Shown one piece after another: positions 1 through 64,000 of a stretch of 64,000 nucleotides of DNA. Position 1 is the first letter of the stretch. The number at the start of each line of letters is the position of its first letter. A program made the position numbers and the translations under genes. The notes beneath the pieces were generated by a model, which saw only the letters and a list, made by a program, of their open reading frames with translations, was not told where the DNA came from and made no database searches. Origin of the DNA: an uncultured Thermoplasmata archaeon. Its GTDB lineage: Archaea; Thermoplasmatota; Thermoplasmata; Lutacidiplasmatales; UBA184. The DNA lies in NCBI GenBank assembly GCA_963715645.1, contig OY970259.1, positions 2,860 through 66,859 on the forward strand, in the 5' to 3' direction.

Positions 1-157
1 GTCCCCCGGGTCTACCCGGGCTCTGGGCCCGCGTCAACGCCTTCCTCGACCTCCAAGCGCTCTCCGTGGCGAGCGTGGCGGGCGAGGAGTTCCGGAAGGT
101 TCCGCGGCCGCTGACCGGCCTCGCCGCCCGCCTCGAGCGGGAGCTGGAGGGCGACTG

Positions 158-654
158 ATGCCGACGAGGGACCGGGCTCCGAGGAGAGGTTCCGACCCCT
201 CCCGAGCGGCAAGATCCTCACCGACGACATCCAGCGCATGCAGGACGAGGCCATCGTGAACTGGAGCACCTACGATGACGAGCGTCCGTATCCGGTCCTG
301 AGCCAGGTCTGGCTCCGGACTGCGGGCGGCGGCCCGGGCCACGCTGCGGGAGTTTTCCGACGACCCCGCGGCCCGGAGCCGGTTGATGGACCGATGGGCG
401 GAGCTGGATGCCCGGTACGGGGACCCGCGAGCCCGCGCGCTGGGACCTCTCGTCGCTCGAGGCCGAGGAGCGCGAGGAGGCCATCATCGACTATCTGTAC
501 GACAGCGGGCTCCTCGGGCTCCGCGAGGCCGACAACAACGCGCCGCACCGCTACCTCTCGCCGAGCGGGAGCAGGAGGGAGACCGTCGATGCCTCTGCGC
601 TCGGACGAGGCCGGGTCGCTCCGTCCTGGAGAACTTCCGAGCTGGCCCCGGTGA
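158..654 (+). CDS. hypothetical protein (high-GC flank), frame interrupted as assembled
   Basis: ATG 158 overlaps a preceding stop (TGATG, 156-160). Protein-like stretches (IQRMQDEAIVNWSTYDDERPYPVL; LMDRWAELDARYGDP; DLSSLEAEEREEAIIDYLYDSGLLGL) lie in three different + frames (ORFs 238-654, 383-1867, 408-896). No family recognised. Confidence 0.3.
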
Positions 655-1250
655 GTGGCGGACGACCTGCGGGAGTCGCGAGGCCAGGACGAGGTCCGTC
701 CCGAGCGCCGCGAGGAGCTCGACGCTACCGGGCGTGGCTGGGCACCCTGCCCGAGAAACACGACCGGCGCAATGTGCGAGGAGGAAGCGCTCATCCGGAA
801 GTGGCCCGGGCAGATCTCTGCTTCCACACCGGCCAGGCGACCGTCTTCGTGGCCGCGGCAGGGCGCCGGGCAAGACCAACACCCTCGCCTACCTGATCGA
901 GAAGGCCATCGAGAACCGGCCGGAGTGGGACGTCTACACGAACATCCCGTTCCCGTGGGACGGGGCGGCTGGCGGGAAGCGATCCCCGCTCCCGCCGCGC
1001 CTCCACCCGGTCCCAGTCTCACCGAGGTGCTCCGGGGCATCGCCGAGCACGATCCTCGGCGGAGCGGGTCCCGGCCATCGTCATCGACGAGATGGACCAG
1101 GCTGTCGCACCAGCCATGAATGGGCCAGCGGACCGGAGCGAGTCGTGGACGAAGTTCCTGTTCGTGGAGCGGCACTTCCGGGTCCGGGGCCCGCTCCTCG
1201 CCTACCACGTCTACGAGCACGTGCCCACTCCCGCTCCGCCGGGTCGGTGA
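655..1250 (+). CDS. P-loop NTPase (plasmid/virus type; Zot- or terminase-like is only a guess), frame interrupted
   Basis: Walker A-like APGKTNTLAYLIEKAI (GKTNTL codons 869-886, frame of ORF 383-1867) is preceded in another frame by TVFVAAAG. Walker B-like AIVIDEMDQ (1074-1100) lies in the third frame, which stops at TGA 1248-1250. Boundaries are approximate; the gene may continue into the protein-like stretch 1350-1640. Confidence 0.4.
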
Positions 1251-1857
1251 CTTCCGGGGCAGTTACTTCCGGGTCGTCGTGCTCGGGCGGAGAGCGGCTC
1301 CTCGCCCGGCGTCGAGGACACCTCGGCTTGGTGGGGCGTCCGGGAGAGCGTGCTGCCCTACCTCACCCTCGGGCTGCGGGGTTCGAGCCTCGACGTCGAC
1401 ATGGCGGACCTGGAGCGACACCTCGACGGCGACCGGAAGGAGGTCGCCCGGCAGATGCTGGCGTACCTCGACGAATCGAAGGACGCCGCGAGGCGGAGAA
1501 GCGCAGACCTCGCCAGCGGGCTGAGCGAAGCCGAGACCGCAAGCGCGGAGCGAGTGGACAAGGTCGAACGTCGCGTCGCGAACCGCCGAAGCCCGAGGGG
1601 TCGAAAGACGCCGAAATCATGCGTCGCCCTCGGCGAGCGGCCGAAGCCACCAACGCCGAGCTGGGCGCGGTACCAGCACGAACGTCAGCGGGCCACCTCC
1701 AGAAGCTGCGCGCAGCGGGTCGCCGCCGAGCGGGCCATGCTACGGCCGTCGCTCTCAGTGGGAGGTCGAGGCATGATGCCGCGCGAGCTCTCCGCGCGCG
1801 CGCGAGGATGGCCCGGGCCGGCTCCCGCGGGGGAATGGGCCCGATCCGCACGAACAG

Positions 1858-2491
1858 GTGGGGATGATCGACCTCGTTCCGACCTCGGAGGCCTTCCTGA
1901 CCTCCTTCGTGCTGGTCGCCCCCTTCGTGATGTTCCTACGACCGCGCTTCCTGAGCCTCGCCGGAGGGGCCACCTTTGTGGCCCTCGCGGCCCTCCTGGT
2001 CGAGGTCCTGGTCCAGAACGCCCTCCAGCCCCTCTACGCGGCCGCGGTCGTCCTCGTCTTCGTGGCGCCGCTGACCGAGGAGCTACTCAAGTTCCTCGAC
2101 TCCGGCCTCACCGGGGCGAACTACGCCTCCGCCGCCGGGTGCGGGGATCGGCTTCGCGGCGACCGAGAATGCGCTCTACTTCCTCGTCGCGTGGGGGGAG
2201 CCCCTCTCCTACCTCGTGGCCCTGATCGCCGTCCGAGCGGCCACGGACCCGCTGCTCCACGTAACGGCGACGACCCTCACCACCCTCTCCTGGCACGGCC
2301 GCCCATGGGGACTGCCTGCCGGCATCGCCCTTCACGCCCTCTGGAACGCCGTTGCGCTGATCGAGGTCGTCATCGACCCGACGGTCGGCCTCCTCCTGCT
2401 GGGCGCGGCCGGGTTCGCGGTTCTCGGGATCCTTCTCTTGCTCCGGCGCAGCCCGGACGTCCGGGACACGCTGACGACCGCTGGAGGATGA
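1858..2491 (+). CDS. PrsW-family intramembrane protease, one frame change near 2135-2150
   Basis: ORF 1858-2532 has TM helices and VAPLTEELLKF (E-E-x-x-K). The frame of ORF 2216-2491 then gives GIGFAATENALYF and IALHALWNAV. These three motifs in this order are the PrsW signature. Confidence 0.6.
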
Positions 2492-2541
2492 ACCCGTGGT
2501 CGGGGTCGCTGCTGCCGGCGGGAGCGGCATGAGGTAGAAAC

Positions 2542-3582
2542 ATGGCCGAGGAGAAGTGGTCGAGCCACGTGGGGCACCTCGAGGAGGGCGGGCTCCACGG
2601 CTGGTGCGCGAGTTGCCCTCCGGAGGAACGACACCGGGCCATCGAGCGGACGGTCCGGGCCGACGGCTACGCGACCGCGACGCGGCGGCTGAACTTCCTC
2701 GCGAACGTGGCGAACCGACGCGACAACGAGCACCTGCATCGGGTCGCGCGCGAGGATCTCGAGTGGGCCGAGCGGTGGGAGAAGGAGACGCGCGAGGACG
2801 AGGACCGCCGTCGGGAACGGGGCGAGTTCCACCGGGTGGAGGGTATCGGAAGGAGGACGGGGATCGGGTCCGGCCGCACCTCGCGCGGAATCCCCGGAGG
2901 CGCTGATGGTGGACGAAGAGATCGAAATCACCGAGGACGGCCGTCGCGAGCTCCCGGACGGGACCGTGGAGGTGAGGGGGCACTGGGTCGCACGGGCCCC
3001 GGGCGGGAAGGCCTATCGACGGGCCCATCGGAGGCGGAGGCGCCGATGACCGTCCGCTCCGGGCCGGACGCCTGGGCCGTGCTCCGGCTAAGGTCGGAGG
3101 CTTCCCTCCTGAGGCACCGGAAGACCCAGGTGCAGGACTACGGGTACTCCCCCACGAGCTGGCCTCGCTGTCGGACGCGGCCTCTGCCGCGGACCGGATG
3201 GCCGCCGCGATCGAGGCCGGGAACGCGCGGTCCCTCCGGCGAGAACCGAACCGAGTTCGACAAGTTCATCGACTACGCCGGGTCGGCCTCGCCCTACGGC
3301 GGGAAGCCGGGGACGACTCCGGTCGACGAGATCGCGGCCGACTGGGAGGCGGGCCGGGAGAAGGAGACCGACGAGGAGGAAGACCGGAGGCGTGAGTCCG
3401 GCGGGCGGCACCCCGTCCGCGGCCACCCGATGGAGGTCGACGGAAAGCGGGTCCACGTCCGGCCCGCCTCGCCCGGAACCCACGGGGACGTCGATGAGCG
3501 TCCCCGAGAAGCGCTCGCGTGGGTTGCCCGGTGGCATACCAGCGGGGAGGGCCTGAGCCGCGGGGATCGCGCTCGAAGGTGA
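2542..3582 (+). CDS. hypothetical protein with an internal ~30-aa repeat
   Basis: ATG 2542. The N-terminal ~100 aa look protein-like (HLEEGGLHGWCASCPPEERHRAIERTVRADGYATATRRLNFLANVANRRDNEHLH). The central part is Arg/Gly-rich and may be out of frame. The repeat is described in findings. Confidence 0.35.
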   Translation: MAEEKWSSHVGHLEEGGLHGWCASCPPEERHRAIERTVRADGYATATRRLNFLANVANRRDNEHLHRVAREDLEWAERWEKETREDEDRRRERGEFHRVEGIGRRTGIGSGRTSRGIPGGADGGRRDRNHRGRPSRAPGRDRGGEGALGRTGPGREGLSTGPSEAEAPMTVRSGPDAWAVLRLRSEASLLRHRKTQVQDYGYSPTSWPRCRTRPLPRTGWPPRSRPGTRGPSGENRTEFDKFIDYAGSASPYGGKPGTTPVDEIAADWEAGREKETDEEEDRRRESGGRHPVRGHPMEVDGKRVHVRPASPGTHGDVDERPREALAWVARWHTSGEGLSRGDRARR

Positions 3583-3629
3583 TCGGGGACTCTTCCGAAT
3601 GGAGGGCGACCGTTGAAGGCGGGCGGACG

Positions 3630-4331
3630 ATGACCGGTGGGACCACGGCGCTCTACGTGCGAGTGAGCTCGGAGGAGCAAGACCTCGTCGGACAGGAACG
3701 AGAGTTGCGCGGCTACGCCGAGGCCAGGAACTGGACGGTCGTCGGCAGCTACGCCGAGAAGGTCACGGGGACCGGGAAGGTCGAGCGCAAGGCGTACGAA
3801 CGTCTCCTGCGGGACGCGGAGGAACGGAGGTTCGATCACTTGGTGGTGTGGGCGCTGGACCGGTTCAGTCGGGAGGAGACGTTCACGAGGGCCACGCAAG
3901 CGATCCTCGACCTGGAGGGACTCGGTATCCGGTTTCACTCGCTCAAGGAACCGATGTTGGACACCCCCGAGGACGGCCAGCCGAACCTCGGAAGAGACGT
4001 TCTGCTCGCCCTGCTTCCGGTCATTGCGAGCTTCGAGTCGAAGCGTCGGTCGGAACGCGTCCGTGTGGCGATGCGGGAGATCAAGGAGGGGCGACGGCGG
4101 ACGCGCAGCGGGCGGCCGCCGGGTCGGCCCGTCCGGGCGACGCCCGAGAAGGTGTCGGCGATCGTTCGCCTGAAGGCCCAGGGGCTGACGTGGAGGGTCA
4201 TCGCCCAGCGAGTCGGGCTGCCGAGGGGGACCTGCGCCAACGTCGCGTCCCGGGTCCGGAGGGGGCGGTTACACAACTCGCTCACTACAAAAGGGTCTGC
4301 CGGGCCTTCGACGGACCCGGCCCCTACGTAA
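3630..4331 (+). CDS. small serine recombinase (resolvase/invertase family)
   Basis: ATG 3630 within ORF 3519-4331. Motifs: ALYVRVSSEEQ (catalytic Ser), VVWALDRFSRE, and a C-terminal HTH GLTWRVIAQRVGLPRGTCANV. Transcribed towards the low-GC island. Confidence 0.9.
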   Translation: MTGGTTALYVRVSSEEQDLVGQERELRGYAEARNWTVVGSYAEKVTGTGKVERKAYERLLRDAEERRFDHLVVWALDRFSREETFTRATQAILDLEGLGIRFHSLKEPMLDTPEDGQPNLGRDVLLALLPVIASFESKRRSERVRVAMREIKEGRRRTRSGRPPGRPVRATPEKVSAIVRLKAQGLTWRVIAQRVGLPRGTCANVASRVRRGRLHNSLTTKGSAGPSTDPAPT

Positions 4332-4379
4332 AGTGCCCGTTTCCGGCGACCCGACGCAGGTAGTCACGGAGAAAAGAAC

Positions 4380-6908
4380 TTGGACCAACCTTCAAGTCGC
4401 CTCGGGTGCGTGGGGGGAGAAGGGGGTCCAACCCATCACCGCGAACAGTCAAACGGTGGAGCCACAGGCGCAGCAGCTACTCCTCGACATCCAGCAGTTC
4501 GATACCTGAACGCAGATCGGGATTACGTGCTTGCATCGCTCTGGAGCGCGATAAAGAGAATCGAAGAGACATTTCCGCGCTTCGGACACTTTCTGATGGA
4601 ATTCATCCAGAACGCGGACGACGCGGGAGCATCCCGGATTCTTATTGAGATTCTTGCCGACCGCATTCTCATCCTAAACAATGGGACCGAGTTCGCCGCC
4701 AAAGATGTGGCAAGTCTATGCAAGGTCGGCCTCTCATCCAAGAGATCGGGGGACTACATTGGGTACCTCGGAGTAGGGTTCAAGTCCGTATTTCTGATCT
4801 CCGATAAGGTCGCCGTGACCTCGGGGGAGTACAGGCTTCAGCTTCGACAAATCACAGGCGGAGTCCTCCTGGGGCTCTAGCGTTCCTTGGCAAGTGATTC
4901 CCATATCGGCGGAGCGTATAGCAGACGTCAATGGTGACTGGCGATCTGGATTCTCAATCTCTCTTGCCCCAGCCTCCGAGCCGGTGGTTTCCAGAATCAG
5001 TCAAGAAGCCGGCCCCGAAGAGTTCCGCACCCGTACTTTGCTCTTCTTACGTCACGTGAATGAAATCGAGATCGTAAATCACACAACTTCCCCAGGGCGA
5101 CGTATCCTCTCGAAGCATCTCGCTGAGAAGGCAACAGTCCATGAAGTCTGGGAACTTTCAGACACACGCGACGGAAGCACTCTGGTAGACGCGCGATTTC
5201 TGTTGTTCAGGCGAACCGTCTGCGTGCCCGACGAGGTCCGAGCAGACGAAATGACGGTGAGGTTCGACCGCACGGACGCGGTATCCAGGGAGGTGGTTGT
5301 TGCCTTCCGCTTGGCTCAGACAGGCGAATTGTTGGCCGAACCCAAAGGCACTTTGCACCTCGCAGTTTTCAGTTTCCTTCCGATTCGAGATGTAGTGACC
5401 GGCCTCCAATTCACGATTCAGGGCGACTTCCTCACCGGACCCGGTCGCTCGAGCATCCAGTACGATGCGACTTGGAACCACTGGCTCGCCGATGAGATAC
5501 TCAGATTGATTCGCGAAGTCTGTGTGCCCACATTCTTGGGGAATCCGTTGTGGGCTGCTACGTTTGCACCGCTACTCGATGCAGGTCATTCAATGGACCC
5601 AATCTTCGGCTTGAGAATCGCGCAGCCGTTGCGAACGGCGCTCCAAAGGGACGCGTGGTATCTGACCGAGGGGGGAGACAAGATATCCTTGGATCGGGCC
5701 ATATTGATCGCATCCCCCTACCGGTCGCTACTCACTGACGGAGACCTTGCAGAGCTAACCCTGATAGGAAGACTACTCGATTCGGTTGTAAAGCTTCCGC
5801 CCGGCCTCTCGTACGCGGCAATAAGCATTCAGAATGATTCTAGGTACTGGGACCACTTTCGAAGCTCGCCCCATCTAAGGCCAGCGCGAAGAACCAAGCT
5901 TGGTTCGAGTCAAACTATCGGCGACAGCCCGGACCGCCCAACGGAATTGATGGGTTCGGGCCGGGTACCTGACTGACGACTTCCAGCTTGTGAATCACAG
6001 GAGTGTCTATCGACTTCCTACAGGGACCAGCATTCCCGGCGTCGCTGCGCGATGTTGTAAGGATTGCTCACCCTGTTCTCACGGGAAGCCCATGGGGAGA
6101 ATCAATCTCGGAACTCAATGACCAAGGTATTAGGGACCTCCTTTCCCTCAAACGACTTCCGGAGCTACAGGCAGAATGGCCGAGACTCGCCCCAGCCGCG
6201 CGAACGATGACGCTGCATGAACTCTTCAACATGTGGCGCGCAGGTCAAGTATATCCTCCAGCCCTAAGAGTTCCTGACTTTCCGGGAAGGGACGGTGAGT
6301 GGATCCCAGCCAACCGACTCCTACTCTCTATGGAGTATGGCCCCACTCACCATCTCGACGAGCTCGAGCAGAGGAAGCTGTTCGACCTGCATTTCACGAC
6401 AGGTCTGGCGTTCCTCGATCCGGTGCTCGTGAGCTCGTCGACAAATCAGGACCTCCCAGACTGGCGCGATTTCTTGACTGGACTGGGAGTAGATCGAGAA
6501 TTGAACGATCACCCCGAACGATTCTCTCAACGCATTGGGGTCATGTGCGCTCTTCGGCACGAACGAAATCGTGGGCGAACTCCGGCCGAGTTAGAGGAGA
6601 GCGCCAAACGAGGGTACGACATCGAATCCACGTCCGCCGACGGAACGATGCTGTATATCGAGGCAAAGGGTAGCAAGGACCAGAAACCAGATGTCCGGCT
6701 CACGGTGAACGAATTCAGGGCGCTCAAGATTAAAGGTGATTCATACCACGTTTACATCGCTCGCGAATGCATGGACCTCCCCCGAACTCTACATTCTTGG
6801 AGGGGAGAGATTGACCGACCCGACATTGGAGTATTCTGTGTCGATTGCCGGTACGCACAGTGGATCCAGCTCAAAGAGGGGCCTGTTACATTTCCGAATG
6901 CCGAGTGA
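4380..6908 (+). CDS. sacsin/HSP90-like GHKL ATPase fused to a DUF3883-type PD-(D/E)xK domain; interrupted (ORFs 4380-4880, 4894-5976, 6003-6908)
   Basis: N-terminal Bergerat-fold motifs FLMEFIQNADDAGA and GYLGVGFKSVF. The C-terminal motif is RGYDIES..LYIEAKGSK (D..ExK). The first frame switch lies between 4819 and 4836 (G5 run at 4823-4827; one G fewer gives ..TSGSTGFSFDKSQAESSWGSSVPWQVIPI). Further switches lie around 5870-6000. Confidence 0.75.
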
Positions 6909-7332
6909 ACATCGTACCTCATTACGATCGCTATGGCTCGCAATGGAGGAAAGGGAGTCCGAACGAGCGGACTTCCCGCCCGGTATGACCTCGTGGGTAG
7001 TTTGCCCCGCTAGCGGTGCTGGAAATTCGTTGAGTGACTTCACAGGACTTGGCATCCAACGCCTTCACACAAAGGACCGATTCTCTGGTGAGGGATATGA
7101 GGAGGGGGAGTGGAAAGTAGATCACGCAGATCCGAGGTTGCAAGGTGGCCCCACCGAACTTGAATACCTCGTACAGGCATGCAGAAGATGCAATCGTCAA
7201 GAGAGCGCCTCGGAAGAAAGAGAGTTCCGGGAGGAGTTTGAGACTGATGGCACTGTATCTCGAATGCTCGAGTCCATTGGCCTTTCACCGGAACGATTTA
7301 GCCTGCCTCCAGAGAAGCACCGGAACGGCTAA
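6898..7332 (+). CDS. small HNH endonuclease
   Basis: WKVDHADPRLQGGPTELEYLVQACRRCNRQE (D-H ... N ... CxxCN). ATG 6898 overlaps the upstream stop (TGA 6906-6908). ATG 6943 is an alternative start. Confidence 0.7.
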   Translation: MPSEHRTSLRSLWLAMEERESERADFPPGMTSWVVCPASGAGNSLSDFTGLGIQRLHTKDRFSGEGYEEGEWKVDHADPRLQGGPTELEYLVQACRRCNRQESASEEREFREEFETDGTVSRMLESIGLSPERFSLPPEKHRNG

Positions 7333-7432
7333 TCGGCGCGCCAATTGCTCAGGCGCTTTCCCTCACGATTTCGATAAGTGGCTGAGACAACACGTGTCCA
7401 AGCCTGAGACAACCTGAAATCGCCCCTGGGAG

Positions 7433-8083
7433 TTGCATCCGTCCGTGGTCGATCTGGCTGATTGGCTGATAGTAGGGTCCATCGTCGCTGGGTTTGCCGG
7501 CCTAATCATCACCTACCTCTTCAATGAACGATTGAATCGCCGTGCCTTCCGCCGAGAAAAACTCTACGAATTGAAACTTGAGACTTACCTCGACCTTCTC
7601 GGCTCGCTCAATATCACGCTTTCAGCGACCGGAGCATTGTGCGATCTAGCGGTTCGAGAGATTCTTAAACAACTTAGGAGAAAATCGGAGGAATCTAATT
7701 CCCCGAGCGTCCCGCCCGACCAATTGTTGCAAGCGCTCAGAAAACAACAATGGGAGGCCTTGGGATTCGTCGAACCCGCCACACCGCCGGTTGATTACAG
7801 TAAACCGCTCGTCCCATATTTCGCAGTAACGACTCTGGCCACAAGACAATCCAGCCGAGCCTATTTGCGATTGCTCCTCCTCGACTTTCCCGACCCCTTG
7901 CTACGGCCGATGATGGACTACTTCGAGAAAATGAAGCAAATCGGCGCATCTGGCGGGTTGCCTCTACCACCAATGTCGGACGAACAGGCCGAACGTGCCC
8001 AGCGCGACTTGGATGAGTTGGGATTAGAGTTTCGCAACCTCGCCGAATCGTGTCACAAGGATTTGCTTAAGACGATGGAGTAG
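7433..8083 (+). CDS. hypothetical membrane-anchored protein (one N-terminal TM helix, helical cytoplasmic part)
   Basis: Intact 216-aa ORF with a TTG start. TM helix is LADWLIVGSIVAGFAGLIITYLF. No family recognised. Confidence 0.55.
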   Translation: MHPSVVDLADWLIVGSIVAGFAGLIITYLFNERLNRRAFRREKLYELKLETYLDLLGSLNITLSATGALCDLAVREILKQLRRKSEESNSPSVPPDQLLQALRKQQWEALGFVEPATPPVDYSKPLVPYFAVTTLATRQSSRAYLRLLLLDFPDPLLRPMMDYFEKMKQIGASGGLPLPPMSDEQAERAQRDLDELGLEFRNLAESCHKDLLKTME

Positions 8084-8315
8084 CGGGCGCTCCTTCTGGA
8101 TATAGACATTCATGAAGAGTAAGAACGGGCTCGGCTTCGTGTCCCTGCCAAATTGACAAGAAGGTTTGGGTCTGCAAAGCCCTCAATGCCAAACGGTTGG
8201 GTAGGCTTCCACCGGAGCGGCCCGTCACGGAAGGTGCTGCTTACGAGCCCACGATGAGCTCCAGAGTCTCACGAACACACACGCCCAAGAGTCTCCTTCA
8301 TTGGGTCGCCTTTTC

Positions 8316-10354
8316 TTACGGGGACGGGGGAGCAGCCGGCCTGACGAAACCGGTAAGTTGGGTCCACATTGCCATTATGGATGCAGGGGGCGGGGAGTTC
8401 AAGGCGACCTCGCGCGCGACCGCGGGAGCCCTTAATCCGTTCCTTGACCTGACCTCGCGAAGGGCGGCTTCCAACACTAGCGGGGCGCACTCCTTCTCCA
8501 GAAGCTCCGAGAAATCGTCGTACGGGTAGAGGTGGGCGCTTGAGGCATACTCGGCCACCGCCTCCTTCGCCTTTTGGTCCGCTATGATCCTAAACGGAAT
8601 CCCCCACGCTGTCAGAACGCGCACGAACCCGTCGAAGCTCTGCTGACCACCAGCGTCAATGACCTCCACGCCACTGCGCGCCAAGTCAACGCCGTCGGAG
8701 AGTACTCGAAACCACTCTGGTAGGGCAGCGGCCTCCGATCCACCCTCGACAAGTAGGACCTTTTCGCTGAAGAGGGCGCGCGTCAACTGAGGAGTCCGCT
8801 CCAGGTCGCGGATCACTCGCCGAGAGTCACTTTCGATGAGTGTCCCTAAGCGAAAGACTTGGGTCTCTCCAGTAGCCGACGAGAAGCGCAGGAGGCTGAG
8901 CGCCTCCCGTGGAATCACAAAGGCGTCCGAGTGACTGACTATGAAGACTTGATTCCCCAAGGTAGTAGCGGCCTCGGAAATCAAGCTCAGAAGGTCGCGC
9001 TGTTTGACCGGGTGAAGATTTAGCGCGGGCTCGTCCAAGAGAATTACCGATTGTGTTCGGCCGAGGACGAGAAGGAAGGGAAGAAGGAGTTCAAGCAAAC
9101 CGGCAGCGACGGCCTCCGAGGAGAATTCGATCCACTCGTTACTCCAGCGCAGAGAAGCGACTTGGACCGGGTCGGGCATCGGCGATGATCGCGTGACGAC
9201 CTTGCCGTCCAAGACGAAAAGAGGTAAAGGCCCGCTCTCGGGCTGAGCAGGCCAGGACTCCACGACCACGTCGATGCCGTGCCCGGTGAATCTTCGGTAG
9301 ACCTCAACGAGTTCCTCAAAACGGGCACGCTCGGCCGGGATGACGCTGTTCTTCGAGCCGGTACGAGTACGTTCGGAACCGTGCTGCCGTCCACCGGACT
9401 CGCGGCGATTGGGATTGAGTAGATGGGCGGGATCTTCGTGCGCTCGGGCGTCGAGCGCGCGTCAGAGAGTCGAACCGTGGAGGACTGGAAAACCAACCCG
9501 GCAAGGTCCCGGAGCCCGAATCCCTCGGAGAGTGTATCCTGCGTCAGCAAGGAATGTCCTCAGGCGCAGAACGTCCAGGCCGAGCCGCCCGTCCGGTTTT
9601 CGTAGTTCTCTATCTCAAAGCCGAACGTGCTCAGGATGACGGGGTAGGGGCCCTTCGGCTGCATCTTAGTGAGGAACCAATCGAGGTTGAGCGATGAGGC
9701 GAACTCGTCGGAGTCCTTCTCATCGACGGGTTTCTGCTTGTCGCCAAGGGCGATGATGCCGGGTTGCCGGGCCTCCAACTCCTGAACGACCTCTTCCCCG
9801 AGGTTCACCAATCCCCATCCCATCGCGCGGGCAGAGGTGGTAGACAGTCCATTGGACGTCAGGAACAGAGGCGTCGGAAGCCCGAGCATCTCGACAAAGT
9901 AGTCGAGCGGATCCGACTGGTCCTCCCGCCCTCGCACACAGAACTGAAGCTTCCGAGAGAACAACTCGACAAAGGTTGGTCGTGCGCGGTTGAGAAGCTC
10001 GCGCGCAATCCGCTGGGCAACGTTAGTGTCCACATCGTTCTTGCCTCCGAACCTGAGATCTCCTTTAATCGAGGCAAGCAGGAGGTCGGCCAGAACCTCG
10101 ATCTCATCTCGGGCGAGAGAGATGTCTACTCTCACTGACGGAATCCGGGCCGTGTCGTAACGGTGGACGAACGGCTGAGCCGTCTTGATGCGTCCGGTGA
10201 ATACGTCCCCTACGAACTCAATGGCTCTAAGGAAATTCGTCTTGCCTGCTCCGTTCGGTCCGACGATGACCGTGCGCTGCGGGATTCCTTCGAGCAGAAT
10301 ACCAGGGTCCCCGAAGGTCAGGAAGTTTCGGGCCTCTACCCGCTCAATCTTCAT
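8316..10354 (-). pseudogene. OLD/PARIS-like ABC-type ATPase-TOPRIM nuclease, with an in-frame TGA and one frameshift as assembled
   Basis: ORF 9560-10354 has Walker A VIVGPNGAGKTNFLRAIEF. ORF 8316-9269 (open upstream to ~9365) has VILLDEPALNLHP, IVSHS, then TOPRIM-like KVLLVEGGSEAAALPEWF ... VIDAGGQQ. TGA 9560-9562 is in frame with the following GHSLLTQDTLSEGFGL (ORF 9044-9550). A frame change near 9355-9365 joins the rest. Confidence 0.75.
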
Positions 10355-10762
10355 TCCACGACCCTTCAGATGGGCCGAGGGAACTACTCGTCTAAGAAGG
10401 TTCGTTGAGCTGGCGCTCTGAAATGGTTCAGCGCAGAGGACGATCTTGAAAACGACTCGGACATGGACCCCCTCCCTCCGGACTTACCGCAATCGCCCAC
10501 TGGGACCTGTGGGGGGGCGTGACCGAATCGCTCAGTCCTCGGCCGCCCACCTATGCGAACGGGGCTCGGACCTAGTCCGGCTGAGAACCAGACCGAGCAC
10601 GGCGGCAGCGGCTCGGTCTCGAGTCGACCAACGCACTCTAGTAGAACGAGGCTCTTTGGTACGTTCATGACTATCAGACATAGGAGGGGTGGACAGCCCC
10701 TCGCTCGTCGAGCTCGCGTGCGCCGGGCGGAGGGACACGGTCCGTGTCGCACAGCACTCTAA

Positions 10763-12172
10763 GCCAGCCCGCTGATAGCCTCGCCTCTCCTAATCAGTGG
10801 AAAACCACGGACCTTACCCCGGTCAAGAAATCCGCGAGGGGTAGCCACCACCGGCACGGGAACTTATCTGCGGGGGGACGGAAGAGACCGGTGTCAAATC
10901 ACCACCCCTTCAAGCGTCGTTCGATTCATTTGGGAACAAGTCGCCAGTCGGAGGCGCAGAATCGGTTCCGTCATCGATCTCGGAGCAGGCAACGGCCGGT
11001 TCGCCACACAGGGGAGGTACCGCAGCTATCTGGGGCTCGAGATCGACCCGGATCAGGCATCTCGGCCAGCACTTCCGGCGAACGCTCGGGTGGTCAGAAA
11101 GTGCGTTCTGGAGTCCAGCGGGAAGTTTGACCTCGCCATTGGGAATCCGCCCTTCATTCGGAACCAAGACCTCGCAAAGACATGGACTGCGGCCGCTCGG
11201 AGCCTCATCCTACGTTCTCTCGGGCAGGACATCGGCCGGCTGAGCAATCTTTACCTCTACTTCCTCTGGCTCGCAATGCTGAGGACCAAGAGCGATGGCG
11301 TAATCGCGATGGTGCTCCCGTTCGAATGGACATTCAGGCCGACATCGCGCCGTCTGCGATCGTACATTCACCAGAAGGGGTGGGAGGTCACGGTCTATCG
11401 TTTCACGCAGCCCGACCGGTACTTCCCGCGAATCGCGGCGGTTCCCTCAGTTACGATCATCGACAAGGCCACGACCCAAGGCGGGATCAGTGTCTTCGAC
11501 GTTGGCCCTCGATTAGGAATCTTCCGGGCCCTCCCCCCAAACTCAACCATTGAGGGCATGTTCGAATACGAACGACATGCGGGGCGAGTCTTCGCTCGTC
11601 GCGGACTAAGCCCCGGATCCCAGCATGTCTTCACATTGACGGAGCGCGAACGCAGCGAAGCTGGCATCGCCCGTTCAAGCGTCCATCCTTGCGTGACCAG
11701 TCTGCGGGCCCTCCCGTATTCCGTCCGACAGTTGACCGGCGATCGGTTTAGGTCGTACTACGTGAACGCGGGAAAGAAGTGCTGGCTACTCCGGACAGAC
11801 GCCATGCCTCTCCCTCCTCCTGTCGCCGGATGGTTGAGAAGCGCGCCCGGCTGGGTGAAACGGAATTCGACCTGCCGGGATCGATACCCCTGGTATCGAT
11901 ACAAGGTTCCCACCCCAGCGGCGATCCTATACTCCTCGGCGTTCAAGGGCACTGTCCGCCCAAAGATGATGGTCAATGCTGTTCGCGCGGTGAATCTCGG
12001 CTCAGTTCATGGGGTCCACGGTCTAAAAAGCGCCGGCGAACTTCCGGTCCTGTACGAGCGCTTGCGCAGGCTGAACTACGCGCGAGGCACCCTCCCCGGT
12101 CCGGGTGGTCTAAGGAAGCTGGAAGTTCGCCAGATGAACGGCATTCTCAAACGGTTCTATATGCCTGGGTAG
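10763..12172 (+). CDS. gamma-class N6-adenine-type DNA methyltransferase (Eco57I/TaqI-like); no canonical in-frame start before motif I
   Basis: The frame is open from 10763. Motifs: TTPSSVVRFIWEQV, motif I VIDLGAGNGRF (10970-11002) and motif IV NPPF (11144-11155). The first ATG/GTG/TTG in frame is GTG 11090 (track ORF 11090-12172), which lies downstream of motif I. A GTG at 10744 in another frame suggests a 5' frameshift. Confidence 0.8.
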   Translation, partial: ASPLIASPLLISGKPRTLPRSRNPRGVATTGTGTYLRGDGRDRCQITTPSSVVRFIWEQVASRRRRIGSVIDLGAGNGRFATQGRYRSYLGLEIDPDQASRPALPANARVVRKCVLESSGKFDLAIGNPPFIRNQDLAKTWTAAARSLILRSLGQDIGRLSNLYLYFLWLAMLRTKSDGVIAMVLPFEWTFRPTSRRLRSYIHQKGWEVTVYRFTQPDRYFPRIAAVPSVTIIDKATTQGGISVFDVGPRLGIFRALPPNSTIEGMFEYERHAGRVFARRGLSPGSQHVFTLTERERSEAGIARSSVHPCVTSLRALPYSVRQLTGDRFRSYYVNAGKKCWLLRTDAMPLPPPVAGWLRSAPGWVKRNSTCRDRYPWYRYKVPTPAAILYSSAFKGTVRPKMMVNAVRAVNLGSVHGVHGLKSAGELPVLYERLRRLNYARGTLPGPGGLRKLEVRQMNGILKRFYMPG

Positions 12173-12190
12173 CACCAGGCCAGAGAGTCC

Positions 12191-14430
12191 ATGGTCGCTG
12201 AAACTGTCCCGCTAGACACGGGTATCGCCCGGTTCTCCAGCGATTCACAGCTGCTCTCGGAGCTAGGAGAGCGTCTCATCGCTGACCCGGTGATTGCTCT
12301 CGCAGAGCTCATCAAGAACGCGTACGACGCGGATGCAACTGAAGCGAACGTGTACTTGGAGAGCGGGCCTGATCCAGTCCTGATCGTACGCGACAATGGT
12401 CATGGCATGTCCAAGGACGATTTCCTGAACTACTGGATGATAGTGGGAACTCCCGCGAAGCTCGGCGCGGAGAAGTCACGACGGTTTCATCGGCCCCTTA
12501 CTGGCTCGAAGGGTGTCGGACGTTTCGCGGTACGCCTGCTTGGCAAGTCGCTCCACCTAGAGTCGGTCTCCTTTGACGCCTCCGTCAAGGAATGGCGGAG
12601 GCTCGTCGCGGACTTTGAATGGGGCAAGTTCGCATCGGGAAGCGACCTGGGAACGGTTTCTGTGCCCTACAAAATCTACCGCGAGGCGAACAAAGCGGAA
12701 GCAGGAACCCGACTCTCCATCGGGACTCTGCGGGACAAGTGGTCAGATTCGGACCTCGCTCTTGTCACCCAGGATGTGCTCGACATTGTAGAACCGCCGT
12801 TTCCCCTGACAAGTGGCCCGGCCAAGACCAGCCAAGGGGCCGCGGATCCCGGATTCTCCCTCTTTTTCTCGCCCCCGGGCCAAGGCGAACGCGCCACTCA
12901 GGCCGCCGACGAACTCGTTGAGAGATGGCAGGCGCGGATGCTGATCACCGTGGCGGGCACCGCTGCGCAGTACCAATGCTTCTACAAGGACCAGAAGGGT
13001 AAGCCCAAACAGTGGACCGTTTCACTCGACAAGAACCTCGTCGGTGACGTGACTGCCGAACTCCGGTACTTTCCGAGGCGGGCCGGCATGTTTAGCAACA
13101 TGACCAACATGGACGGTCGAGACGTCATTAGCTATCTTCGAAAACGCGGTGGCGTTCGCATCATCAATCGCGGCTTCCGGATTCGACCATACGGGGAGCC
13201 CGATGACGACTGGCTCGGACTCTCACGTTCCAAGGCTAGGAACGAGCGAAGATGGAACTCCCCCTACACGGAAGTACTCTATCCGAGGGCCAAGTTGCCC
13301 CGGGAGGAGTCGCTCGACCCGCTCCTGAAGCTGCCTGCGAATCACCAACTCTTGGGGACCGTGTGTGTCGAGAGTTTCCAATCTGACCAATCGAAGGGGG
13401 TCAACTCCGATTCGGATCGCCTCCAGCCGGCTATGGACCGTCAGGGGTTCGTGGACAATGCGGGGTTCAACCAGCTCTCTCGCCTCATACGGACCGCAAC
13501 GGAACTAATCGCGGTCGTCGACCGAGAGCAGGGAGTCAAACGCGACAAGGATCGGGAGGCCCGCGTTACCCGTGAGGTTCAGGTCAAGATCGACACCGCG
13601 ATTGAACGAGTTCAGAAGAGCCGAGAGATTGCACCGAAGGAGAAGCGCGCCATAGTCGAGTCCTACCGGGAGATTCAATCCGCGGTCGCGGTCTCTGCCC
13701 AGGCGCACGGTCAAACACTCCGCGCTGTCGAGGCGATGTCCCTCCTCGGCGTTCTTGCTGGATTCATGACCCACGAAACGACGGTCATGCAGAGGGCATC
13801 CGAAGAAATGATCAAAGCCCTTCGGGCCATTCCGGCCCGGAATCGACCCGTCGGCTATGATACATTGCTGTCGCGCGTTGAAGAAGCCAACCGCGAGTTC
13901 AAGAGTCACATCGAGTACGCCCGCTTGTTCCTTACGAACATTCACGAGCGCGAGGTCCGTCCGTACCCGGTTCGGCCTCAGGTAAAGCGGGTATAGATCA
14001 TTTCAAATCGTTCATGGACGCCCGTTCCATTCGAGGCGAGAATACCGTCTCTACTGACGAGCGTTCCCCCGCGATCGGGGTCGGGGTCTACTCGGGAATA
14101 TTGCTAAACCTCTTCACGAATGCCCTAAAAGCCGTCGTGAAGGTGGACAATCGAGAGAGGCTGATTCAGGTCTCGGCGGAATCTACGCCTCAGGGGCACA
14201 AACTTCGGGTGTCCGACACTGGTGTTGGGATTCCCCTTGAGCTGCAGGGCCTAATCTTTGAGCCGTTCATCACAACGACCGGGGACGAAGGACCTCTCGG
14301 GAGCGGGATGGGGCTTGGACTCCACATTGTCCGTCGGGTCCTCGATTCCATAGGTGGGCGAATAGAATTGGTGGATCCACCCGATGGATTCGTGACGTGT
14401 TTCGAGGTGACCTTCCAAAATGCCAAGTGA
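12191..14430 (+). CDS. MORC/HATPase_c_3-like GHKL ATPase fused to a histidine kinase core (HisKA + HATPase_c); split into ORFs 12191-13996 and 14014-14430
   Basis: N-terminal motifs: ALAELIKNAYDADA, VRDNGHGMS, GSKGVGRFA. A long helical linker follows. H-box LLGVLAGFMTHETTVMQ (His codon 13772-13774). N box LLNLFTNALKA, G1 VSDTGVGIP, G2 GSGMGLGLHIV. The two ORFs are separated only by TAG 13994-13996 plus a frame change. The second frame is open from at least 13921, so a 1-nt indel would fuse them (~745 aa). Confidence 0.8.
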
Positions 14431-15307
14431 GGGGGTTGACGCGCGGGTCCTCATCATAGAGGACACTGAGGAGACATACCAGAGACTCAGCACGCTTCTT
14501 TCCGCCAAGAGCGCTGCCCTTCGGTTCTCAACCGAGCGGCTGTCGATTGAACCAGGGAATGGTTCGGACCTTCCGGCTACAGAGGAGGTTGTGCGGAGCC
14601 GTCTACTTGACCCTAACCCGACTTCGTTGGTGCTCCTAGACCTCGACCTGAGCAAATTTCCCAAGCACGTTGCCCGAGAGTTCGTGCAGGGGGTCTGCTC
14701 CGATCGGAGGATCCCGATTTGTGTTTACAACTACCGACCTGACGTCCTTCAACGGCTCAAGGATCTGCGTCAGTGGCAAGAAGAGGCAATCTCAATCACG
14801 GATTGCGGCACGATTGAGGAACTGGCCGAGAGATTCCTTGACTGCATCGGTGGATTCATGGCACTTCGGGCCTCGCTCTCTCAGTCAGGGAGGGGAGACT
14901 TCCGACAGACAATTCGTCAGATTCTGCAATGCCCGAAGGACGCTAGGATACAGCTGGACCAGTACTTCTGGGGTCGATTCGAGCCCCTCCAGGTCGCGGA
15001 GCTTTCCCCGGAGGAACGCGTCCGAGTCTTCACAACTTCCTTGGGATACTGGGTCTACAACGTATTGCTCCGATTCCCAGGTGTCTTGCTCGGTGTAAAG
15101 CCGGCAGCTTCATACCTGGACATTGACGTGGATGCGTTCTGCACCAAACCGGAGATACAGAAACTCTTTGATGCTGCGCGCTATAAAGGGCCATTTTCCG
15201 GCGTGCGACCTTATTGGTGGGCCAGCTCGCTCGACCAGATACTCGCTGAAGGGATGGTAGAGAGTGACACATCCATGGTTTCCGGGGAACACCCACGCAG
15301 AACGTAG
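14420..15307 (+). CDS. receiver (REC)-like domain protein with an unassigned C-terminal domain
   Basis: RVLIIEDTEE (acidic pocket) and LVLLDLDLS (phospho-acceptor-type Asp, codons 14638-14646). About 170 aa of C-terminal sequence have no recognisable family. ATG 14420 overlaps the kinase stop (14428-14430) by 11 nt. Confidence 0.65.
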   Translation: MPSEGVDARVLIIEDTEETYQRLSTLLSAKSAALRFSTERLSIEPGNGSDLPATEEVVRSRLLDPNPTSLVLLDLDLSKFPKHVAREFVQGVCSDRRIPICVYNYRPDVLQRLKDLRQWQEEAISITDCGTIEELAERFLDCIGGFMALRASLSQSGRGDFRQTIRQILQCPKDARIQLDQYFWGRFEPLQVAELSPEERVRVFTTSLGYWVYNVLLRFPGVLLGVKPAASYLDIDVDAFCTKPEIQKLFDAARYKGPFSGVRPYWWASSLDQILAEGMVESDTSMVSGEHPRRT

Positions 15308-15496
15308 GGGATTTTCAGTTCCCCGGTGTCGGTGTCTTAGGGGGCATGACGGCGCGGGGTACTTCTTCATAATCCGGGAGGAGCCAGTCTGCGCCGAGCA
15401 CTCTGTCAGACCTAGCGGTTGGCTGCCCGTGGGAGCGGATCAATCTCGATCGAACAGGAAAAGATAGACGAGCTGAACCCGTGGCTCGCCCTGTAA

Positions 15497-16001
15497 TTGC
15501 GATTGGAGATGTCCGAGTATCACGCGCGGGCCGGCCCCTACTTGAACCCGATTCGTCGGGCGTACGAAGACTTTTGGCGGACGCTTACGGGCTTGACAGG
15601 AGGGAAGGCCGAGCCGATAATTCGCGAAAACCTCGATGTGAGAGTCCAACGCGATTCCGCAGGGGAAGAGTGCGTTTATGTCGTCTCTCGTCCGGCCTTC
15701 AGGCTCCGAGGTCTCTCGGCGCGTCGTAGAGATGTGCACCGATCCGACTATGACGTGTACATCGCAGTTGAACAATCAGTCCGCGCTCGCGAGGCACCGG
15801 TGGATGGACGGACATTCGATGCCGTCCGTCTGCGTGCGGGTAAGCTACATGGACTGTGAGGAAAGCCCCAACGAGCCCCACGGAGCCACCGGTTCCGATC
15901 CTGGGCGGGTCCACATCGGAATCCACTTCGATCTGAGCGACGAGGAGTCCGGCCCCTCGATTTCTACGATCATCCGATCTTTCACGCCCAATACGACCTG
16001 A
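15497..16001 (+). CDS. hypothetical protein, probably one frame change (ORFs 15497-15859 and 15678-16001)
   Basis: The likely start is ATG 15509 (MSEYHARAGPYLNPIRRAYEDFW). The second ORF continues with VSYMDCEESPNEPHGATGSDPGRVHIGIHFDL. No family recognised. Confidence 0.3.
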
Positions 16002-16871
16002 GGTGCATCGACCCGGCTTCGGTCGGTAGAACGTGCGTCCCGTCGCAGGACTCGGCCCGATGTGACTCCCCCAGAATCCCGACTGCGCCCATGGACTTCT
16101 CAGGAGTCGTGTTCGCGATTTTGCGGGATCACCTGCCGGACACGGTGGCGTCCGGATGGCCTCAAGACATGCGGGAGGCATTGATTGCACTACCTCACCT
16201 CCCGACTGGCCGCTTCGCCCCATTCGTCAACGGAACAAGCGGATTGTCGGCGCTTGGCGGGACCGGTCTGACGGCAAGAGACCCCCAACGTGACCCTCCC
16301 AAACGAGTCACTTAGGATTCGGGGCAATCCGCAATCCCGTTCGACCAGTCCAGGAGGTATCGAGACTCAGACCGAACTTCGACAAATCAATCCGGTGGCC
16401 CGAAGAGTATGAGAGATCCGGTGGGAAGCACAACTCCGCATTCCCGCCGGTGGATTAGTTTCCACGATTCCGACTGGACCCCAGCCGGTCTGTCAGGCGT
16501 GGAACGGTCCTCCGCCGCCGATCTCGGTCATCATTCGTCGAGGGATGAGGGCCCGCCGCCGCGAGCGCTGTCACGACGCGATTGGAAACCGGTTGAGAGC
16601 TGCAGGTTCGGAGAGCGAGCTCGGATCTTCGGTCGTGACCAAGATCAGGGGTTCAGTCTCACCCGGACTCGAAGTGTCGAAGAGCCATTGGGCCGGGGGA
16701 TCAATGGAGTGACGTTCACGGCGAACCAACCCACGTGGCCCCGGTTCAGGCGTGCCCTGCGGCGGGGTGCGGGGTCCATGTCTGATGGATCGCCGGGCAG
16801 GTGGCCGGATGGTGGTCTCCCTCTCGGAGTTATAGACGAACGTATCGTGGCGCTCCTCCTTCAGCGCTGAT

Positions 16872-17320
16872 GTGAACTATTTCGCATACGGGTCGAACAT
16901 GGACCTCTCGCGGCTCCGGGAAAGAGGAGTCCACCCTCGAGAGAGAAGGGCCGCGGTGCTCCGGGGTTATCGTCTCAGGCTTCGACAAGCGATCCGCTGC
17001 TAACCCCGGCGAAGGAAAGGCCAACATCATGGCGCGGACCGATGAGTCGGTGGAGGGCATCCTCTCGACGGTCACGGAAGAGGAGATGGGGAAGCTGGAC
17101 CGATGCGAAGGCGTCCCAGCCCACTATCTCAGGGCTCGCGTAGTGGCGAAGCTGAAGGATGGTACGGAGGTCGACGCGGTCACGTATCGTGGCGAATCCA
17201 TCGATGGTCTTCGATGGTTTGAAACCGACCAGGGAATATCTTTCGTATCTGCTCGCTGGGAGAGGCTTCCTTTCGAGAGATTACCTTCGGTGGCTGGAAG
17301 GAACCGAGACCTTCGACTGA
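16872..17320 (+). CDS. gamma-glutamylcyclotransferase-like (GGCT/AIG2 fold) protein, two frame changes
   Basis: GTG 16872 gives VNYFAYGSNMDLSRLRERGV..VLRGYRL. After a shift near 16975 it reads FDKRSAANPGEGKANIMARTDESVEGILSTVTEEEMGKLDRCEG..YLRARV (ORF 17029-17352). After a shift near 17210 it reads KPTREYLSYLLAGRGFLSRDYLRWLEGTETFD and stops at 17318-17320. Confidence 0.6.
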
Positions 17321-17495
17321 ACCGAAGCTTGGAGCCTCCACGCAAGCAGTAGCCGTTCCCGCCGGCGCCTCACCCCTGACCGCTGGTGCGGGTAGGGGGC
17401 CCTATCCCAACACAACGGCCGGGCTTGCTTCGGGGGTCGACTGCACATTCGTTGAATCGGCGGTTCTATAGAGCAGGGCGCCGTCGGATGACCGG

Positions 17496-17735
17496 ATGGC
17501 GAGCCTGAAGGATGAGGTTTCGGACGCCCTAAAGAAGCAGGGTTCACCCGCCGGGGCCCTTCCGTTGTGGGAGGAGATTCACGCGGGCTACGAGCGTGGC
17601 GGCTCAGACGCAGTCTGGAACCTCCTCGAGGGCAAGGTGAAGGCGATTCGGAGGTCCGCCAAGGCGGAGGCTTCGGAGATGAAGGCCGCGGCGGGATCGG
17701 TCAAAGCAAGGGCCCGTGCGAAGAGGAAGCGGTGA
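17496..17735 (+). CDS. small helical Lys/Glu-rich protein (79 aa)
   Basis: Intact ORF. Its TGA (17733-17735) overlaps the GTG 17732 start of the downstream ATPase (GTGA). Confidence 0.5.
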   Translation: MASLKDEVSDALKKQGSPAGALPLWEEIHAGYERGGSDAVWNLLEGKVKAIRRSAKAEASEMKAAAGSVKARARAKRKR

Positions 17736-19988
17736 AGGGCGAGGATGGAAAGGTCCACCTGAAAGCCCTTGACGTCGAGGGATTCAGGGGAGCCAACAAG
17801 AAGGTTCACCTCGACTTCAGCCCCCGAGCGACGGTGCTCTCAGCGTGGAATGGGAGGGGAAAGAGCACCCTGCTGGGCGCCGTAGAGTGGGGTCTCTTTG
17901 GAGAGCTTAAATTCCAACCCCCGGAAAACCGGACCCGTGACGAGCTTGTCAGCCTCTTCCATCCTGGAGGCCGCGCATCCGTCCAGTTGACCCTGTCCAG
18001 GGACAGCGAGGACATCCGGGTGAGTAGAACCCGGGTGGTCGGCAAAATGGGTTCCAGTCTTGAGGTTCGAGATGGTTCCGGCAAGACTCTCGAGGACGAC
18101 GAAGCGGCAGAGTTCATCTTCCGGCTCGACGGGGCTCGGGTTCGACGATTTCTATCGGGCCGCATTCCTCCATCAAGATAGTATCCGCGGACTCTTGACC
18201 GAGGAGCAAAAGGACCGAGACGAGGCCTTGGATCGGCTCCTCGGAGTCGAAACGATTCGGAATCTCTTGACATCGATTCCTCTAAGGCCCGTCTCCACCG
18301 CCCTTGACGAGATAGAGAACCAAGAAGGGAGGTTGATGGAACGGCTCGCCGGCGCCGGGGGTGTTGCCGAAGGGACTCGATCGCGTGCCCGCGAGGAGGC
18401 CCTCGGGGCAGGGTATGACGAAGAAGAGCTCACCATCAAGAAAGGGTTCGACGAATCTCAGGCCCTTCTCGCGGACTTGCGCCGTGTCTGCATGAAGTAT
18501 GACGCCGAGGCGCCTGGTGAGGCTACGGTTGAGAATCTGGAGGACCTCGAACGCGTAGCGCGGCGGATCAAGTCCGCAACCCGGGCGATTCGGTTGACGG
18601 TCGGAAAGGAATCCCCCCTGGACGTCGCAGTGGGCCGTCTCGGGATGTTGAAGAAGTGGAGAGTAGAGATTGAGACGGCCCAAATCGATCTTCAGGCTTC
18701 ACAAACTGCGGTGGAGGAGCACGGCAAGGAACACGGCAAGCCTGAGCAGTGGGCCGGGACGCGGTCCTCACTTCTCGAGGCGATCGAGCGAAGCGAGGGG
18801 GCGCTCCACGTCCTCGACATTCACGGAAAGGTGGTGGCCGACGCTATAGCCTACTTGGAGGCAGTTCCGTCCTCCCGCGAGTGTCCCGTCTGCGGCGACC
18901 CGAAGGAGGCCGCCAAGCTCGCTTCGCTTCTTCGGACGAAGATATCCAAGGGCCAGGCCACCGAGGTTCGACGCCTTCGCGAGGAGGTGGCGGAGGCCAA
19001 GCTAAAGATTCGAGGGCCTAGGCAGAGCTCGAGACACGACGGGGTCGGCTCGTGGCCGAATCCGAACGATGCGCCACGTCGCTCAAGGAGACGCTCGACA
19101 CGACGTGGAAGGACCTTGGCAGGAAGGGGGAAACCGGGGATCCAGTCACCACGATCAAGAAGGAGGAGGGGGCCCTCAATGGTAAGCTCCAAGGACTGCG
19201 AAACCTGAACCTCGAACGAGAAGGAGATCTCCAGAAGCTTGATGATGGCGCCGACCGCCTTCGAGCGTTGCAGCGCTTCGTCAAGGCGGACTCTGATTTC
19301 CAGCGAGTGCGCGAGAAGGCGGAGGGGGGAGATGATGGGGGAGCCAAGGCTTTCGACGAGGACAAGAGGCAGTTGGTTGCTCTGAGGACGGAACTTGAAT
19401 CAATAATCCAAGCGCTCAACGGCCTGTCCACCGGAAGGGCACAGGAGGCACTCGCGCGCTGCGGCGAGGACATTTCGCGGCTGTACGGATTCGCTCTGCA
19501 ATCACCCTTACTTCGACGGGCTGAAGATCGAAGTGAGCCAGAAGGCCGTGCAAGGAGTTCAGAGAAACACCTACCGGATCGTCGCCTATTCTTCGAAGGA
19601 CGGTCAGCGGACCGCGGCGAGCTCCCGACTCTCGACGGCACAGATGAATTGCGTGGCCCTAAGCGCGTATCTTTCTCTGGCTAAGGTCCTGACTCACAAT
19701 CTCGGGTTCATCTTGCTGGACGATCCAAGTCAGAACCTCGACGCTGAACACAAGAGCGCATTGGCTGGTGTCATCAAGGGGCTCTTCCCTTCGCTCCAAG
19801 TAGTCGTGGGAACCCATGACGCCGAGTTCGATGGATTCTTGCGTTCGAGTTTGGGCCGGGAAGAGGTTTCGTGGTACGACCTCAAATGGAACCCCGCGAC
19901 GGGACCTCGGTCATACCCAACAATGCCAATCATGGATGATGCTTCCCCCAGACTCGCTAAGGGTCCTGACAATGGTCCAGCAGCTTGA
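17732..19988 (+). CDS. Rad50/SbcC/SMC-like ATPase with coiled coil and central CxxC (zinc-hook-like); three frame changes
   Basis: The fragments alternate between two frames. 17732-18181 has Walker A WNGRGKSTLLGAVEWGLFG. 18060-19208 (meaningful ~18125-19020) has FDDFYRAAFLHQDS, coiled coil and ECPVCGD at 18879-18899. 19052-19684 is coiled coil. 19533-19988 has signature-like LSTAQMNCVALSAYLSLA, Walker B FILLDDPSQNLD and VVGTHD. Confidence 0.75.
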
Positions 19989-20437
19989 GGGGTCGTTCGG
20001 CGCTCAGCAATTCGGCCAAATCATGCAGACCCTCCTCGCAATTTCATTCCGAAGCGCCGGATTTGAGGTCGTCAAGAACGCAGTCGGGGTCCCTGACCTC
20101 CAGGCCTTCCATCCAGGCGAATCTGACGGGTACGCGATCGAGGCGAAGACCGGTAAGATGTCCGTCAGCCTGTCGAAGAGGGACCTCGATGGAGTCAGGT
20201 CGACCGGACGCATCCCGGTTGTCGCTGCCTTCTTCGTTTCCGATCCGAAGCCGCGTTGGTGGCTTGTCGACGCAAATGCAATGCGCGCGGCCACGTTACC
20301 GAAGGCACGAGATCGAGTCCAAACCCAGAGTAGACGTGGGCTTTGATCTTACCGACCAGTTTTCCCGAATTCTCGCTAGCAATATCCAGATCGCGATGGA
20401 GGGGCCGGGACCCCTGTCACGTTTACTCGGAGGCTAA
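19972..20437 (+). CDS. small PD-(D/E)xK nuclease-fold protein, one frame change near 20300-20312
   Basis: GVPDLQAFHPGESDGYAIEAKTGK = PD-x15-ExK. ATG 19972 (or 19936) overlaps the 3' end of the ATPase gene. The C-terminus continues in the frame of ORF 19985-20437 (EIESKPRVDVGFDLTDQFSRILASNIQ). Confidence 0.55.
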
Positions 20438-20706
20438 TCCGCAGGATTTCAGCTACGACCCCCGAGGCCTCTGCGGAGATTGCGCTGGTTGCGGAGTGGA
20501 ACGAACCCGCCGGACTTTGATCCGGCGGTCGATGCCGGGCCCGATCCCTGACTGTCTCGGGTGGCTTCGACTTTGGGTGGGGCCGTGACGAAAACCAGCC
20601 GTTAGGTCACACCCCCACGGCTTCAGGCGAGTCAGACCCGTAGGATCGAGACGGGGGACTTGGGTCACAGACCGGGGCGGGACGCATGGCTAGGGCGGGA
20701 GCTACG

Positions 20707-21252
20707 TCACGTCCGTACCGAGGGTGCCGACGAACTGATCGATGAAGTCGCTGTCCGCCCGAAGGCCTCTAACCCGGATGCGCGCTCCTCCCACTGGCGA
20801 AGGGTGGATTGCCAAGGGAAGGACGCCCCCCCTGAGCTCTCGAGTGTTTCCTTGGGGAGGGCGGCGGAACGAAGAACCTTCGAACTCGTCGTCCGGTCAA
20901 GATAGGAGTAGGACTGAGGAGGTCGGCGCAGACGGGTCGCCTTGACCAGGGGTACATGCCGGGGGAACTTGACAGCCTCCGAGACTTTGTAGACGGTGGC
21001 GGCTCTGCATCCACGCAGGTACTCGAGAAACTCCTGCTGTGAGATACAAAGCCGGCGACTAAACTGTCGCCATGCCAAGGTTGGGCTCGCGCGGCAGACC
21101 TCGTCCACGAGCATTACGCCGGTGATGGCAGAGGCGGGGGCGGTCTCGTAAATGAATGCCATCCGAACCCGCGAAGAGGGGGAGGCTCTTCGAAGCTCGG
21201 CGGTCTTCTCGCCTGCGTAGATCCTCGCAGCGTATCTGGGATGGATTGCCAT
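20707..21252 (-). CDS. ASCH (PUA-like) domain protein
   Basis: MAIHPRYAARIYAGEKTAELRR ... AFIYETAPASAITGVMLV. ATG 21252 lies 20 nt downstream of the stop of the PIN-GNAT gene. The 3' end of the ORF (beyond ~aa 135) is less convincing. Confidence 0.6.
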   Translation of the reverse strand: MAIHPRYAARIYAGEKTAELRRASPSSRVRMAFIYETAPASAITGVMLVDEVCRASPTLAWRQFSRRLCISQQEFLEYLRGCRAATVYKVSEAVKFPRHVPLVKATRLRRPPQSYSYLDRTTSSKVLRSAALPKETLESSGGASFPWQSTLRQWEERASGLEAFGRTATSSISSSAPSVRT

Positions 21253-21272
21253 GACGATGGCTCGCTCTCCCG

Positions 21273-22730
21273 CTACTTCCCGCATAACGCTCTGTAGTCC
21301 TCCTCCTTGAGTTCACGGATGCTGATGGGCGGAGTTAGGCCGACTGCAGCCAAATCCCCGCGGTAGTTGTTCGGAAGCCCGCCGGCTGCCCAGAATAGAA
21401 GTGCCAAGACGGGTCGGTGGCACATTTCGATCAGCCGGTCCAAGGGCATGACCGTGCGGTTTCCGACGAAGTCGATGACCTCGGTAGGCGTCTTGCAGAC
21501 TCGCGTTTCCTCGACGAGTCCAACTCGGGTCACCCTGCGCTCGTCCTCGGACCGATAGAAGAGAAGGATGTCGCCGGCTCTGACCTTGCCCGTCGCGGAG
21601 TTCGAGAGGTAGGCCTTGCGGATAGCGTTCCCCGCCGCGAATGTGAGAGGGACGGATCCGTCGAGCGTCTGCTGGTATCCCGGGGTCGGGTCAAATTCCG
21701 GGAAGAGCTGACGGTGATAAGGCGGTTTGATTGGGACGAGGAACTTCCGAACTGAGTTGTCCTCACGATATCGGGGGTAGTACTGACGAAAGAAGTTCAG
21801 GGGAGAGAGATCCTCACTGTCGTTGATCGGCGCGATGCGTTTGTGAAGCACTCGCTCCGAGTTGGGCTTTGGACCGATGTCCTTGAAACCGAACGGGCTC
21901 AGGAAATCGATAACCTCAGGGTGGTGCGGAAACACCGTCACGTAACACTCCTCGAAATCGTTCCTCCGACAGTAGGATAGAGCAAAGGAGAGAAGGAGCT
22001 CCCCCACGCCTTGGCGCGACAGTTGATCCGAGACTTTGAAGGTGGCGATCTTTAGCCGTCGATTTGCCGGGAGATGCAGGAGTGGCTCTTCGCTCTCCTC
22101 CTTGTAGAGCAGGATGCCAGCAAGCCCACCTTCCGGGAGGCGAACCCGGACGCATCGCCGCCCCTCTTGGCACGCCTTCTGAAACCAAGCCTCGAATCCC
22201 GGGTAGTCCGCCTTCAGCGAGCTGAAGATGGGGTCGTCTGATATCGAGGTCGTGTACCGGAACATCCCTGAGGTGCGCGGGGAGAGGTGGGGGTGCCCTC
22301 CCGAAATAGGCCTGAAAGTACCCGTAGGGCCGCATCGGTAGACAGAACCCTCTTCTCTTAGCCCGACGCGGTTTGACCGGTGGATGAGACCCTGATCTTC
22401 TGTGATGAGGAACGAAACCGCGTTCCGGAAGACCGCGTATGCCAATCGCGCGTCCACTTGGTCGTGAGCCGACGTGCTCCCGAATTGCTGGAGGAACTCG
22501 GATGTCGGAGCCGGAGGGGTGTCCAGAACCGGATACGAACGGACCTTGGATAGAATGACACTTCTGCGCTGGGGATCCCCGTCTCCGTCGAGTTCTGTCA
22601 ACGAGGCCGGGTGAATCAGAGCGGTGACTGCGTTCTCGTTGAGCAATTGGAGAAGGCGGCCCAGCGTTGGGGAGAGCACGTTGGGATCCTCCCTCCCGAT
22701 GAGCAAATTCGTGTCGAGCAGAATCCGCAT
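21273..22730 (-). CDS. PIN-like nuclease / GNAT acetyltransferase / ASCH-like three-domain fusion protein
   Basis: Intact 485-aa ORF. PIN-like: MRILLDTNLLIGRED and FLITEDQGLI. GNAT motif A: QLSRQGVGELLLSFAL. C-terminal PUA/ASCH-like: VRKFLVPIKPPYHRQLF and KVRAGDILLFYRS. Confidence 0.7.
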   Translation of the reverse strand: MRILLDTNLLIGREDPNVLSPTLGRLLQLLNENAVTALIHPASLTELDGDGDPQRRSVILSKVRSYPVLDTPPAPTSEFLQQFGSTSAHDQVDARLAYAVFRNAVSFLITEDQGLIHRSNRVGLREEGSVYRCGPTGTFRPISGGHPHLSPRTSGMFRYTTSISDDPIFSSLKADYPGFEAWFQKACQEGRRCVRVRLPEGGLAGILLYKEESEEPLLHLPANRRLKIATFKVSDQLSRQGVGELLLSFALSYCRRNDFEECYVTVFPHHPEVIDFLSPFGFKDIGPKPNSERVLHKRIAPINDSEDLSPLNFFRQYYPRYREDNSVRKFLVPIKPPYHRQLFPEFDPTPGYQQTLDGSVPLTFAAGNAIRKAYLSNSATGKVRAGDILLFYRSEDERRVTRVGLVEETRVCKTPTEVIDFVGNRTVMPLDRLIEMCHRPVLALLFWAAGGLPNNYRGDLAAVGLTPPISIRELKEEDYRALCGK

Positions 22731-22755
22731 CCGGGAGTTCCGGAGGGACCTTCCG

Positions 22756-22840
22756 CCTATTCAGGCATCCGACCGAGGAGCGGGGGCTTGCAGAGGAGCC
22801 CAACGGCGCGTACTCAGCGCCACGTTCATGCCTGAATAGG
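22756..22840. repeat. 13-bp perfect inverted repeat CCTATTCAGGCAT / ATGCCTGAATAGG with a 59-nt spacer
   Basis: The arms are at 22756-22768 and 22828-22840, read directly. They lie in the 135-nt gap between the recombinase stop (22866) and the PIN-GNAT start (22730). Confidence 0.9.
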
Positions 22841-22865
22841 TGCGGCCGACGCCGGGCTTTCGGTG

Positions 22866-23459
22866 TTAAGGGGTGGGACTCGGACTCCGGCGAAGAACCG
22901 ACCGCACTGCCCCCAGCTTGAGGTTCATGCGCTGGGAGATCTGCCGGAGGCTCTCGCCGTGCGCTCGGCGGGCGACCTCCCTCGCAACCGACTCGGGAAT
23001 CCTCCGGGGCGCCCCGAACTTCTTGCCCAGAGCGCGGGCCCGCGCGATGCCCGCTTGCGTTCGTTCGAGGATGAGCTCGCGCTCGAACTCCGCCAGGGCC
23101 GCCAGCATGTTCCGCTGCAAACGACCGCTCGGGGTCGAGGTGTCGATTCCCTGGTCGATGACGATCACGCGGGCTCCCGCCGCCTCCGCGTCGTCCCAGA
23201 ACCGTAGGATCATGCCCAACGAGCGGCCGAGCCGGTCCATCTTCGAGACTACGATCGTATCGAACTCGCCCGAGGCGAGCCGCTCCCGAAGTCGATCGAG
23301 CTCCGGTCGGTTGTCCCGGACGCCCGAGATGCCGTCGTCCCGAAAGACCGCGACCTCCGTCCACCCTCTCGCCTGGCAGTAGGCCGTGAGCTGACCGACT
23401 TGGGCCTCCGTCGACTGCTCCTTCGTGGAGACGCGAGCGTAGAGGGCGACCCGAGTCAT
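22866..23459 (-). CDS. small serine recombinase (resolvase/invertase family)
   Basis: Intact 197 aa. Motifs: ALYARVSTKEQ, VVSKMDRLGRS, and a C-terminal HTH ESLRQISQRMNLKLGAVRSVL. ATG 23459 overlaps the upstream stop (ATGA). Confidence 0.92.
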   Translation of the reverse strand: MTRVALYARVSTKEQSTEAQVGQLTAYCQARGWTEVAVFRDDGISGVRDNRPELDRLRERLASGEFDTIVVSKMDRLGRSLGMILRFWDDAEAAGARVIVIDQGIDTSTPSGRLQRNMLAALAEFERELILERTQAGIARARALGKKFGAPRRIPESVAREVARRAHGESLRQISQRMNLKLGAVRSVLRRSPSPTP

Positions 23460-24838
23460 GCTGAGGCCTCCTCCCGCCCGACAACATCAGGGACCTCCGC
23501 GGCCGAGCGGCGGCGAGCGAGAGTCACATAGTCGGGGTTGAGTTCGATACCGATGGATCTCCGGCCCAGACGCCGGGCCACCGCGAGGACGGTGCCGCTT
23601 CCCAGCGAACGGGTCGAGGACGAGACAAGGGACGGTACGGGCGGTCCCGCAGGAGCAGCGCTTGCGAAACCCCAGGTCGACCCTCCGGTAGCTCCCATCA
23701 TGCCACCCGGGAGCGTCGGCGACGGGGGCGCGACCCGACACGAGCGGTGCCTCGAGTCGGTCTGTGCGTGGCCGATAGCTCCTCCGATTGCCCGGACCTC
23801 TCTCGTCCAGGGCGTCCCGCACTCCGCGCACGCCCCCCGCTCGGACGTTCCCGCCAGTGATGCAGAGCTCCGGGAGCTTCTCCGGGAACGTCGCGAAGTG
23901 GGCCCCGCGGTAGGGCTGGGTCGGGATCCACCAGACTGTCCGGAGATTCCGACCCGAGGGGCTCGTATTTCGAAGCATCGGGAACCGCCGGAAGTCCCCT
24001 TCGGGATGCTTCGAGCGGGAGGTGCGATTGTCGGTCGGGTTCGGTAGATGATGCCGGAGTCTTCGGAGCGTGCTCTCCTGGAGGGGCTCGCGGACCGCGT
24101 AGGCGTCGTAGAAGTAGCGCCTCGACTTCGTCAGGAGGAAGACGGAGTCGTGGGCCCGGGTCGGCCGATCCCGAACCGCCTCCGGCATCGGATTCGGCTT
24201 CGCCCAGACGCAATCGGACCGGAGCCACCAGCCCCGGCGTTGGAGCTCGAAGGCGACTCGCCAGGGGATCCCCACGAGATCCTTCGGCTTGAGTCCGGGC
24301 GCCCGCTTGTCCATCCGACCGGCCTGCTCGGCCCCCGTGCGATCCCGACCGGCGAGGGTCGAGGCCTTCCATCGCTTCTCGCCCGTGAGCCCGGAAGGGT
24401 GGGTAGCGTAGGTGTCGCCGAGGTTCAGCCAGAGCGTCCCGTCCGGCCGCAAGACCCGACGGACTTCGTCGAAGACTCCGGCGAGATGCTCCACGAATCG
24501 TTCGGGAGTGGGCTCCAGGCCGAGCTGGCCGAGCCATCCTCCGCACTTCCGGCAGGTCGATCCGCCCCGCGAGGCATCGTAAGCGACCAGCCGCATTCCC
24601 TCGGCTCGCCTCGCCGGTGACGCCGTGCGCCTCGCGATGGCGCGGTGGCTGGGTCGGTTCCCATTCGTGTTCACAACCCGCCTTCCCGCCCCATCGGACC
24701 GGTCGGAGACCGTAGTCGCGGAGTCCCCAGTACGGAGGGGACGTGACGACGCAATGGATCGAGTCACCCGGAAGGCAGCGCAGCATGTCGAGGACGTCCC
24801 CCTCGAGGATGGCCGGGGTCGGGTCCTGCCGGGATCAC
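23456..24838 (-). CDS. beta-class (ParB-less PF01555-type, N4-C/N6-A) DNA methyltransferase, copy 1; at least 2 frame changes
   Basis: Motif IV IHCVVTSPPYWGLRDYG (frame of ORF 23698-24786). GTLWLNLGDTY, RSDCVWAKPNPMPEAVRDRPTRAHDSVFLLTKS and AHFATFPEKL (ORF 23487-24905). LVLDPFAG plus SGTVLAVARRLGRRSIGIELNPDY (ORF 23456-23701). GTG 24838 overlaps the stop of copy 2 (GTGA). Confidence 0.8.
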
Positions 24839-26272
24839 GCGTGTGCCTCCGCTGCGGGACTCGGGACGCGGCAGGGGCGAACGGCGGAGCTCCGATGGCG
24901 AGCAAGCTCGACGTATTCCGGGTTCAGGTCGATCCCGATCGACCTGCTGCCCAAGCCGACGGGCCGCTGCCAAGACCGTTCCGACTGCCAGCGAACGGAT
25001 CGAGGACGAGGCACGGGACAGTCCGGTCGGTCCGGCAGAGCAGCAGCGCTTACGGAAACCGAGGTCGAATTGCTCGCGGTAGCTCCCGTCACAGGTGACC
25101 CGGAGCGGATCGAATCCCCTGCACCCGACCGCGTGCGAGCGACTTGTACCGGGTACCGATCGTGGCCGATCGACTCCGCCTTCCAGTTCGCACCTCCACG
25201 GGCCCACGGGTCGTCCGCACGCGCGCGCAGGCGCCACGCTCGGAGGTTCCCGGCTCGAATGCAGAGGTCGGGAAGGGCCTCCGGGAACGTGGCGAAGTGG
25301 GCCCCGGAGATATCCCACGGGTCGCGATCCACCAGACCGGACCGGAGGTTCCCGAGCCGCGCTCGGGCGGGAGGTCCCGATCTGGGCGCACACCGGCCCT
25401 TGAGGCACGAGGGCTCCGAGTCGGATCGCATCGCCCGACTCCGTAGTCGCTTCAGCTTCCGGGCTGGCTTCGACCTCCCCTGGGATGCGAGCCCGCGCCG
25501 GTCGATCGGGCTCACGGACGGCCTCGCCGTCGTAGAAGTACCGCTTCGATTTCGTGAGAAGGAAGACGTACTCGTGGGAGCGGGTCGGTCGGTCCACGGA
25601 CCGATTCCGGGCATCGGGTTGCGCTTCGCCCAGACGCAATCGGAACGGAGCCACCACCCCGCCGCTGGAGCTCGAACGCGACCCGCCAAGGGATTCCCGC
25701 GAGGTCCTTGGGCTTGAGCTGGCCGTGGCGCGAGGCGCTTCTCCGCGGCCCACCCCGGCTGCGGGTCTGGGAAGGATCCCAACGGTGCGAGAACGCCTCG
25801 GAGGATGACCGTCGGACCGGGCTGTCCCCCTGGAAAGTGTCGCCGAGATTCAGCCACAGCGTCCCGTCGGATCGCGGAGGACTCGCCGGACCTCGTCGAA
25901 GACCCCGGCGAGGTGCTGGACGAAGAGCTCGGGCCGTCGGCTCGAGGCCGAGCTGGCCCGAGCCAGCCACCGCAGGCGGACACAACCCTCCCTGCGCTCG
26001 AGCCCGTGTTAGCCCGCCGCGGAGCCGCGTTCGGAGCCAGTCGGGGTTCCCGGACCTCTCCTGGGAGCGTTTCCGTCGAGGATCGGGAGCTGCCCAGCTC
26101 GTGCGGACAGGACGGGCTCGCCTCCCCAGAGGACCGGGGGAAGACCATAGTCCCGGAGCCCCCAGTACGGAGGCGAGGTGACCACGCAGTGGATGGACTC
26201 GTCGGGCAGGCGCCCGAGAACCTCCCTGACTTCACCCTCGAGGATGGCGGGGGTGAGGTCCCTGGGGATCAC
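24835..26272 (-). CDS. beta-class DNA methyltransferase, copy 2 (paralogue of copy 1); many frame changes
   Basis: GTG 26272 follows GGAGG and overlaps the upstream stop (GTGA). Motifs are scattered over three frames: IHCVVTSPPYWGLRDYG, GTLWLNLGDTF, WWLRSDCVWAKRNPMP, DRPTRSHEYVFLLTKSKRYFYD, AHFATFPEALP, GTVLAAARRLG, RSIGIDLNPEYVELARHR. Confidence 0.7.
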
Positions 26273-26538
26273 GTTGCCTCCTCGAGGTTCCGCCAGAAGC
26301 GCTCGTTCCGGGCCGCCCTCGCCCGTCGGATCCGGTGCTCGACTGCGACGTCCCGAGCAAATTGGACCCGAGGGCCGAACTCGGCCCGCACGCGGTCGAG
26401 CTCGTTCCGGACGCGCCACTCCGGCTTGGTGAACTCCTCAACGACGGCATTGAGTCGGGAGGCGTACCCCTGAAGGAGGAGGACGACGTTCTCCAGCTCG
26501 CGCCGGCTGAGCAGCCGGAGCTCGACGGTCTCGCTCAT
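26269..26538 (-). CDS. small helical hypothetical protein (89 aa)
   Basis: MSETVELRLLSRRELENVVLLLQGYASRLNAVVEEFTKPEW... ATG 26538 overlaps the upstream stop (ATGA). Confidence 0.5.
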   Translation of the reverse strand: MSETVELRLLSRRELENVVLLLQGYASRLNAVVEEFTKPEWRVRNELDRVRAEFGPRVQFARDVAVEHRIRRARAARNERFWRNLEEAT

Positions 26539-26978
26539 CCGGCGAGTGTCGCCCCCTGGTCGAGCGGCCGGCAGCCGAGGTTGCCTCGGAGGTAGTGGTA
26601 GTCGGGAACCCGAATCGGCGGAGGGGCCGAATCGACGATGATCCACTCCTCTCCGTCGCTCCACGTGGGGCGGAGCAGGCCGTTCTCGCAGAATCCGGCG
26701 ATGACGTGGAGCCGTCGAGGGGGTCGGTAGCTCGGGAAGGTCTGGACGACCATCCGGTCGACCGCTCGAAACGGCGCGAGCCAACCGAACGGGTGGGGGG
26801 CGTAGAAGACCCGCAAGGCCCGGACGGCGGCCTCGTCGACCTTGCGAGGAGCCGCAGCGCGCGCGCACACGCGCTGCCGCCAGCGGTAGGCCTCCAGCAG
26901 CTCCAGGAGCGTCGCGTCGGCGATCGGAGGCCGCCCCCCGGACCTGCCTCGGCCTCTCCCCCTGCCGGAGGAACCCAC
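26535..26978 (-). CDS. hypothetical protein; the 5' end probably extends upstream (to ATG 27130 with a frameshift)
   Basis: The ORF from GTG 26978 reads as real protein (LLELLEAYRWRQ..FYAPHPFGWLAPFRAVDRMVVQTF..EEWIIVDSAPPPIRVPDYHYL). The same frame is open and protein-like further upstream (QRHLWLSDRTWSEFRRVQRIVSQRGL) but lacks a start codon. Confidence 0.5.
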   Translation of the reverse strand: MGSSGRGRGRGRSGGRPPIADATLLELLEAYRWRQRVCARAAAPRKVDEAAVRALRVFYAPHPFGWLAPFRAVDRMVVQTFPSYRPPRRLHVIAGFCENGLLRPTWSDGEEWIIVDSAPPPIRVPDYHYLRGNLGCRPLDQGATLAG

Positions 26979-27076
26979 GAGGCCCCGCTGGGAGACGATC
27001 CGTTGGACGCGTCGGAACTCGGACCAGGTCCGGTCCGAGAGCCAGAGGTGGCGCTGGGAGGTGGGAGGGGGAGGGA

Positions 27077-27141
27077 GTTCCGGGCCCGGAACAGGGGTAG
27101 TTCCGGGTACCCGGAACTACCGTAGTTCATGTCCCGGAACT
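27077..27141. promoter_or_regulatory. cluster of perfect palindromes built on an AGTTCCGGG half-site (operator-like)
   Basis: 16-bp palindrome GTTCCGGGCCCGGAAC (27077-27092). 26-bp palindrome GGTAGTTCCGGGTACCCGGAACTACC (27096-27121). An additional half-site CCCGGAACT is at 27133-27141. The cluster lies at the head of the MTase/recombinase operon. Confidence 0.7.
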
Positions 27142-27225
27142 CGGGGGAGTTAGAGAGGATAGGAGAGCCCGGGACGGGCTCGGAGGGAGCCCTCACTGAC
27201 GGAGACGATGGTCTCTGCACGAGAC

Positions 27226-27441
27226 TCACCCCGGGAGCCCCCGTGTGCGCGCGTACCCGGTGAGTCGGACCTCCACCAGTTCTGCCGCGAAGCCGTGGAT
27301 CGGGCAGAACGAGAGGCGCAGGGTCAGGTTGTGGCGGGCCTCGGAGCGGCAAAGCTCGCAGACGAATCGAGGAACGGGCGGAGGGAGGGGAGCGCTGTCA
27401 GGCTCGACGACGAAGGTGATCTCGGCGTACCGGGGCGTCAA
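27226..27441 (-). CDS. small Cys-containing hypothetical protein (71 aa)
   Basis: MTPRYAEITFVVEPDS..RFVCELCRSEARHNLTLRLSFCPIHG (CxxC ... CxxH, possibly zinc-binding). Weak support. Confidence 0.3.
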   Translation of the reverse strand: MTPRYAEITFVVEPDSAPLPPPVPRFVCELCRSEARHNLTLRLSFCPIHGFAAELVEVRLTGYARTRGLPG

Positions 27442-27561
27442 CCGACCACCCCCGATGCCGTTTCAAGTCGCGAGGGTATGGCCCAACTTGAGCCGGGGAG
27501 AGGGGTTGGCCGTCCTCGCCTCGGGACCCGTTCCGGTATGGGTTCTATAAGGAAATGGTTA

Positions 27562-27635
27562 CGGGCCCGCCGGGATTCGAACCCGGGTTTGAGGCTCCGG
27601 AGGCCTCCGTGATGTCCAAGCTATACTACGGGCCC
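27562..27635 (-). tRNA. tRNA-Arg (anticodon CCG)
   Basis: The reverse strand gives acceptor GGGCCCG/CGGGCCC, anticodon arm GAGGC-CUCCGGA-GCCUC, T arm CCGGG-UUCGAAU-CCCGG and discriminator G. The D stem has only two Watson-Crick pairs as assembled. Confidence 0.8.
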
Positions 27636-27711
27636 GCGCGAGAGGGGTCAGGGCGACCTGAACAAAGCTTCGCGCATCGCCGGACGGGCGCCGCCCGGGC
27701 CGGTCCCGGCC

Positions 27712-28896
27712 CTACCTCTTGGCCAGGAGGTGTCGGTAGAAATCGAGGGTCCGTCGAGCGATCGAATCCCACGAGAATAGTTCGGTCGCCCGCTCCCGAG
27801 ACTTGGCCCCGGCAGCCGCGGCCGCGGCGGGGTCGCTCGTGTAGCGAAGCAGCGCTTCCCGCAGCGCGGCTACGTCTCGGGGGGGCACGAGCGCTCCGTT
27901 GGCACCATCCTGGACGATATCGCCTAGCCCCGGTATCCGCGACGCCACGATCGGGAGGCCCGCGGCGAGACCCTCCACGCCCACCGCGGGCAGCCCCTCG
28001 GCCAGAGAGGGGAGCGCCAGCACGGAGGCTCCTCGGTAGATGGCCGGCACGTGGGACGAGGGAACCCCGCTCAGGAAGCGCACTTCGGAGGCGCCGCCCG
28101 AGCCCTGGAGCTGTCGGACCAACGCCGGCCGTTCGGGCCCGTCCCCGACCACGACCAGGGGAACCCCCGTGCCGCGAAGGGCCTCGAGGAGATACCGCAC
28201 CCCCTTCTGTTCCATCAGACGCCCCACGAAGAGACAATACCCGCGGTCGAGCTGGTACTTCGCGCGAATGGTCACGTCGGCGGGCCCCCCCTTCGAGAAC
28301 GGTTCGAGGTCGACGATCGGGGGGATGACGCAGGTTTCCGGGCTCTGCGTGCCCAGCCTCGCACGCACCTCGTCTGCCAGTGCCTGGTTGAGAACGATGA
28401 GCCCATCCACCGAGCGCATCGTCGGCTCGTCCAGCATCCGATAGGTCACCCTCCGCGTCGAGGTCAGGGCGCCGGAGGTGAAGCGCAGCGTTCCGGGCGT
28501 CGGGTTGTGGACCGTGAAGGTCGTCACCACCGAACGGGCCCGCGCGAGATGCACCGTTCCCCACGCGGTCGCGTTGGTCTGGACGCTGAGGACGTCCGGC
28601 GGGTCACCGTTCAGGAGCCGTCGGGCGGTCGATGTGGCCGCGGCGGCGCCCACGGCCTGACCGAGGGCTACCAGAGGGTAGGCGGATTGGATGCGGAAGT
28701 CGAATCGGGGAAGCTCGTGCAACGTGACCCCCGGGGGGAAATAGGCACCGGGAGCCAGACTCGTCACATAGTCGACCGCTGCGCCCTGTTCGGCCAGGGC
28801 GCGCGCGAGATGGTAGGTATGGCGTTCGACTCCCCCTCCGAACGGCGGAGGCACCGGAACCGCGCCAGTGTTCAGGAGTAGGACCCTCATTCCCAC
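27712..28896 (-). CDS. GT-B glycosyltransferase (GT4-like)
   Basis: Intact. MRVLLLNTGAVPVPPPFGGGVERH and the C-terminal EGLPAVGVEGLAAGLPIVAS motif. The start is GTG 28896 or ATG 28890. Confidence 0.85.
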   Translation of the reverse strand: MGMRVLLLNTGAVPVPPPFGGGVERHTYHLARALAEQGAAVDYVTSLAPGAYFPPGVTLHELPRFDFRIQSAYPLVALGQAVGAAAATSTARRLLNGDPPDVLSVQTNATAWGTVHLARARSVVTTFTVHNPTPGTLRFTSGALTSTRRVTYRMLDEPTMRSVDGLIVLNQALADEVRARLGTQSPETCVIPPIVDLEPFSKGGPADVTIRAKYQLDRGYCLFVGRLMEQKGVRYLLEALRGTGVPLVVVGDGPERPALVRQLQGSGGASEVRFLSGVPSSHVPAIYRGASVLALPSLAEGLPAVGVEGLAAGLPIVASRIPGLGDIVQDGANGALVPPRDVAALREALLRYTSDPAAAAAAGAKSRERATELFSWDSIARRTLDFYRHLLAKR

Positions 28897-29079
28897 CGCG
28901 CGCCGCGACGCGACCGACGCGACGTCCGTCGGACACCCCTAGCCCGTATGACGCTACGCAGCCCCAGCGAAGTCGCCCGTGGCGCCCCAGGACTACGGGA
29001 CGGTCGACCGATCCAGTCGGCGGCTGGGCTCGGTGCGGACCGCTCTACTCGCCTCAGGGTGGCACCCTCGATGGGTCGG

Positions 29080-30297
29080 TCACGCCCGGGGTGGGGGGAC
29101 CGGGTCCGGACGAGACGAGCTCCGGGGCGGTTCCAGGACATCGAGCAGGGAGGCGACCGCGCGATCCGGAGCATACCCTTGGACCGACTCCCAGCACCCG
29201 AGGGCGCGTGGTTCCGTTCGGGGCGTGTCGAGGAGCTTCCGGCACACCGCGAGGAGCTCTTCGTAAGATCGGAAGAAGTGCACCTCAGGGATGCCCCGAA
29301 GCTCGAGTCCGGGGCCCTGCTCCGGTCGCGTGATCACGGGGGTTCCGCACGCCAACGATTCGAAGGGGATCAGCCCGAGGGCTTCGTAATCGAACAGGAA
29401 GAGCGTCGCGGCGGCGGACTGGAGCAACCGGACCATCTCCGCCTCGGGAAGGAACCCCCGGTAGTCGATCCCGGGGACCGGCCGTGGGCCGTAGGCGACC
29501 AACGGCACCCCGTCAGCGCGGAGCCGTCGCACGACCTCGACGTCCGACGGGCTCAGGCTGGCGGTCGGAAGCGCGAGAAAGGGAGGGGCGGGCTGGCGGG
29601 TCCCTGGCCCCGGCAAGGTGAAGGTCCGGGTGTCCACGCACGCCAGGATCCCGTCGGGGCTCCACCCGTACAGGGCCTCCACGAGCACCGCGGTCCACTG
29701 GGAGATCACGAAGCGGAAATCGAAGCTGCGGAGCCGCTCCCGCTCGCTCCAGTGCATCGCGGCGTGAACCGCCACCAGCCCTTCCCGAGCGACGGGGTGG
29801 GAGCGCCGATGCCGCAGCAGATACACACCGTCGACCAAGTCGAAGAGGAGGACGCTCACCCGAGGGTGCGCGTTCGACCCCCTCCTCCAGCGCCGGACGT
29901 ACTCCGCCACCCAGTGGCCCTCGTTGCCGCAAACCAGGATGTGGTCGAACGGGCGCTCGCCGTGGGCCTGGAGAAGGGCCGCGGAGAGCTGTCGGTCGAG
30001 ACCCCGTCGGAACTGCCCGACCAGGAACCGAGACATCCGGCGCGGTCGGGGAGGGCGGGTGTGGACCGACCGTACCGGCACCCCCGGTGTCAGCCGGCGA
30101 GCGGTCTCGAGGCTCTCCGGGGTCGCCGACCAGGTGAAGATGCGCACGTCGTGGCTACGACCGAGCTCTGCGGCGATGGCCAGCGCGGCCCGATTGCCCA
30201 GGATCTCCTCGAGGAACGGGATCACGACCGCGAACCGGAGGCTGGCCCGGGGGGGTGCCGGCGGCGGGGGTGGCCCCTCCGGGGCGGGAGGGCTCAT
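29080..30297 (-). CDS. GT-B glycosyltransferase
   Basis: ATG 30297 overlaps the upstream stop (ATGA). C-terminal EALGLIPFESLACGTPVI. The longer ORF 29080-30630 is a GC-driven extension. Confidence 0.7.
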   Translation of the reverse strand: MSPPAPEGPPPPPAPPRASLRFAVVIPFLEEILGNRAALAIAAELGRSHDVRIFTWSATPESLETARRLTPGVPVRSVHTRPPRPRRMSRFLVGQFRRGLDRQLSAALLQAHGERPFDHILVCGNEGHWVAEYVRRWRRGSNAHPRVSVLLFDLVDGVYLLRHRRSHPVAREGLVAVHAAMHWSERERLRSFDFRFVISQWTAVLVEALYGWSPDGILACVDTRTFTLPGPGTRQPAPPFLALPTASLSPSDVEVVRRLRADGVPLVAYGPRPVPGIDYRGFLPEAEMVRLLQSAAATLFLFDYEALGLIPFESLACGTPVITRPEQGPGLELRGIPEVHFFRSYEELLAVCRKLLDTPRTEPRALGCWESVQGYAPDRAVASLLDVLEPPRSSSRPDPVPPPRA

Positions 30298-31598
30298 CCC
30301 GACTCTTGACGCTGCTCTACGTGATCGAGCCGATGCCGTTTGGCGAAGGATTCCGCGAACGAGGGAGCGCTCCTTCTTCCGCTCCATTGGGAGAGGAGCC
30401 GGCCATAATGCTGGAGGATCGCCGTGTCGACCCGGTCCGCGGCGGCCACCTCGGCCTTGGTGTCCCGCGTCGGGTCGGAGTGGCGCGGGCGACCGGTAAC
30501 GCACGTCCAGAGCGCCTGGAGGTGCTCCGCGAGCCCCCGGGCGGACGGGATTTCCCCCAGCAGGGTGAGCTGGCCGGGCTCGGCCCAATCGGGGGGCGAG
30601 GCCCTGGGAGAGACCAACAGCGAGGGGCATCCGGCCGAAAGCGCCTCGGCTACCGTGATGGGGAACCCTTCGTTCTCCGAGACCAAGACATACAGCGTCG
30701 CCTCCGAATACAGCCGCTTAAGCTCCACGTCGGTCACGTCGGTCATCAGATGGATCCGGTCCGAGCACCCGTCCTCGTGAGCGAGGCGGACGTACTCCGA
30801 GTGGTAGGGGCCGTTTCCCACCACGACCAGGTGCGTCGAGTCGGGGAGGTAGCGCATCGCCTCCAGGAGCAGGTCGAAGCGCTTGCGCCCGGACTGTTGG
30901 CCGACGGAGAGGAGGTAATGACTCCCGACCGAAGGCTCTCGGGCCGCCAAGGAGGCGCGTGCGGGTCCGGGGCCGCTCTCCCGGGGCCGGGCCGGAGCCG
31001 GAATCATGACCGAGAGCTTGCCCGGGAGCACGCCCTGTACCTGCAACTCCTCGGCTATCCCCCGGGAGGCGCAGAAGACGTGGGTAGCCGCCTTGACCGC
31101 AATCCGTTCCATGAGGTCGTTCCAAGCGAACCGGACGAGGCGGTCCACGATCCCCCGCCCCGAGCGGTGGGCGAAGAGCCCGTCGTGGAGGTAGTAGATG
31201 ATCGGCAGCCGGGGATGGCGAATCCGGAACAGAATGGTAGTCAGGCTCGCATTGCAGAGCACGGCTTGGGGCTTCTCCGCCGCGGCCACTCGCAGGCCCA
31301 TCATGGTCGAGTCCGCCAGCCGGACCAGCTGGTTCACCATGTACGTAAGCGCGATGGCCCGGGGTCGGCCGGCTTGGTAATCCAGCACGTCGCCCTGGGT
31401 CACCGGGACCAGCTTCACATGGGGCCCCGACGCCCCGTCGGGGGCGCCGACGAACCCGACCTCCAGGCCATCTCGGCCCAAGAGCTGGGCGTGTCGCAGG
31501 GCCAGCGTGTCCGCACCCCCCCGAGAGGGGCCGAAAACAGCGGATCCGCGTGAGACAACGAGCAGGTCCATTCGATGGCTAACCCCGTGACCCACCAT
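30294..31598 (-). CDS. GT-B glycosyltransferase (GT4-like)
   Basis: MDLLVVSRGSAVFGPSRGGADT and ENEGFPITVAEALSAGCP. The start is ATG 31598 or 31571; the track ORF extends to 31880. Confidence 0.8.
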   Translation of the reverse strand: MVGHGVSHRMDLLVVSRGSAVFGPSRGGADTLALRHAQLLGRDGLEVGFVGAPDGASGPHVKLVPVTQGDVLDYQAGRPRAIALTYMVNQLVRLADSTMMGLRVAAAEKPQAVLCNASLTTILFRIRHPRLPIIYYLHDGLFAHRSGRGIVDRLVRFAWNDLMERIAVKAATHVFCASRGIAEELQVQGVLPGKLSVMIPAPARPRESGPGPARASLAAREPSVGSHYLLSVGQQSGRKRFDLLLEAMRYLPDSTHLVVVGNGPYHSEYVRLAHEDGCSDRIHLMTDVTDVELKRLYSEATLYVLVSENEGFPITVAEALSAGCPSLLVSPRASPPDWAEPGQLTLLGEIPSARGLAEHLQALWTCVTGRPRHSDPTRDTKAEVAAADRVDTAILQHYGRLLSQWSGRRSAPSFAESFAKRHRLDHVEQRQESG

Positions 31599-31822
31599 AT
31601 AGAATCTCCTCCAACGAGGGCCTGCCTCTCCTTCGCACGGGCGGAGGGGCTCCCGAGCCGGTTTCGCCGGTAATCTTGCCGCCCCGGCCCGAGCGCACGG
31701 GAGCCGGCCGGCCGCAGGACGGCACGCCTCGGGCGGGCCATCGTCCCAGGAGGCCGGCCCTGTCGGTTCGAGGGCACCCTTCATCTGCCCACCCTCGCCT
31801 GAGGCCCCAGACGAGGGACGGC

Positions 31823-34800
31823 GTGAGGACCATCCGTGGATGGCGGGACCAGGTGACCCGCACGGGTGGCGAGCTTGCAAGGTTCGCGAACGCGCATCGG
31901 CTCTGGCTGGTCGCCATCCTGGGCTACGCGACCCTGGCCGTGGTGATGCTGCGCGGGGACTTTGGGGCGGGCAGTTCGGCCCTGCCGCAGGGGACCAACG
32001 CCCTCAACACGTACACGACGTACGCCTTCGAGCAACGTGAGGGCCTTACGACCTGGATGGCCCCCTACACCGACTGGGGACAGCCTCTCCCGTTCTACCC
32101 CGGCCTCGACCCGGCGAACCTGGCCGCCATCACGAACCTGCTCAGCCCGACCGTGTACATCCGGAGCGTCGAGTTCGTCGCGATCGTAGCCTCGGGTCTG
32201 TCGATGTGTTGGGCGGTCCAGCGCCTGGGTGGGCGGGAAGGCCCGACGCTGGTGGCGGGACTGTTCTATCTGCTCCTGGAGCAGACCCCGCAGTTTTTCG
32301 AGGGCCATGTCCCCGGCATGATCTGTCTGGCCCTGGCTCCGTTACTCTTCGTCCTCCTGTACCTGTTCTTTCAGCGACCGACGCTACGGGTCGGCGTGCC
32401 GCTGGCGGTGGTCCTCTTCCTGATGGGTACGATCGGGGACCTCGGTTACCTGTACAAGTTCCTCTTTTTCGCCATCCCGATCGCGGCGGTCCTGATCGTC
32501 CTGGCGGCCCGGAGGCTGCCCTATCGACGGCGGGAGTGGACCGCGTTCGGACTCAGCGCCTCCTTGCTCGCCATTCTGCTGGCCCCGTGGGCGGCCACGT
32601 ATCTGGCCGGAGTCCGCCCCGAGCTGACCACGGGCATCACGGCGACGTCGTTCCCCTTCTCGGACACGAGCGGGCTGAACCTCTACTACGCCGTCATCGG
32701 GTTCGGAGGAGACAACTCGTTCACGAACCACTACCTTCACTCCTTCAGCTACGCGTGGAACCTCTCGACGACCGGCGCCCTGTTCCTCGTCATCCCCATC
32801 GCCGTCGGGGTCTGGGCCGTGGGGTTTGGGAGCACGAAGGTCCGCTGGTTCTATCTGAGCGGCCTGCTCGCCCTGGTCCTATCTACCGGACAGAAGGTCC
32901 CGGGACTCATCCTCGTCAACCAGACGTTCTACAACTACGTACCGCTCTTCTCTACGGACACCGCTCTGTTTCACTGGAACGCCTACTATGTCCTCGTACT
33001 CTCCATCATGCTCGGACTGGCCCTCACCCGTGCCGTAAGGTGGCTGACGGGCCCGTACGCGCTCGACCGACCGTCCCCGGAGGCCGTATCGAGTCCGGAT
33101 GGGGTCTCTCGATCCACCTCCCCGGCCGGGCCGTGGCACCCCCAGCGCTGGGGTCGCCTTGCGACGGAGGGGATCCGGGCTCGACCCCGGGTGGCGTGGG
33201 TCCTGGCCGTCGTCGTGCTGGTCGGGGGTGCGGGCCTGCCCCTCGTCCAGAACTGGGAGGCGGTGAGCGCGCCCCCGACGCTCTTCGAGTTCCCGGCCTC
33301 CTACACCGCGGGGTTCCAGTACGTTGAGTCCCAGCCCGCCCGGGGGGCGGTGTTGAGCGTTCCGTTCGGGAACATCTATGAAGAGACCCCGTGGGGCGGG
33401 GTATCCTCGAGCTCCCAGCTGTTCGCCGGCATCCAGACCGGGCGGAACCTCGGGATCTTCGAGGCGGGCACGCCCTACGCCCTGGCTCTCGACCAGGTCA
33501 TCGGGGACGGTCTCGCGCGGGGGACTTCCAACAACCTCACCAAGTTCTGGAACGCCACGGGCGTCCAGTTCGCCGTCAGCACCCAGTACCCGGACTGGTC
33601 GTATACCGGCGACCCGGCGTACGACGCAGAGGATTCCTACACCGGCTTGCTGCACCAGGCCGGCCTCGGGGCGCCGGTATTCTCGAGAGGGTACCAGTCG
33701 GTCTACGAGGTTTCTCACCCGGCCGGCAACGTCAGCATCTTCCCACAGGTACTACGTCTACGACGGCGGGGAGTCCCTGCTCAACGAGATCCTCAACCAA
33801 CCCTGGTACAACGGCTCGCAGGCCCTGATCTGTTGGTGCGACGTAGGGAGCGCATCGGCGACCACCGTCCTGGGCCACGCCACCGCGTTCGTCGCGCCGC
33901 CGAGCGCGCTCGCTAACCTCTCCTCCGCCACGTGGCAGGAGCTCCGACTTGCCTCCACTCCCGTCTGGGCGGTTCTCAGCAACCCCGACTTCGCGCCGGC
34001 CACGATCGAGCAGTACATCAACCTGTGGAACGCGAGCAACGCCCGCGACCTCGGCTCCCGGTTTTCGGATACCCCGGCGGTCTCCCATCCCCTTCCCGCC
34101 GCCCTCGTATCGGCGGGCTACGGGAGCGCCGACCTCACGCTCCGGGCGTCCGGGCCCCCCGGCGCCTGGTTCACGATAAACTCCACCGGGGGACCCCCCC
34201 TCAACGGGACGGTGGGACCCGCCCTCACGCCCGTCCAGGACCTCGCCTACGACAACGGCTCGGTTGTCTCGGCCGGCTCCAACCCCCAGAGCAGTCTCCC
34301 CTCGAACGGGTCCCTGAGCTTCGTCAACTCGGACGGCACCCGGTACGTCGAGTGGACGCCGGGACCCAACAATTCGACCTACCTGGCCCTCGACTTCGCC
34401 TACCAGAACTTGACCGCGCTCACGGGCATCTCCTTCACCCTTCGGGGTCCTCCCCTCAACGCGTCCGCTCTCGAACTCCAGCTGGTGCTGCCCGTGATGA
34501 CGCTCACCGTTCCCGGCTACGTCTCGAACGTGTCGACCGCCGGGCCGTCCACGACCTACTCATTCTACTTCCCGGATGCCGTGGCTCCGACCTCGGCGAT
34601 CGTCGGCTTCAACCCGGCGAACATCTCGTCGTACCTGAAAGATGTCCGACGCTTCGCCCTGGTCCTCCCGGACACCGAGCAGCGCGACCAGTTTCTCTGG
34701 AGCAACCTGACCGGGTTCGCGAACCGCTCGGGTCTGTTCGACACGATCCCGGCCGGGACCCTCCCCGTCGAGCCGGGCGCTCCCTGGAAGATCGCGACCA

Positions 34801-35243
34801 GTCCCCTGGTGCGCATCGACACGATGTCCGCGCAAATGGGTCGCCTTCCGTCCCCCTCCGCGCCCCGGGAGGACATCTACGCCCCGCAAGCCGACGCGAG
34901 CGACGAGCAAGCGGCGGTGGCGACCGGCGGTTGGTACGTGGTCCAGCTCGCCCAGACCTATTCCTCTCCCTGGACCTTGATGGGGCCGGTGGGCTCGGCA
35001 GTCCACCTCGTCGTGAACGTCGGCTTGAACGGATGGCTGGTCAACGCGTCCGGGCCCGTCACCCTCCGCCTCGTGTACGCGGGAGACGCAGCCGCTCTGC
35101 TCGGCGATGCGTTGGAGGGCGTGGGACTCGTGGTCTTTGGGGTGGGAGTCGTCGTTTGGCGTCGATGGGGACGTCCGGCGCACGGGTTCGGCTTCCTTGG
35201 GCGGAAGGCCCGACCCTCTGGCGCCCGCGAAGGCGACCCCTGA
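31823..35243 (+). CDS. large polytopic membrane protein with a sequon-rich extracellular C-terminal domain (GT-C-like role is only a guess); one frame change near 33745
   Basis: ORF 31676-33916 has many TM helices in the first ~470 aa. It joins ORF 33378-35243 at ..AGNVSIFP / YYVYDGGESLLNEILNQPWYNG. The C-terminal half has many N-x-S/T sites and a terminal TM helix (LVVFGVGVVVW). No WWDYG-type AglB motif was seen. Confidence 0.6.
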
Positions 35244-36162
35244 GCGGCCGCCCCCGGGGAACTCCGTGACCGGCCCGGTCCTCCCGGCGGGGAGCGGCGG
35301 AGCCTACCGGGGGATTGAGATCGGCCCGAGGCGTCAGCTCCCCCGCGGCCGGAGGCGGGAAAGCGTCGATCGCCCGCCGGGCAGCGCGGTGGGGCCGGGA
35401 CCCGCCAACCCGTGGGCGGGGCCGGGGGGAGGGAGGAGGCCGGAGCGGCCTCGTACCCTGGCTATTTGGGGATGTCGACCTGGTATCGCACATCCCCGGG
35501 GGACGCCCGCGGAGGGTCTCGGTGATGGCGTGGACGGCATTCTTCAACCGAGCTGCCCAGACCATCCGCGCGGAGCTCACCCGACCTGGGGGCGACGTGG
35601 GGATGGTGGCCGTCCGGCGGTGCTCGACCATGGAGTAGAGCTCGAGCGTGGAAAGGTCGGACGACCTCGCGGTCGTCAACGGCTTCCGGGCGGCGAGGAA
35701 CACCCCGGGCTCCTGGAGGTCGGTCTCGACGCGCACCGCATCAAAGTCGGAGAACATCCTCTGCATGTCGGCGGGCTCGAATCTCCAGTAGTCGTGCGGG
35801 GCGGCGTGGAACGGGTAGCCGAGCGAGCGGGTGGTGAGGACGACCTTCCCGCCCGGCTTTAAGACCTGTTTGATGCCCGCGATCACCTTCCGCCAATCCC
35901 GAACGTGCTCCAACATCTCCGTCGAGAGCACGACATCGAACCGACCCGCCTCGAACCGGGACCCGAGCTCCTCGGCGCTGCAGACGAGGTCCACCCCCGG
36001 CCCGGGGTGGATGTCCACGGTCACGTACTCCGCCGGCTCCCATTCTCTTAAGAGCGGGCGCGCTCCAATCCCTCCGGCCCCGAGCTCGATAACCCGTCGG
36101 CCCTCGACGTCCCCGCGCTCGAGATGCCGGGCGACGAAGAGAATGCAGCTCTCGTTGCACAT
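35059..36162 (-). CDS. class I SAM-dependent methyltransferase (3' boundary uncertain)
   Basis: ATG 36162. Motif I RVIELGAGGIGARP, then FDVVLSTEMLEHV and LKPGGKVVLTT. The domain ends near 35640. The remaining ORF overlaps the convergent gene and may be a GC-driven extension. Confidence 0.65.
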   Translation of the reverse strand: MCNESCILFVARHLERGDVEGRRVIELGAGGIGARPLLREWEPAEYVTVDIHPGPGVDLVCSAEELGSRFEAGRFDVVLSTEMLEHVRDWRKVIAGIKQVLKPGGKVVLTTRSLGYPFHAAPHDYWRFEPADMQRMFSDFDAVRVETDLQEPGVFLAARKPLTTARSSDLSTLELYSMVEHRRTATIPTSPPGRVSSARMVWAARLKNAVHAITETLRGRPPGMCDTRSTSPNSQGTRPLRPPPSPRPRPRVGGSRPHRAARRAIDAFPPPAAGELTPRADLNPPVGSAAPRREDRAGHGVPRGRPLRGRLRGRQRVGPSAQGSRTRAPDVPIDAKRRLPPQRPRVPRPPTHRRAERLRLPRTRGGG

Positions 36163-36647
36163 GACCGGACCGGCCCGACGCACTTCGGGATTCGGATTCG
36201 GCAAGGGGCAGCCCCCGATGAACGTTGGGGGGGTTGCCGAGGGGCCTCGAAGGAGGCCCGCCCCGCGGGCCCGCTGCAAAGGCATCGACCGAACCGCGCG
36301 TTCGTGGCGGTGGGGAGCCCCCCATCGGGCCGACGCGGGTTCACCTCCTGCTGCGATCCTCCGGCGCCGGACCCCTCAGCGTACCCGGAGGATCCACCTT
36401 CCTACGTCCTGCCGGCGACGGGGAGAGGCTCCGAACCGGCTCCGGAGGGAGGAGCCCCGCCTCCCGGGGGGCTCTACCCGAAAACCGGCTGCTGCCCGGG
36501 ATCCGATTGCCTTGCACACAGACACAGGGGCCCGCACAGAAACTCGTTTCAGGCCAAGGCCGTCACTAGCGAGCTCCCCTTCGGTCAAGGCGGGTTGACC
36601 TGACCACTATAGCTGTTCAAGACCGCTGCCGTGGTCAAGGCCCGAGG

Positions 36648-37190
36648 ATGAAGAGCGAGCAGCTCCCGCCCCCCTCCTCAGCGACACCCTCCCAGACCCG
36701 GCATTGGAAGCGAATCGCCCTCATTCTGACCATCGGACTCGTCGTGCTTCTCTTCCTGCTCGTGGCAGTAGTGTGGCCCGAGCCGACTCGCAACGTCCAG
36801 CAAATGGGCGTCGTGTGGCACTCCTTGGAGTCAACGGGAGGGTACTATGTCATCGATAGCGGGGCTCTTGTCCCTCCTCCGAGCCGTTGCATCGGCACCT
36901 CGAGCTTCCTTTGCAGCGACATCTGGGTCGCTTTCAACTGGTCCAGCCAGGGCGGAGAGCCGCTCACCTTCGAGTTGTGGAGCAGCGGGAACATCCCCGT
37001 CTACGTCCTCGTGTATGAAGCGTCCAACCTGAGCTTCGGGGGGTACTCAGTGCACTGCGGTGCCCCGCCCCGCGACTGCGGGGAACCGTGGGAGATCATC
37101 ACCAACGCGACGTCGTCACAAGCGTGGAACCTCGATTGGGAGGAGTTCTACAACTATACCACGACCGAACCCGCGGGAAGCTGGCTCTGA
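36648..37190 (+). CDS. membrane-anchored, sequon-rich extracellular protein (hypothetical)
   Basis: Intact 180 aa. N-terminal TM helix IALILTIGLVVLLFLLVAVVW. Several N-x-S/T sites. Confidence 0.6.
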   Translation: MKSEQLPPPSSATPSQTRHWKRIALILTIGLVVLLFLLVAVVWPEPTRNVQQMGVVWHSLESTGGYYVIDSGALVPPPSRCIGTSSFLCSDIWVAFNWSSQGGEPLTFELWSSGNIPVYVLVYEASNLSFGGYSVHCGAPPRDCGEPWEIITNATSSQAWNLDWEEFYNYTTTEPAGSWL

Positions 37191-37328
37191 TTGGGATAGG
37201 ATTACCGCCCGCCATTCGGGGGAGATTAGGCCGCCCGGCCCACAAACTAGGTACCGCGGATCGGAACCCGGCGTCCCGCACAAAAGCTCGCGCAGAGAAA
37301 CTAGTATTCGTGCAAACCCGCTCCGGGG

Positions 37329-37348
37329 GAGGTTGTGTAAGAGTCGGT
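37329..37348 (+). repeat. left terminal inverted repeat of the cassette
   Basis: Read directly; see the mobile_element entry. Confidence 0.8.
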
Positions 37349-37890
37349 AAACTGTTCCTAAATCGAGTGACCACTGAGCAGACTGTGCCTAAACCGGAAA
37401 TCCGAGGGGCGTTCCGATGGCCCGGGCCTTGGTTGTGCCCACGGTGCCAGGAACCTGTGGAGGGGGGAGGCACCCAAGTGGAATCCAGTTGACGGAGGCT
37501 CATTGCGGTCCAAGTTCCGTGCTAAGACGAATCACGGAGACCCATGTGCGACGAGCGCGGGGTCCGGGTCGTGCCGGGTGCGACTTCGGACCGGCCGAAC
37601 ACCCGAGATGAGATTTGGCGTGACGTCGCATCACTGCGGCGCGCAGCGTTTGAGAGGGGAGCAAACAAATGAAGCGGATGCCTTCGAGAGGGTGGTCCAT
37701 GGGCCGAGCTTGCCGACCGGTCGTTGCACATTCCGACCCCATCTCACTCCGAAGATTACACCGTCGCTTGCACAGGTAGCAGTCAGGTCGGTACGGGGGT
37801 TGTCGTAGACGTATGGGCGTTCTAATCTCGGGCCGGTCGGGGGTTTACCCGTAACCCGAACCGAACGGTTCGCCCCGGGTCTATCGAGCA

Positions 37891-38796
37891 ATGGACTACT
37901 CTGCGGGCTCGAAGCCCACCACCGGAAGGACGAGAGGAGCACGACGACGGCTGGCCTGGGTGCCTGCAGCGGCTGCGGTGGGGGTCGCGGTTGTGTTCGT
38001 TCTGCTCACGCTCAACCCAGAAGTCCTGTTTCCCCAGAGCCGCGTCGAGTGCAGCCTCGGAACAGTGGAAGGGAATGTCTCGGCATGGAAACCCACTACT
38101 ATCGCTGCCGCGCCGTATCTGGGAACCGTCGAGGGCAAGCTCATCCAGAACGCTTTGGAAACTTATGGTCGGTCCGCCATTCTGTTACCGATTGATGATC
38201 ATGATGGAAACGCAACCGCCTACTTCGCCAATCCATACAACTGGACGGTCGTCGCCGCTTCGAACATCACGGTAGCAGGAGCTGGCTCCCCTTCGCCCTG
38301 CCTCGGACCCCTCGAAGCGTTGCTCACGTCGAACCCGTCGGTCCCCGGTGGAGCTTCGAAGCAGCCACTGGCGACGGGGCAGGTCTCCGACACAGAACTC
38401 CCCGGGAGTTTCAATGCGACCTACATGTGTGCGGTCATTGACCACCTGCCGTCGAACTGTGCCGGCACCACGTTTTGGAACGTCAACTATTCCGGAGCCC
38501 AGGGGGTAGTCACGACATGCGGCAACGCACAAAATCAGTCCTTGGAGACTTACGGTCCCGCCCTCCCGGCTACCGTCGACTTTGCTGTCTCGGGACGTAA
38601 CGTCACCGTCCCCGTGGCCCCCGGCCAAGAGTACCTGGTTTCCGGCTCAGAGGGCAGTTTCGTCCCTCTGTCCACTCAGGTCTGGTTGAATTACACCTTC
38701 CCCGCAAACACCGGGACATGGAGCTACGCCCGCATGCCAGGCTACCCTCCGGATCAGGGAGGCTTGGTTTTCGCCTATTCGTCATGTTCCGGATAG
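37891..38796 (+). CDS. membrane-anchored, sequon-rich extracellular protein (hypothetical; cassette passenger)
   Basis: Intact 301 aa. Basic N-terminus followed by TM helix AAAAVGVAVVFVLLTL. At least 10 N-x-S/T sites and several Cys. Confidence 0.65.
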   Translation: MDYSAGSKPTTGRTRGARRRLAWVPAAAAVGVAVVFVLLTLNPEVLFPQSRVECSLGTVEGNVSAWKPTTIAAAPYLGTVEGKLIQNALETYGRSAILLPIDDHDGNATAYFANPYNWTVVAASNITVAGAGSPSPCLGPLEALLTSNPSVPGGASKQPLATGQVSDTELPGSFNATYMCAVIDHLPSNCAGTTFWNVNYSGAQGVVTTCGNAQNQSLETYGPALPATVDFAVSGRNVTVPVAPGQEYLVSGSEGSFVPLSTQVWLNYTFPANTGTWSYARMPGYPPDQGGLVFAYSSCSG

Positions 38797-39005
38797 TTCG
38801 CCTTCGACCGCACCGCCTTACATGGACCTTCAGAGTGCTCACAAAGGGGCTGGCTGCGTGAGGGGGGCGGGCCCGGGAGCACATTGGACCGAGCGCCCAC
38901 CCGCGCCGGCACCCCAAGAAGTCAGAGCCAATCTCGCGGTCCATCCGTCGCTGTTCCTAAATCACTTGGACCGCGGACCCACTGTTCCGCAATCGACCCT
39001 CTCCG

Positions 39006-39025
39006 ACTGATTCTTACACAACCTC
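39006..39025 (-). repeat. right terminal inverted repeat of the cassette
   Basis: The reverse complement is GAGGTTGTGTAAGAATCAGT. Confidence 0.8.
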
Positions 39026-39210
39026 GCTCCGGGGCAAAGGTTTACGTAACAAGAATCCTCGGAGGGATGCGGCCCTTGGGCCAGGAGGTTCCCGGAATGA
39101 CCGAGAGTGTGGTTCGAATTGTGTCGCCGGGAACCGGGTAGCCGCTCGACCTCCCGGCGCGGTGGCGCCTCCGAGAGACCGCCCCTCGCACCGTCCAAGA
39201 AGACCGCAAG

Positions 39211-39960
39211 ATGCCCAACGCACCGTACCTCGACGCGAGCGTACGCTGGAAGCTGAAGAGCGGCGCCATCTCGTTCCAGGAGCCACGGACGGCCGAGGTG
39301 GTCGAGAACCTCCTCGACCTGGGCCTCGTGACCGAGGTCATCCGACCGATCGGGGCGGGGAAGGAGGCCGACGTCTTCCTCGCGCGCGACGGCCCGCGAT
39401 GGGTCGTCGTGAAGTCCTACCGCCTCTACCGGACCTCGAACCGCTCGCGCGGGTCCGTCAAAGCGGACGGGATGGGCCATCTCGCCTCGCGGGAGTTCGA
39501 GCTGCTGGGCTACGCCTGGGCGCACCGGGTGCCCGTGCCCGAGCCGATCCAGCGCGAGGAGAACGCCTTCACGATGGAGTATCTCGGCACCCCGGACCGT
39601 CCGGCCCCCCAGCTGCGCTCGGTGCGACTCGAGGACCCGGAACCGTTCGCCCGAACGTTGCTCGACGCCGTCGCGAGCCTCGCGAGCTCGGGGATCGTGC
39701 ACACGGACCTGAGCCCCTTCAACGTCCTCGTCCACGAGGACCGGCCCTGGCTGATCGACCTCGGCAAGGGGCTCCGGGTCGACCGGCTGGGGGCTTCCCC
39801 GTGGATGCGGATCGAGGAGGCACGGGCCAGCCTCGCCCACGGACTTGATGCGCTCCGACGCTATTTCCGCCGCTACGGACTGGAGGTGGATACCGGGCCG
39901 ACCCTCGCGGCGATCCTCCACCAGATCGACGGGAGCGGCCGTTCGGCGGCGCTCGAGTAG
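39211..39960 (+). CDS. RIO-type serine/threonine protein kinase
   Basis: Intact. IGAGKEADVFLA, EFELLGYAWAHRVPVPEP, FTMEYLG, IVHTDLSPFNVLV, WLIDLG. Confidence 0.7.
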   Translation: MPNAPYLDASVRWKLKSGAISFQEPRTAEVVENLLDLGLVTEVIRPIGAGKEADVFLARDGPRWVVVKSYRLYRTSNRSRGSVKADGMGHLASREFELLGYAWAHRVPVPEPIQREENAFTMEYLGTPDRPAPQLRSVRLEDPEPFARTLLDAVASLASSGIVHTDLSPFNVLVHEDRPWLIDLGKGLRVDRLGASPWMRIEEARASLAHGLDALRRYFRRYGLEVDTGPTLAAILHQIDGSGRSAALE

Positions 39961-40012
39961 ACCGAACGAACGAACGAGCGCCGGACGGGATCCGAGCGGA
40001 GACGGGTGCGGC

Positions 40013-40210
40013 TCAGGCCTTCGCCGGCTTGACCTTGGCCGGCGGAGGGCTCTTCGACTCGGAGTAGCCGCACCGACCGCACGAGCGGCGGTTGGCGTGC
40101 TCCGCGAGGAACGTGCCGGGGCCGCACTTCGGGCAGGAACGGTGCGTGCGCTCGAGGGTGTCCCCCTTCAGCCCATACATCCCGACGCGAGCCTTCGCCA
40201 TGGGGGTCAC
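40013..40210 (-). CDS. rps27ae: 30S ribosomal protein S27ae (eS31)
   Basis: [28 protein letters not shown] zinc ribbon. GTG 40210 overlaps the rps24e stop (GTGA). ATG 40201 is an alternative start. Confidence 0.85.
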
Positions 40211-40584
40211 TCCTTCTTGGCGGCATCGGGCGGAACGGGAGCGGGCGGGGCCGCTGGCGCCTCGGTCGTGGCGGCGGCCCCCGGCGTGGCCTTGGTCGGC
40301 TTCTCCTTGAGCCGATTGCGGATCAGGATGTGCTCGCGGACGATGGCCTTCGCGGCGTCCGCGCTCTCGTAGACCATCGCCTCGCCGCGGGTGGTGGCGG
40401 TGCCGTAGCGCGCGCGCATCCGCTCGATGATCACGCGGTCCTTCGGGGCGTTCGCGACCTTGGCGAACTCCGTCCGTACGTCGTCTCGTTTGGGGGTGGC
40501 CGCGGTGGCGTGGCTGATCTCGAACGAGAACTCGCGCCGCTTGAGCAGCGGGTTCAGCTTCTCTTCGAGGACCTTAATCTCCAC
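40207..40584 (-). CDS. rps24e: 30S ribosomal protein S24e (eS24)
   Basis: GTG 40584 gives [60 protein letters not shown]. Confidence 0.85.
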
Positions 40585-41103
40585 GGGTGATTCTCCTCGG
40601 TTCCATCTGGGCCAACAACTGTCGGACGTGTCCCTTCGCGCGGGCGTCCACCTCAACGAAGGAGACCCCCTCACCCGGGATACCGTATATAACCGTGGCC
40701 CCGGCGGGGAGCGATTCGACGAGCGCGAGGGAGCCCAGGTCCTCCTCCCCGTCGACCTCGATGAGCCCGCCCCCGGATTTGACGAGCTCGCGGACGGTCC
40801 TCCGCAACGTCTCGGTCAGCACGCCGGCCGGGTTCTAAACGCGCACCCGGCGTCGCTCGGCCGAGCTCGCGGAAGGCGTCCGGGGGGATCGGTTCCTTCC
40901 GTTGCGTCTTGTAGTCCACGATCCCGATCGAGCGGAAGGCGGTGGAGCTCGATCGCCCGCTGCGTGACCCGGTCCCCGCACGAGGCGAAGAGCCCGAGCG
41001 CCTCGACGTGACGGTCGGCCTCGGCGCCCGCGTACACCGGCCCGTACCGCTCCGCCAACGTGGGACGCAGGGCCGGCGGGACCGCCCAAGCGGCGCTCGT
41101 CAC
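40574..41103 (-). CDS. DUF359/COG1909 protein (archaeal GTP-dependent dephospho-CoA kinase family), 2-3 frame changes
   Basis: SCGDRVTQRAIELHRLP (ORF 40816-41424), IVDYKTQRKEPIPP (ORF 40671-40919), LIEVDGEEDLGSLALVESLPAGATVIYGIPGEG (ORF 40574-40822). GTG 41103 overlaps the spt4 stop. Confidence 0.55.
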
Positions 41104-41285
41104 TTGACGCGGAGCGCGTACCGGCCCGCGGCATGGATCCCCATCTTCCGGGCGATCTCGGAGCGCTCGGGGTCGATGACGACCAGGTACCCCTGCCACT
41201 CGCGAGAGACCTCGCCCCCGCACTTCGGGCACTTGTTCTGGTCGGTGATCGTGTTGCAGGTCTTGCACGCCTTGAGGTTGATCAT
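41100..41285 (-). CDS. spt4: transcription elongation factor Spt4 (RpoE'')
   Basis: MINLKACKTCNTITDQNKCPKCGGEVSREWQGYLVVIDPERSEIARKMGIHAAGRYALRVK. Confidence 0.85.
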   Translation of the reverse strand: MINLKACKTCNTITDQNKCPKCGGEVSREWQGYLVVIDPERSEIARKMGIHAAGRYALRVK

Positions 41286-41945
41286 CGGACACTCGCCGCC
41301 GGCGTCGCGGGCTTGGCCGCAGGGACGGCCGGCTTGCGGGGTCGAGGCCGACTTCTTGCCGCCGGCCGGGGCACCCTTCTTGCCGCCCTTGTCCTCGCTC
41401 TTCTTGTGGGCCTCGACGATCCACTCGAGCCGGCCGAGCGCGGGCTGCCGCATCGTGAGCCCGATCCGGCTGTCCCGCGGCGATATCTCCGAGAGCGACA
41501 GCGAAACGACCCGGGCTCGGACCTTGTAGCCGACCTTGAGGTCCCGCTTGGTCTCGACGCCGACCAGCCGCTGATTGTGCTCGTCGATGTTGACGCGGTC
41601 GTCCATCACCTGCGAGACGTGGAGGAGCCCGTCGAGGGGGCCGAATCGAACAAAGGCCCCGAACTTGCGGATCTCCACGACCGCTCCCTCGACGACCTCC
41701 TGGATCTCGGGCCGGAAGAGCAGCGCCTGGTACTCGACCTCCTGGTAGACCCCGCCGTCCCCGTGGATGATGTGGCCCTCGCCGATCGCCTTCACGTCAC
41801 GGATCGTCACGGCGAGGTTCTGACCGTCGACCAGCTTCCCCTCGAACTGCTGCTGGGCCAGCTCGGTGAGGACCGTGCCGACCTCCGGGCCGAGACGCTC
41901 CGGCGGGATGCGGACTACGTCCCGGCGATGGTCGAGATAGTACAT
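41286..41945 (-). CDS. rpoE: DNA-directed RNA polymerase subunit E' (Rpo7), with no stop codon before spt4 as assembled
   Basis: ATG 41945 gives MYYLDHRRDVVRIPPERLG. S1 domain is GAVVEIRKFGAFVRFGPLDGLLHVSQV. A Lys/Gly-rich tail runs in frame into spt4. Confidence 0.85.
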
Positions 41946-42112
41946 GCTCCGCGCGCGAGCGGAGTGGCCTATAATATTCTTGGGGTCGTGGCAGACGGCC
42001 GGCCGAGACGCGCGGTTGCCCGGGGGGCGACCCCGGGGTCGTGCGGGCGCCTCCGGCCCCCGCAGGTGCCGAACGGAAGAGTAGAACATCCACTGGCCCC
42101 CTGGTGAGGGAG

Positions 42113-42800
42113 ATGGCCCGCCCTTCCGGAGCCGACCCGGCACGCACCCGGCCCGCCTCCCGTCGGTCGACCATTCCGGCCCTCTCGCTACCCCCCGACC
42201 TAGCGCTGCCGCTTCGGCAGGAGGTGCGCCTGCCCGAACTCCCCTGGCCACGGGTCACCGAGGCGATTCGGTCGACGCTCGGGTCGGCGGGTTTTCGAAT
42301 CGTCTCCATTCTCGAGGTGCCCGGGCCGAGGGGGAAGGCGGACCTCTCGGGGTTCCCGGATCGATCCGAGACGCTCGCGGAGCGGCGGCGACGCAGCGTA
42401 CCCATGGCCCCCCACACCCAGGTGTCGGTCTACGCGCTGTTGGGGGCGGGGTTGGGACTTGGACTGTTTGACGCACTGGCCGTCCAAGCTCCCATCCTCG
42501 CCCTTCCGTGGGCCGGCGGCGCGGCGGCCGTCGCCGCCCTGTTCTGGTATCGGTACGGACGGTCCTTCGACAGCGAGGTCGTGCTGGTCGTGTTCCGGAA
42601 GGGCCCGCAGGGAGGGGTCGAGGGGCCGTCCGGTGGTTCGCTTCCTTCCATCGCCTGGTTCGTGGGGCGGGTCCGGTCGGACGCGCGCGGGTCGAGGCGC
42701 ACCGGCACGCAGGCGACCGTCCCCTCGGGCCTGGCCCGAACGGCGGGAGCGCTCGCTCGAGACTTCCAGGAGCGCCTCGCCGTGGGGAGTGCCGAGCTAG
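42113..42800 (+). CDS. hypothetical membrane protein (boundaries uncertain)
   Basis: Part of ORF 42041-43099: TEAIRSTLGSAGFRIVSILEVPG ... VSVYALLGAGLGLGLFDALAVQAPILALPWAGGAAAVAALFWY. Beyond ~42800 the ORF is antisense to GAPDH. Confidence 0.3.
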
Positions 42801-43842
42801 GGGTTCGCCCCCGGGACTGGGCCGGGGGGGTGAGGCCGAGGGCACGGTCGGTGATCGCGATCGAGTGCGCGGCGTCCGGGGCGAGGTCGAACATCGCGCG
42901 GAGCGCGTCGATGTTCTCCGGTACCACGACCGATTCCTGGTGGATCGCCTGGAAGAACGTGGCGTCCCGACCCTCGACTCGGACCCCCTGCTCCCAGAGG
43001 ACGTTCTCCATCATGTCCGCGCGACCCAAGCCCCGGTCCCGAGCGAACTCCATGACCTGGGGCGTGCCCTCGACGCCTTCCCAGCCGGCGAAGACGTAGA
43101 ACCGAGGGCTCCGCCGGAACGCCTCCAGCAGTTCGACCCCGTCCTTCGGCCCGGACTCGAACCGGACGTAGTTGACATGCACGTGCATCAGGGTGGTCGG
43201 CACCACCACCGCGGTGGTGGAGATGTGGAGCTTCGGGATGATCGTGTTGACGTCGTGGCCGTGGTGGGAGGGGATCTGGAAGGTCGGAAGGATCCCATTG
43301 AGCGGGCCCCGCTTCGTCTCGGCGGGGTCGGCGGCGCGCCGGACGATCGTCGCTTCCCAGTGTTCGATGTTCCACCGGGAGCTGAGGACGGCCGCGGCGC
43401 GGGCGAGCCCGGTCGTGTTGCACGAGACCACCCGTACGCTCTTCCGGCCCTTCGCGGCCGGGTAGTTCGCGAGCGCATTGAACGAGACCTCCGCCACGTC
43501 GGCCTTCTCCCCGCCTTGGAAGACCGCCCGGACCCCCACCTTCGCGTAGAGCCGGGCGTTCTCCTGGCCGACCTTGTCCGGGGCGGCGTCGATCACGACA
43601 TCCACCTTGCCGAGAAGCTCCTCGACGCGGCCGGCCGTTGGGATCCCGGCCTTCTCGAAGGCCCGGGGGTCGCCGTCACCGGCGACGTAGAGACGGTAGC
43701 CGCTCTGGACCGCTAGGCGAGCCTCGAAGCTCGGTCGGGTCTTCGCGACCCCCACGAGGGTCATGTCCGGCTGCTTCGCCACGGCTGCAGCGACACGCTT
43801 GCCGATGGTGCCGTACCCGTTGACCGCGACCCGGAGCGCCAT
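42797..43842 (-). CDS. gap: archaeal type II glyceraldehyde-3-phosphate dehydrogenase; the C-terminal stop is displaced as assembled (track ORF runs to 42430)
   Basis: VAVNGYGTIGKRVA, VVSCNTTGL, IPSHHGHDV, VVPENIDALRAM. Homology ends near 42820. One extra C in the C7 run (42824-42830) would end the protein at TAG 42797. Confidence 0.9.
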
Positions 43843-43945
43843 TTCGAGCCCCCGGCCCTGTCGAGCCGGCGGGGGTTAAAGGCGTTCCCGGCTTGGGGGG
43901 GTCCCCCGAAACCTTTAGCCTCGAGAACCGTCGCGCCGGAGGACC

Positions 43946-45138
43946 ATGGACTTTCGGCTGAGCGACGAGGAAGAGGCGTTCCAAGGCGCCGTGCGCAAGT
44001 TCGGCGACCGGGTGCTCCGCCCGAACGAGCGGAAGATCGACGCCGAGGGGCGCATCCCGGACGACGTCCTCGCCGAGATGGCCCACCTGGGACTTCTCGC
44101 GATGCCCGGTCCCGACCGAGTACGGCGGGATGGGCGCCTCGGCCATCCTCACGGAGATCGCGGCGGAGGAGGTGGGCCGAGGGGATTTCTCCATGGCGAC
44201 CGCCGTCTTCTTCCTGCTCGAGGCCGGATGGGGTCACATCCTCGCGACCTACGGCACCGAGGAGGCGAAGCGCGAGGTCCTCCCATCGGTCTGCGCCGGA
44301 AAGGCGTTCCTCGGCATCGCCATCGACGGAACCGACGGGGGGGAGCGACCTGGCCCGCATGCGGACGACCTCCAAGAAGGACGGGCCCTCGTTCCTCCTC
44401 CACGGCGAGAAGTCGTTCGTCTCCGGGGTCGAGGAGGCGAAGCGGCTCGGGGGTGGCCACCTCACGCTCTCTCGGGCGGAAGAGGGGGGGTTCCGATTCC
44501 TCTACGTGCCGACCCGCAGCGACGGGATCGCCACCCAGAAGTTCGAGAACCTCGGACGGATGGGGATCTCGACCGGCGCCCTCACCTACCAGGACGCTCG
44601 GGTCCCGGCCAAGTTCCTGCTCGGGACCGACGGCAAGGGGTTCGACATCGCGATGGAGGGGTTCTCGGTCGCCCGCACGTACGTGGCCGCCGCCTGCATC
44701 GGCGCCGCCGAACGAGCGCTCGAGACCGGGATGGCCTACATCCGGGAACGCCAAGCGTTCGGACAACCCCTCGGGAAGTTCGAAGGAATCCAGTTCGAGC
44801 TGGTCGACCTGTGGGCCCAGGTCGAGGCGGTGAAGTGGCAGTGCCGACGCGCGGCCTGGCTGCTCGATACCTACACCCTCAAGGGGGACCGGTCCCACCG
44901 CTCCGAGGTCGACCGAGCGGTGGCGAGCGTCAAGCTGATGGCACCGCAGGTGGCCTTCGAGTGCGTGAAACGCGTCATGATGTGGTTCGGCGCCGCCGGG
45001 TACACCAAGGACGTGGGCCTCGAGCTCGGCTTCCGGGGGGTCATGTCGTATCTGGTCGGCGCCGAGGGCGGGCTCAACATCATGCGGATCATCATCGGAC
45101 GCGAGCTCCTCGGCAAGGAGTTCGTCCCGTACAAGTGA
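43946..45138 (+). CDS. acyl-CoA dehydrogenase, at least 2 frame changes
   Basis: Pieces are in ORFs 43946-44833 (MDFRLSDEEEAFQGAVRKF), 44130-45854 (ILTEIAAEEVGRGDFSMATAVFF..) and 44359-45138 (FGQPLGKFEGIQFELVDLW..MRIIIGRELLG). Confidence 0.85.
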
Positions 45139-45145
45139 GGATGCG

Positions 45146-46177
45146 GTGCCTCGTCGGCCCTCGCCCGGTTCCTCCCCAATCCACGAGCGGGAGTTCCATG
45201 CCTGGCTCGCTCGCGCCCTCCCGGCGGGCAAGAAAGGGCTGCTCCCCTTGGGGGACGACGCCGCCGCCCTCGTCCCGCCTCCCGGACAGCGTCGCGGTCC
45301 TGACGACGGACGCGCTGGTCGAGGGGACTCACTTCCTAGCCGGACTCTCCTCCCGCGTGGATCGGCCGGGCCGCCGCCAGCGTCAGCCTCTCGGACGCCG
45401 CGGCGAAGGGGTCGCGGCCGGCGGGCCTTCTCATCGCGCTCCTCCTGCCCGTCGGAACTCCCCGTCGCTGGGCGCAATCGGTGGCCCTCGGGGCGGACCG
45501 GATGGGCCGGAGCTTTGGGGCTCCCCTGGTCGGGGGCGACACCAAGCCCTCCCCCACCCGGTCCGTCGTCAGCACCGTGATCGGTTGGGGCCAGAAAGGA
45601 CGACTCGCCCCGCGGGCCGCCGCACGCCCCGGGGACGTCGTCGTGACCACGGGAACGGTCGGTCGGGGCGGACTGGCCGCCTATCGTTGGGAGACCTGCG
45701 ACCGGTCTCCGAGCGGGCGGCGGCGAGCGCTCCGGGAGCTGCTCGACGTGCGTCCTCGGGTCCGCGAGGGCGTCGTCCTCTCCCGATGGGCGCACGCGAT
45801 GCTCGATACCTCGGACGGGATCGCGGACGCCAGCCGCCTTCTCGCCGAAGCTAGCCAGGTCCGTATCGTGATCGCGGAGGGGCAGGTCCCCGTGGACCCG
45901 GGGCTGAAGGCGCTCCCCTCGGCGGCTCGGGCGCGTGCCATCGTGTATGGGGGAGATTACGAGCTCCTGGCGGCGCTCCCCCCGACGAGGGTCGCGGGCG
46001 CCGTGGCGGCCGTACGTGTCGGCCGGCGGGCACCTCACCGCGATCGGTTGGGTCGAACGGGGTTCGGGAAGCTGGATCCGGTCCGGTGCCTCCCGCGACC
46101 CCGCGTTGCGGGAGGAGATGCCGAGGGGGGGTTGGCGGCCGTTCGAATCTCCCGTCCCGCCTCCTCGAGAACGGTAG
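45146..46177 (+). CDS. thiL: thiamine-monophosphate kinase, several frame changes
   Basis: LPLGDDAAAL, AVLTTDALVEGTHF, APLVGGDTKPS, RPGDVVVTTGTVG, MLDTSDGIADA, VYGGDYELLAAL, IGWVERGSG, spread over four ORFs/frames. Confidence 0.75.
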
Positions 46178-46275
46178 GTCGTCACTTGTCGATACGCCAC
46201 GTCGTGCCGTCGCAGGGACGCGCCATCCTCAAGTAGCCGTCGACCCGATTTCGTCTCCACCTTCTGGGGTACCAC

Positions 46276-47557
<1,282 letters not shown>

Positions 47558-47572
47558 GTCGACGGCGCGGCG

Positions 47573-48195
47573 ATGGGGGACCTCCCGCGCTGCCGCGCGG
47601 CGACCTGGGCCGACGTCGACCGGTGGGCCGACAGCCTCGAAGAGCGGGTCCGGGCCGACCGGTCCCTCCGGAGACGATCGTCGGCCTGACCCGCGGAGGC
47701 TGGGTGCCCGGCTCGGCTCCTGGCCGACCGCCTCGGGGTCCACCGGGTCGTCTCCCTCCGCGCCCAGCACTGGGGCGTCACGGCGACCCCCACGGGGGCG
47801 GCCACGCTCACCGAGGGCCTCTCGGGCCCGGTGAAGGACCAACGGGTCCTGGTCGTGGACGACATCACCGACACCGGCGACAGTCTCGCGGCTCGGCGGT
47901 CGAGCACGTCCGGGCCGCCGGGCCGACCCACGTCGAGAGCGCGGCGTTCCTGCACATCGCGCACTCGAAGTTCGTGCCGACCTACTACGCCGAGGAGATC
48001 CCCCGGGGCCCTGGGCCTGGGTCGTCTTCCCCTGGAACTACTGGGAGGACATTGCGCACCCTCGCGGTCCGGGCCGCGGAGATCGCGCCCGGCCTCGAAG
48101 CGGTCCGGGCGACCCTGCAGGAGAGGGCGGGCCTCGACGTACCGCTGGCCGACCTGCGCCGCGTCGCCCGGCACCAGCCCCTCCTGAACGGCTGA
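47573..48195 (+). CDS. type I phosphoribosyltransferase (purine PRT-like), several frame changes
   Basis: IVGLTRGGWVPA and the PRPP motif RVLVVDDITDTGDS. C-terminal FVPTYYAEEIP ... WVVFPWNYWED is read across frames. The end of ORF 47362-48195 gives the stop. Confidence 0.65.
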
Positions 48196-48243
48196 GCCCG
48201 GCTTCGCGAACGGGCGGCGCGCTCGCGCCGCCGGACGGGCCGC

Positions 48244-49336
48244 CTATCCCCCGAGCGTGTCCGCCGGAGCCCGCCGGGCGACCGACTTCCAGGTACCTGC
48301 TGGAGGCCGCCGGCGCCGAGGATCGAGCGAGCCCGATCCCCAGGAGGGAGACGAGGAGCGGCAGGGAGGAGTTCGGGAGCACGCTCTCGAGGTACCGAAC
48401 GAGGTTGAGGATCCCGAAGCTGAGCACGCCGATCCCGAGGATCGAGATCGCGGCCACGGCGAATCCGCGCGGGAACCGGCCCCGCGCGAACGTGCGCCGA
48501 ACGGCCCGGCCCAACTCCCACACGAGGGCGCCGGCGATCCACCAGATGAGCCCGGCCTCGATGAAGAAGACGATCCGGATCAGGGGGGCGCTCGCGAGGT
48601 GCGCGGCATAGGAGTTGTACCCCTCGAGGAACCCGACGCCCGACGAGCGCGACCGAGAACAGCCCGAACCCGAAAGCGGCCGAGCCCTGCCGGATATCGG
48701 TGGAGGCGGAGCGGACGCGAGTCGATGATCGCCTCGTCGATGTCGAACGTCCAGAAGATGAGGTAGATCCCGAGGAGGATCGCGAGCCCGATCACTCCCC
48801 AGAGGAGGACCCCCCCGGCGGCGGCGATCCCGAGCGTCAGGAGCACGAGGGCGAACGGGAGGACCGTCTTCGCCCGCAGCTTGGGGTCCTTGAGGGCCCG
48901 CACGAGCGTGTAGTACGTCGACTCGATGCGAGGCGCTCTGCCGGACGTAGACCCGGCGGACGCCGTCGATGCGGACCCGCGACGCAAGGATCGGGAACAG
49001 GTACTCGTCCTCGGCCCCGTCGCTGACGAGGTAGGCCGACGTGGCCCGGACCCGCTCGAGGACCTGGTCGAACTGGTCGGCGACCCGCCGGTCGGAGAGC
49101 ACCCCGACCTTCGGCGAGCCCGTGAGCACGCAGACCTCGCAGTCCTCGCCCGCGCCGCGGAGCTCGTCGAGCAGGCTGACCGCCGCGAAGATGGCGTTGG
49201 TGTCGGAATCCTCGGGGTCGGCGATCGCGAGCCGGGTCGCCGCGTCGACCGCCTGCGCGCGCCCGACGACCGGGCCGGAGACGCCAGCCTTCCGGCCCAG
49301 ATCGTCGTCGCGGTCGACGCAGACCACGAGGCGCAT
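48244..49336 (-). CDS. DUF373-family archaeal membrane protein, several frame changes (3' end uncertain)
   Basis: ATG 49336 gives MRLVVCVDRDDDLGRKAGVSGPVVGR..DPEDSDTNAIFAAV..LVSDGAEDEYLFPILASRV. TM segments are in ORFs 48580-48987 and 48038-49747. Confidence 0.65.
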
Positions 49337-49498
49337 GGCCCAGACAGATACGCCGGTCGGTGGGCTTAACAGCTTGGGTCGACGGCGTCGCGTGTCCGAC
49401 AGGGCCGAACGACTGTCCGCCGATTCGCTCGGACAGGGCGGGACGCCCCGCCGCGCATAGCCGTTATACCTCCGGGCTCCTCCCTGACGCAGCTTCCC

Positions 49499-50932
49499 AT
49501 GGCCGAGCTCCCGGACAAGCAGACGCAGTTCATCGACTGGTACCTCGCGGTGGTCGAGGCAGCGGAGCCTCTCCGACAAGCGGTACGGCGTGAAGGGGAT
49601 GAACGTCTGGACCCCGTACGGGTTCCGGGCGCGGCGCAACCTCGACGCGGTGATGATCCGGGAGATCGAGGCGACCGGTTCCGAGGCGGTCGAGTTCCCG
49701 ACCCTCATCCCCGCGACCGAGTTCGCGAAGGAGAAGGAGCACATCAAGGGGTTCGACGCCCAGGTCTACTGGGTCACGAAGGGCGGAGCTCTCCGCGCTC
49801 GACGTCCCGCTCGTCCTCCGCCCGACGAGCGAGACCGCGATGTACCCGGTCTTCGCGCTCTGGGTCCGCTCCCACCAGGACCTCCCGCTCAACGTCTACC
49901 AGATCGTCAACACGTTCCGCTACGAGACCAAGACGACCCGTCCGTTCCTCCGGGTGCGCGAGATCCATTTCTTCGAGGAGCACACCTGCCAGGTCGACGA
50001 GGCGGCCGCGACCGCACGGGTCGCTCGAACCTCGCGGCGTTCGGCCGGATGGCCGCCGCGTTCGCCCTCCCGTTCCTCGCGGTCCGCCGACCGGAGTGGG
50101 ACAAGTTCGCGGGCGCGTACTACTCGATCGCCCTCGACATCCCGGTCGGGGAGGCCCGGACCCTCCAGATCGGAAGCGTCCACCACTACCGCGAGAACTT
50201 CTCGGGCCCGTACGGGATCCGGTACGAGGCCGCCGACGGGGATCCCGCGCCTCGTCCACCAGACGACGTTCGGCCTCTCGGAGCGGCTGCTCGGGGCGAT
50301 CCTCGCGGTCCACGGAGACGCGAAGGGCGCGGTCTTCCCCCGCGCGATCGCCCCGTACGAGGTCGTGGTCATCCCGATCCTTTCGGCGATCGGCCGGTGA
50401 CCTCCCCCGTCGCACCGCGACGGAGGTCAGCCGAGCGGCTCGCGCGGCACGGGCTCCGTGTCCATCTCGACGCCGGCCCGGAGCGACCCGGGTGCGAAGT
50501 ACTATCGCTGGGAGCTGCGCGGGGCGCCGCTCCGGATCGAGGTCGGGGCCCGCGAAGCCGCGGCGAACACGGTGACCGCGGTCGACCGGATGGGCGTCAA
50601 GAGCTCGCTATCGCTCGACCACCTCGAGGAGCAGGTCGAGGCGCGCGCTCGACGCGTTCGACCGGGCCCTGACCGAGCGCGCGCAGGTCGAGTTCCAGGG
50701 AGCGTTCCGCCTCGCCTCCTCGCTCGAGGAGCTCCGCGACTCGAAGACCGTCCGTCAGGTCGGCTGGTGCGGGAGCGAGGAATGCGGCCACCGGATCGAG
50801 GAAGCGATCGACGGGGCGTTGCTCGGAGTCCCCGAGGGGGCCCCGCCGGTGGCCGCGCCTCTGCCCGCTCGGTGCATCGCCTGCGGTAGCCTCGAGGGAA
50901 TCCGATGGGCGCTGGCGGGCCGCCCCCTCTGA
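49499..50932 (+). CDS. proS: prolyl-tRNA synthetase (archaeal/eukaryotic type), at least 5 frame changes
   Basis: FIDWYLAVVEAAE, YGVKGMNVWTPYG, LRPTSETAMYPVF, NTFRYETKTTRPFLRVREIHFFE, HQTTFGLSERLLGAIL, KYYRWELRGAPLRIEVG, C-terminal CGSEECG..CIACG. Spread over ORFs 49499-, 49590-, 49840-, 50458-. Confidence 0.88.
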
Positions 50933-50945
50933 GCCCTCGGGGCCC

Positions 50946-51203
50946 TTAGGGAGGTCGGGGAGCGGGCGTTGGGGGGTTCGGGAGCATCAGCCACATCCCG
51001 GCGAGGCCGAAGAGCAACAACGTGATCGTGACCGCGTAGACGCCGTTGTCCACCCAGACCCCGATACGAGAGCCCCCAGCCGACGTAGAACGACGACGGC
51101 GAGGACGACCAATCCGGCGAACCCCCAGAACGAGGCGCGTCGCGCCGGGCGCCATCGCCCGGAACGCGTCCGTGCCCTCGGGCGTCGTCTCCTCGGGAGG
51201 CAT
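50946..51203 (-). CDS. small hypothetical membrane protein (possibly frameshifted)
   Basis: TM-like GVYAVTITLLLFGLAGMWLML. A second TM-like stretch (GFAGLVVLAVVVL) lies in the neighbouring frame. Confidence 0.3.
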   Translation of the reverse strand: MPPEETTPEGTDAFRAMAPGATRLVLGVRRIGRPRRRRSTSAGGSRIGVWVDNGVYAVTITLLLFGLAGMWLMLPNPPTPAPRPP

Positions 51204-51334
51204 CTTCGGCCGCCGACCTGGGGTCCGTTAGATAACCCTTGCGGGCGGGGCGGAGGCGACCCACCTGCTCGCCCGCGCTCGGCTGCCTCCGATAGGGAGG
51301 GCTTTAACCGCGGAATCGCCCTAGAAGGGGTCCA

Positions 51335-52935
51335 ATGGCCGAGGAGGGGCACGGGGGCGCCCCCGTCGACCCGGCTCATCGGACCGACTCCCGGGCGACC
51401 TCACCCCCGAGGAACACCGGATCCTGGCGTACGCCAGCGCCATCGGTTCCGAGTTCGACTTCTCGCTCCTGGTCCGGGCGATGGACGCGAACGAGGAGGA
51501 ACTCGCCGAGCAGCTGGAGCGCCTGGTGCATCGCGGCATCCTTCGAGAGCGCCGCGGCGGCGAGCGGTTCGGGTTCGCGGAGGAGGAGTTCCGGGCCCGG
51601 GTCTACCGCTCCCTGACCGAGAGCCGTCTTCGGGTCTTGCACCGCAAGATCGCCCTCGCCCTGGAGAGCCTGGGCTCGGGGTCCCTCGCCCATCAGTCGG
51701 CCGAGCTCGGACGACACTACTTCCTGGGCAAGGTCGGTGAGAAATCCCTCGCCTACAATCAGAAGGCGGCCGAGGAGGCCCGGTCGGCGGGCGAACCGGA
51801 GCGGGCGGTCCACCACTACGAACGGGTCCTCCTGGAGTTGGAGCACCTGCCCGGCGACCATCGTCGCGAGCAGGTCGAGGTGCTCCAGAGCCTGGGCGAC
51901 CTCCTCTTCTCCGTCGGGAACTTCCCCGGTGCCGACCTGTTCTACCGTCGCGCGCTCGAACGGGTCGGCGCAGGCGAGCCGAACCTGACGGCTCGCATCA
52001 CCCTGGCACGCGCGGAGATCGCTCGCGAGAACCTGGACGGCGAGGTCGCCGGGCGTGGGGCGCTCGAGGCCCGCCGGCTGTTCGAGATGACGGGCGACCT
52101 GGTGGGGGTGGCGCAGACCCACCGGCTGCTGGCCCGGCTGGCGTTCGCCCGCGGCGCCTACTCGGAGTCCCTCGAGGAGAACATGCGCTCGCTCGAGCTC
52201 CTCGAAGGCAACCGGGCCCCGCACCTGATGGGACTCCTCTCGATCGACCTCGGCAATTCGTTCGCCCTGTCCGGCCCCGAGGGCCGGCTGGTCGCCGAGG
52301 ATTGGTACAAGCACGCCATCGAACTGCTCTCCCAGACCGGGGACTGGGTCGAGCTGTCGCGGGCCTACCACAACCTCGGGGTGGCCGTCGGCGAGGGCCA
52401 CCCCCAGGACGGCCTCGAGTACCTGACGCGGGCGCGGGAGGCGGCGGAGCGCGCGCACGACCGCCGTTCGGCCGGCTGGTCGCTCATCTCGGGGGTCGAG
52501 ATGCGACTCTCCCTCGGGCAGCTGGACGAGGCCACGCGGGACAACGAACAGGCCGCCCGGATGCTCGAACACTTGGCCGACAGCCTTGGCCTCGAACAGG
52601 TCGACCTCAACCGGGGCGAGATCGCCGAGCGGCGGGGTCAGTGGGAGGATGCCGAGCGTGCCTACCTGACCGCGATCCAGCAGTGCCGGACGTACGGGCT
52701 CGGGGCCGATGAGGCCGAGGTCCAGTTCCATCTCGCGCGGCTCCGTTCGAAAACCCGGGACTGGGAGGGGGCCCGCGCCGCCTTCGAGGCGGCGGAGCGG
52801 CTCGACCTGGCGAAGATGCGACCGAACCTGCTGGCGGGGTTCGAGCAGCTTCGGCTCACCCTCGCCGCGGCGTGTCCCCGCGACCCGACCCCCGCCGGGG
52901 CCGAAAGTGGCACGTCGGAGCACCCACCCTTATAA
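51335..52935 (+). CDS. TPR-repeat protein with an N-terminal winged-helix-like module (ATPase-less paralogue of the next gene); 5' frame change near 51395
   Basis: ATG 51335 is in one frame. DLTPEEHRILAYASAIGSEFDFSLLVRAMDANEEELAEQLERLVHRGIL is in the frame of ORF 51481-52935. Many TPR-like helices follow. Confidence 0.65.
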
Positions 52936-52959
52936 GGGGGTTCTCGGCTCTTTCTGTCG

Positions 52960-55396
52960 ATGGCCGGCGCGACATTCGAGCGCGAGGCGTCGCGCGCCCC
53001 GGTCTTCGGTCGGGAGGAGGTGGTCGCGGAGATCTCGCGGGCGCTTTCGGGGGCGCAATCCGGTAACGGACAGGGGCTCCTGCTCACGGGCCCCGCCGGT
53101 ATCGGGAAGAGCTACCTCCTTCAGGTGGCGGTCGAGCGGGCGAGCGCGCAGGGGTTCCACGTCCTCTCCGCACGAGCGCTGCCCGGAGGACCTGCCGCCC
53201 CCGTTCACCTTGGTGCGCCATCTCCTCGCTTCCGGCGCCGAGGTGACCGGGCCGGCAACGGAGCCCCTCGAAGCCGACCCCGGGACCGGGGAGATCCCCA
53301 TGTACCTGCTCCCGTTCCTCGGCGAGGCCCCGCCGCGCGTCGTGCCGCGCGTCGTCGGCGACGCCGTCGGGGCCCCTTCGACCGAGGAGATGATGCTGCG
53401 GCTCGGCCCACCCGGTGGGAATCCCGCCGGGCAGGGGCATCAAGAGCTCACGCTCCGCGTCGCGGAATTCCTCCGGGATGCGTCCCGGAGCCGCCCCCTC
53501 CTCCTCGCCCTCGACGACCTCCAGTTCGCGGACGCCTCCTCCCTGGAGGTGGTCCGGCATCTCGCCTCCGAGCTCGGGAACGTGCCGCTCGCCGTCGTCG
53601 CCACCTTCTCGGATGCGGCGTCCTCCTCCGAACGCGTCCGGACCCGGCTCACGGAGGTCCGGCAAGCGGCCGGGTTCCGGACCGTCACGCTCCGTCCGTT
53701 CGGCCCCACCGAGGTCGCGGAGTTCGTGCGGTGGGTCCAGGGCGGCCGACCGGCCTCGGAGCAGGACGTCCTGCGCTGGCACGCCCAGACGGAGGGGAAC
53801 CCCCTGTTCCTCGAGCAGGTCGCCCGGTCGACCATCGGCTACGGCCCCCCGGGCGTCGGTTCCTCCGCGGGCGGCCGGAACGTCGCCGAGGTGCTACGAG
53901 CGCCGGGTCGTCTCGTTGAGCGACCTCGACCGCCGACTCCTCTCGTACGCGGTCGTCCTCGGCAAGGAGTTCTCGTTCGCCGACCTGCTCGCGGTCGCGG
54001 GCATGTCGGAGGAGCACGGCACCGAGGGTCTCGACCGGCTGGTCCGCGATGGCCTCCTGCGCGAACGCGGGGGGAGGTGTACGAGTTCGTGAGCGATGCG
54101 TTGCGAACCGAGGTCTACGCCGAGCTGACGGAAACCCGCCGTCGCATCCTCCACCAGAAGGCGGGTCGCGCCCTCGAGGGGCGCGGAGCGAGCGATTCGG
54201 AGCTGGCGCGGCATTTCTTCCTGGCTCGTGAGGAGGAGAAGGCGGTCGAGTACAACAGCCGCGCGGCCCAGGCCGCCGCCCGCGCGTTCGATTTCGATAC
54301 CGCCGCCGCCCACCTGTCGCGGGCCCTCGAGGCGGAACGACGTCGACCTCAGCGGGCGGTCGACATCGAGCTCCAGCTCTTGACCGACCTCGGACGCCTC
54401 CTCGACGAAACCGGGAGGCTGCGCCGTTCCGACACCCTCCTCACCGAGGCGATCCGGCTGGCCCGCGACCAGCCGGGGCACCAGCTCGCCCTGGGACGGG
54501 CGCTGCTCGCCCTCGCCCAGACCCAGACCGACCTGAGCGAGTTCGCCAGCGCCTCGGCCCTGGCCACCGAGGCGGTGGGGATCCTCGCCCTCGTCGGGAC
54601 CGCCCGCGACCTGATGGCAGCGCACCGGGTCCTCGGGACCGTCTCGTGGCGACTCGGGCGCCCGGCGGAGGCAGAGGCCCACCAACGCGAGGCGCTGCTC
54701 ATCGCTCGGCGCGAAGGTACTCCGGCGGAGGTCGGGCACACGCTCATCGACCTCGCCAACTCGATGATCGGGACGGGTCCGGTCCTCCTGGACACCGCCC
54801 TCGAACTGTACGACCAGGCGGCGGAGATGTTCGCCGCGCAGGAGGATCACGCGGCGCGAGCCCGCGTCCTGATGAACCGTGCCGTGTTGCAGTACTCGAA
54901 CGGGAAGGAGGACGGGGCTCGAGCGGACCTCGCTCGAGCCATCGAGGCCGCGGAACGCTCCCGCTCCCCGATCTGGATCGGCTACTGCTGCCTCAACCTC
55001 GCCCAGATCGAGGCCGAGGCGGGCCGGACGACCGAGGCCCACCGAGCGCTGGACCGGGCGGTGGACTCCCTCGGCACGCTCGGAGACCGGCTCGCGTCGC
55101 AGCAGCTCGCCATGACCCGCGGCATGCTCGCCGTCGCGGAGAAGGAGTACGGGGAGGCGGACCTCCAGTACGCCGAGGCGCTCGCCCAGGCGCGGAGCCT
55201 CGGGATGACCGCCGAGGAGGTCGAGGTGCTCGCCCGGATGGCGCAATCGACCCACGACCGGGGGGACGATGGGGCCGCTCGGGAACTCCTCGCGAAGGCG
55301 CGGGAGCGATGGTCCCTCGTAGCGCGGCCAGACCTCGCGGAACGGATCGCCATGGTCGAGCGGGCGCTGACCCAGGCCTCCGACCCCCACCGTTAA
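52960..55396 (+). CDS. STAND-type AAA_16 ATPase with C-terminal TPR array, about 3 frame changes
   Basis: FGREEVVAEISRALSGAQSGNGQGLLLTGPAGIGKSYLL (ORF 52960-), LLLALDDLQFAD and GNPLFLEQV (ORF 52709-55396). The wHTH part (LSDLDRRLLSYAVVLGKEFSF) is in ORF 53415-54092. Confidence 0.75.
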
Positions 55397-55421
55397 GGCG
55401 GCTTCCCCGGTCGGCGCCGGG

Positions 55422-56219
55422 ATGGCCGGCGACGCTCGGGAGGTGACCCGAACCGCGCCCGATGGTTCGCCGCACCCGGACCGGGGCCAACCGACGTTCG
55501 AACGGGATCTGCGACGGATGTTCGGGCATATCGCCGAGCGGTACGACTGGTTCGACCATGTGGCTTCCCTGGGCAACGACTTCCTGTGGCGGCCACGGGC
55601 GCTCGGCCAGCTCGACCGGTTCCGTTCTCGCGGCCCCCTCCGCCGGGTCCTCGACATCGGTTGCGGGACGGGGGACCTCGCCCGTCAGGTCGCTCGGCGA
55701 TATCCCGACGCCCAGGTCGTCGGCGCGGACTTCACCGGCCCGATGCTCCGGAACGCGCACGAGCGCAACCGCCGGGCGTGGGAGGGGAGGCGCGTCGCGC
55801 TCACCCGGGCCACCGCGCTTCGCCTCCCGTTCGCCGACGCCGCGTTCGACCTGGTGACGAACGCGTTCGTCGCCCGGAACCTGACGGACCTCCCCGGGGC
55901 GTTCCGGGAGATGCGTCGGGTCCTCCGCGCGGGGGGGCTCCTCCTCACGCTCGAGATCACGGAGCCGCTCTCGCCGACCTTCGGCGCGCTCTTCCACGCC
56001 TACTTCGACCGCGTCGTACCGTGGATGGGCGCGGCGGTGGCGAGCGCCGGCCCCTACCGGTACCTGCCCGAGTCGCTCCGTTCGCTCCCGCCGCGGGCGG
56101 CCCTGCTCGACGTGATCCGCGCCGCAGGATTCCCCCGCGTCGCCGCCCCTTCGCAGTCGTTCGGCATCGTCACCACGTTCCTCGGGGAAGCGGGCGCCTC
56201 GGCGGACCAAAGGCGTTAA
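55422..56219 (+). CDS. UbiE/MenG-family SAM-dependent methyltransferase
   Basis: Intact. FGHIAERYDWFDHVASLGNDFLWR, VLDIGCGTGDL, LPFADAAFDLVTNAFVARN, MRRVLRAGGLLLTLE. Confidence 0.8.
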   Translation: MAGDAREVTRTAPDGSPHPDRGQPTFERDLRRMFGHIAERYDWFDHVASLGNDFLWRPRALGQLDRFRSRGPLRRVLDIGCGTGDLARQVARRYPDAQVVGADFTGPMLRNAHERNRRAWEGRRVALTRATALRLPFADAAFDLVTNAFVARNLTDLPGAFREMRRVLRAGGLLLTLEITEPLSPTFGALFHAYFDRVVPWMGAAVASAGPYRYLPESLRSLPPRAALLDVIRAAGFPRVAAPSQSFGIVTTFLGEAGASADQRR

Positions 56220-56245
56220 GCCCGGGCCGGTGCGTTCTTCGCCCG

Positions 56246-57379
56246 GTGTCGGCCCCTCCGTTCGACGCGTTCCGTTATGCCCATGCCCACCGCCGCGAGG
56301 TGGCCTGGATGAGCCAGAACACCAACCATCTCGTTCCACCGGAGGCGATCCGCGCCGCCGTCGAGGAGGCCCTCCGGGACCGTCGCTATGAGGGATATCC
56401 CGAGGCGAAGGGGGACCCCGAACTGTTGGAGCTCATCCGCGCCGACTTGGGACTCCCCGACTACCCGCCCCTTCTCACGGCCGGCGGAACCGAGGCCCTC
56501 TACATGATCACCCGGGCGCTCTTGGGCCCCGGCGACGAGGTCATCGCCTCGGACCCGAGCTACCTCATCATCCACCGGTTCGTCGAGCTCACCGGAGCCC
56601 GGACCGTCAACCTCGACATCTACGCGCCGCCGTACCGCCTGAGCGCGGACCGGGTCCAGGCGGCGATCACGCCGAGGACGAAGATGATCCTCCTCATCGA
56701 CCCGTTGAACCCGCTCGGCTCCGGCTACCCCCGCGACGAGGTGCGGGCGATCGCCGAGATCGCGCGGGACCACCACCTGACGCTCCTCAACGACGTCACG
56801 TACCGAGACTTCTCGCCCTCGCCGACCCTGGCGGCGGAGTTCGCCCCCGAGGCGACCGTCACGGTCTGGTCGACCTCCAAGAACTGCGGCCTCGCCGGCC
56901 TGCGCATCGGGGGTCTCTCGGCGGCGCCCGACCGACTCCCGGCGATCGCGCGGTACAACACCAACGACCTCGGGGTCAACATCCTCGCCCAGGTCGCCGC
57001 GGCCGCGGCGATCCGGACCAAGTCGAGCTGGCTCCCGGAGGTGGTCCGCCAGATCCGCCTCAACGGCGAGCGCATCGCCGCGACCGTCAAGTCCGTCCCC
57101 GGCGCCTCGCTGCCGGTGTTCCCCTCCTGGGCCTCGATGACCGTCATCGACGTGAGCGCGCTCGGCGTCTCGCCCGAGGCGATCCAAGAGGAGATGCTCC
57201 TCCGCCACGGGGTCTTCGTCCGTGCGGGGAACTATCTCTCGCCCCGCCACGGGTCGAACTTCGTGCGGGTTTCGTTCTCGAACCCTCCCGCCGACCTCCG
57301 TCGCTTCGAGACCGCGTTCCCGGAATCGATCCGCACGCTGCGGAGCCGGGCTCCCATGGCCGCCGGGGCCCGGACCTAG
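56246..57379 (+). CDS. class I/II pyridoxal-phosphate aminotransferase
   Basis: Within ORF 55586-57379. The start is GTG 56246 or ATG 56309. Motifs: GYPEAKGDPEL, IDPLNPLGSGY, WSTSKNCGLAGLRIG (PLP Lys), VRVSF. Confidence 0.8.
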   Translation: MSAPPFDAFRYAHAHRREVAWMSQNTNHLVPPEAIRAAVEEALRDRRYEGYPEAKGDPELLELIRADLGLPDYPPLLTAGGTEALYMITRALLGPGDEVIASDPSYLIIHRFVELTGARTVNLDIYAPPYRLSADRVQAAITPRTKMILLIDPLNPLGSGYPRDEVRAIAEIARDHHLTLLNDVTYRDFSPSPTLAAEFAPEATVTVWSTSKNCGLAGLRIGGLSAAPDRLPAIARYNTNDLGVNILAQVAAAAAIRTKSSWLPEVVRQIRLNGERIAATVKSVPGASLPVFPSWASMTVIDVSALGVSPEAIQEEMLLRHGVFVRAGNYLSPRHGSNFVRVSFSNPPADLRRFETAFPESIRTLRSRAPMAAGART

Positions 57380-58275
57380 CCGGCGCTCCGATGCGCCCCC
57401 TCGAGGGCTGGGCGGACGCGAACGTCCACCACCACGTGCGTGCGTCCGGGTCCGTACGGTTTCACCGCACGTCCCTTCGGGAGCCCGTCGACCGTGCCGC
57501 CGACGTCCCGGATCGTGCGCGCGACCCGTGCCTCGGCTTCGGCGACGGCGCGTCGTGAGTCCGCGACCAGGTGGACATGAAGGTCGCCTCCCGTCGGGCG
57601 GAGCAGGGGAACCGCCCGCCCGAGCCAGGGGAGGGCCGACGGCAGGTAGCCGAGGAACACGTGGTCCGCCTGCCCTGAGGGCAGGGGGACGGTGCGATTG
57701 TCACCCAGGGTCGGCTCGACCTGGGCCGCGACCCCGTTGAGCCGGGCGTTCTCCGCGAGGTAGGCGATCGACACCGGGTTCCGGTCGACCGCGGTCACCC
57801 GGGCCGCTCCCCCGAATCGGGCGGCCGGGATCGCAAAATAGCCGATCCCTGCGAACAGGTCGACCACGTTCTGGCCCGGCTGCACCAGGTGACCGGCCCG
57901 GGCCCGCTCGGTCCGGTTGCCGGCCGCGAACATCACCCGCGCGGCGTCGAACCGCCAGCGGACGCCGTCCTCGACGACCTCGGTTTCGGTCTCGCCGCCA
58001 AACAGGACCTCGACCCGAGGGGTGCGCAGCTCGCCCTCGACCGGCCCGGCGGCGCGGAGGACGGTCCTCGCCCGGAGCGCGACAGCGAGTCCGCTGGCAA
58101 GCTCTGGAAAGTAGGGTCGGAGCCGTTCGGGCCAGCGAACGAGCAGCACGCGGCCGAGCCGCACGTAGCCGTTCGGGAGCTGGGCCGCGAGCTCGGGGCC
58201 GGCCCGGTCGGCGAGCTCGGCCCGCAGGCGCTCGACCGGCGCCCGGCGCGGCCCGCGGGTCCGGCTCGGGCTCAC
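57376..58275 (-). CDS. trm5: Met-10+/Trm5-Taw2-family tRNA methyltransferase
   Basis: Intact. VMFAAGNRTER, VVDLFAGIGYFAIPAA, VTAVDRNPVSIAYLAENARLN. Confidence 0.75.
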   Translation of the reverse strand: MSPSRTRGPRRAPVERLRAELADRAGPELAAQLPNGYVRLGRVLLVRWPERLRPYFPELASGLAVALRARTVLRAAGPVEGELRTPRVEVLFGGETETEVVEDGVRWRFDAARVMFAAGNRTERARAGHLVQPGQNVVDLFAGIGYFAIPAARFGGAARVTAVDRNPVSIAYLAENARLNGVAAQVEPTLGDNRTVPLPSGQADHVFLGYLPSALPWLGRAVPLLRPTGGDLHVHLVADSRRAVAEAEARVARTIRDVGGTVDGLPKGRAVKPYGPGRTHVVVDVRVRPALEGAHRSAG

Positions 58276-59024
58276 GACGAGGCCCCGCGCCCGCTCTCGA
58301 GGACGACCTCGAGGAACTGCTTGAGGTGGGAGGTGAGGATGGGGTTGTCGGTGAAGCCGCAGGCATCGAGTCCCGGGGCCGCGAGCAGGGCGTGCTCGCC
58401 ATCGGCCAGCACCTCGGTCGCCAGGAGGTTGTCGCGGGGGACGTACTCCACGCCCTCGGGCACACGTTGGAGCGGGGCGGTCACGAAGGTGATCTGGACC
58501 CCGCGTTTGACCGCGTGCTGGAACTTCTTGCCGAGCTGGTCGCGGACCTCCGCGATCCCCGGGGTCGTGAGGATGAACGTCCGGGTCGATTGGTCGAGAA
58601 GCTCGCCGATCTTCTGGACGACCTTCTCCCGGCCGGAGAGGAGGTAGACGAGCTGCGGTTCCCCGTGCTCGGCGACGACCCGGTGGAGGTTCGCGAGACG
58701 TTCGAAGACCTCCTGGATCGCTCCCTTCAGCGATTCGGCGACGTCGATGGGGGGCGTCGGACGGAAGAGGATCGGCTTGCCGCCGGTCGGTTTCGCATAC
58801 CCCTTCGCCGCGAGAGATTCGAGGACCTTGTAGGCGCTCGTCCGGGGGATGCCGGCGGCCGAAGCGAGCGTCGCGGCGTCCCCGACCCCGCGGGCGACCA
58901 GGGCGATGTAGGCGCGGGCCTCGTACTGGGTCAGGCCGACCTTGCCGAGGACGTCGGTCGCTCGACGGAACTCGTCGCTGGTCGGGTTGCCCAGCGAGAG
59001 TGCGGTGTCCTCGATGGTCGCCAT
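58272..59024 (-). CDS. TrmB-family transcriptional regulator
   Basis: Intact. GLTQYEARAYIALVARGVGDAATLASAAGIPRTSAYKVLESLAAKGY plus the TrmB C-terminal domain. Confidence 0.75.
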   Translation of the reverse strand: MATIEDTALSLGNPTSDEFRRATDVLGKVGLTQYEARAYIALVARGVGDAATLASAAGIPRTSAYKVLESLAAKGYAKPTGGKPILFRPTPPIDVAESLKGAIQEVFERLANLHRVVAEHGEPQLVYLLSGREKVVQKIGELLDQSTRTFILTTPGIAEVRDQLGKKFQHAVKRGVQITFVTAPLQRVPEGVEYVPRDNLLATEVLADGEHALLAAPGLDACGFTDNPILTSHLKQFLEVVLESGRGASS

Positions 59025-59066
59025 CGGCGTGCGGGTCGGAGGGCCGTCGTGGGACTTAACGCCGAC

Positions 59067-60467
59067 CTACGGGACCGGCTCGGCGAGCTTGAGGAGGGCC
59101 GCGCTCCCGAGCAGGGCGTCGACTTCGGCCTGCGTGAGCATTCCCCGGTCGACGAGGAGCTGCCGGACCGGGCGACCCTCCCGCTCCGCCGCGTGGAGGA
59201 GCTCCGCCACCTTGAGGTAGCCGAATCGCGGGGTCAGGACGGTCGCCAACGCGGCGGACTCGAAGACGAGCTTCTCGAGGTGGGGGATATTCGCGGTGAT
59301 GCCGTCTATGCACGTCCGAGCGAAGACGGGCAAATAGTTCGCCAGGATCTCGGCCGCGAAGAGCACCTCGTAGGCCGCGAGCGGCATCATGACGTTGATC
59401 TCGAGTTGCCCGGCCTGTACCGCGAGGGCCGTCGCCGCATCGGCCCCGACGACATGGAAGGCGACCATGTTCAGGCACTCCGCGGCCGACGGGTTCACCT
59501 TCGCGGGCATGATCGACGACCCCGGCTGGATCTCGGGCAAGCGCACTTCGTCGAGGCCGGTCGCCGGGCCGCTCGCGAGCAGGCGCAGGTCGTTGGCGAT
59601 GCGGATGAGCTCCAGCGAGAGCGTGCGGAGCCATCCCGAGGCGGCCGCGAGCGGCCATCGGCTCTGCATCGTCTCGAACGGGTCGCGGGCGACCCGCAGC
59701 GGGAGTCCCGTCAGGGCAGCATACTCCCTCACGGCACCCGCCCGGAACCCCGGCGCCGAGTTGACCCCGCTTCCGACCGCGCTCCCTCCGAGGGCGACCT
59801 CGGCGAGGGCCCCCTCCACCCCGGGGAGGAGTTCCAGGACGTGCTCGAGGGCGCTGGCGTAGGCGCGGAACTCGGAGCCCAGGGTGACCGGCATCGCGTC
59901 CTTGAGGTGGGTACGGCCGGCCTTCGGGAGCCGACGGAACTCCTCCGCCTTCCGTCGGAGGCTCTCGACGAGAACCCCGAGCGATCGACGGACTTCGACG
60001 AGCGCGAACAGGGCCGCGACCTGGGCGGCCGTCGGGAAGGTGTCGTTCGTCGACTGGCCGCGGTTCACGAGGTCGTTCGGGCTGATCGTCGTGTACTCCC
60101 CCCGTGGCTTCCCGAGGATCTCGAGGGCTCGGTTGGCGAGGACCTCGTTCACGTTCATGTGGAAAGAGGTCCCAGCGCCGGCCTGGAAGACGTCCACGAC
60201 AAACTCTGCGGCGAGCCTCCCCTCCGCGACCTCGCGCGCCGCCTGTTCGACCGCCTTTCCACGCTCGGCGTCGACCACGCCGAGCGCGACGTTCGCCCGG
60301 ACGCACGCGAGCTTCAGGAGTGCGTAGGCCCGGACGAGGTGCGGAGATGCGTGAAGTCCGCTCACCGGGAAGTTCTCGCAGGCCCGCAGGGTCTGGATGC
60401 CCCAGTAGACCGAATCGGGAACGTCCCGGGGGCCGAGCGAATCCTGTTCGACGCGCGAGGGGGCCAT
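59067..60467 (-). CDS. aspartate ammonia-lyase / class II fumarate hydratase family (AspA-like signature)
   Basis: ATG 60467 within ORF 59067-60863. Motifs: QSTNDTFPTA, GRTHLKDAMPVTLG, and the signature GSSIMPAKVNP. Confidence 0.85.
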   Translation of the reverse strand: MAPSRVEQDSLGPRDVPDSVYWGIQTLRACENFPVSGLHASPHLVRAYALLKLACVRANVALGVVDAERGKAVEQAAREVAEGRLAAEFVVDVFQAGAGTSFHMNVNEVLANRALEILGKPRGEYTTISPNDLVNRGQSTNDTFPTAAQVAALFALVEVRRSLGVLVESLRRKAEEFRRLPKAGRTHLKDAMPVTLGSEFRAYASALEHVLELLPGVEGALAEVALGGSAVGSGVNSAPGFRAGAVREYAALTGLPLRVARDPFETMQSRWPLAAASGWLRTLSLELIRIANDLRLLASGPATGLDEVRLPEIQPGSSIMPAKVNPSAAECLNMVAFHVVGADAATALAVQAGQLEINVMMPLAAYEVLFAAEILANYLPVFARTCIDGITANIPHLEKLVFESAALATVLTPRFGYLKVAELLHAAEREGRPVRQLLVDRGMLTQAEVDALLGSAALLKLAEPVP

Positions 60468-60549
60468 GCCCCGAGAGGGGTTCCCGCCGACAAAACGTTT
60501 AGGCCCAGCACGGGCCTCGACCTCCGCTCGGATCCGCGGGCGGAGGATC

Positions 60550-62380
60550 GTGATCGACCTGGGGGAACTCGTCTTCGACGTGGTCGGGAACACGGTCTCG
60601 GTCGCGCTTCCCGCCGTCCTGTGGGCCATCCTCTTCCTCTGCGCGTTCGAGCACGGCCCCTTCGCAGAGTCGGTCGGCCTCGGTCGCCGGGCGTTCTGGT
60701 TGCTGCTGCCCGGAGCGGCCGCCGCGACCCTGGCCAATCTTCCGTTGGTCCCCATCTCCAACGACGTGCTCGGCATCAGCATCGGCGGTGCCGTCTTCCC
60801 CATCCTCGTGTCGCTCCTCGCCTTGGGACGCTTCGCACCCCCCGCGCGCCGGTCCGGCACCATCTTCCTCGGGGTCTACGGCATCGTCGCGGCCCTCGGG
60901 TTGGCGGTGGTACTGCTCGTCCCCGGGGTCCTGTTGAATACGCTCGGCGTGATCTCGGTCGCCGCCCTCGCCCCCGCCGCCGTGTTCGTGGCGGGACGAA
61001 CGCGGCACGACGACCTGCTCGAGCGGGTCGCAGGCCTGCTCGCCTTGACCGACGGGGTCCTCGTCCTCACGTTCCTCTTCTCGTCGGCGACGGTCGGCCA
61101 GGGCATCTCCGAAGCACTCCCCGAGTACCTGATGCCCCCGGTCGGTGCGGGCCTAGTGATCGCCCTCGTGGCGCCTCGACTGCTCCGCGGGGCGGAGGGG
61201 CTCGCCCTACCGGTCGCCTTCATCGCGGGCACGTTCGGCGTGCTCGTGGGGGCCGATGTCCTCCGTGAGCCTCCGCTCTACCCGAGCTCGACCCCCGGGC
61301 TCTACGTCATCGGCGGGGCGGGAATCTTCGACCTTGTCTACCTCTCCGGTCTGCTCGCGTTCGCGACCGCCTACGCCCTTCACTATGCCCTCGGACGGTC
61401 TTGGGAGCCGCTCGCCGGGGCTCCGTCGGAGAACCCCTCGCCCACGCCAGTCGGCCGACTGGGTCGGGCGTTCCGTCAGGGGGTCGACGGAGACCTTTCG
61501 GGCTCTCTCGCCCAGGCCGCGCTCGCCGCTCGGGGTGCGGCGACCGAGGCCGCACGGCTCCTCGAGGTCCCGCCGGCCCCCCGGCCGGCCCTGGCAAGGC
61601 CTACCGGTCCCCGGCTGGGTCGTCAGCGACCAGACCAACCTCGACGCAGCGGCCGCCCAAGGAACCTCGGACGGCCGGGAGAGCTATCGCGGCTGGTTGA
61701 TGGCCCGCTCGCTCGTGGGACTCTCTCTCCAGCTCACGGGCCGGCGATTCGCGACCGCGGGTGGCCGGGCGTGGGCGTTCGTCGTGGACCTCACGGTCGT
61801 CACGGCTCCCGCGGTCCTCCTCTGGGTCTACCTGGCGAGCCATACCCCGGGAGGACTCAACGGGGTGGTCCAAAGCATCCCGTTCAACGCCGTCATCTAC
61901 GGCTATATCAGCCTCGCCTACCTCTACTTCGTCATCGGCGAGCGGGTCTTCGGCACTACCCTCGGCAAGCGCGTCCAGGGACTCATCGTTCGCCAGCGGC
62001 AGCTTCGTCCGCCCGACCTTACGTCCGTCCTCGTGCGCAACGCGTTCCGGATCCCCGTCCTGTCGGTCGTCGGGGTCGCCCTCGCCAGCGCGATCGCCCT
62101 GTTCCTGGCGAGCTCGGTCCCCGCGAACGCGACGTTCGAAGGGTTCGCCCTTCCGACGCGCGTGCTGGCGGCCGTTAGCCTCCTCGCCGGCACGGCCGTG
62201 GCCGTCGGGCTGCTCGGGCTGGTCGGATTCCTCAGCATCTCGATGACGGGGGAGCGGCAACGGTTGGGGGACCTCGCGGCCGGGACCTGGGTGGTCCGGC
62301 GCACTACGGGGGCGTGGACGGGTGCGACGCCGCCGCCACCGGCCCCGGGGCCCGGACTGGGGCTGGGCCCGTCCGAGTGA
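60550..62380 (+). CDS. DUF1614-like membrane domain fused to an RDD-family domain; one frame change near 61590
   Basis: GTG 60550 follows GGAGG. Motifs: LGISIGGAVFPILVS and GVLVGADVLREP (ORF 60466-62178). After PPAPRP/WQGLPVPGW comes the RDD part (RRFATAGGRAWAFVVDL, FGTTLGKRVQGLIV, LGDLAAGTWVV; ORF 61256-62380). Confidence 0.6.
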
Positions 62381-62657
62381 CCGGGATCGCGATCGACGAG
62401 ACGTTCGCGTCGCGTCCATCCCGGTTGGTGAGGCGCTCCGTGTCGATCCGGATCGGGCCGACCTCGACCTGCCCCGCCAGGAAGCGGCGGCGGACGACCT
62501 CGACCACGTCGACCGCCTTCGCGATGGCGTTCCCCCGCGCTTTCACCACGACGGGACCCGCGCCAGAGTTGAGCTGGCTCACGACCTGAAAGACGTACGT
62601 CATCGTCGGCTTGAGGCCGATGAAGACGGTCACGCCGGCGTCCGGGCGGTCCGCCAT
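62304..62657 (-). CDS. albA: Alba (Sso10b) DNA/RNA-binding protein
   Basis: ATG 62657 gives MADRPDAGVTVFIGLKPTMTYVFQVVSQLNSGAGPVVVKARGNAIAKAVDVVEVVRRRF. The Pro/Ala tail at the 3' end may be a GC-driven extension. Confidence 0.8.
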   Translation of the reverse strand: MADRPDAGVTVFIGLKPTMTYVFQVVSQLNSGAGPVVVKARGNAIAKAVDVVEVVRRRFLAGQVEVGPIRIDTERLTNRDGRDANVSSIAIPVTRTGPAPVRAPGPVAAASHPSTPP

Positions 62658-62777
62658 GGGTAGAGAGCGACCGCGCATCGCTACAAGTGTCTTTGTGGTG
62701 GGGGGCTGGGGCGCGCCACCGGGCGACCTTGCCTTCGCAAAGGTTATCGCCCGCCCCCCGTAGCCGCCGCCGACCGT

Positions 62778-62862
62778 GCAGGGGTGGCCCAGCTTGGTCA
62801 AAGGCGCTAGGTTGAGGTCCTAGTCTCGTAGGAGTCCGTGAGTTCAAATCTCACCCCCTGCA
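62778..62862 (+). tRNA. tRNA-Leu (anticodon GAG), long variable arm
   Basis: Acceptor GCAGGGG/CCCCUGC, anticodon arm CUAGG-UUGAGGU-CCUAG, variable arm UCUCGUAGGAGUC, T arm GUGAG-UUCAAAU-CUCAC, discriminator A. No encoded CCA. Confidence 0.88.
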
Positions 62863-63108
62863 CTCCTCCACTCGTACGCCCGCAATGCCTGGATGCCCTC
62901 GGGATGAATCCCGACCCGCTCCGCGGTTCGGGCCGCTGGAAAGGGGTTGCTTGAGTACGTCCCCGCAGTGAGCGAAGTCCACTCCACGAATCACTGACTC
63001 CCGCCGCGACAAAGTCGCTGAGGCCGCCCTAATGGCTGCGAGAGATCTTGATGCAGGGGGATGGCTCGCCGGATCAACGAAGGCAGAAGTCGGCGGTCGA
63101 AACGACGG

Positions 63109-63744
63109 CTACGGGTACTGCTCGCAGGTGATGTCGAAGACGAATGTCGGAGTGTACACTCCGTTCTGAGATGGGAGCGTGACGTTCAACATGACGGATG
63201 CTGGGGGGTTGGAGAGGTAGTTCTCCCCCGAGAAGTTCAGCGGGAACGGGTGAGCGCTCCAGACGCCACTCTTGAACTGTGCCTCCAACGATACAATAGC
63301 AAAGGGGGAGAGCGCGACGATCCCGTTCACACTGCAGTTCACTGGTACGCCGGGGGGAAAGAGGTCTTCATAAATTGTCAGGCCGAGCCGCACCGCGCTT
63401 CCTGCAGGAGCCTGAATTGTCCAACCAGAGGGCGATTCGCCGGTGGCATTGAACCAAGCTCCGGCGTATTCGAAAACATTCGTCGCCGTCTTGCCCGCCG
63501 GCACATTGGTGTAGTTGAACCCTAGATTTGCGCCGTTAACGAGCACGTCCGTCGGTCCACTCGCCTGGGTCTCGAGGTAAACCGCCGCGAATACGACGCT
63601 AAGGACCACGACTACGACGGTGCCGATGACTGCCCAACGTCGGACTCGACGCGGTTTTTGGGTGACACCGGTTGGTCGCGGCCCACCGGGTTCTACAGAG
63701 GATCCAGGGGGCGGTGTGCCGGCCGATCCGACGAGCGCCGCCAT
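63109..63744 (-). CDS. membrane-anchored, sequon-rich extracellular protein (hypothetical)
   Basis: Intact 211 aa. Basic N-terminus followed by TM helix WAVIGTVVVVVLSVVFAAVYL. Several N-x-S/T sites. Confidence 0.6.
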   Translation of the reverse strand: MAALVGSAGTPPPGSSVEPGGPRPTGVTQKPRRVRRWAVIGTVVVVVLSVVFAAVYLETQASGPTDVLVNGANLGFNYTNVPAGKTATNVFEYAGAWFNATGESPSGWTIQAPAGSAVRLGLTIYEDLFPPGVPVNCSVNGIVALSPFAIVSLEAQFKSGVWSAHPFPLNFSGENYLSNPPASVMLNVTLPSQNGVYTPTFVFDITCEQYP

Positions 63745-64000
63745 CGATTCGCCCCGCCGAGATTCGGCTCCGAGATATTCAGCCTTTCCGTGTCAGGCTT
63801 CGTTACTGAGCCTTGAGCGGATTTCTACGCGCCGGGGGTGTGCATAGGGGTGCTTTGCCCCCGCGGGGGTGTGCTCGAGGTCCTAGGTTTCGTCCCGGGC
63901 ACGCCATACGAGTGGGGGGCCGGCACCGACCAACACATTTTCCTTCTGTCCGGCTTCCTGCCCCGTCGGGGTTGCCATGGATCAGGACAAAATCGGCCGT

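Follow-up and report, generated by a model that had tools for sequence, protein, structure and literature searches.

How a block of foreign-looking genes comes to lie between two different recombinase genes, and whether it is nested in a larger mobile element, is the question raised by a lower-GC stretch in the genome of an uncultured soil archaeon of the Thermoplasmata. The window analyzed here covers 64,000 nucleotides (GCA_963715645.1 OY970259.1:2860-66859), and coordinates count from its first letter unless stated to be those of the genome. An earlier note had read this stretch as a defence island captured within an integrated element. Collectively, the data support that it is probably the variable cargo bay, or defence hotspot, of a 52.1-kb integrative element residing at a tRNA-Arg(CCG) gene of this high-GC archaeon, the cargo being exchanged by way of the conserved flanks (Table 1).

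Table 1. Features of the cargo bay and its surroundings within the window.
Feature	Position	Strand	Remarks
Left conserved arm of outer element	1..3582	+	GC 0.71
PrsW-like fragment in left arm	2075-2491	+	match to PrsW
346-aa ORF in left arm	2542-3582	+	open reading frame
L-type small serine recombinase, 233 aa	3630..4331	+	Pfam Resolvase 3e-27, C-terminal HTH_23
Left breakpoint	4332..4347	.	~12 nt after stop codon kept, then divergence
Lower-GC cargo bay (probable defence island)	4332..22865	.	18,534 bp, GC 0.590
Tiamat TmtA-like gene, sacsin/GHKL head, NOV_C (DUF3883) tail	4380..6908	+	Pfam SACS, NOV_C; three frames here
HNH endonuclease gene	6736..7332	+	Pfam HNH 2.7e-6
216-aa protein	7433..8083	+	Pfam match sub-threshold; no PADLOC match
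OLD-family ATPase-TOPRIM nuclease (Old/GajA/AriA-like)	8316..10354	-	Pfam AAA_21/AAA_15 and OLD-like_TOPRIM; split into two frames here
Eco57I-type / type II N6-adenine DNA methyltransferase	10763..12172	+	Pfam Eco57I; PADLOC MTase_II 6e-17
Double GHKL protein (HATPase_c_3 ... HATPase_c)	12191..14430	+	Pfam; split by 1-nt difference at 13993
295-aa protein, overlaps end of GHKL gene	14420..15307	+	no Pfam or PADLOC match
GGACT/AIG2-like gene	16930..17352	+	split into two frames here
Lamassu-like module: 79-aa ORF, LmuB-type SMC ATPase, 176-aa ORF	17496..20346	+	Pfam AAA_23, SMC_N
LmuB-type SMC ATPase	17739-19988	+	PADLOC LmuB 3e-41; four frames here
PDC-M11 candidate defence pair	20707..22730	-	PDC-M11A and stand-alone ASCH protein
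Stand-alone ASCH protein	20707-21285	-	Pfam ASCH
PIN-GNAT-ASCH protein PDC-M11A	21273-22730	-	PADLOC PDC-M11A 2.6e-110, full length; intact
R-type small serine recombinase, 197 aa	22866..23459	-	Pfam Resolvase 9e-46
Operon upstream of R-type recombinase: two paralogous N6_N4 DNA methylases, 89-aa ORF, 193-aa ORF	23456..27116	-	Pfam N6_N4_Mtase
attR	27535..27636	-	element arm 27535-27560, then 14-bp core 27561-27574
tRNA-Arg(CCG)	27561-27636	-	contains att core at 3' end

Borders of the cargo bay

GC content changes from 0.707 in the left flank to 0.590 in the island and back to 0.690 in the right flank (genome, 0.676). In 1-kb windows the corresponding ranges are 0.70-0.72, 0.54-0.62 and 0.69-0.70, and the best change-points fall at positions 4352 and 22765. 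Just 0.65% of the 18.5-kb windows of the genome have a GC content as low, and the GC-corrected tetranucleotide correlation of the island with the genome, 0.85 against a median of 0.96, places it in the lowest 2%. The sharp compositional change announced by the earlier note was thus confirmed at both borders. The dense stack of spurious ORFs that it had described in the flanks does vanish inside: the two flanks contain 6.7 and 5.9 stop-to-stop ORFs of at least 100 aa per kb, as compared with 3.35 in the island, where stop trinucleotides are twice as frequent. Since about 45 lower-GC patches exist in this genome, the composition step alone is not unique. The island is not vertically conserved, its DNA having no match in 40 relatives.

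Two small serine recombinase genes of different type frame the bay, their 3' ends converging on it, as had been proposed. These genes, whose products are 30% identical, provide the only PF00239 matches of the whole 2.18-Mb genome, and both proteins fit the layout of small serine recombinases, an N-terminal catalytic domain with its serine nucleophile followed by a C-terminal HTH, the latter recognised as HTH_23 in the L-type enzyme. The Resolvase domain is covered nearly in full in the L-type (positions 2-140 of 145, motif YVRVSSEEQ) and in the R-type enzyme (positions 1-144 of 145, motif YARVSTKEQ). The former matches a DNA invertase PHROG (2e-28) and, as its sole PDB sequence match, the TP901-1 catalytic domain (2e-9); the latter matches Gin invertase (1e-24) and gamma-delta resolvase (1e-21) in the PDB.

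Both arms and both recombinases are colinear in another species (G076), where the same two genes enclose 10.2 kb of unrelated cargo encoding ThiF E1/E2, a ClpP-like protease, an SDR and a TetR protein. In a metagenome contig (L071), yet another cargo follows the same left breakpoint, which gives three variants. The flanks of these two elements are 89-96% identical to those of the genome studied here (G000), with 89-93% for the left arm and 96% for the L-type recombinase, so that conserved flanks enclose different contents. Homology is lost no more than about 15 nt from the stop codons of the recombinase genes: on the left, about 12 nt 3' of the stop codon (AGTGCCCGTTTC) are common to G000, G076, L071 and a further contig, L050, and on the right the breakpoint lies within the last ~6 codons of the R-type gene (22870-22884). 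Unrelated downstream DNA is also found in other closely related pairs. Likewise, homology between R-type copies from more than 10 genomes ends at the 3' end of the gene, with differing cargo beyond it, including an OLD homologue in G062 and PDC-M11 in G064; sugar epimerase and glycosyltransferase genes in G013 and G074 represent non-defence cargo beside such recombinases.

An error-prone, metagenome-type assembly and a sharp change in composition are also what would be expected if the low-GC block had been misjoined into the contig. This is extremely improbable, as independent contigs from other samples cross both junctions: L050 begins in the 3' end of the L-type gene and continues into the island, while L051 reads from the methylase through the R-type recombinase into PDC-M11.

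Cargo genes and their reading frames

Pfam domains and PADLOC matches to several defence proteins bear out the proposal that the cargo is of conflict type. The bay holds at least five recognisable modules with predicted defence functions, i.e., the TmtA-like protein, the OLD-family nuclease, the methylase with its GHKL partner, the Lamassu-like module and PDC-M11, several known systems being thus clustered according to PADLOC. The TmtA-like gene matches PADLOC TmtA (2e-64) with partial model coverage, its 835-aa read-through aligning only with the first ~300 and last ~80 positions of models of 1300-1780 aa. The OLD-family gene matches Old (3e-25) and GajA (1e-23); assignment to Gabija was rejected, as a GajA-like nuclease is present but the scanned island ORFs contain no GajB UvrD-like helicase domain. 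The LmuB match spans model positions 2-593 of 611, and the two ORFs beside it have no Pfam or PADLOC match by which a LmuA could be recognised.

The PDC-M11 pair, at the right end of the cargo, accompanies the R-type recombinase in further elements as well: it also follows this gene in G064 (63-77% at the amino acid level) and in L051 (93% at the nucleotide level). Given this stable linkage, the right GC border does not simply mark a recent insertion.

At least nine frame breaks occur within these 18.5 kb (Table 1). If the frameshifts and the in-frame stop were real, the island would be a pseudogene graveyard and no longer functional, a possibility to which L050 could also be taken to point, with broken gene calls of its own and a TmtA-like gene interrupted by an IS. 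However, breaks are similarly frequent in the backbone, where they affect about 5 of 33 ABC domains and 2 of 3 AMP-binding genes, and the completeness score is 54% despite a single circular contig of a size normal for the genus. In methylase 1, private indels exceed private substitutions in G000 (5 versus 3), whereas four relatives have 0-1 indels versus 17-119 substitutions; the methylase of L051 is intact at 458 aa. Furthermore, L050, an independent contig 98% identical to G000, differs from it by 67 indels, mostly of 1 nt, and neither assembly shares its breaks with the other. Three of those in G000 are healed in L050, at 4828 (the first in the TmtA-like gene), 9577 and 13993. The double GHKL gene is a single 746-aa ORF in L050, as in homologues, and the apparent in-frame TGA of the OLD gene at 9560 is out of frame there, owing to an extra G at 9577. 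The backbone break rate and this healing make decay of the island very unlikely; the interrupted reading frames of the cargo most likely reflect indel errors of the assembly, although this judgement of intactness is based on the comparison of two error-prone assemblies.

The outer element and its integration

The outer element measures 52,111 bp and crosses the junction of the circular contig, over which an ORF runs. The element does end at tRNA-Arg, as the earlier note had it; its other end lies beyond the contig junction, at genome position 2,160,636. The att core ACGGGCCCGCCGGG (27561-27574) corresponds to the 3' end of tRNA-Arg(CCG), and this 14-mer has exactly two copies in 2.18 Mb, at genome 30420 (in the tRNA) and 2160636 (beside an integrase gene); inverted arms flank the reconstructed attP. 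The ATG of the tyrosine integrase gene is at genome 2160696, 47 nt from attL. The single integrase sequence gave no match in Pfam or PHROGs. Its homologues are annotated as site-specific integrase or XerD, and a profile of 28 of them matches XerA in the PDB (4a8e, 9e-7; 5hxy, 6e-6), with R152, R271 and Y306 invariant in the family and H298 nearly so. In G004 the site is empty: 286 nt separate tRNA-Arg from the orthologue of genome 2159897-2160446, and these neighbours are also retained in other relatives.

Between species, the element differs far less than the chromosome does: it is 89-95% identical in G000 and G076, as opposed to 68-77% for core genes, and the methylase operon is 84-89% identical in G076, G003, G074 and G062. 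An integrase beside att, tRNA-derived direct repeats, an empty site and this excess similarity, together with unrelated cargo in related elements, support the nested architecture that had been suggested. The description of the flanks as plasmid- or provirus-type gained no support, no plasmid or viral hallmark genes being found.

Nesting would be dispensable if two elements had integrated tail to tail, the low-GC DNA being their distal ends or trapped chromosomal DNA. Most genomes with the R-module have no L-type gene, L-type genes without the R-module also occur, and related elements use several tRNA genes of this neighbourhood, all of which would suit such an origin. So would the diverged internal duplication in G000, where the left arm has a 73-84% identical paralogous copy at genome 2176709-2179568. 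Yet only a single att-core pair and a single integrase of the family are present in the 52 kb, the whole arrangement is colinear and 89-95% identical in G076, and where relatives have the empty site, the gene beyond attL directly adjoins the tRNA, so that no chromosomal DNA is trapped. Two abutting elements are therefore very improbable. The internal duplication in G000 and about 8.5 kb without counterpart in G076 indicate a composite history of the outer element, a point that tells against the cargo-bay reading.

Mode of cargo exchange and known systems

The tyrosine integrase, and not the serine recombinases, is the predicted catalyst of integration of the outer element; the latter most likely have no part in this step and serve the element itself in other ways, e.g., by resolving multimers or by inversion. 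A search for recombinase sites shared by the two borders, as the earlier note had advised, yielded none: between 3400 and 23700, only short repeats at chance level were found, with no direct or inverted repeat common to both borders and no repeated attachment sites between cargo modules. Downstream of 14 R-type and 5 L-type genes, no conserved or dyad-symmetric site was found either, and thus no cognate res, inversion or att site at the island borders or beyond these 19 recombinase copies. Known resolvase and invertase sites sit upstream of their own genes.

Breakpoints that recur at identical nucleotides are also compatible with a site-specific process, in which each recombinase captures or exchanges cassettes at a site that overlaps the 3' terminus of its own gene or lies immediately past it, swapping defence blocks. 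We regard this as unlikely, considering the lack of sites and repeats just described, the upstream position of the known sites and the occurrence of the L/R pair in only two of 61 genomes of the genus, G000 and G076. In addition, ancestral junctions inherited and moved by homologous recombination also predict a shared boundary. In favor of such a process, three elements with 93-96% identical L-type recombinases carry three unrelated cargos diverging 12-19 nt after the stop codon, right-hand breaks fall in the last R-type codons across many genomes, and a statistical link between small serine recombinases and defence systems exists in bacteria, for which a mobilising role has been postulated (PMC13552941). 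That the two heterologous enzymes form a natural cassette-exchange platform, with cryptic sites at their own 3' ends and defence blocks swapped at fixed nucleotides, is unlikely. If true, it would provide the first mechanism for the linkage between recombinases and defence, and in archaea.

Returning to the cargo bay exchanged through conserved flanks, we infer its mode of exchange, as no recombinase sites were found at the borders. The convergent gene-end junction would tolerate insertions, leading to cargo turnover, and the conserved flanks would allow homologous recombination to swap whole cargo blocks between related elements.

Several known systems share some of these properties. Small serine recombinases have been linked to bacterial defence systems under the name of RADS (Andersen et al., 2026, PLoS Biol, PMC13552941), a study which covers bacteria only and in which the word 'archaea' is absent. 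As in RADS, resolvase/invertase-type genes lie here directly beside varied defence systems; in contrast, the linkage occurs inside a defined tRNA-integrated element with its own tyrosine integrase, and replacement of the cargo at the ends of the recombinase genes is documented at base level. Integrons and SCC arrays similarly gather variable gene blocks at one fixed junction beside a recombinase gene. An integron-like or SCC-like cassette array was rejected here: no attC-like or ISS-like repeats occur between modules or at the borders (3400-23700), the enzymes are small serine recombinases, and it is the 3' end of the genes, rather than an upstream attI, that forms the junction.

The outer element resembles archaeal tRNA-integrated elements whose integrase stays intact on integration, i.e., those of the pNOB8-type or type II (PMC8371274) and those with SNJ2-type integrases (PMC5861418). 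Like them, it has a direct repeat taken from the 3' end of a tRNA, keeps its integrase gene intact beside one of the att sites, is present in some relatives and absent from others, and belongs to a family with several tRNA targets. Unlike these elements, its integrase is missed by Pfam and PHROGs and recognised only via a homologue profile, and a methylase-serine recombinase operon occupies its attR end.

Defence hotspots are known in P2-like prophages and P4-like satellites (Rousset et al., 2022, PMC9122126), as well as in integrated mobile elements and core genomes (PMC10250203; PMC10121019). In common with these hotspots, the bay is a fixed slot between conserved genes, of lower GC content, holding varied anti-virus systems in near-identical elements. 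It differs from them by its archaeal host, by an element without recognisable P2/P4 or other viral hallmark genes, by the two convergent, heterologous small serine recombinase genes that frame the slot and by its large size (10-18 kb), several systems occurring together. The cargo genes, probably intact in the cell, are predicted to protect the host, and hence the element, against viruses and rival elements. With related elements carrying unrelated cargo at the same borders, this locus is probably an archaeal case of the defence hotspots described in bacterial mobile elements.

Composition, borders and gene content of the island

The composition step at the edges of the island, the cargo bay between two convergent small serine recombinase genes, proved to be real. 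Windows of 1 kb have a GC of 0.70-0.72 up to ~4.0 kb, of 0.54-0.62 at 4.5-22.5 kb and of 0.69-0.70 past 23 kb, the means being 0.590 for the island, 0.707 and 0.690 for its left and right flanks and 0.676 for the 2.18-Mb genome. The best GC change-points fall at 4352 and 22765, only 0.65% of 18.5-kb windows genome-wide have a GC as low, and the GC-corrected tetranucleotide usage of the island is atypical (lowest 2%). The loss of stacked ORFs inside the island, described in the earlier note, was borne out by counting, with 3.35 long ORFs per kb inside vs 6.7 and 5.9 in the flanks. Since the genome contains about 45 lower-GC patches, the composition step itself is not unique to the island.

Both bordering genes carry complete Resolvase domains and, as previously noticed, are transcribed towards the island. 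No other gene of the genome has this domain, and the two share 30% identity. The R-type protein, which matches Gin (1e-24) and gamma-delta resolvase (1e-21) in a PDB search, is predicted to be a canonical resolvase/invertase-type enzyme, while PHROG and PDB matches indicate that the L-type protein is a more divergent recombinase. Exact-sequence look-ups returned no match for either.

The cargo was identified by Pfam and PADLOC. In its first module, an HNH gene and a 216-aa ORF come after the gene for a sacsin-GHKL/NOV_C protein, which matches part of the PADLOC model for Tiamat TmtA (2e-64). The other cargo consists of an OLD-family ATPase-TOPRIM nuclease lacking a GajB partner (Old/GajA/AriA models), an Eco57I-type methylase with a double-GHKL protein and a 295-aa ORF (Pfam/PADLOC), a GGACT-like gene, a Lamassu-like set (PADLOC LmuB, 3e-41, model positions 2-593 of 611), and PDC-M11A (3e-110, full length) with a stand-alone ASCH gene (PADLOC/Pfam). 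GC varies by module from 0.55 to 0.62, which suggests a mosaic origin. No transposase or integrase remnants were found inside the island, including in a scan of 15.25-17.5 kb. For two cargo genes, the nearest homologues are archaeal (metagenome proteins, Thermoplasmata, haloarchaea and Methanoperedens), with an identity of only 35-52% to those of named species; a pattern scan of genome contigs retrieved no relatives of the GHKL gene. In a sister population (contig L050, ENA ERZ25039587), a 1.43-kb insertion sequence with a DDE_Tnp_1 transposase interrupts the TmtA-like gene, and the five bases repeated on either side suggest a target-site duplication.

Positions of the island, the outer element and neighbouring features (window coordinates unless stated otherwise)
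Feature	Position	Strand	Remark
L-type recombinase gene	3630-4331	+	
Island	4332-22865		18,534 bp
R-type recombinase gene	22866-23459	-	
Remaining R-module genes	23456-27116	-	
Methylase 2	24839-26272		
Palindromes, operon head	27077-27141		
tRNA-Arg(CCG), within attR	27561-27636	-	
attL	genome 2160636		
Region 5' of tRNA-Arg	27640-39070		~11.4 kb
GT4 glycosyltransferases	27712-28896; 29080-30630		
Lower-GC patch in this region	36-39.6 kb		
Duplicated module	1-2909; genome 2176709-2179568		~2.9 kb
Low-GC patch between its copies	genome 2179-2182 kb		
Patch in integrase-proximal arm	genome 2163000-2169500		GC 0.60
Block beyond tRNA-Met	genome 2133625-2159897		~26 kb, GC 0.58
tRNA-Met	genome ~2159893-2159970		
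Integrase paralogue	genome 1715344-1716609		edges 1715.5-1787.5 kb
Integrase paralogue	genome 897774-899022		edges 883.5-902.5 kb
Insertion sequence	L050:709-2136		at ~4994-4998; these five bases repeated
Genes split by 1-2-nt indels (examples)	genome 1386293-1386723; 1469998-1471081; 543235-544399		

Cargo turnover between the recombinase genes

The island DNA is not vertically conserved, in line with the foreign cargo proposed in the earlier note: no match was obtained in 40 relatives, 24 of them of the same genus. Many genomes contain the R-module (the R-type recombinase, two methylases and two small ORFs) with 72-89% identity, some of them in multiple copies, and in every case homology ends at the recombinase 3' end. 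The L/R pair is restricted to the lineage of the outer element, the larger integrated element that carries the island. A related genome, G076, contains an outer element with 89-95% identity to that of the source genome, and both recombinase genes are present in it and likewise converge; core genes of the two genomes share only 68-77% identity. The 10.2 kb between its recombinases are unrelated to the island and encode ThiF E1 and E2 proteins, a ClpP-like protease, an SDR and a TetR regulator, homology stopping 12-16 nt past the stop codon of the L gene and, at the other end, inside the final ~6 codons of R. Similarly, a metagenome contig (L071) with a 96% identical L-recombinase carries a third unrelated cargo from the same left breakpoint, and in another pair (L057 and L061), closely related L-type genes are followed by unrelated DNA. 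Further cargo lies beside R-type genes, namely an OLD homologue (G062), a PDC-M11 pair (G064 and L051), a radical-SAM gene with HD-AAA (G019) and sugar-modification genes (G013 and G074), and beside an L-type gene, AbiGi with an MmeI-like methylase (G022). GC downstream of the recombinases in relatives often falls, although not always. Nesting, borders and cargo turnover are established.

We infer the mode of cargo replacement. In the simplest account, insertions would be tolerated where the two gene ends converge, and the conserved flanks would let co-resident or incoming elements exchange blocks via homologous recombination. Site-specific action of the serine recombinases themselves would find its best support in the identical breakpoint of the three elements. 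However, the shared recombinase sites sought at the two borders following the earlier note were not found: a search over 3400-23700 revealed no repeat common to both borders or between modules, and alignment of the DNA 3' of 14 R-type and 5 L-type genes revealed no conserved or symmetric site, the sole conserved stretch being ~12 nt after the L stop codon. Such a role is thus improbable, and an insertion-tolerant junction with homologous exchange is preferred. A degenerate copy of the tRNA core (7 exact nt) just downstream of R was attributed to chance and is absent in G076.

The outer element and neighbouring variable DNA

Relatives were compared with the genome by blastn. At an empty site in G004, 286 nt separate the tRNA-Arg from the orthologue of genome 2159897-2160446, and on the 5' side of the tRNA relatives have orthologues of window 40019 onward. 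In the source genome, these neighbours sit at opposite contig ends and an ORF with a GC3 of 0.88 spans the contig junction; the contig is therefore circular, with 52,111 bp inserted at the tRNA 3' end. Support for attB comes from gene order only, the intergenic DNA of the G004 site being too diverged for base-level alignment to attL. The 14-mer ACGGGCCCGCCGGG, the tRNA 3' end, has exactly two genome copies, in the tRNA and at the predicted far border. An inverted repeat, ATGGGTTCTATAAGG and CCTTATAG...AGAACCCAT, surrounds the core of the attP reconstructed from the element-side arms, the predicted junction being ...GGTATGGGTTCTATAAGGAAATGGTT-ACGGGCCCGCCGGG-GCCTTATAGGAGAATC....

The tyrosine integrase gene (~444 aa) starts 47 nt inside attL. 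Its sequence has no match in Pfam or PHROGs; its homologues bear the names integrase or XerD, and their profile matches archaeal XerA structures in the PDB. It is the one member of its family within the 52 kb, and a pattern scan of viral contigs gave no relatives. Elements with the same arm occupy tRNA-Met (G003, G062 and G064) and tRNA-Lys (G067). The outer element encodes RecT, two PrsW-like proteins, membrane and surface proteins and a small P-loop ATPase, and has a second small low-GC, restriction-modification-like patch. A hallmark search gave only RecT, PrsW, DUF3644, an MmeI-like methylase fragment, fn3 and a compositional tape-measure match. Since it has no recognisable genes for capsid, terminase or conjugation, virus and plasmid are indistinguishable for this element.

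The lower-GC patch in the integrase-proximal arm encodes a DUF3644 protein, contains a truncated HSDR_N/N6_Mtase (MmeI-like) gene and may be a second slot for cargo. The outer element also contains a diverged direct duplication of a module (73-84% identity), its copies being ~8.5 kb apart; G076 has a single copy, directly joined to the L-recombinase. The stretch with palindromes at the head of the methylase-recombinase operon recurs at 98-99% identity in G011 and G008, though the rest of the module is missing within the matched contigs.

The region 5' of tRNA-Arg, with its GT4 glycosyltransferases, is also strain-specific, and in G024 no more than ~130 nt separate the tRNA from the orthologue of window 40019, so that variable DNA occurs on both sides of the tRNA. 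Near the contig end, the low-GC block directly beyond tRNA-Met is probably another integrated element or island, because this tRNA is the site of R-module elements in G003, G062 and G064. Two more XerA-like integrase paralogues each edge another lower-GC region, which suggests that further islands of the genome are due to the outer-element family.

Frame breaks and significance

Many cargo genes read in several frames in the source assembly. Island-specific gene decay, the first reading, was rejected in view of split backbone genes, an excess of private indels and breaks healed in L050; these comparisons argue strongly that the broken cargo genes are probably assembly artefacts. Backbone genes are split at a similar rate (~5/33 ABC domains and 2/3 AMP-binding genes), and 1-2-nt indels split ordinary genes genome-wide. 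The completeness score is 54%, yet the genome is one circular contig of a size normal for the genus. Compared with four relatives, methylase 1 has 5 private indels vs 3 private substitutions, the relatives having 0-1 indels vs 17-119 substitutions, and it is intact in L051 (458 aa). L050, an independent metagenome contig, aligns to window 4287-17554 at 98% identity with 67 indels, mostly of 1 nt, and frame breaks are private to each assembly. It heals the breaks at 4828 (TmtA-like), at 9577 (OLD), which places the "in-frame TGA" out of frame, and at 13993 (GHKL), restoring one continuous ORF (746 aa), as found in every homologue. Methylase 2 shows 25 private indels and 52 private substitutions in ~0.8 kb of comparable sites, far above its neighbours, which may reflect local consensus trouble between tandem paralogues or a truly decaying copy; this region is also highly diverged in G074. 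Claims of pseudogenes, in-frame stops or split genes in this genome require read support.

Bacterial defence hotspots are known in P2/P4 and other integrated elements (PMC9122126, PMC10121019, PMC10250203), small serine recombinases are reported to be markers of bacterial defence systems, with the mechanism left open and archaea unmentioned (2026; PMC13552941), and tRNA-integrating elements with non-splitting tyrosine integrases have been described in archaea (PMC8371274). The present locus is an archaeal variant joining all three. While this kind of feature is already known, what appears new, judging from sequence, is the extension of the bacterial pattern to an archaeon with base-level evidence. 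The comparative evidence is unusually clean, with three unrelated cargos, one base-level breakpoint and elements moving between species. With the L- and R-type recombinase genes as bait, cargo bays can be harvested from Thermoplasmata metagenomes, and many bay genes, e.g., the 216-aa, 295-aa and 176-aa ORFs and several ORFs of G076, are candidates for new archaeal defence functions.

Follow-up and report, generated by a model that had tools for sequence, protein, structure and literature searches.

A four-gene cassette coupling a DNA methylase to a histidine-kinase fusion in a Thermoplasmata archaeon is a distant relative of the Ambrosia system

Why would a DNA methylase share an operon with a GHKL/histidine-kinase fusion and a receiver-like protein, and does such an arrangement amount to a defence system? 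The question is raised by a cassette within the window, a 64,000-nucleotide stretch of DNA from an uncultured Thermoplasmata archaeon. An initial annotation of this DNA recognised three genes; these are real, as are their junctions, with a gap of 18 nt between methylase and kinase and an overlap of 11 nt between the kinase and the third gene (g3), however a fourth co-operonic gene, g4, was missed. The cassette contains four co-operonic genes on the + strand, encoding an Eco57I-type methylase, a GHKL/histidine-kinase fusion, g3 and g4.

The first gene (10744-12172, + strand) encodes an Eco57I-family N6-adenine DNA methyltransferase of about 475 aa; its gamma-class (NPPF) assignment, first made from motifs, is upheld by HMM search (Pfam Eco57I, E 1e-11; PADLOC MTase_II, E 6e-17). 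Both the SAM-binding motif I VIDLGAGNG (10970-10996, + strand) and the catalytic motif IV NPPF (11144-11155, + strand) are present as first read, and the protein is 33% identical over 413 aa to the L001 methylase. In the window the methylase frame has no start codon before 11090; an extra A at 10856, relative to contigs L008 and L090, severs the GTG start at 10744 from the body of the methylase. Removal of this base, as in these two near-identical contigs, joins the methylase to the GTG, and the repaired N-terminus (...RPGTY...CQITTP) aligns with that of the L009 homologue.

The second gene (12191-14430, + strand) encodes a protein of 746 aa when intact, with a paraMORC-like GHKL ATPase, a middle domain, a coiled coil and a DHp/CA core; the protein is soluble, and in it a GHKL ATPase of MORC/MutL type is fused to a histidine-kinase core that is complete. 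Residues 35-132 match Pfam HATPase_c_3 (E 3e-19) and residues 635-741 match HATPase_c (E 3e-22), and the DHp+CA part of the family profile aligns to HK853 (E 3e-16). The N-terminal ATP-binding motifs ELIKNAYDADA (N43), DNGHGM and GSKGVGRFA (12305-12529, + strand) are invariant in 16 family members. The predicted phospho-acceptor His528 (13772-13774, + strand) lies in the H-box GFMTHE (13760-13777), in which F525, H528 and E529 are invariant; the CA domain (14107-14322, + strand) features the N box NLFTNALKA (14107-14133), the G1 box DTGVGI (14215-14232) and the G2 box GSGMGLGL (14299-14322). The kinase core first described is in place, with all ATP-binding and H-box residues kept and with the H-box and both GHKL modules invariant. 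Besides the N-terminal GHKL module no sensor domain is detectable by Pfam; the GHKL ATPase is likely to work as a clamp or sensor, driven by ATP, that acts on DNA or a phage cue. The domains originally read in a protein of ~745 aa are present, but that length is reached only once a 1-base deletion after 13993 is repaired; in the window the kinase is split into ORFs of 601 aa (12191-13996) and 138 aa (14014-14430), and the intact copies P0003 and P0296 are 99% identical.

g3 (14420-15496, + strand) is a 358 aa protein when intact, rather than the 295 aa first assigned, with a receiver-fold N-terminal domain (residues ~8-155) and a conserved C-terminal domain of ~200 aa containing a Cys/His cluster. 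Its frame in the window is broken at 15284 (+G), 15447 (-G) and about 15465; the intact copies P0001 and P0299 are 99% identical. Searches with the Pfam, NCBIfam, PADLOC and PHROGs models, Response_reg included, gave no match to g3; with the HMM libraries silent, the protein is revealed as a receiver by predicted structure alone. The AF2 model (pLDDT 84.9, pTM 0.87) finds the receivers KdpE, PorX, PhoB and ArlR in Foldseek searches, the top match being full-length KdpE bound to DNA. The receiver-like character proposed at the outset is borne out by this predicted fold, by the acidic pair E14-D15 in IIEDTEE (14453-14473, + strand) and by the predicted phospho-acceptor Asp74 (14639-14641, + strand) in LLDLDLS (14633-14653), though by no HMM-library model. 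Across 35 sequences D15 and D74 are invariant, and E/D14, D76 and S78 are kept in at least 97%. Phosphorylation competence is uncertain because the canonical receiver Thr/Ser, replaced by an invariant Tyr103-Ala-Arg, and the β5 Lys are both absent. The C-terminal cluster, CRCLRGHDGAGYF...PVCAEHSV (15327-15407, + strand), which in the window is out of frame with the g3 start, contains the invariant C305 and C316, with extra Cys residues in other family members, and is possibly a small zinc-binding element. Trp, Gly, Pro and Phe make up most of the invariant residues of this domain, a pattern which looks more like that of a binding domain than of an enzyme; the DNA-binding domain of IRF4 was also matched by profile, though below threshold (E 0.17).

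g4 (15509-16293, + strand) is a 262 aa protein with the conserved pattern H-F-D...HPxFHAQ...RIPT..MD...DH...WWY and a D/H/H motif. Its polar motif block (15924-16132, + strand) comprises HFDLSD (15924-15941), HPIFHAQ (15971-15991), RIPTAPMD (16073-16096) and LRDH (16121-16132); D120, H129, H133 and P166 are invariant in one alignment (A4), and H156, H160, P192 and P195 in another (A5). The window copy carries indels at about 15829 (-2), at 15942-15955 and at 16254 relative to L008 and L090, and the intact copy P0243 is 99% identical. A Foldseek search of PDB and BFVD with the AF2 model of g4 (pLDDT 87.5, pTM 0.88) gave no match, and the sequence has no match in Pfam, PADLOC, NCBIfam, PHROGs or PDB sequences. 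The invariant Asp/His cluster is suggestive of a metal-dependent hydrolase; because of the missing fold and sequence matches, the term nuclease for g4 would rest solely on its position and this motif.

A neighbourhood census of 79 related species-representative loci indicates that these genes travel together. The order methylase–kinase–g3–g4 is found in 28 loci, from hosts including Acidobacteriota, Planctomycetota, Actinomycetota, Pseudomonas and Bradyrhizobium; a further 14 of the same 79 contain a g4-like variant, a remote homologue of g4 (hhalign probability 94.5%). g3 follows the kinase in 55/79 loci, in 46 of which an Eco57I methylase is directly adjacent; the linkage originally claimed is a real, conserved unit. 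The same four genes, in identical order and with overlapping junctions, are also present in a metagenomic locus at 33-40% identity, in a Thermoplasmatales MAG and in a haloarchaeon, and the distribution of the cassette is patchy over phyla and over both bacteria and archaea.

The low-GC island that contains the cassette also encodes a resolvase and has OLD-family and Lamassu-like genes. The early statement that no endonuclease is adjacent was inaccurate; upstream of the cassette and divergent from it there is a gene for an OLD-family ATPase-TOPRIM nuclease (8316-10354, - strand), and 6736-7332 holds an HNH gene, neither being conserved with the cassette in three annotated loci. Related loci adjoin genes for TIR-NACHT, reverse transcriptase, type IIG RM plus PLD-SNF2, Hma and Shedu, as well as phage portal genes.

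The closest point of reference is Ambrosia (AbrR-AbrA-AbrB-AbrC-AbrD), a validated anti-phage system from a 2025 preprint which combines an N6 methylase, a kinase of like architecture, a receiver and an HNH nuclease (bioRxiv 10.1101/2025.09.30.679545). The kinase of the cassette is a homologue of AbrB, to which it is 24% identical over 380 aa (E 1e-23), and it is equal to AbrB in length and architecture. The four-gene module is probably a widespread, horizontally mobile member of the methylase-linked, two-component-like class of defence systems that Ambrosia typifies. Against this reading stand the atypical phosphorylation residues of g3, the lack of detectable similarity of g3 and g4 to AbrC and AbrD, the absence of an XRE regulator upstream of the cassette, and matches to defence models in only 3/9 sampled large flanking ORFs.

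The domain identities, the conserved residues, the synteny and the kinase's homology to AbrB are established; the sensing, phosphotransfer, g4 activity and defence that we infer for the cassette would proceed as follows. The N6-adenine methylase would mark DNA, while the GHKL module of the second protein would sense DNA or a phage cue and its kinase core would autophosphorylate His528; the phosphoryl group would then pass to Asp74 of g3, whose C-terminal domain would turn the output on, either by direct activation of g4 or by induction of the operon.

A transcriptional switch, the model of the Ambrosia authors, is a possible though doubtful alternative; here the kinase would sense infection and phospho-g3 would be a DNA-binding transcription factor inducing the methylase and g4, with g4 not directly regulated by g3, and the methylase would either make a modification attacked by the effector or form an inducible RM-like pair with it. 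In Ambrosia, reporter expression was very low under normal conditions and was induced upon infection; a wHTH was assigned to AbrC, and AbrA methylation gave phage no protection (bioRxiv 10.1101/2025.09.30.679545). The residue pattern of the g3 C-terminal domain fits a binding function, and two weak wHTH hints (the KdpE–DNA Foldseek match and IRF4) point the same way; however, both hints are below significance, the domain is unrelated to AbrC in sequence, and no promoter signal at the locus exceeds shuffled expectation.

Decay of the cassette is an unlikely explanation for its state in the window, where all four genes are broken by 1-2-base indels and the OLD-family, sacsin-like and Lamassu-like genes nearby are likewise interrupted. 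The frameshifts would then be real mutations in an island no longer under selection, and if the indels are real the window copy is dead. However, near-identical metagenome contigs from other samples have the genes intact, the near-identical intact copies being L090, L007, P0003 and P0243, and indels are private to each contig; the L008 methylase is broken at a point that is unbroken in the window, and a +G is found in L090 at window position 11754. Between the window and L090 there are 53 indel columns, with only 1-6 substitutions per kb across the cassette, and between the window and L008 across 10-12 kb there are 8 indels and only 2 substitutions, a pattern typical of long-read consensus error; domain matches in the genes of the high-GC flank are truncated too. 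Because of this indel-to-substitution ratio, the window indels are most likely sequencing or long-read assembly errors.

It is considerably less probable that the cassette is a non-defence epigenetic or repair module, in which DNA methylation and repair would be regulated or aided by the GHKL-kinase and receiver, or a selfish addiction module. MORC and MutL relatives have roles in chromatin and repair, which would suit such a module. Distant relatives occur with a C5 methylase plus a Vsr mismatch endonuclease (PMC8011034), and by analogy the cassette might resemble the Dcm-Vsr of this sister family; however, the patchy spread, the low-GC islands, the adjoining recombinases and known defence genes, and the protection against phage by the homologous Ambrosia (bioRxiv 10.1101/2025.09.30.679545) argue otherwise. 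An ordinary housekeeping two-component system beside an unrelated methylase is barely credible despite the database annotation of the kinase as 'sensor histidine kinase', as the kinase has no further Pfam-detectable sensor, g3 fits no response-regulator family model, and the synteny census contradicts it by the tight linkage of kinase, methylase, g3 and g4 over distant taxa.

Among known systems, Detocs (DtcABC; Millman 2022, Rousset 2023) reportedly also uses a His-Asp phosphorelay as a defence switch, however it is not known to include a methylase, its sensor domain differs and its receiver is fused to a PNP effector; no protein here matches the PADLOC Detocs models. The paraMORC GHKL ATPases of R-M systems (Iyer, Abhiman, Aravind 2008, PMC2292703), including the GHKL-Shedu VcSduA (PMC12137116), likewise have an N-terminal MutL/MORC-like GHKL module, occur in R-M or defence neighbourhoods and are proposed to control an associated nuclease; in contrast, the GHKL module here is fused to a histidine-kinase core rather than a nuclease and is paired with a receiver-fold protein.

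The initial annotation could name no system wiring a methylase to a His-Asp pair, yet both Ambrosia and the kinase-like/receiver-like pairs adjoining methylases of Bellieny-Rabelo et al. 2021 (PMC8011034) had been described. The latter, HEF_HK (PF19191)/Response_reg_2 (PF19192), derived from paraMORCs, feature a soluble kinase-like protein (HATPase_c_3, a DHp-like H-E box and HATPase_c), a receiver-like protein without other known domain immediately downstream, and a DNA methylase alongside (PMC8011034); the receiver region of g3 shows remote homology to the receiver-like proteins that partner the C5-methylase-linked kinases (hhalign probability 82%, E 1e-5). However, the HEF_HK kinase is only ~24-25% identical to the one here, that branch is mainly found with C5 cytosine methylases and Vsr or HNH_2 and has neither the g3 C-terminal domain nor g4, and Pfam scans reported neither PF19191 nor PF19192 for the cassette proteins.

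With Ambrosia the cassette shares its operon logic, an N6-adenine methylase followed by a ~747 aa HATPase_c_3/HATPase_c protein, a receiver and a small fourth gene, and the kinase shares with AbrB the GHKL motifs and the block GVRI..D.GFR..PYG..DWLGL. Anti-phage activity of Ambrosia depended on the GHKL Asn and receiver Asp as well as on the methylase and the nuclease residues, and the system was reported in Gammaproteobacteria only, with 537 instances (bioRxiv 10.1101/2025.09.30.679545), whereas the present family spans many bacterial phyla as well as archaea. The cassette has no counterpart of the XRE regulator AbrR; its methylase is of the Eco57I family rather than N6_Mtase/MmeI_Mtase; g3, with its 358 aa and a different C-terminal domain, has no detectable similarity to the 209 aa AbrC; and g4 occupies the position of the HNH nuclease but is not one, and does not detectably resemble AbrD. 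The cassette matches a named system at the level of kind while falling outside strict membership; its relationship to Ambrosia is distant and its equipment differs, and the kind of system is not new.

The methylase gene (10744-12172), the GHKL-kinase gene (12191-14430) and the genes for a receiver-fold protein, g3 (14420-15496), and a protein with a D/H/H motif, g4 (15509-16293), form a four-gene cassette on the forward strand. The initial annotation described the first three as a candidate methylase, GHKL-kinase and receiver phosphorelay; their co-localisation is real and conserved, however g4 was overlooked. The motifs and junctions of that annotation hold: genes 1 and 2 are 18 nt apart, genes 2 and 3 overlap by 11 nt, methylase motif I (VIDLGAGNG) lies at 10970-10996 and NPPF at 11144-11155, and the kinase has its N-terminal GHKL motifs at 12305-12529, the GFMTHE histidine at 13772-13774 and the N, G1 and G2 boxes at 14107-14322. 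The HMM searches it proposed return Eco57I for gene 1 and both HATPase_c_3 and HATPase_c for gene 2, but nothing in Pfam for gene 3; NCBIfam and PADLOC concur with Pfam on the cassette proteins.

The kinase family is large and widespread: a 90%-clustered database yields 1358 matches, and GTDB species representatives contain at least 537 stretches. Its members come from haloarchaea, Thermoplasmatales, Acidobacteriota, Planctomycetota, Actinomycetota, Pseudomonas, Bradyrhizobium, Vibrio and others. In the best 79 of these 537 or more loci the methylase, g3 and g4 were sought by iterated HMM search. The three-gene unit had been staked on its homologues lying together in other genomes, and they do so: g3 is directly 3' of the kinase in 55 of the 79 best loci, with the methylase adjacent in 46 of these 55, and the unit is therefore real. 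The exact order methylase-kinase-g3-g4 is kept in 28 of the 79; a further 14 have after g3 a gene of ~250 aa with remote homology to g4 (hhalign probability 94.5%, E 8e-8), and in 11 of these 14 the methylase lies 3' of that gene rather than 5' of the kinase. The remaining loci hold mainly more distant kinases (24-25% identical) followed by a different protein of 370-420 aa; both of the two distant-kinase loci examined carry a C5 cytosine methylase, and one carries Vsr. A window fragment, searched in the representative library, recovered relatives of g4; among the top 120 matches listed for a concatenated g3+g4 profile there are g3 proteins only.

In the metagenomic locus L001 the order is an Eco57I methylase (427 aa), a HATPase_c_3/HATPase_c protein (764 aa), g3 (365 aa; 34% identical to gene 3) and a 246-aa protein, with overlapping junctions throughout; all four products match the window by tblastn, the fourth at 15971-16138. 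The L001 cassette is bracketed by two paralogous ORFs of ~51-63 aa, and its flanks (1131-5549 and 12141-13406) hold a gene for a 1472-aa TIR-GAF-NACHT-pentapeptide protein and a reverse transcriptase gene. Near-identical contigs aside, the closest relatives of the kinase, g3 and g4 come from a Thermoplasmatales metagenome-assembled genome (MAG) and haloarchaea (loci L009-L012); these relatives and a flank gene with DUF373 point to a possibly archaeal host. In the MAG (L009 12299-15797, the same locus as L011) a type IIG-like Eco57I protein and a PLD-SNF2 helicase precede the cassette, and Mu-like portal and capsid-decoration genes lie directly 3' of it; this copy may ride on a provirus. In a sample of nine large flanking ORFs, three match defence models.

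The reading frames of the window copy are broken. The kinase is split into two ORFs in different frames, g4 (15509-16293) into three frame pieces, and g3 ends at residue 295; the methylase frame is open from 10763, with its first start codon at 11090, downstream of motif I. Gene decay would produce such breaks, however unbroken forms at 99% identity exist: a 746-aa kinase (P0003 and P0296), a 262-aa g4 (P0243) and a 358-aa g3 (P0001, from the JGI contig L007), the last differing from the window by single-base indels such as GGG versus GGGG at 15284. The length first assigned to gene 3 was thus too short, as the stop at residue 295 reflects a frameshift. Two ENA contigs with long-read-style names, L008 and L090, align to the window at ~98%, with 73 and 53 indel columns, respectively, and cassette substitutions of 1-6 per kb; across 10-12 kb L008 shows eight indels and only two substitutions. 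Frameshifts are private to each contig, the L008 methylase being broken where that of the window is unbroken. In L090 an extra G at window position 11754 yields a 485-aa methylase call (L090 6324-7781) that is probably chimeric, the alternative frame staying open by chance; the window frame at ~11754 agrees with distant homologues through the C-terminus. With the A at 10856 deleted, the methylase body becomes continuous with a GTG at 10744, and the repaired N-terminus can be aligned with an archaeal homologue. The neighbouring OLD-family and SMC genes are also unbroken in L090. In the high-GC flanks, ORFs at 44130-45854 (+) and 48038-49747 (-) give truncated domain matches (Acyl-CoA_dh_N at profile positions 58-113 alone, at the very start of the ORF; DUF373, a mainly archaeal family, at 3-135 of 335 positions alone), which suggests indel errors along the entire contig, beyond the island too. 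Given the near-identical unbroken copies, the few substitutions relative to indels, the private frameshifts and the truncated flank domains, the breaks in the cassette most likely arose as consensus errors in a long-read assembly rather than through decay; annotation of the window copy as a pseudogene is unwarranted without a read check.

The cassette lies in a stretch where the G+C content drops from the ~70% of the window to 55-62% (~4.3-22.2 kb), the start of which adjoins a serine resolvase gene (3519-4331). This stretch contains a sacsin-like HATPase_c_3/NOV_C gene (4380-6908, +), an HNH gene (6736-7332), an OLD-family (GajA-like) ATPase-TOPRIM nuclease gene divergent from the methylase (8316-10354, -), a GGACT gene and a Lamassu LmuB-like SMC ATPase gene (17567-19988, +). 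With its low G+C content, the adjoining resolvase and defence-type gene content, the stretch looks like a mobile defence island. The sacsin-like N-terminus (4380-4880) and the NOV_C/DUF3883-like C-terminus (6003-6908) are two distinct forward ORFs, which probably belong to a single gene, broken by a frameshift, that encodes a second GHKL-type protein of the defence island; at the site equivalent to window ~5000, L008 has an insertion sequence (DDE_Tnp_1). The OLD-family gene occupies at least two frames in the window versus an intact 678 aa in L090, and the SMC ATPase region (17567-20346, +) three to four ORFs versus an intact 734 aa; a 154-aa gene is found directly 3' of the SMC ATPase gene in L090. 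From 16 to 20.5 kb there are 23-80 substitutions per kb between the window and L090, compared with 1-6 per kb in the cassette, which suggests allelic replacement via recombination. Neither the OLD-family nor the HNH gene is conserved with the cassette in the three annotated loci, and both were therefore dismissed as candidates for the missing nuclease. A promoter and terminator scan performed no better than shuffles.

The kinase is a ~746-aa protein whose N-terminal GHKL module retains every Bergerat-fold residue as invariant (N43, D68/G70/G72, G105-G110) and resembles the BbrUII/HgiDII and MutL GHKL modules, while the C-terminus resembles many sensor kinases, in NCBIfam and PADLOC. After a conserved middle region (DPGF, GGVR..D.GFR..PYG...DDWL, PAMDRQGF) come a coiled coil, an H-box with an invariant F-x-x-H-E and the complete CA domain; H528, N644, D676/G678/G680 and G706/G708/G710 are likewise invariant. 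The H-box histidine and the N, G1 and G2 boxes of a canonical two-component system are all present, and the DHp and CA domains of the family profile align to Thermotoga HK853 (E 3e-16).

The AlphaFold2 model of g3 (pLDDT 84.9, pTM 0.87) features a (beta-alpha)5 domain at residues 8-155, for which Foldseek returns the receivers of KdpE, PorX, PhoB and ArlR at probability 1.0, with target-normalised TM-scores of ~0.65-0.7 for receiver-only entries. The fold, the invariant acidic pair (E/D14, D15) and the invariant, predicted acceptor aspartate (D74, on beta3) are shared with canonical receivers, however the Thr/Ser at the end of beta4 is not conserved, an invariant Tyr103-Ala-Arg standing there instead, and there is no conserved Lys near beta5 (residues 121-131); g3 is therefore an atypical receiver. 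An hhalign comparison of its profile with the E. coli CheY sequence is non-significant, although it places D12/D13 and D57 opposite E14/D15 and D74. The C-terminal domain of ~200 aa is better conserved than the receiver; invariant Trp, Gly, Pro and Phe residues abound in it, alongside a Cys/His cluster. It has no significant match to anything, and a winged helix is weakly hinted at by a sub-threshold IRF4 match and by the alignment to full-length KdpE. The protein as a whole has no match in Pfam, PADLOC, NCBIfam or PHROGs, and none of significance in a profile search against PDB sequences.

The g4 model (pLDDT 87.5, pTM 0.88) combines one long helix with a sheet built of long antiparallel strands, and its C-terminal part is helical; Foldseek finds no match in PDB or BFVD (best E 0.5 and 0.3), nothing is found in Pfam, PADLOC, NCBIfam or PHROGs, and a profile search against PDB sequences is non-significant. 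An Asp, the two His of HPxFHAQ, the proline of RIPT and a DH are invariant; these residues suggest a putative metal or acid-base site. Compared with a type II R-M system the methylase is present, and g4, the candidate nuclease, matches no known nuclease family or fold.

The novelty claim of the initial annotation, which could name no system joining a methylase to a His-Asp phosphorelay within a defence island, has been overtaken by PMC8011034 and by the Ambrosia preprint (10.1101/2025.09.30.679545). Ambrosia, named and validated in Pseudomonas aeruginosa, comprises an XRE regulator (AbrR), an N6 methylase (AbrA), a 747-aa HATPase protein (AbrB), a receiver (AbrC, D60) and an HNH nuclease (AbrD); point mutants of each component abolish anti-phage activity, and expression is induced by infection (10.1101/2025.09.30.679545). 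Compared with the sequences in Table S1 of that preprint, the kinase is a clear homologue of AbrB (BLASTP E 1e-23, 24% identity over 380 aa, the same Pfam pair). The methylase is, like AbrA, of the N6-adenine type (NPPF, motif I), however it belongs to Eco57I and AbrA to N6_Mtase/MmeI_Mtase. In g3 there is a receiver fold with an invariant Asp; its length and C-terminal domain differ from those of AbrC, and hhalign detects no similarity between the g3 profile and AbrC (probability 1.4%); g4 has no Pfam HNH match and no detectable similarity to AbrD. AbrR is an XRE/HipB-like regulator encoded upstream, whereas no XRE gene lies 5' of the cassette here: 10355-10743 holds short Arg/Pro-rich ORFs only, and in L090 the interval from the OLD-family gene to the methylase has no called gene.

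The second relative is the 'HK-like' group of Bellieny-Rabelo et al. 2021 (PMC8011034), which combines HATPase_c_3, a DHp-like domain (HEF_HK) and HATPase_c, is linked to 'RR-like' proteins (Response_reg_2) in 91.6% of cases, mostly beside C5 methylases, Vsr and HNH_2, and was proposed by its authors to be a cytoplasmic two-component-like system tied to R-M. The kinase likewise carries HATPase_c_3, a His-Glu box and HATPase_c in one soluble protein; an adjacent receiver-like gene and a methylase are also shared, the latter being N6 here but mostly C5 there. The distant kinase relatives of the census fit this description, and the g3 receiver region is remotely homologous to the downstream partners of C5-type kinases (probability 82%, E 1e-5). 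PF19191 (HEF_HK) and PF19192 (Response_reg_2) match neither the kinase (E<=0.1) nor 35 g3 members (E<=1); since the C5-type relatives L081 and L087 are likewise unmatched, the Pfam copy used may detect these families poorly. MADS, BREX/Pgl and Detocs were rejected on component content: MADS (eight genes, mad1-8) has a mad2-like match to the methylase (E 7e-9) but none on the kinase, g3 or g4, its mad3-like matches falling on the neighbouring, unrelated OLD-family and SMC ATPases; BREX/Pgl gives weak PglX matches to the methylase catalytic core (E ~1e-3) without PglZ or BrxC. MANTIS/Gao_RL (AAA+ ATPase, MtsB, methylase and PLD-helicase) is unrelated.

The domain identities, the conserved residues, the synteny and the island setting are direct observations. 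Based on the chassis homology to Ambrosia and the conserved catalytic residues, the cassette is probably a methylation-linked defence module that would be protective. The GHKL-kinase would act as sensor and switch, g3 as a phospho-acceptor relay and g4, which occupies the nuclease position of Ambrosia, as the putative output, reached either by direct activation or, as proposed by the Ambrosia authors, through induction that depends on g3. This mechanism is worded with caution mainly because g3 is missing the receiver Thr and Lys and g4 is without any precedent. It is only tentatively, and with more doubt than confidence, suggested that the cassette represents a distinct, unnamed defence family of bacteria and archaea in which a DNA-clamping kinase would phosphorylate the atypical receiver, and the receiver would directly switch on g4 as a new-fold, Asp/His metal-dependent nuclease, a post-translational His-Asp-gated restriction system, and which together with Ambrosia (HNH) and the Dcm-Vsr branch makes up one superfamily on a single chassis with interchangeable methylases and effectors. 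If the defence-module reading is right, the chassis of methylase, GHKL-kinase and receiver would form a superfamily extending across many bacterial phyla and archaea, beyond Gammaproteobacteria, in which both the methylase (N6 or C5) and the fourth gene (HNH, Vsr or the g4 family) can be exchanged. Two of its parts, g4 and the C-terminal domain of g3, are uncharacterised, well-conserved and confidently modelled families unmatched in the libraries, and would be useful targets for understanding how a phosphorelay couples to DNA restriction. What is new in relation to known systems is that Ambrosia has a sister family, widespread among bacteria and archaea, two components of which are uncharacterised.

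Follow-up and report, generated by a model that had tools for sequence, protein, structure and literature searches.

A gene pair in a Thermoplasmata archaeon matches the catalogued candidate defence module PDC-M11

A 64,000-nt stretch of the genome of an uncultured Thermoplasmata archaeon (contig OY970259.1; hereafter, the window) encodes two adjacent genes on the minus strand. The longer gene (A) encodes a putative fusion of a nuclease, an acetyltransferase and a nucleic-acid reader domain, and the shorter gene (B) encodes an ASCH protein (Table 1). What is this pair, and what might it do? An earlier reading of the locus, made without database searches (the sequence-only reading), had reported both open reading frames, and we recovered both of them on the same strand. 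It had also taken the fusion to be no named system. The pair does have a name: it matches PDC-M11 in the PADLOC database, and it is also annotated as GevTA. Residues 1-477 of A align to positions 1-475 of the 486-position profile for PDC-M11A (PDLC04421; E = 6.5e-111), and B matches the profile for PDC-M11B (PDLC04425) over its full length (E = 9.8e-29). The layout, with two co-directional genes, is the same as in the PADLOC-DB v2 entry, and with both HMMs matched full length we see no essential difference from it. PHROGs also has families for A and for B. The pair is almost certainly an archaeal (Thermoplasmata) copy of the two-gene module PDC-M11, which is a (PIN)-GNAT-EVE + ASCH operon.

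This gene pair is already known, both from a comparative genomics description and from its PADLOC-DB entry. By computational means, Bell, Wolf and Koonin described the (PIN)-GNAT-EVE + ASCH operon, with credit to Iyer et al. (2013, NAR 41:7635), and predicted that these operons have a toxin-antitoxin or defence role (Bell et al. 2020, BMC Biol, PMC7641849). Their operons have the same fusion architecture as ours, an ASCH partner that is nearly always present, and an association with restriction-modification (R-M) or other defence genes. Some of them also include an AAA_17 ATPase gene, but there is none next to the window's pair. As catalogued, PDC-M11 is a candidate anti-virus system only; it belongs to a set of candidates that Payne et al. 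drew from genes located inside BREX, DISARM and type I R-M systems (2024, bioRxiv 10.1101/2024.01.29.577857). The window's pair differs in lying outside any type I R-M, BREX or DISARM operon. Instead, it adjoins a serine recombinase gene and two orphan-looking methylase genes.

The name GevT/GevA comes from the Escherichia phage PhiR47_2 (PV340567.1), where the pair fills the lambdoid slot between cI and kil. The GNAT-EVE region of GevT is homologous to A (27.7% identity over residues 160-438), but GevT has just 357 amino acids and lacks the PIN domain. The gene that follows is a small partner, overlaps that of GevT and is labelled GevA antitoxin. Our literature search did not find a paper behind these names. 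Apart from in vitro work on ZmASCH, a homologue of B that we describe below, it also found no experiments on members of the module; the rest was inventories and the 2020 genomics paper. Since the pair is already catalogued, the window's copy matters little as a finding. The PDC-M11 family is worth experiments: it is widespread, and it combines three domains that act on nucleic acids with a conserved, enzyme-like partner.

Table 1. Features of the PDC-M11 locus, in window coordinates
Feature	Coordinates	Strand	Remarks
Gene A, PIN-GNAT-EVE fusion (PDC-M11A)	21273..22730	-	485 aa in the window, 484 aa in intact relatives
PIN-like nuclease domain of A (residues 1-124)	22359..22730	-	Pfam PIN_3, conserved acids, model
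Out-of-frame segment of A (residues ~125-164)	22239..22359	-	1-nt insertions at 22359 (A), 22323 (G) and 22239 (A)
GNAT acetyltransferase domain of A (residues ~165-300)	21831..22238	-	Pfam, PDB profile, Foldseek; motif A RQGVGE, motif B FGF
PUA-like (EVE) reader domain of A (residues ~320-485)	21276..21773	-	Pfam in relatives, Foldseek
Gene B, ASCH protein (PDC-M11B)	20707..21285	-	192 aa from ATG 21285 (probable start); alternative start Met12 (21252)
13-bp perfect inverted repeat, CCTATTCAGGCAT / ATGCCTGAATAGG, 59-nt loop	22756..22840	.	Between the recombinase stop and the A start

Domains and conserved residues of the two proteins

We found 141 homologues of A. Pfam domains were tallied for 42 members of the family, and residue conservation was taken from an alignment of 114 sequences. 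In the tally, a GNAT domain was found in 22 proteins, EVE in 14, PIN_3 in 7 and ASCH in none. The order PIN, GNAT, EVE is supported by the tally, and the structural model and Foldseek agree with it. (The model of P0001, an intact relative of A, was made with AlphaFold and has a pLDDT of 89.8.)

The GNAT domain of A is matched by Pfam's Acetyltransf_1 at residues 185-282, with a score that is barely over the gathering score (E = 1.3e-4). The family profile matches Naa50 in the PDB (E = 3e-8), and Foldseek matches the model to NatD, Naa50 and PaiA. The translation of A includes SRQGVGELLL. In the numbering of P0001, conservation across the family reaches 90% or more at G242 and E243, and G280 and F281 are invariant.

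For the N-terminal region, the match of A to PIN_3 (E = 0.013) is under the gathering cut-off, and the best match among the relatives has E = 1e-5. Acidic residues of the catalytic type are conserved in this region across the family: D93 and D112 are invariant, and conservation is 90% or higher at D6, E14 and D90. In the model of P0001, beta and alpha elements alternate across residues 2-142. The top Foldseek list, which is dominated by GNAT matches, holds no structural match for this region.

The C terminus of A is PUA-like. Its top PUA-like match in Foldseek is ZmASCH (TM 0.76), and it has a weak collinear profile match to B, with which it shares a PQS motif. The sequence-only reading had proposed PIN, GNAT and PUA/ASCH-like domains for A. 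GNAT holds, and PIN probably does; the third is indeed PUA-like, but it corresponds to Pfam's EVE and not to ASCH. Overall, Pfam and the profile searches bear out both the GNAT domain of A and the ASCH domain of B.

That B is a stand-alone ASCH gene, as had been proposed from the sequence, is confirmed by Pfam (ASCH, E = 3e-4) and by the fold. A model of B (pLDDT 85.8) matches ZmASCH with a Foldseek E value of 8e-14 and a TM of 0.80-0.86. ZmASCH, from Zymomonas mobilis (PDB 5GUQ, 5GUS and 5Y6B), is the closest solved homologue of B: the B profile matches it with E = 8e-29 (positions 3-134 on residues 9-142); the rmsd is 2.0 A and the identity 24%. (ZmASCH was deposited as part of a helix-turn-helix protein.) It is reported to bind nucleic acids and to be a weak, Mg-dependent RNase that acts on single-stranded RNA (ssRNA) and leaves DNA uncut; Y47 and S128 matter for this activity, which was assayed with 300 nM enzyme and 3 nM RNA (Kim et al. 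2017, PMC5615036).

Several residues of B are invariant among 71 sequences of its family, including K27, E30 and R32, which form a K-x-x-E-x-R motif. Also invariant are Y46, W72, Y89, S125 and a PQS motif. Y46 and S125 correspond to Y47 and S128 of ZmASCH, and the motif G-x-K-x-x-E-x-R is common to both proteins. The equivalent of K53 of ZmASCH is a serine in the window's B. Human TRIP4 ASCH domains on double-stranded DNA (dsDNA) are also among the structural matches of B. In this clade, B has an additional C-terminal tail of about 50 amino acids, which includes a helix.

Comparison with related sequences indicates that B probably starts at ATG 21285 and not at Met12. Close relatives of B have a leucine in place of Met12 and start 11 codons upstream, with MRE[VL]xGxRAIVL. 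From this start, B overlaps the end of A (whose stop codon is at 21273-21275) by 13 nt. The 20-nt gap between the genes that had been described from the sequence depends on the Met12 start, and the overlap replaces it. We also considered whether B is frameshifted at its 3' end, and rejected this: the window is identical to a near-identical metagenome contig (L001) there, and the extra base lies beyond the stop codon.

Linkage, distribution and the restriction-modification neighbourhood

Do A and B stay together in other species? Among 80 loci from other species, 4 are at contig ends; in all of the other 76, which can be assessed, the gene directly downstream of A on the same strand is B. Overlap is the norm in this family: at 71 of 73 loci, the B start overlaps the A stop. 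Relatives of A are found in 392 species genomes, mostly of archaea. The distribution is patchy, as a full-length copy is present in just 3 of 61 related genomes. The pair is also carried by phages, plasmids and prophage slots (for example, psiM100 carries ORFD and ORF5). On alpha-proteobacterial plasmids, the ASCH partner is annotated as helix-turn-helix; on a plasmid of Rhizobium, it precedes the GNAT gene.

In the window's Thermoplasmata host, the pair lies on the margin of a low-GC defence island, between recombinase genes. Its neighbours in the island include NOV_C, HNH, OLD-like ATPase/TOPRIM, Eco57I methylase and GHKL ATPase genes, and two N6/N4 DNA methylase genes are just upstream of the pair. 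In other genomes, the neighbours are rich in HsdM, HsdS, HsdR, Eco57I, Schlafen/AlbA_2, YhcG and GmrSD. We looked for a constant third gene among the neighbours in other genomes and found none; the neighbours vary. The sequence-only reading had suggested a toxin-antitoxin or defence pair. This fits the linkage, the patchiness, the defence neighbours and the phage and plasmid copies, as well as the prediction of Bell et al. 2020 and the PADLOC entry, and we consider it likely that the pair has a role in conflict or defence. We infer this role, as well as the toxin and antidote assignment and the substrate that we propose below.

A different role that these neighbours suggest is that of an accessory to R-M systems. 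B might read modified DNA bases at R-M complexes, or it might regulate as a DNA binder, while A would acetylate or otherwise act on a DNA base. The pair would then tune the distinction between self and non-self, with no toxin and no antidote. HsdM, HsdS and HsdR are the most frequent neighbours of the pair, and Pfam shows a fusion of B to the type I specificity subunit, HsdS, at no fewer than 3 loci from Methanosarcinaceae (5 more loci have a B ORF of similar length). We re-found this ASCH-HsdS fusion independently of Bell et al. 2020. Also consistent with an R-M accessory are the methylase genes just upstream in the window, the helix-turn-helix annotation and reversed gene order on the Rhizobium plasmid, and the TRIP4-dsDNA structures. 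Bell et al. report a helix-turn-helix fusion as well, infer that the ASCH proteins of these operons bind modified DNA, and refer to Iyer et al. 2013 on the acetylation of DNA bases (PMC7641849).

But several observations argue against this role. PIN is an RNase-type module, which Bell et al. take as a pointer to RNA (PMC7641849), and ZmASCH cleaved ssRNA only (PMC5615036). The pair often occurs without adjoining R-M genes, as in the lambdoid phage slot, and we found no N-acetylated DNA base for these hosts in the literature. We consider it unlikely that the pair is an R-M accessory.

Single-nucleotide insertions in the window's copy of A

The sequence-only reading had described A as an intact ORF of 485 amino acids. 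The frame is open, but three 1-nt insertions shift residues 125-164 out of frame. We located the insertions by aligning the protein with the relatives P0001 to P0007 and by aligning the DNA with L001. The three insertions cancel out, so the reading frame stays open. The scrambled segment is a linker that is conserved across all homologues; in the model of P0001, it includes a helix (residues 131-142) and a strand (residues 154-157).

Most likely, these insertions are assembly errors, and the organism's own gene is probably intact. We read them in this way because the genome is rich in indels. The host assembly is a single contig of 2.18 Mb, yet its completeness is just 54%. When we mapped 15 long ORFs of congeneric genomes onto it, 7 of them needed a frame switch. 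Frame switching occurs genome-wide, in ordinary chromosomal genes as well. Compared to L001, the window has 81 insertions, against 15 in the opposite direction, and this bias looks like a read-error profile. Also, we found near-identical, intact versions of A in independent metagenome assemblies. For users of this genome, the lesson is that 1-nt indels abound in the assembly and that the open frames and frame breaks in the window ought not to be taken for biology.

Alternatively, the locus could be a decaying pseudogene, with real mutations in A and no working effector. The three insertions lie inside 121 nt and scramble a part of A that is both structured and conserved. The neighbouring methylase region also has many indels relative to L001, and defence islands turn over quickly. 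But frame switches throughout the genome, the low completeness of a single-contig assembly and the error-like excess of insertions all argue against decay. So does the comparison of A and B to L001, which shows few substitutions beyond the three insertions. A pseudogene seems quite unlikely to us.

Proposed function and possible chemistry

Our preferred reading is that the pair is a PDC-M11 member that acts as a toxin-antidote-like defence module, with A as the effector and B as its neutraliser. We have moderate confidence in it. The EVE domain of A would dock on a nucleic acid via a flipped, and probably modified, base. The GNAT domain would use acyl-CoA to acylate an amine of this nucleic acid or of a charged tRNA, and the PIN domain would cleave RNA. 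B, as a translationally coupled partner, would hold A harmless until infection. It could do this by stripping the acyl mark, using its conserved K-E-R pocket, or it could occupy the nucleic-acid site that A uses.

A GNAT enzyme is also the presumed toxin in TacT/TacA and AtaT/AtaR. Toxins of the TacT/AtaT type are small, have a single domain and are paired with an RHH/DUF1778 antitoxin that is encoded upstream. We rejected membership of A in this type: A has 485 amino acids, three domains and a downstream ASCH partner. A search for an RHH/DUF1778 domain at the pair gave no match, and the GNAT structures closest to A are N-terminal acetyltransferases, not TacT or AtaT.

Could the roles be reversed, with B as an ssRNA RNase effector like ZmASCH and A as its sensor or regulator? 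In sequence, ZmASCH and B are true homologues; ZmASCH degrades ssRNA, and the tyrosine and serine that matter for this are invariant in the B family. But its RNase activity was weak at the enzyme and RNA concentrations given above (PMC5615036), and A has two enzyme domains of kinds that serve as toxins in other systems (PMC7641849). Also, it is the small, presumably ASCH, gene that was labelled as the antitoxin, by one GenBank depositor (a search found no paper for this label). We consider reversed roles to be improbable. We give hardly any credence to a housekeeping RNA-modification pair, such as an acetyltransferase for tRNA or rRNA together with a deacetylase for recycling. Enzymes of RNA modification and salvage do include GNAT, PUA-like and ASCH domains, but a housekeeping role is at odds with the rarity of full-length copies in related genomes, the low-GC island between recombinase genes, the phage and plasmid copies, and the defence genes nearby.

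If the pair is a toxin-antidote-like module, would A write a mark that B erases? In DarT/DarG, the toxin writes a nucleic-acid modification and the antitoxin erases it, and we used this system as a working analogy. In an acyl-based counterpart, the EVE-guided GNAT domain would write an N-acetyl mark, for example one like ac4C, on viral or host RNA or on single-stranded DNA upon infection; the PIN domain would cut marked or unmarked RNA; and the ASCH protein, as a dedicated amidohydrolase, would use its invariant K-E-R pocket to erase the mark in uninfected cells. Acetyl writer/eraser chemistry in this pair is doubtful, and this full scheme is a little more doubtful still. If the chemistry is right, it would be new to prokaryotic immunity, and the full scheme would be the first immune system based on reversible acetylation of nucleic acids.

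The eraser activity is suggested by analogy to the ac4C amidohydrolases, whose catalytic triad has the form K-x-x-[T/E]-x-R (K21, T24 and R26 in YqfB; K21, E24 and R26 in EOLA1; bioRxiv 10.64898/2026.08.01.741249). YqfB (from E. coli) and EOLA1 (human) have the ASCH fold, and the spacing of their triads is identical to that in B, which has the glutamate form, like EOLA1. However, they are only distant structural matches to B (E = 1e-2 for YqfB and E = 7.5e-4 for EOLA1, versus 8e-14 for ZmASCH), and both were absent from the results when we searched the PDB with the sequence profile of B. Their main substrate is also the free nucleoside, which they process in salvage, and they have no paired GNAT effector. 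As for the motif itself, K-x-x-E-x-R was reportedly described by Iyer in 2006 as a generic signature of ASCH domains. If it is generic, then the triad of B does not single out deacylation.

The match between the invariant K-x-x-E-x-R of B and the triad of YqfB and EOLA1 speaks for a writer and an eraser. The report of ZmASCH as a binder and weak RNase, and not as a deacylase, speaks against them, as do the HsdS and helix-turn-helix fusions of B, which point to DNA reading or regulation.

Finally, we considered whether the 13-bp inverted repeat upstream of A could be an operator of the family. The repeat is also present in L001. Among the other family loci with a locatable A start and at least 160 nt of upstream sequence, just one has an inverted repeat of at least 10 nt upstream of A, so we rejected this role: the repeat is specific to this locus.

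A catalogued gene pair

The PIN-GNAT-EVE fusion gene (gene A) and its ASCH partner (gene B) form a system that is already known and catalogued. The sequence-only reading had not recognized a named system here, but in PADLOC-DB, gene A has a full-length match to PDC-M11A (E = 6.5e-111) and gene B matches PDC-M11B (E = 9.8e-29). (The 145 PDC candidates derive from genes embedded in BREX, DISARM, or type I R-M systems; Payne et al. 2024, bioRxiv 10.1101/2024.01.29.577857.) Exactly this architecture was described by Bell, Wolf and Koonin (2020; PMC7641849), who credit the first description of these modules to Iyer et al. 2013. They report that GNAT-EVE fusions often have an added N-terminal PIN domain, that an ASCH gene is nearly always in the operon and an AAA_17 ATPase gene often is, that the PIN form is frequently associated with type I R-M, and that Methanohalophilus has an ASCH-HsdS fusion. 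They also state that none of these modules had been characterized experimentally. Escherichia phage PhiR47_2 carries a PIN-less version located between cI and kil and annotated as "GevT toxin" and "GevA antitoxin"; a literature search found no paper underlying these names. PHROGs has families for both proteins, each listed as "function unknown."

Features of the locus and of its island (window coordinates)
Feature	Position	Strand	Description
Gene A	21273-22730	minus	ORF, 485 aa
Gene B	20707-21285	minus	ORF, 192 aa from first ATG
Gene B extension	20707-20880	minus	C-terminal ~50 aa
Inverted repeat	22756-22840		13 bp, perfect, 59-nt loop; between recombinase stop and gene A start
Serine recombinase gene	22866-23459		just upstream of gene A
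OLD-family nuclease	8316-10354	minus	apparently split into two or more ORFs (9560-10354, 8316-9269)
NOV_C and HNH	6003-7332	plus	NOV_C (DUF3883-like) protein, then or fused to HNH endonuclease ORF

The sequence-only reading correctly sighted a real gene pair, and its domain calls were good. The RQGVGELLL motif is in the ORF, and the GNAT call is supported by Pfam (Acetyltransf_1, residues 185-282, E = 1.3e-4, barely over the curated cut-off). PIN_3 at residues 2-113 is sub-threshold (E = 0.013). Among 42 members of the family, Pfam finds GNAT in 22, EVE in 14, PIN_3 in 7, and ASCH in none. We gathered 141 homologs and modeled an intact relative, P0001, from a 114-sequence alignment (mean pLDDT 89.8, pTM 0.75). 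[quoted passage not shown] The earlier "PUA/ASCH-like" label for the C-terminus was close enough, but given the Pfam tally, it is best called EVE, a PUA-like domain. In the family alignment, conservation in the PIN domain is complete at D93 and D112 and 90% or higher at D6, E14, and D90, while the GNAT domain keeps the motif-A G-E and motif-B G-F. These residues fit active domains.

Gene A was also said to be intact. The frame is open, but residues 125-164 are out of frame; the protein is otherwise identical to P0001, a metagenome protein. Aligning the DNA to a near-identical metagenome contig (L001) showed that the window has three single-nucleotide insertions: an A at 22359, a G at 22323, and an A at 22239. 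Their total length of 3 nt restores the reading frame. In the P0001 model, the scrambled stretch is a conserved helix and strand that is well modeled. We think that the insertions are assembly errors, for three reasons. First, this genome is a single contig of 2.18 Mb with a completeness score of only 54%. Second, of 15 long ORFs taken from congeneric genomes, 7 can be mapped to it only via a frame switch at contiguous coordinates. Third, indels relative to L001 are biased toward insertions in the window (81 versus 15). It is quite unlikely that the insertions are real and that gene A is a decayed, dead copy. Anywhere in the window, a broken frame or an oddly "intact" ORF may reflect 1-nt indel errors and should be read with that in mind.

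The ASCH partner

Gene B matches ASCH in Pfam (E = 3e-4). The sequence-only reading started it 20 nt downstream of gene A, but that start is Met12. Close relatives have leucine there and begin with MRE[VL]xGxRAIVL, so the start is likely the ATG at 21285, for a predicted 13-nt overlap with gene A. We aligned 71 sequences, mostly from loci of other species (numbering is from the relative P0121). K27, E30, and R32 (the G-x-K-x-x-E-x-R signature) are invariant, as are Y46, W72, Y89, and P123 and S125 of the P-P-Q-S motif. In a profile-profile comparison, gene B and the C-terminal domain of gene A align collinearly, although the match is weak (E = 1.5e-3). The P-Q-S motif is common to both; the K-E-R region has no counterpart in gene A in this comparison.

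The closest solved relative is ZmASCH, which the gene B profile finds at the sequence level (E = 8e-29) and the gene B model (pLDDT 85.8) matches with E = 8e-14, rmsd 2.0 Å, and TM 0.80-0.86. ZmASCH was deposited as a helix-turn-helix domain protein, and a Rhizobium plasmid has an ASCH-containing gene, annotated as helix-turn-helix, ahead of a GNAT gene (511 aa), an AAA ATPase gene, and an HNH gene. Thus, ZmASCH looks like a member of the same partner family. ZmASCH is reported to bind nucleic acids and to be a weak ssRNA RNase, with contributions from Y47, K53, and S128 (Kim et al. 2017; PMC5615036). Two of these residues, Y47 and S128, are the counterparts of Y46 and S125, which do not vary in the gene B family, but the position of K53 is serine in the window's gene B. 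The model matches the ac4C deacetylases YqfB (E = 1e-2) and EOLA1 (E = 7.5e-4) only distantly. Their catalytic triad (K21/T24/R26 in YqfB, K21/E24/R26 in EOLA1; bioRxiv 10.64898/2026.08.01.741249) is conserved in gene B.

In the Thermoplasmata clade to which this copy belongs, gene B is extended at the C-terminus by a segment that includes a conserved QSTLReWEeRaS helix and is modeled with low to moderate confidence. The extension is missing from the 130-160-aa partners of most other lineages and may be a clade-specific interaction element.

Linkage and predicted function

A pattern scan with one genome per species found relatives of gene A in 392 genomes. Most are archaeal (Methanosarcinales, Methanoperedens, Micrarchaeota, Thermoplasmata, and Asgard lineages), and several bacterial phyla are also represented. 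Surveying co-occurrence bore out the pairing: of the 80 loci retrieved, 76 have a homolog of gene B as the next gene downstream, in the same orientation, and the other four stop at a contig edge. In 71 of 73 loci, gene B is predicted to start before gene A ends, and the most common overlap is 23 nt. Neighboring genes are variable, with R-M and defense families abundant (HsdM 8, HsdS 8, Eco57I 7, Schlafen/AlbA_2 7, YhcG 6, HsdR 4; also GmrSD and MmeI), and there is no constant third gene among the immediate neighbors of the examined loci. A full-length copy is present in only 3 of 61 genomes related to the host. In the Methanothermobacter prophage psiM100 (NC_002628.3, 8233-10078), ORFD (492 aa) is a PIN-GNAT-EVE homolog (35% identity across 85% of the query) that lies partly within "inserted fragment IFa" and is followed by an overlapping ORF5 (129 aa). 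So, the module is also carried by an archaeal virus.

Nine Methanosarcinaceae loci have long gene B ORFs (565-715 aa). Pfam scans of four of these identified three fusions to HsdS and one, in a Methanolobus MAG (L061:7505-9199), to a second GNAT domain (Acetyltransf_1, E = 3e-8). Among the partner genes, this GNAT fusion is an unusual variant.

From the family membership, the architecture, the coupling of the two genes, the conserved catalytic-type residues, and the mobile, defense-linked distribution, we infer a toxin-antidote-like anti-virus module. Gene A would be a reader-guided effector that combines acyl transfer with RNA cleavage, and gene B would neutralize it. A role in conflict or defense is quite probable. 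The K-E-R triad makes it attractive that gene A acetylates a target and gene B removes the mark. But K-x-x-E-x-R is a generic ASCH signature, gene B is close to ZmASCH, and the HsdS and helix-turn-helix fusions suggest association with DNA, so we consider this chemistry doubtful. That the pair reads or writes DNA in connection with R-M is unlikely. It is very unlikely that the roles of effector and neutralizer are reversed, and a housekeeping enzyme pair is extremely improbable.

The surrounding island

The pair lies in a block of ~59-60% G+C (4000-22000) in a genome of ~70% G+C. This genome matched archaeal 16S probes but not a bacterial probe. Other ORFs in the block encode domains of several types: NOV_C, HNH, OLD-like ATPase/TOPRIM, Eco57I-type methylase, and GHKL ATPase. 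Two genes for N6/N4 methylases sit just upstream of gene A. The right arm of the inverted repeat ends 25 nt before gene A's ATG. The repeat is kept in L001 but is not a feature of other PDC-M11 loci; it may serve as a recombinase site or as a local operator.

Across 20598-26233, identity to L001 is mosaic. It is ~99.7% from 20598 to ~22905, a stretch that takes in both genes, the inverted repeat, and ~40 nt at the end of the recombinase gene. Beyond that, it is ~92%, with many indels, across the recombinase and methylase genes. This suggests that the cassette, or the edge of the island, was recently exchanged between related strains.

Elsewhere in the island, the NOV_C/HNH locus is another candidate restriction-like gene. 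The OLD-family nuclease has an ABC-type ATPase N-terminus and a TOPRIM domain, and its split probably reflects another indel artefact, this one in a Gabija/OLD-like defense gene.
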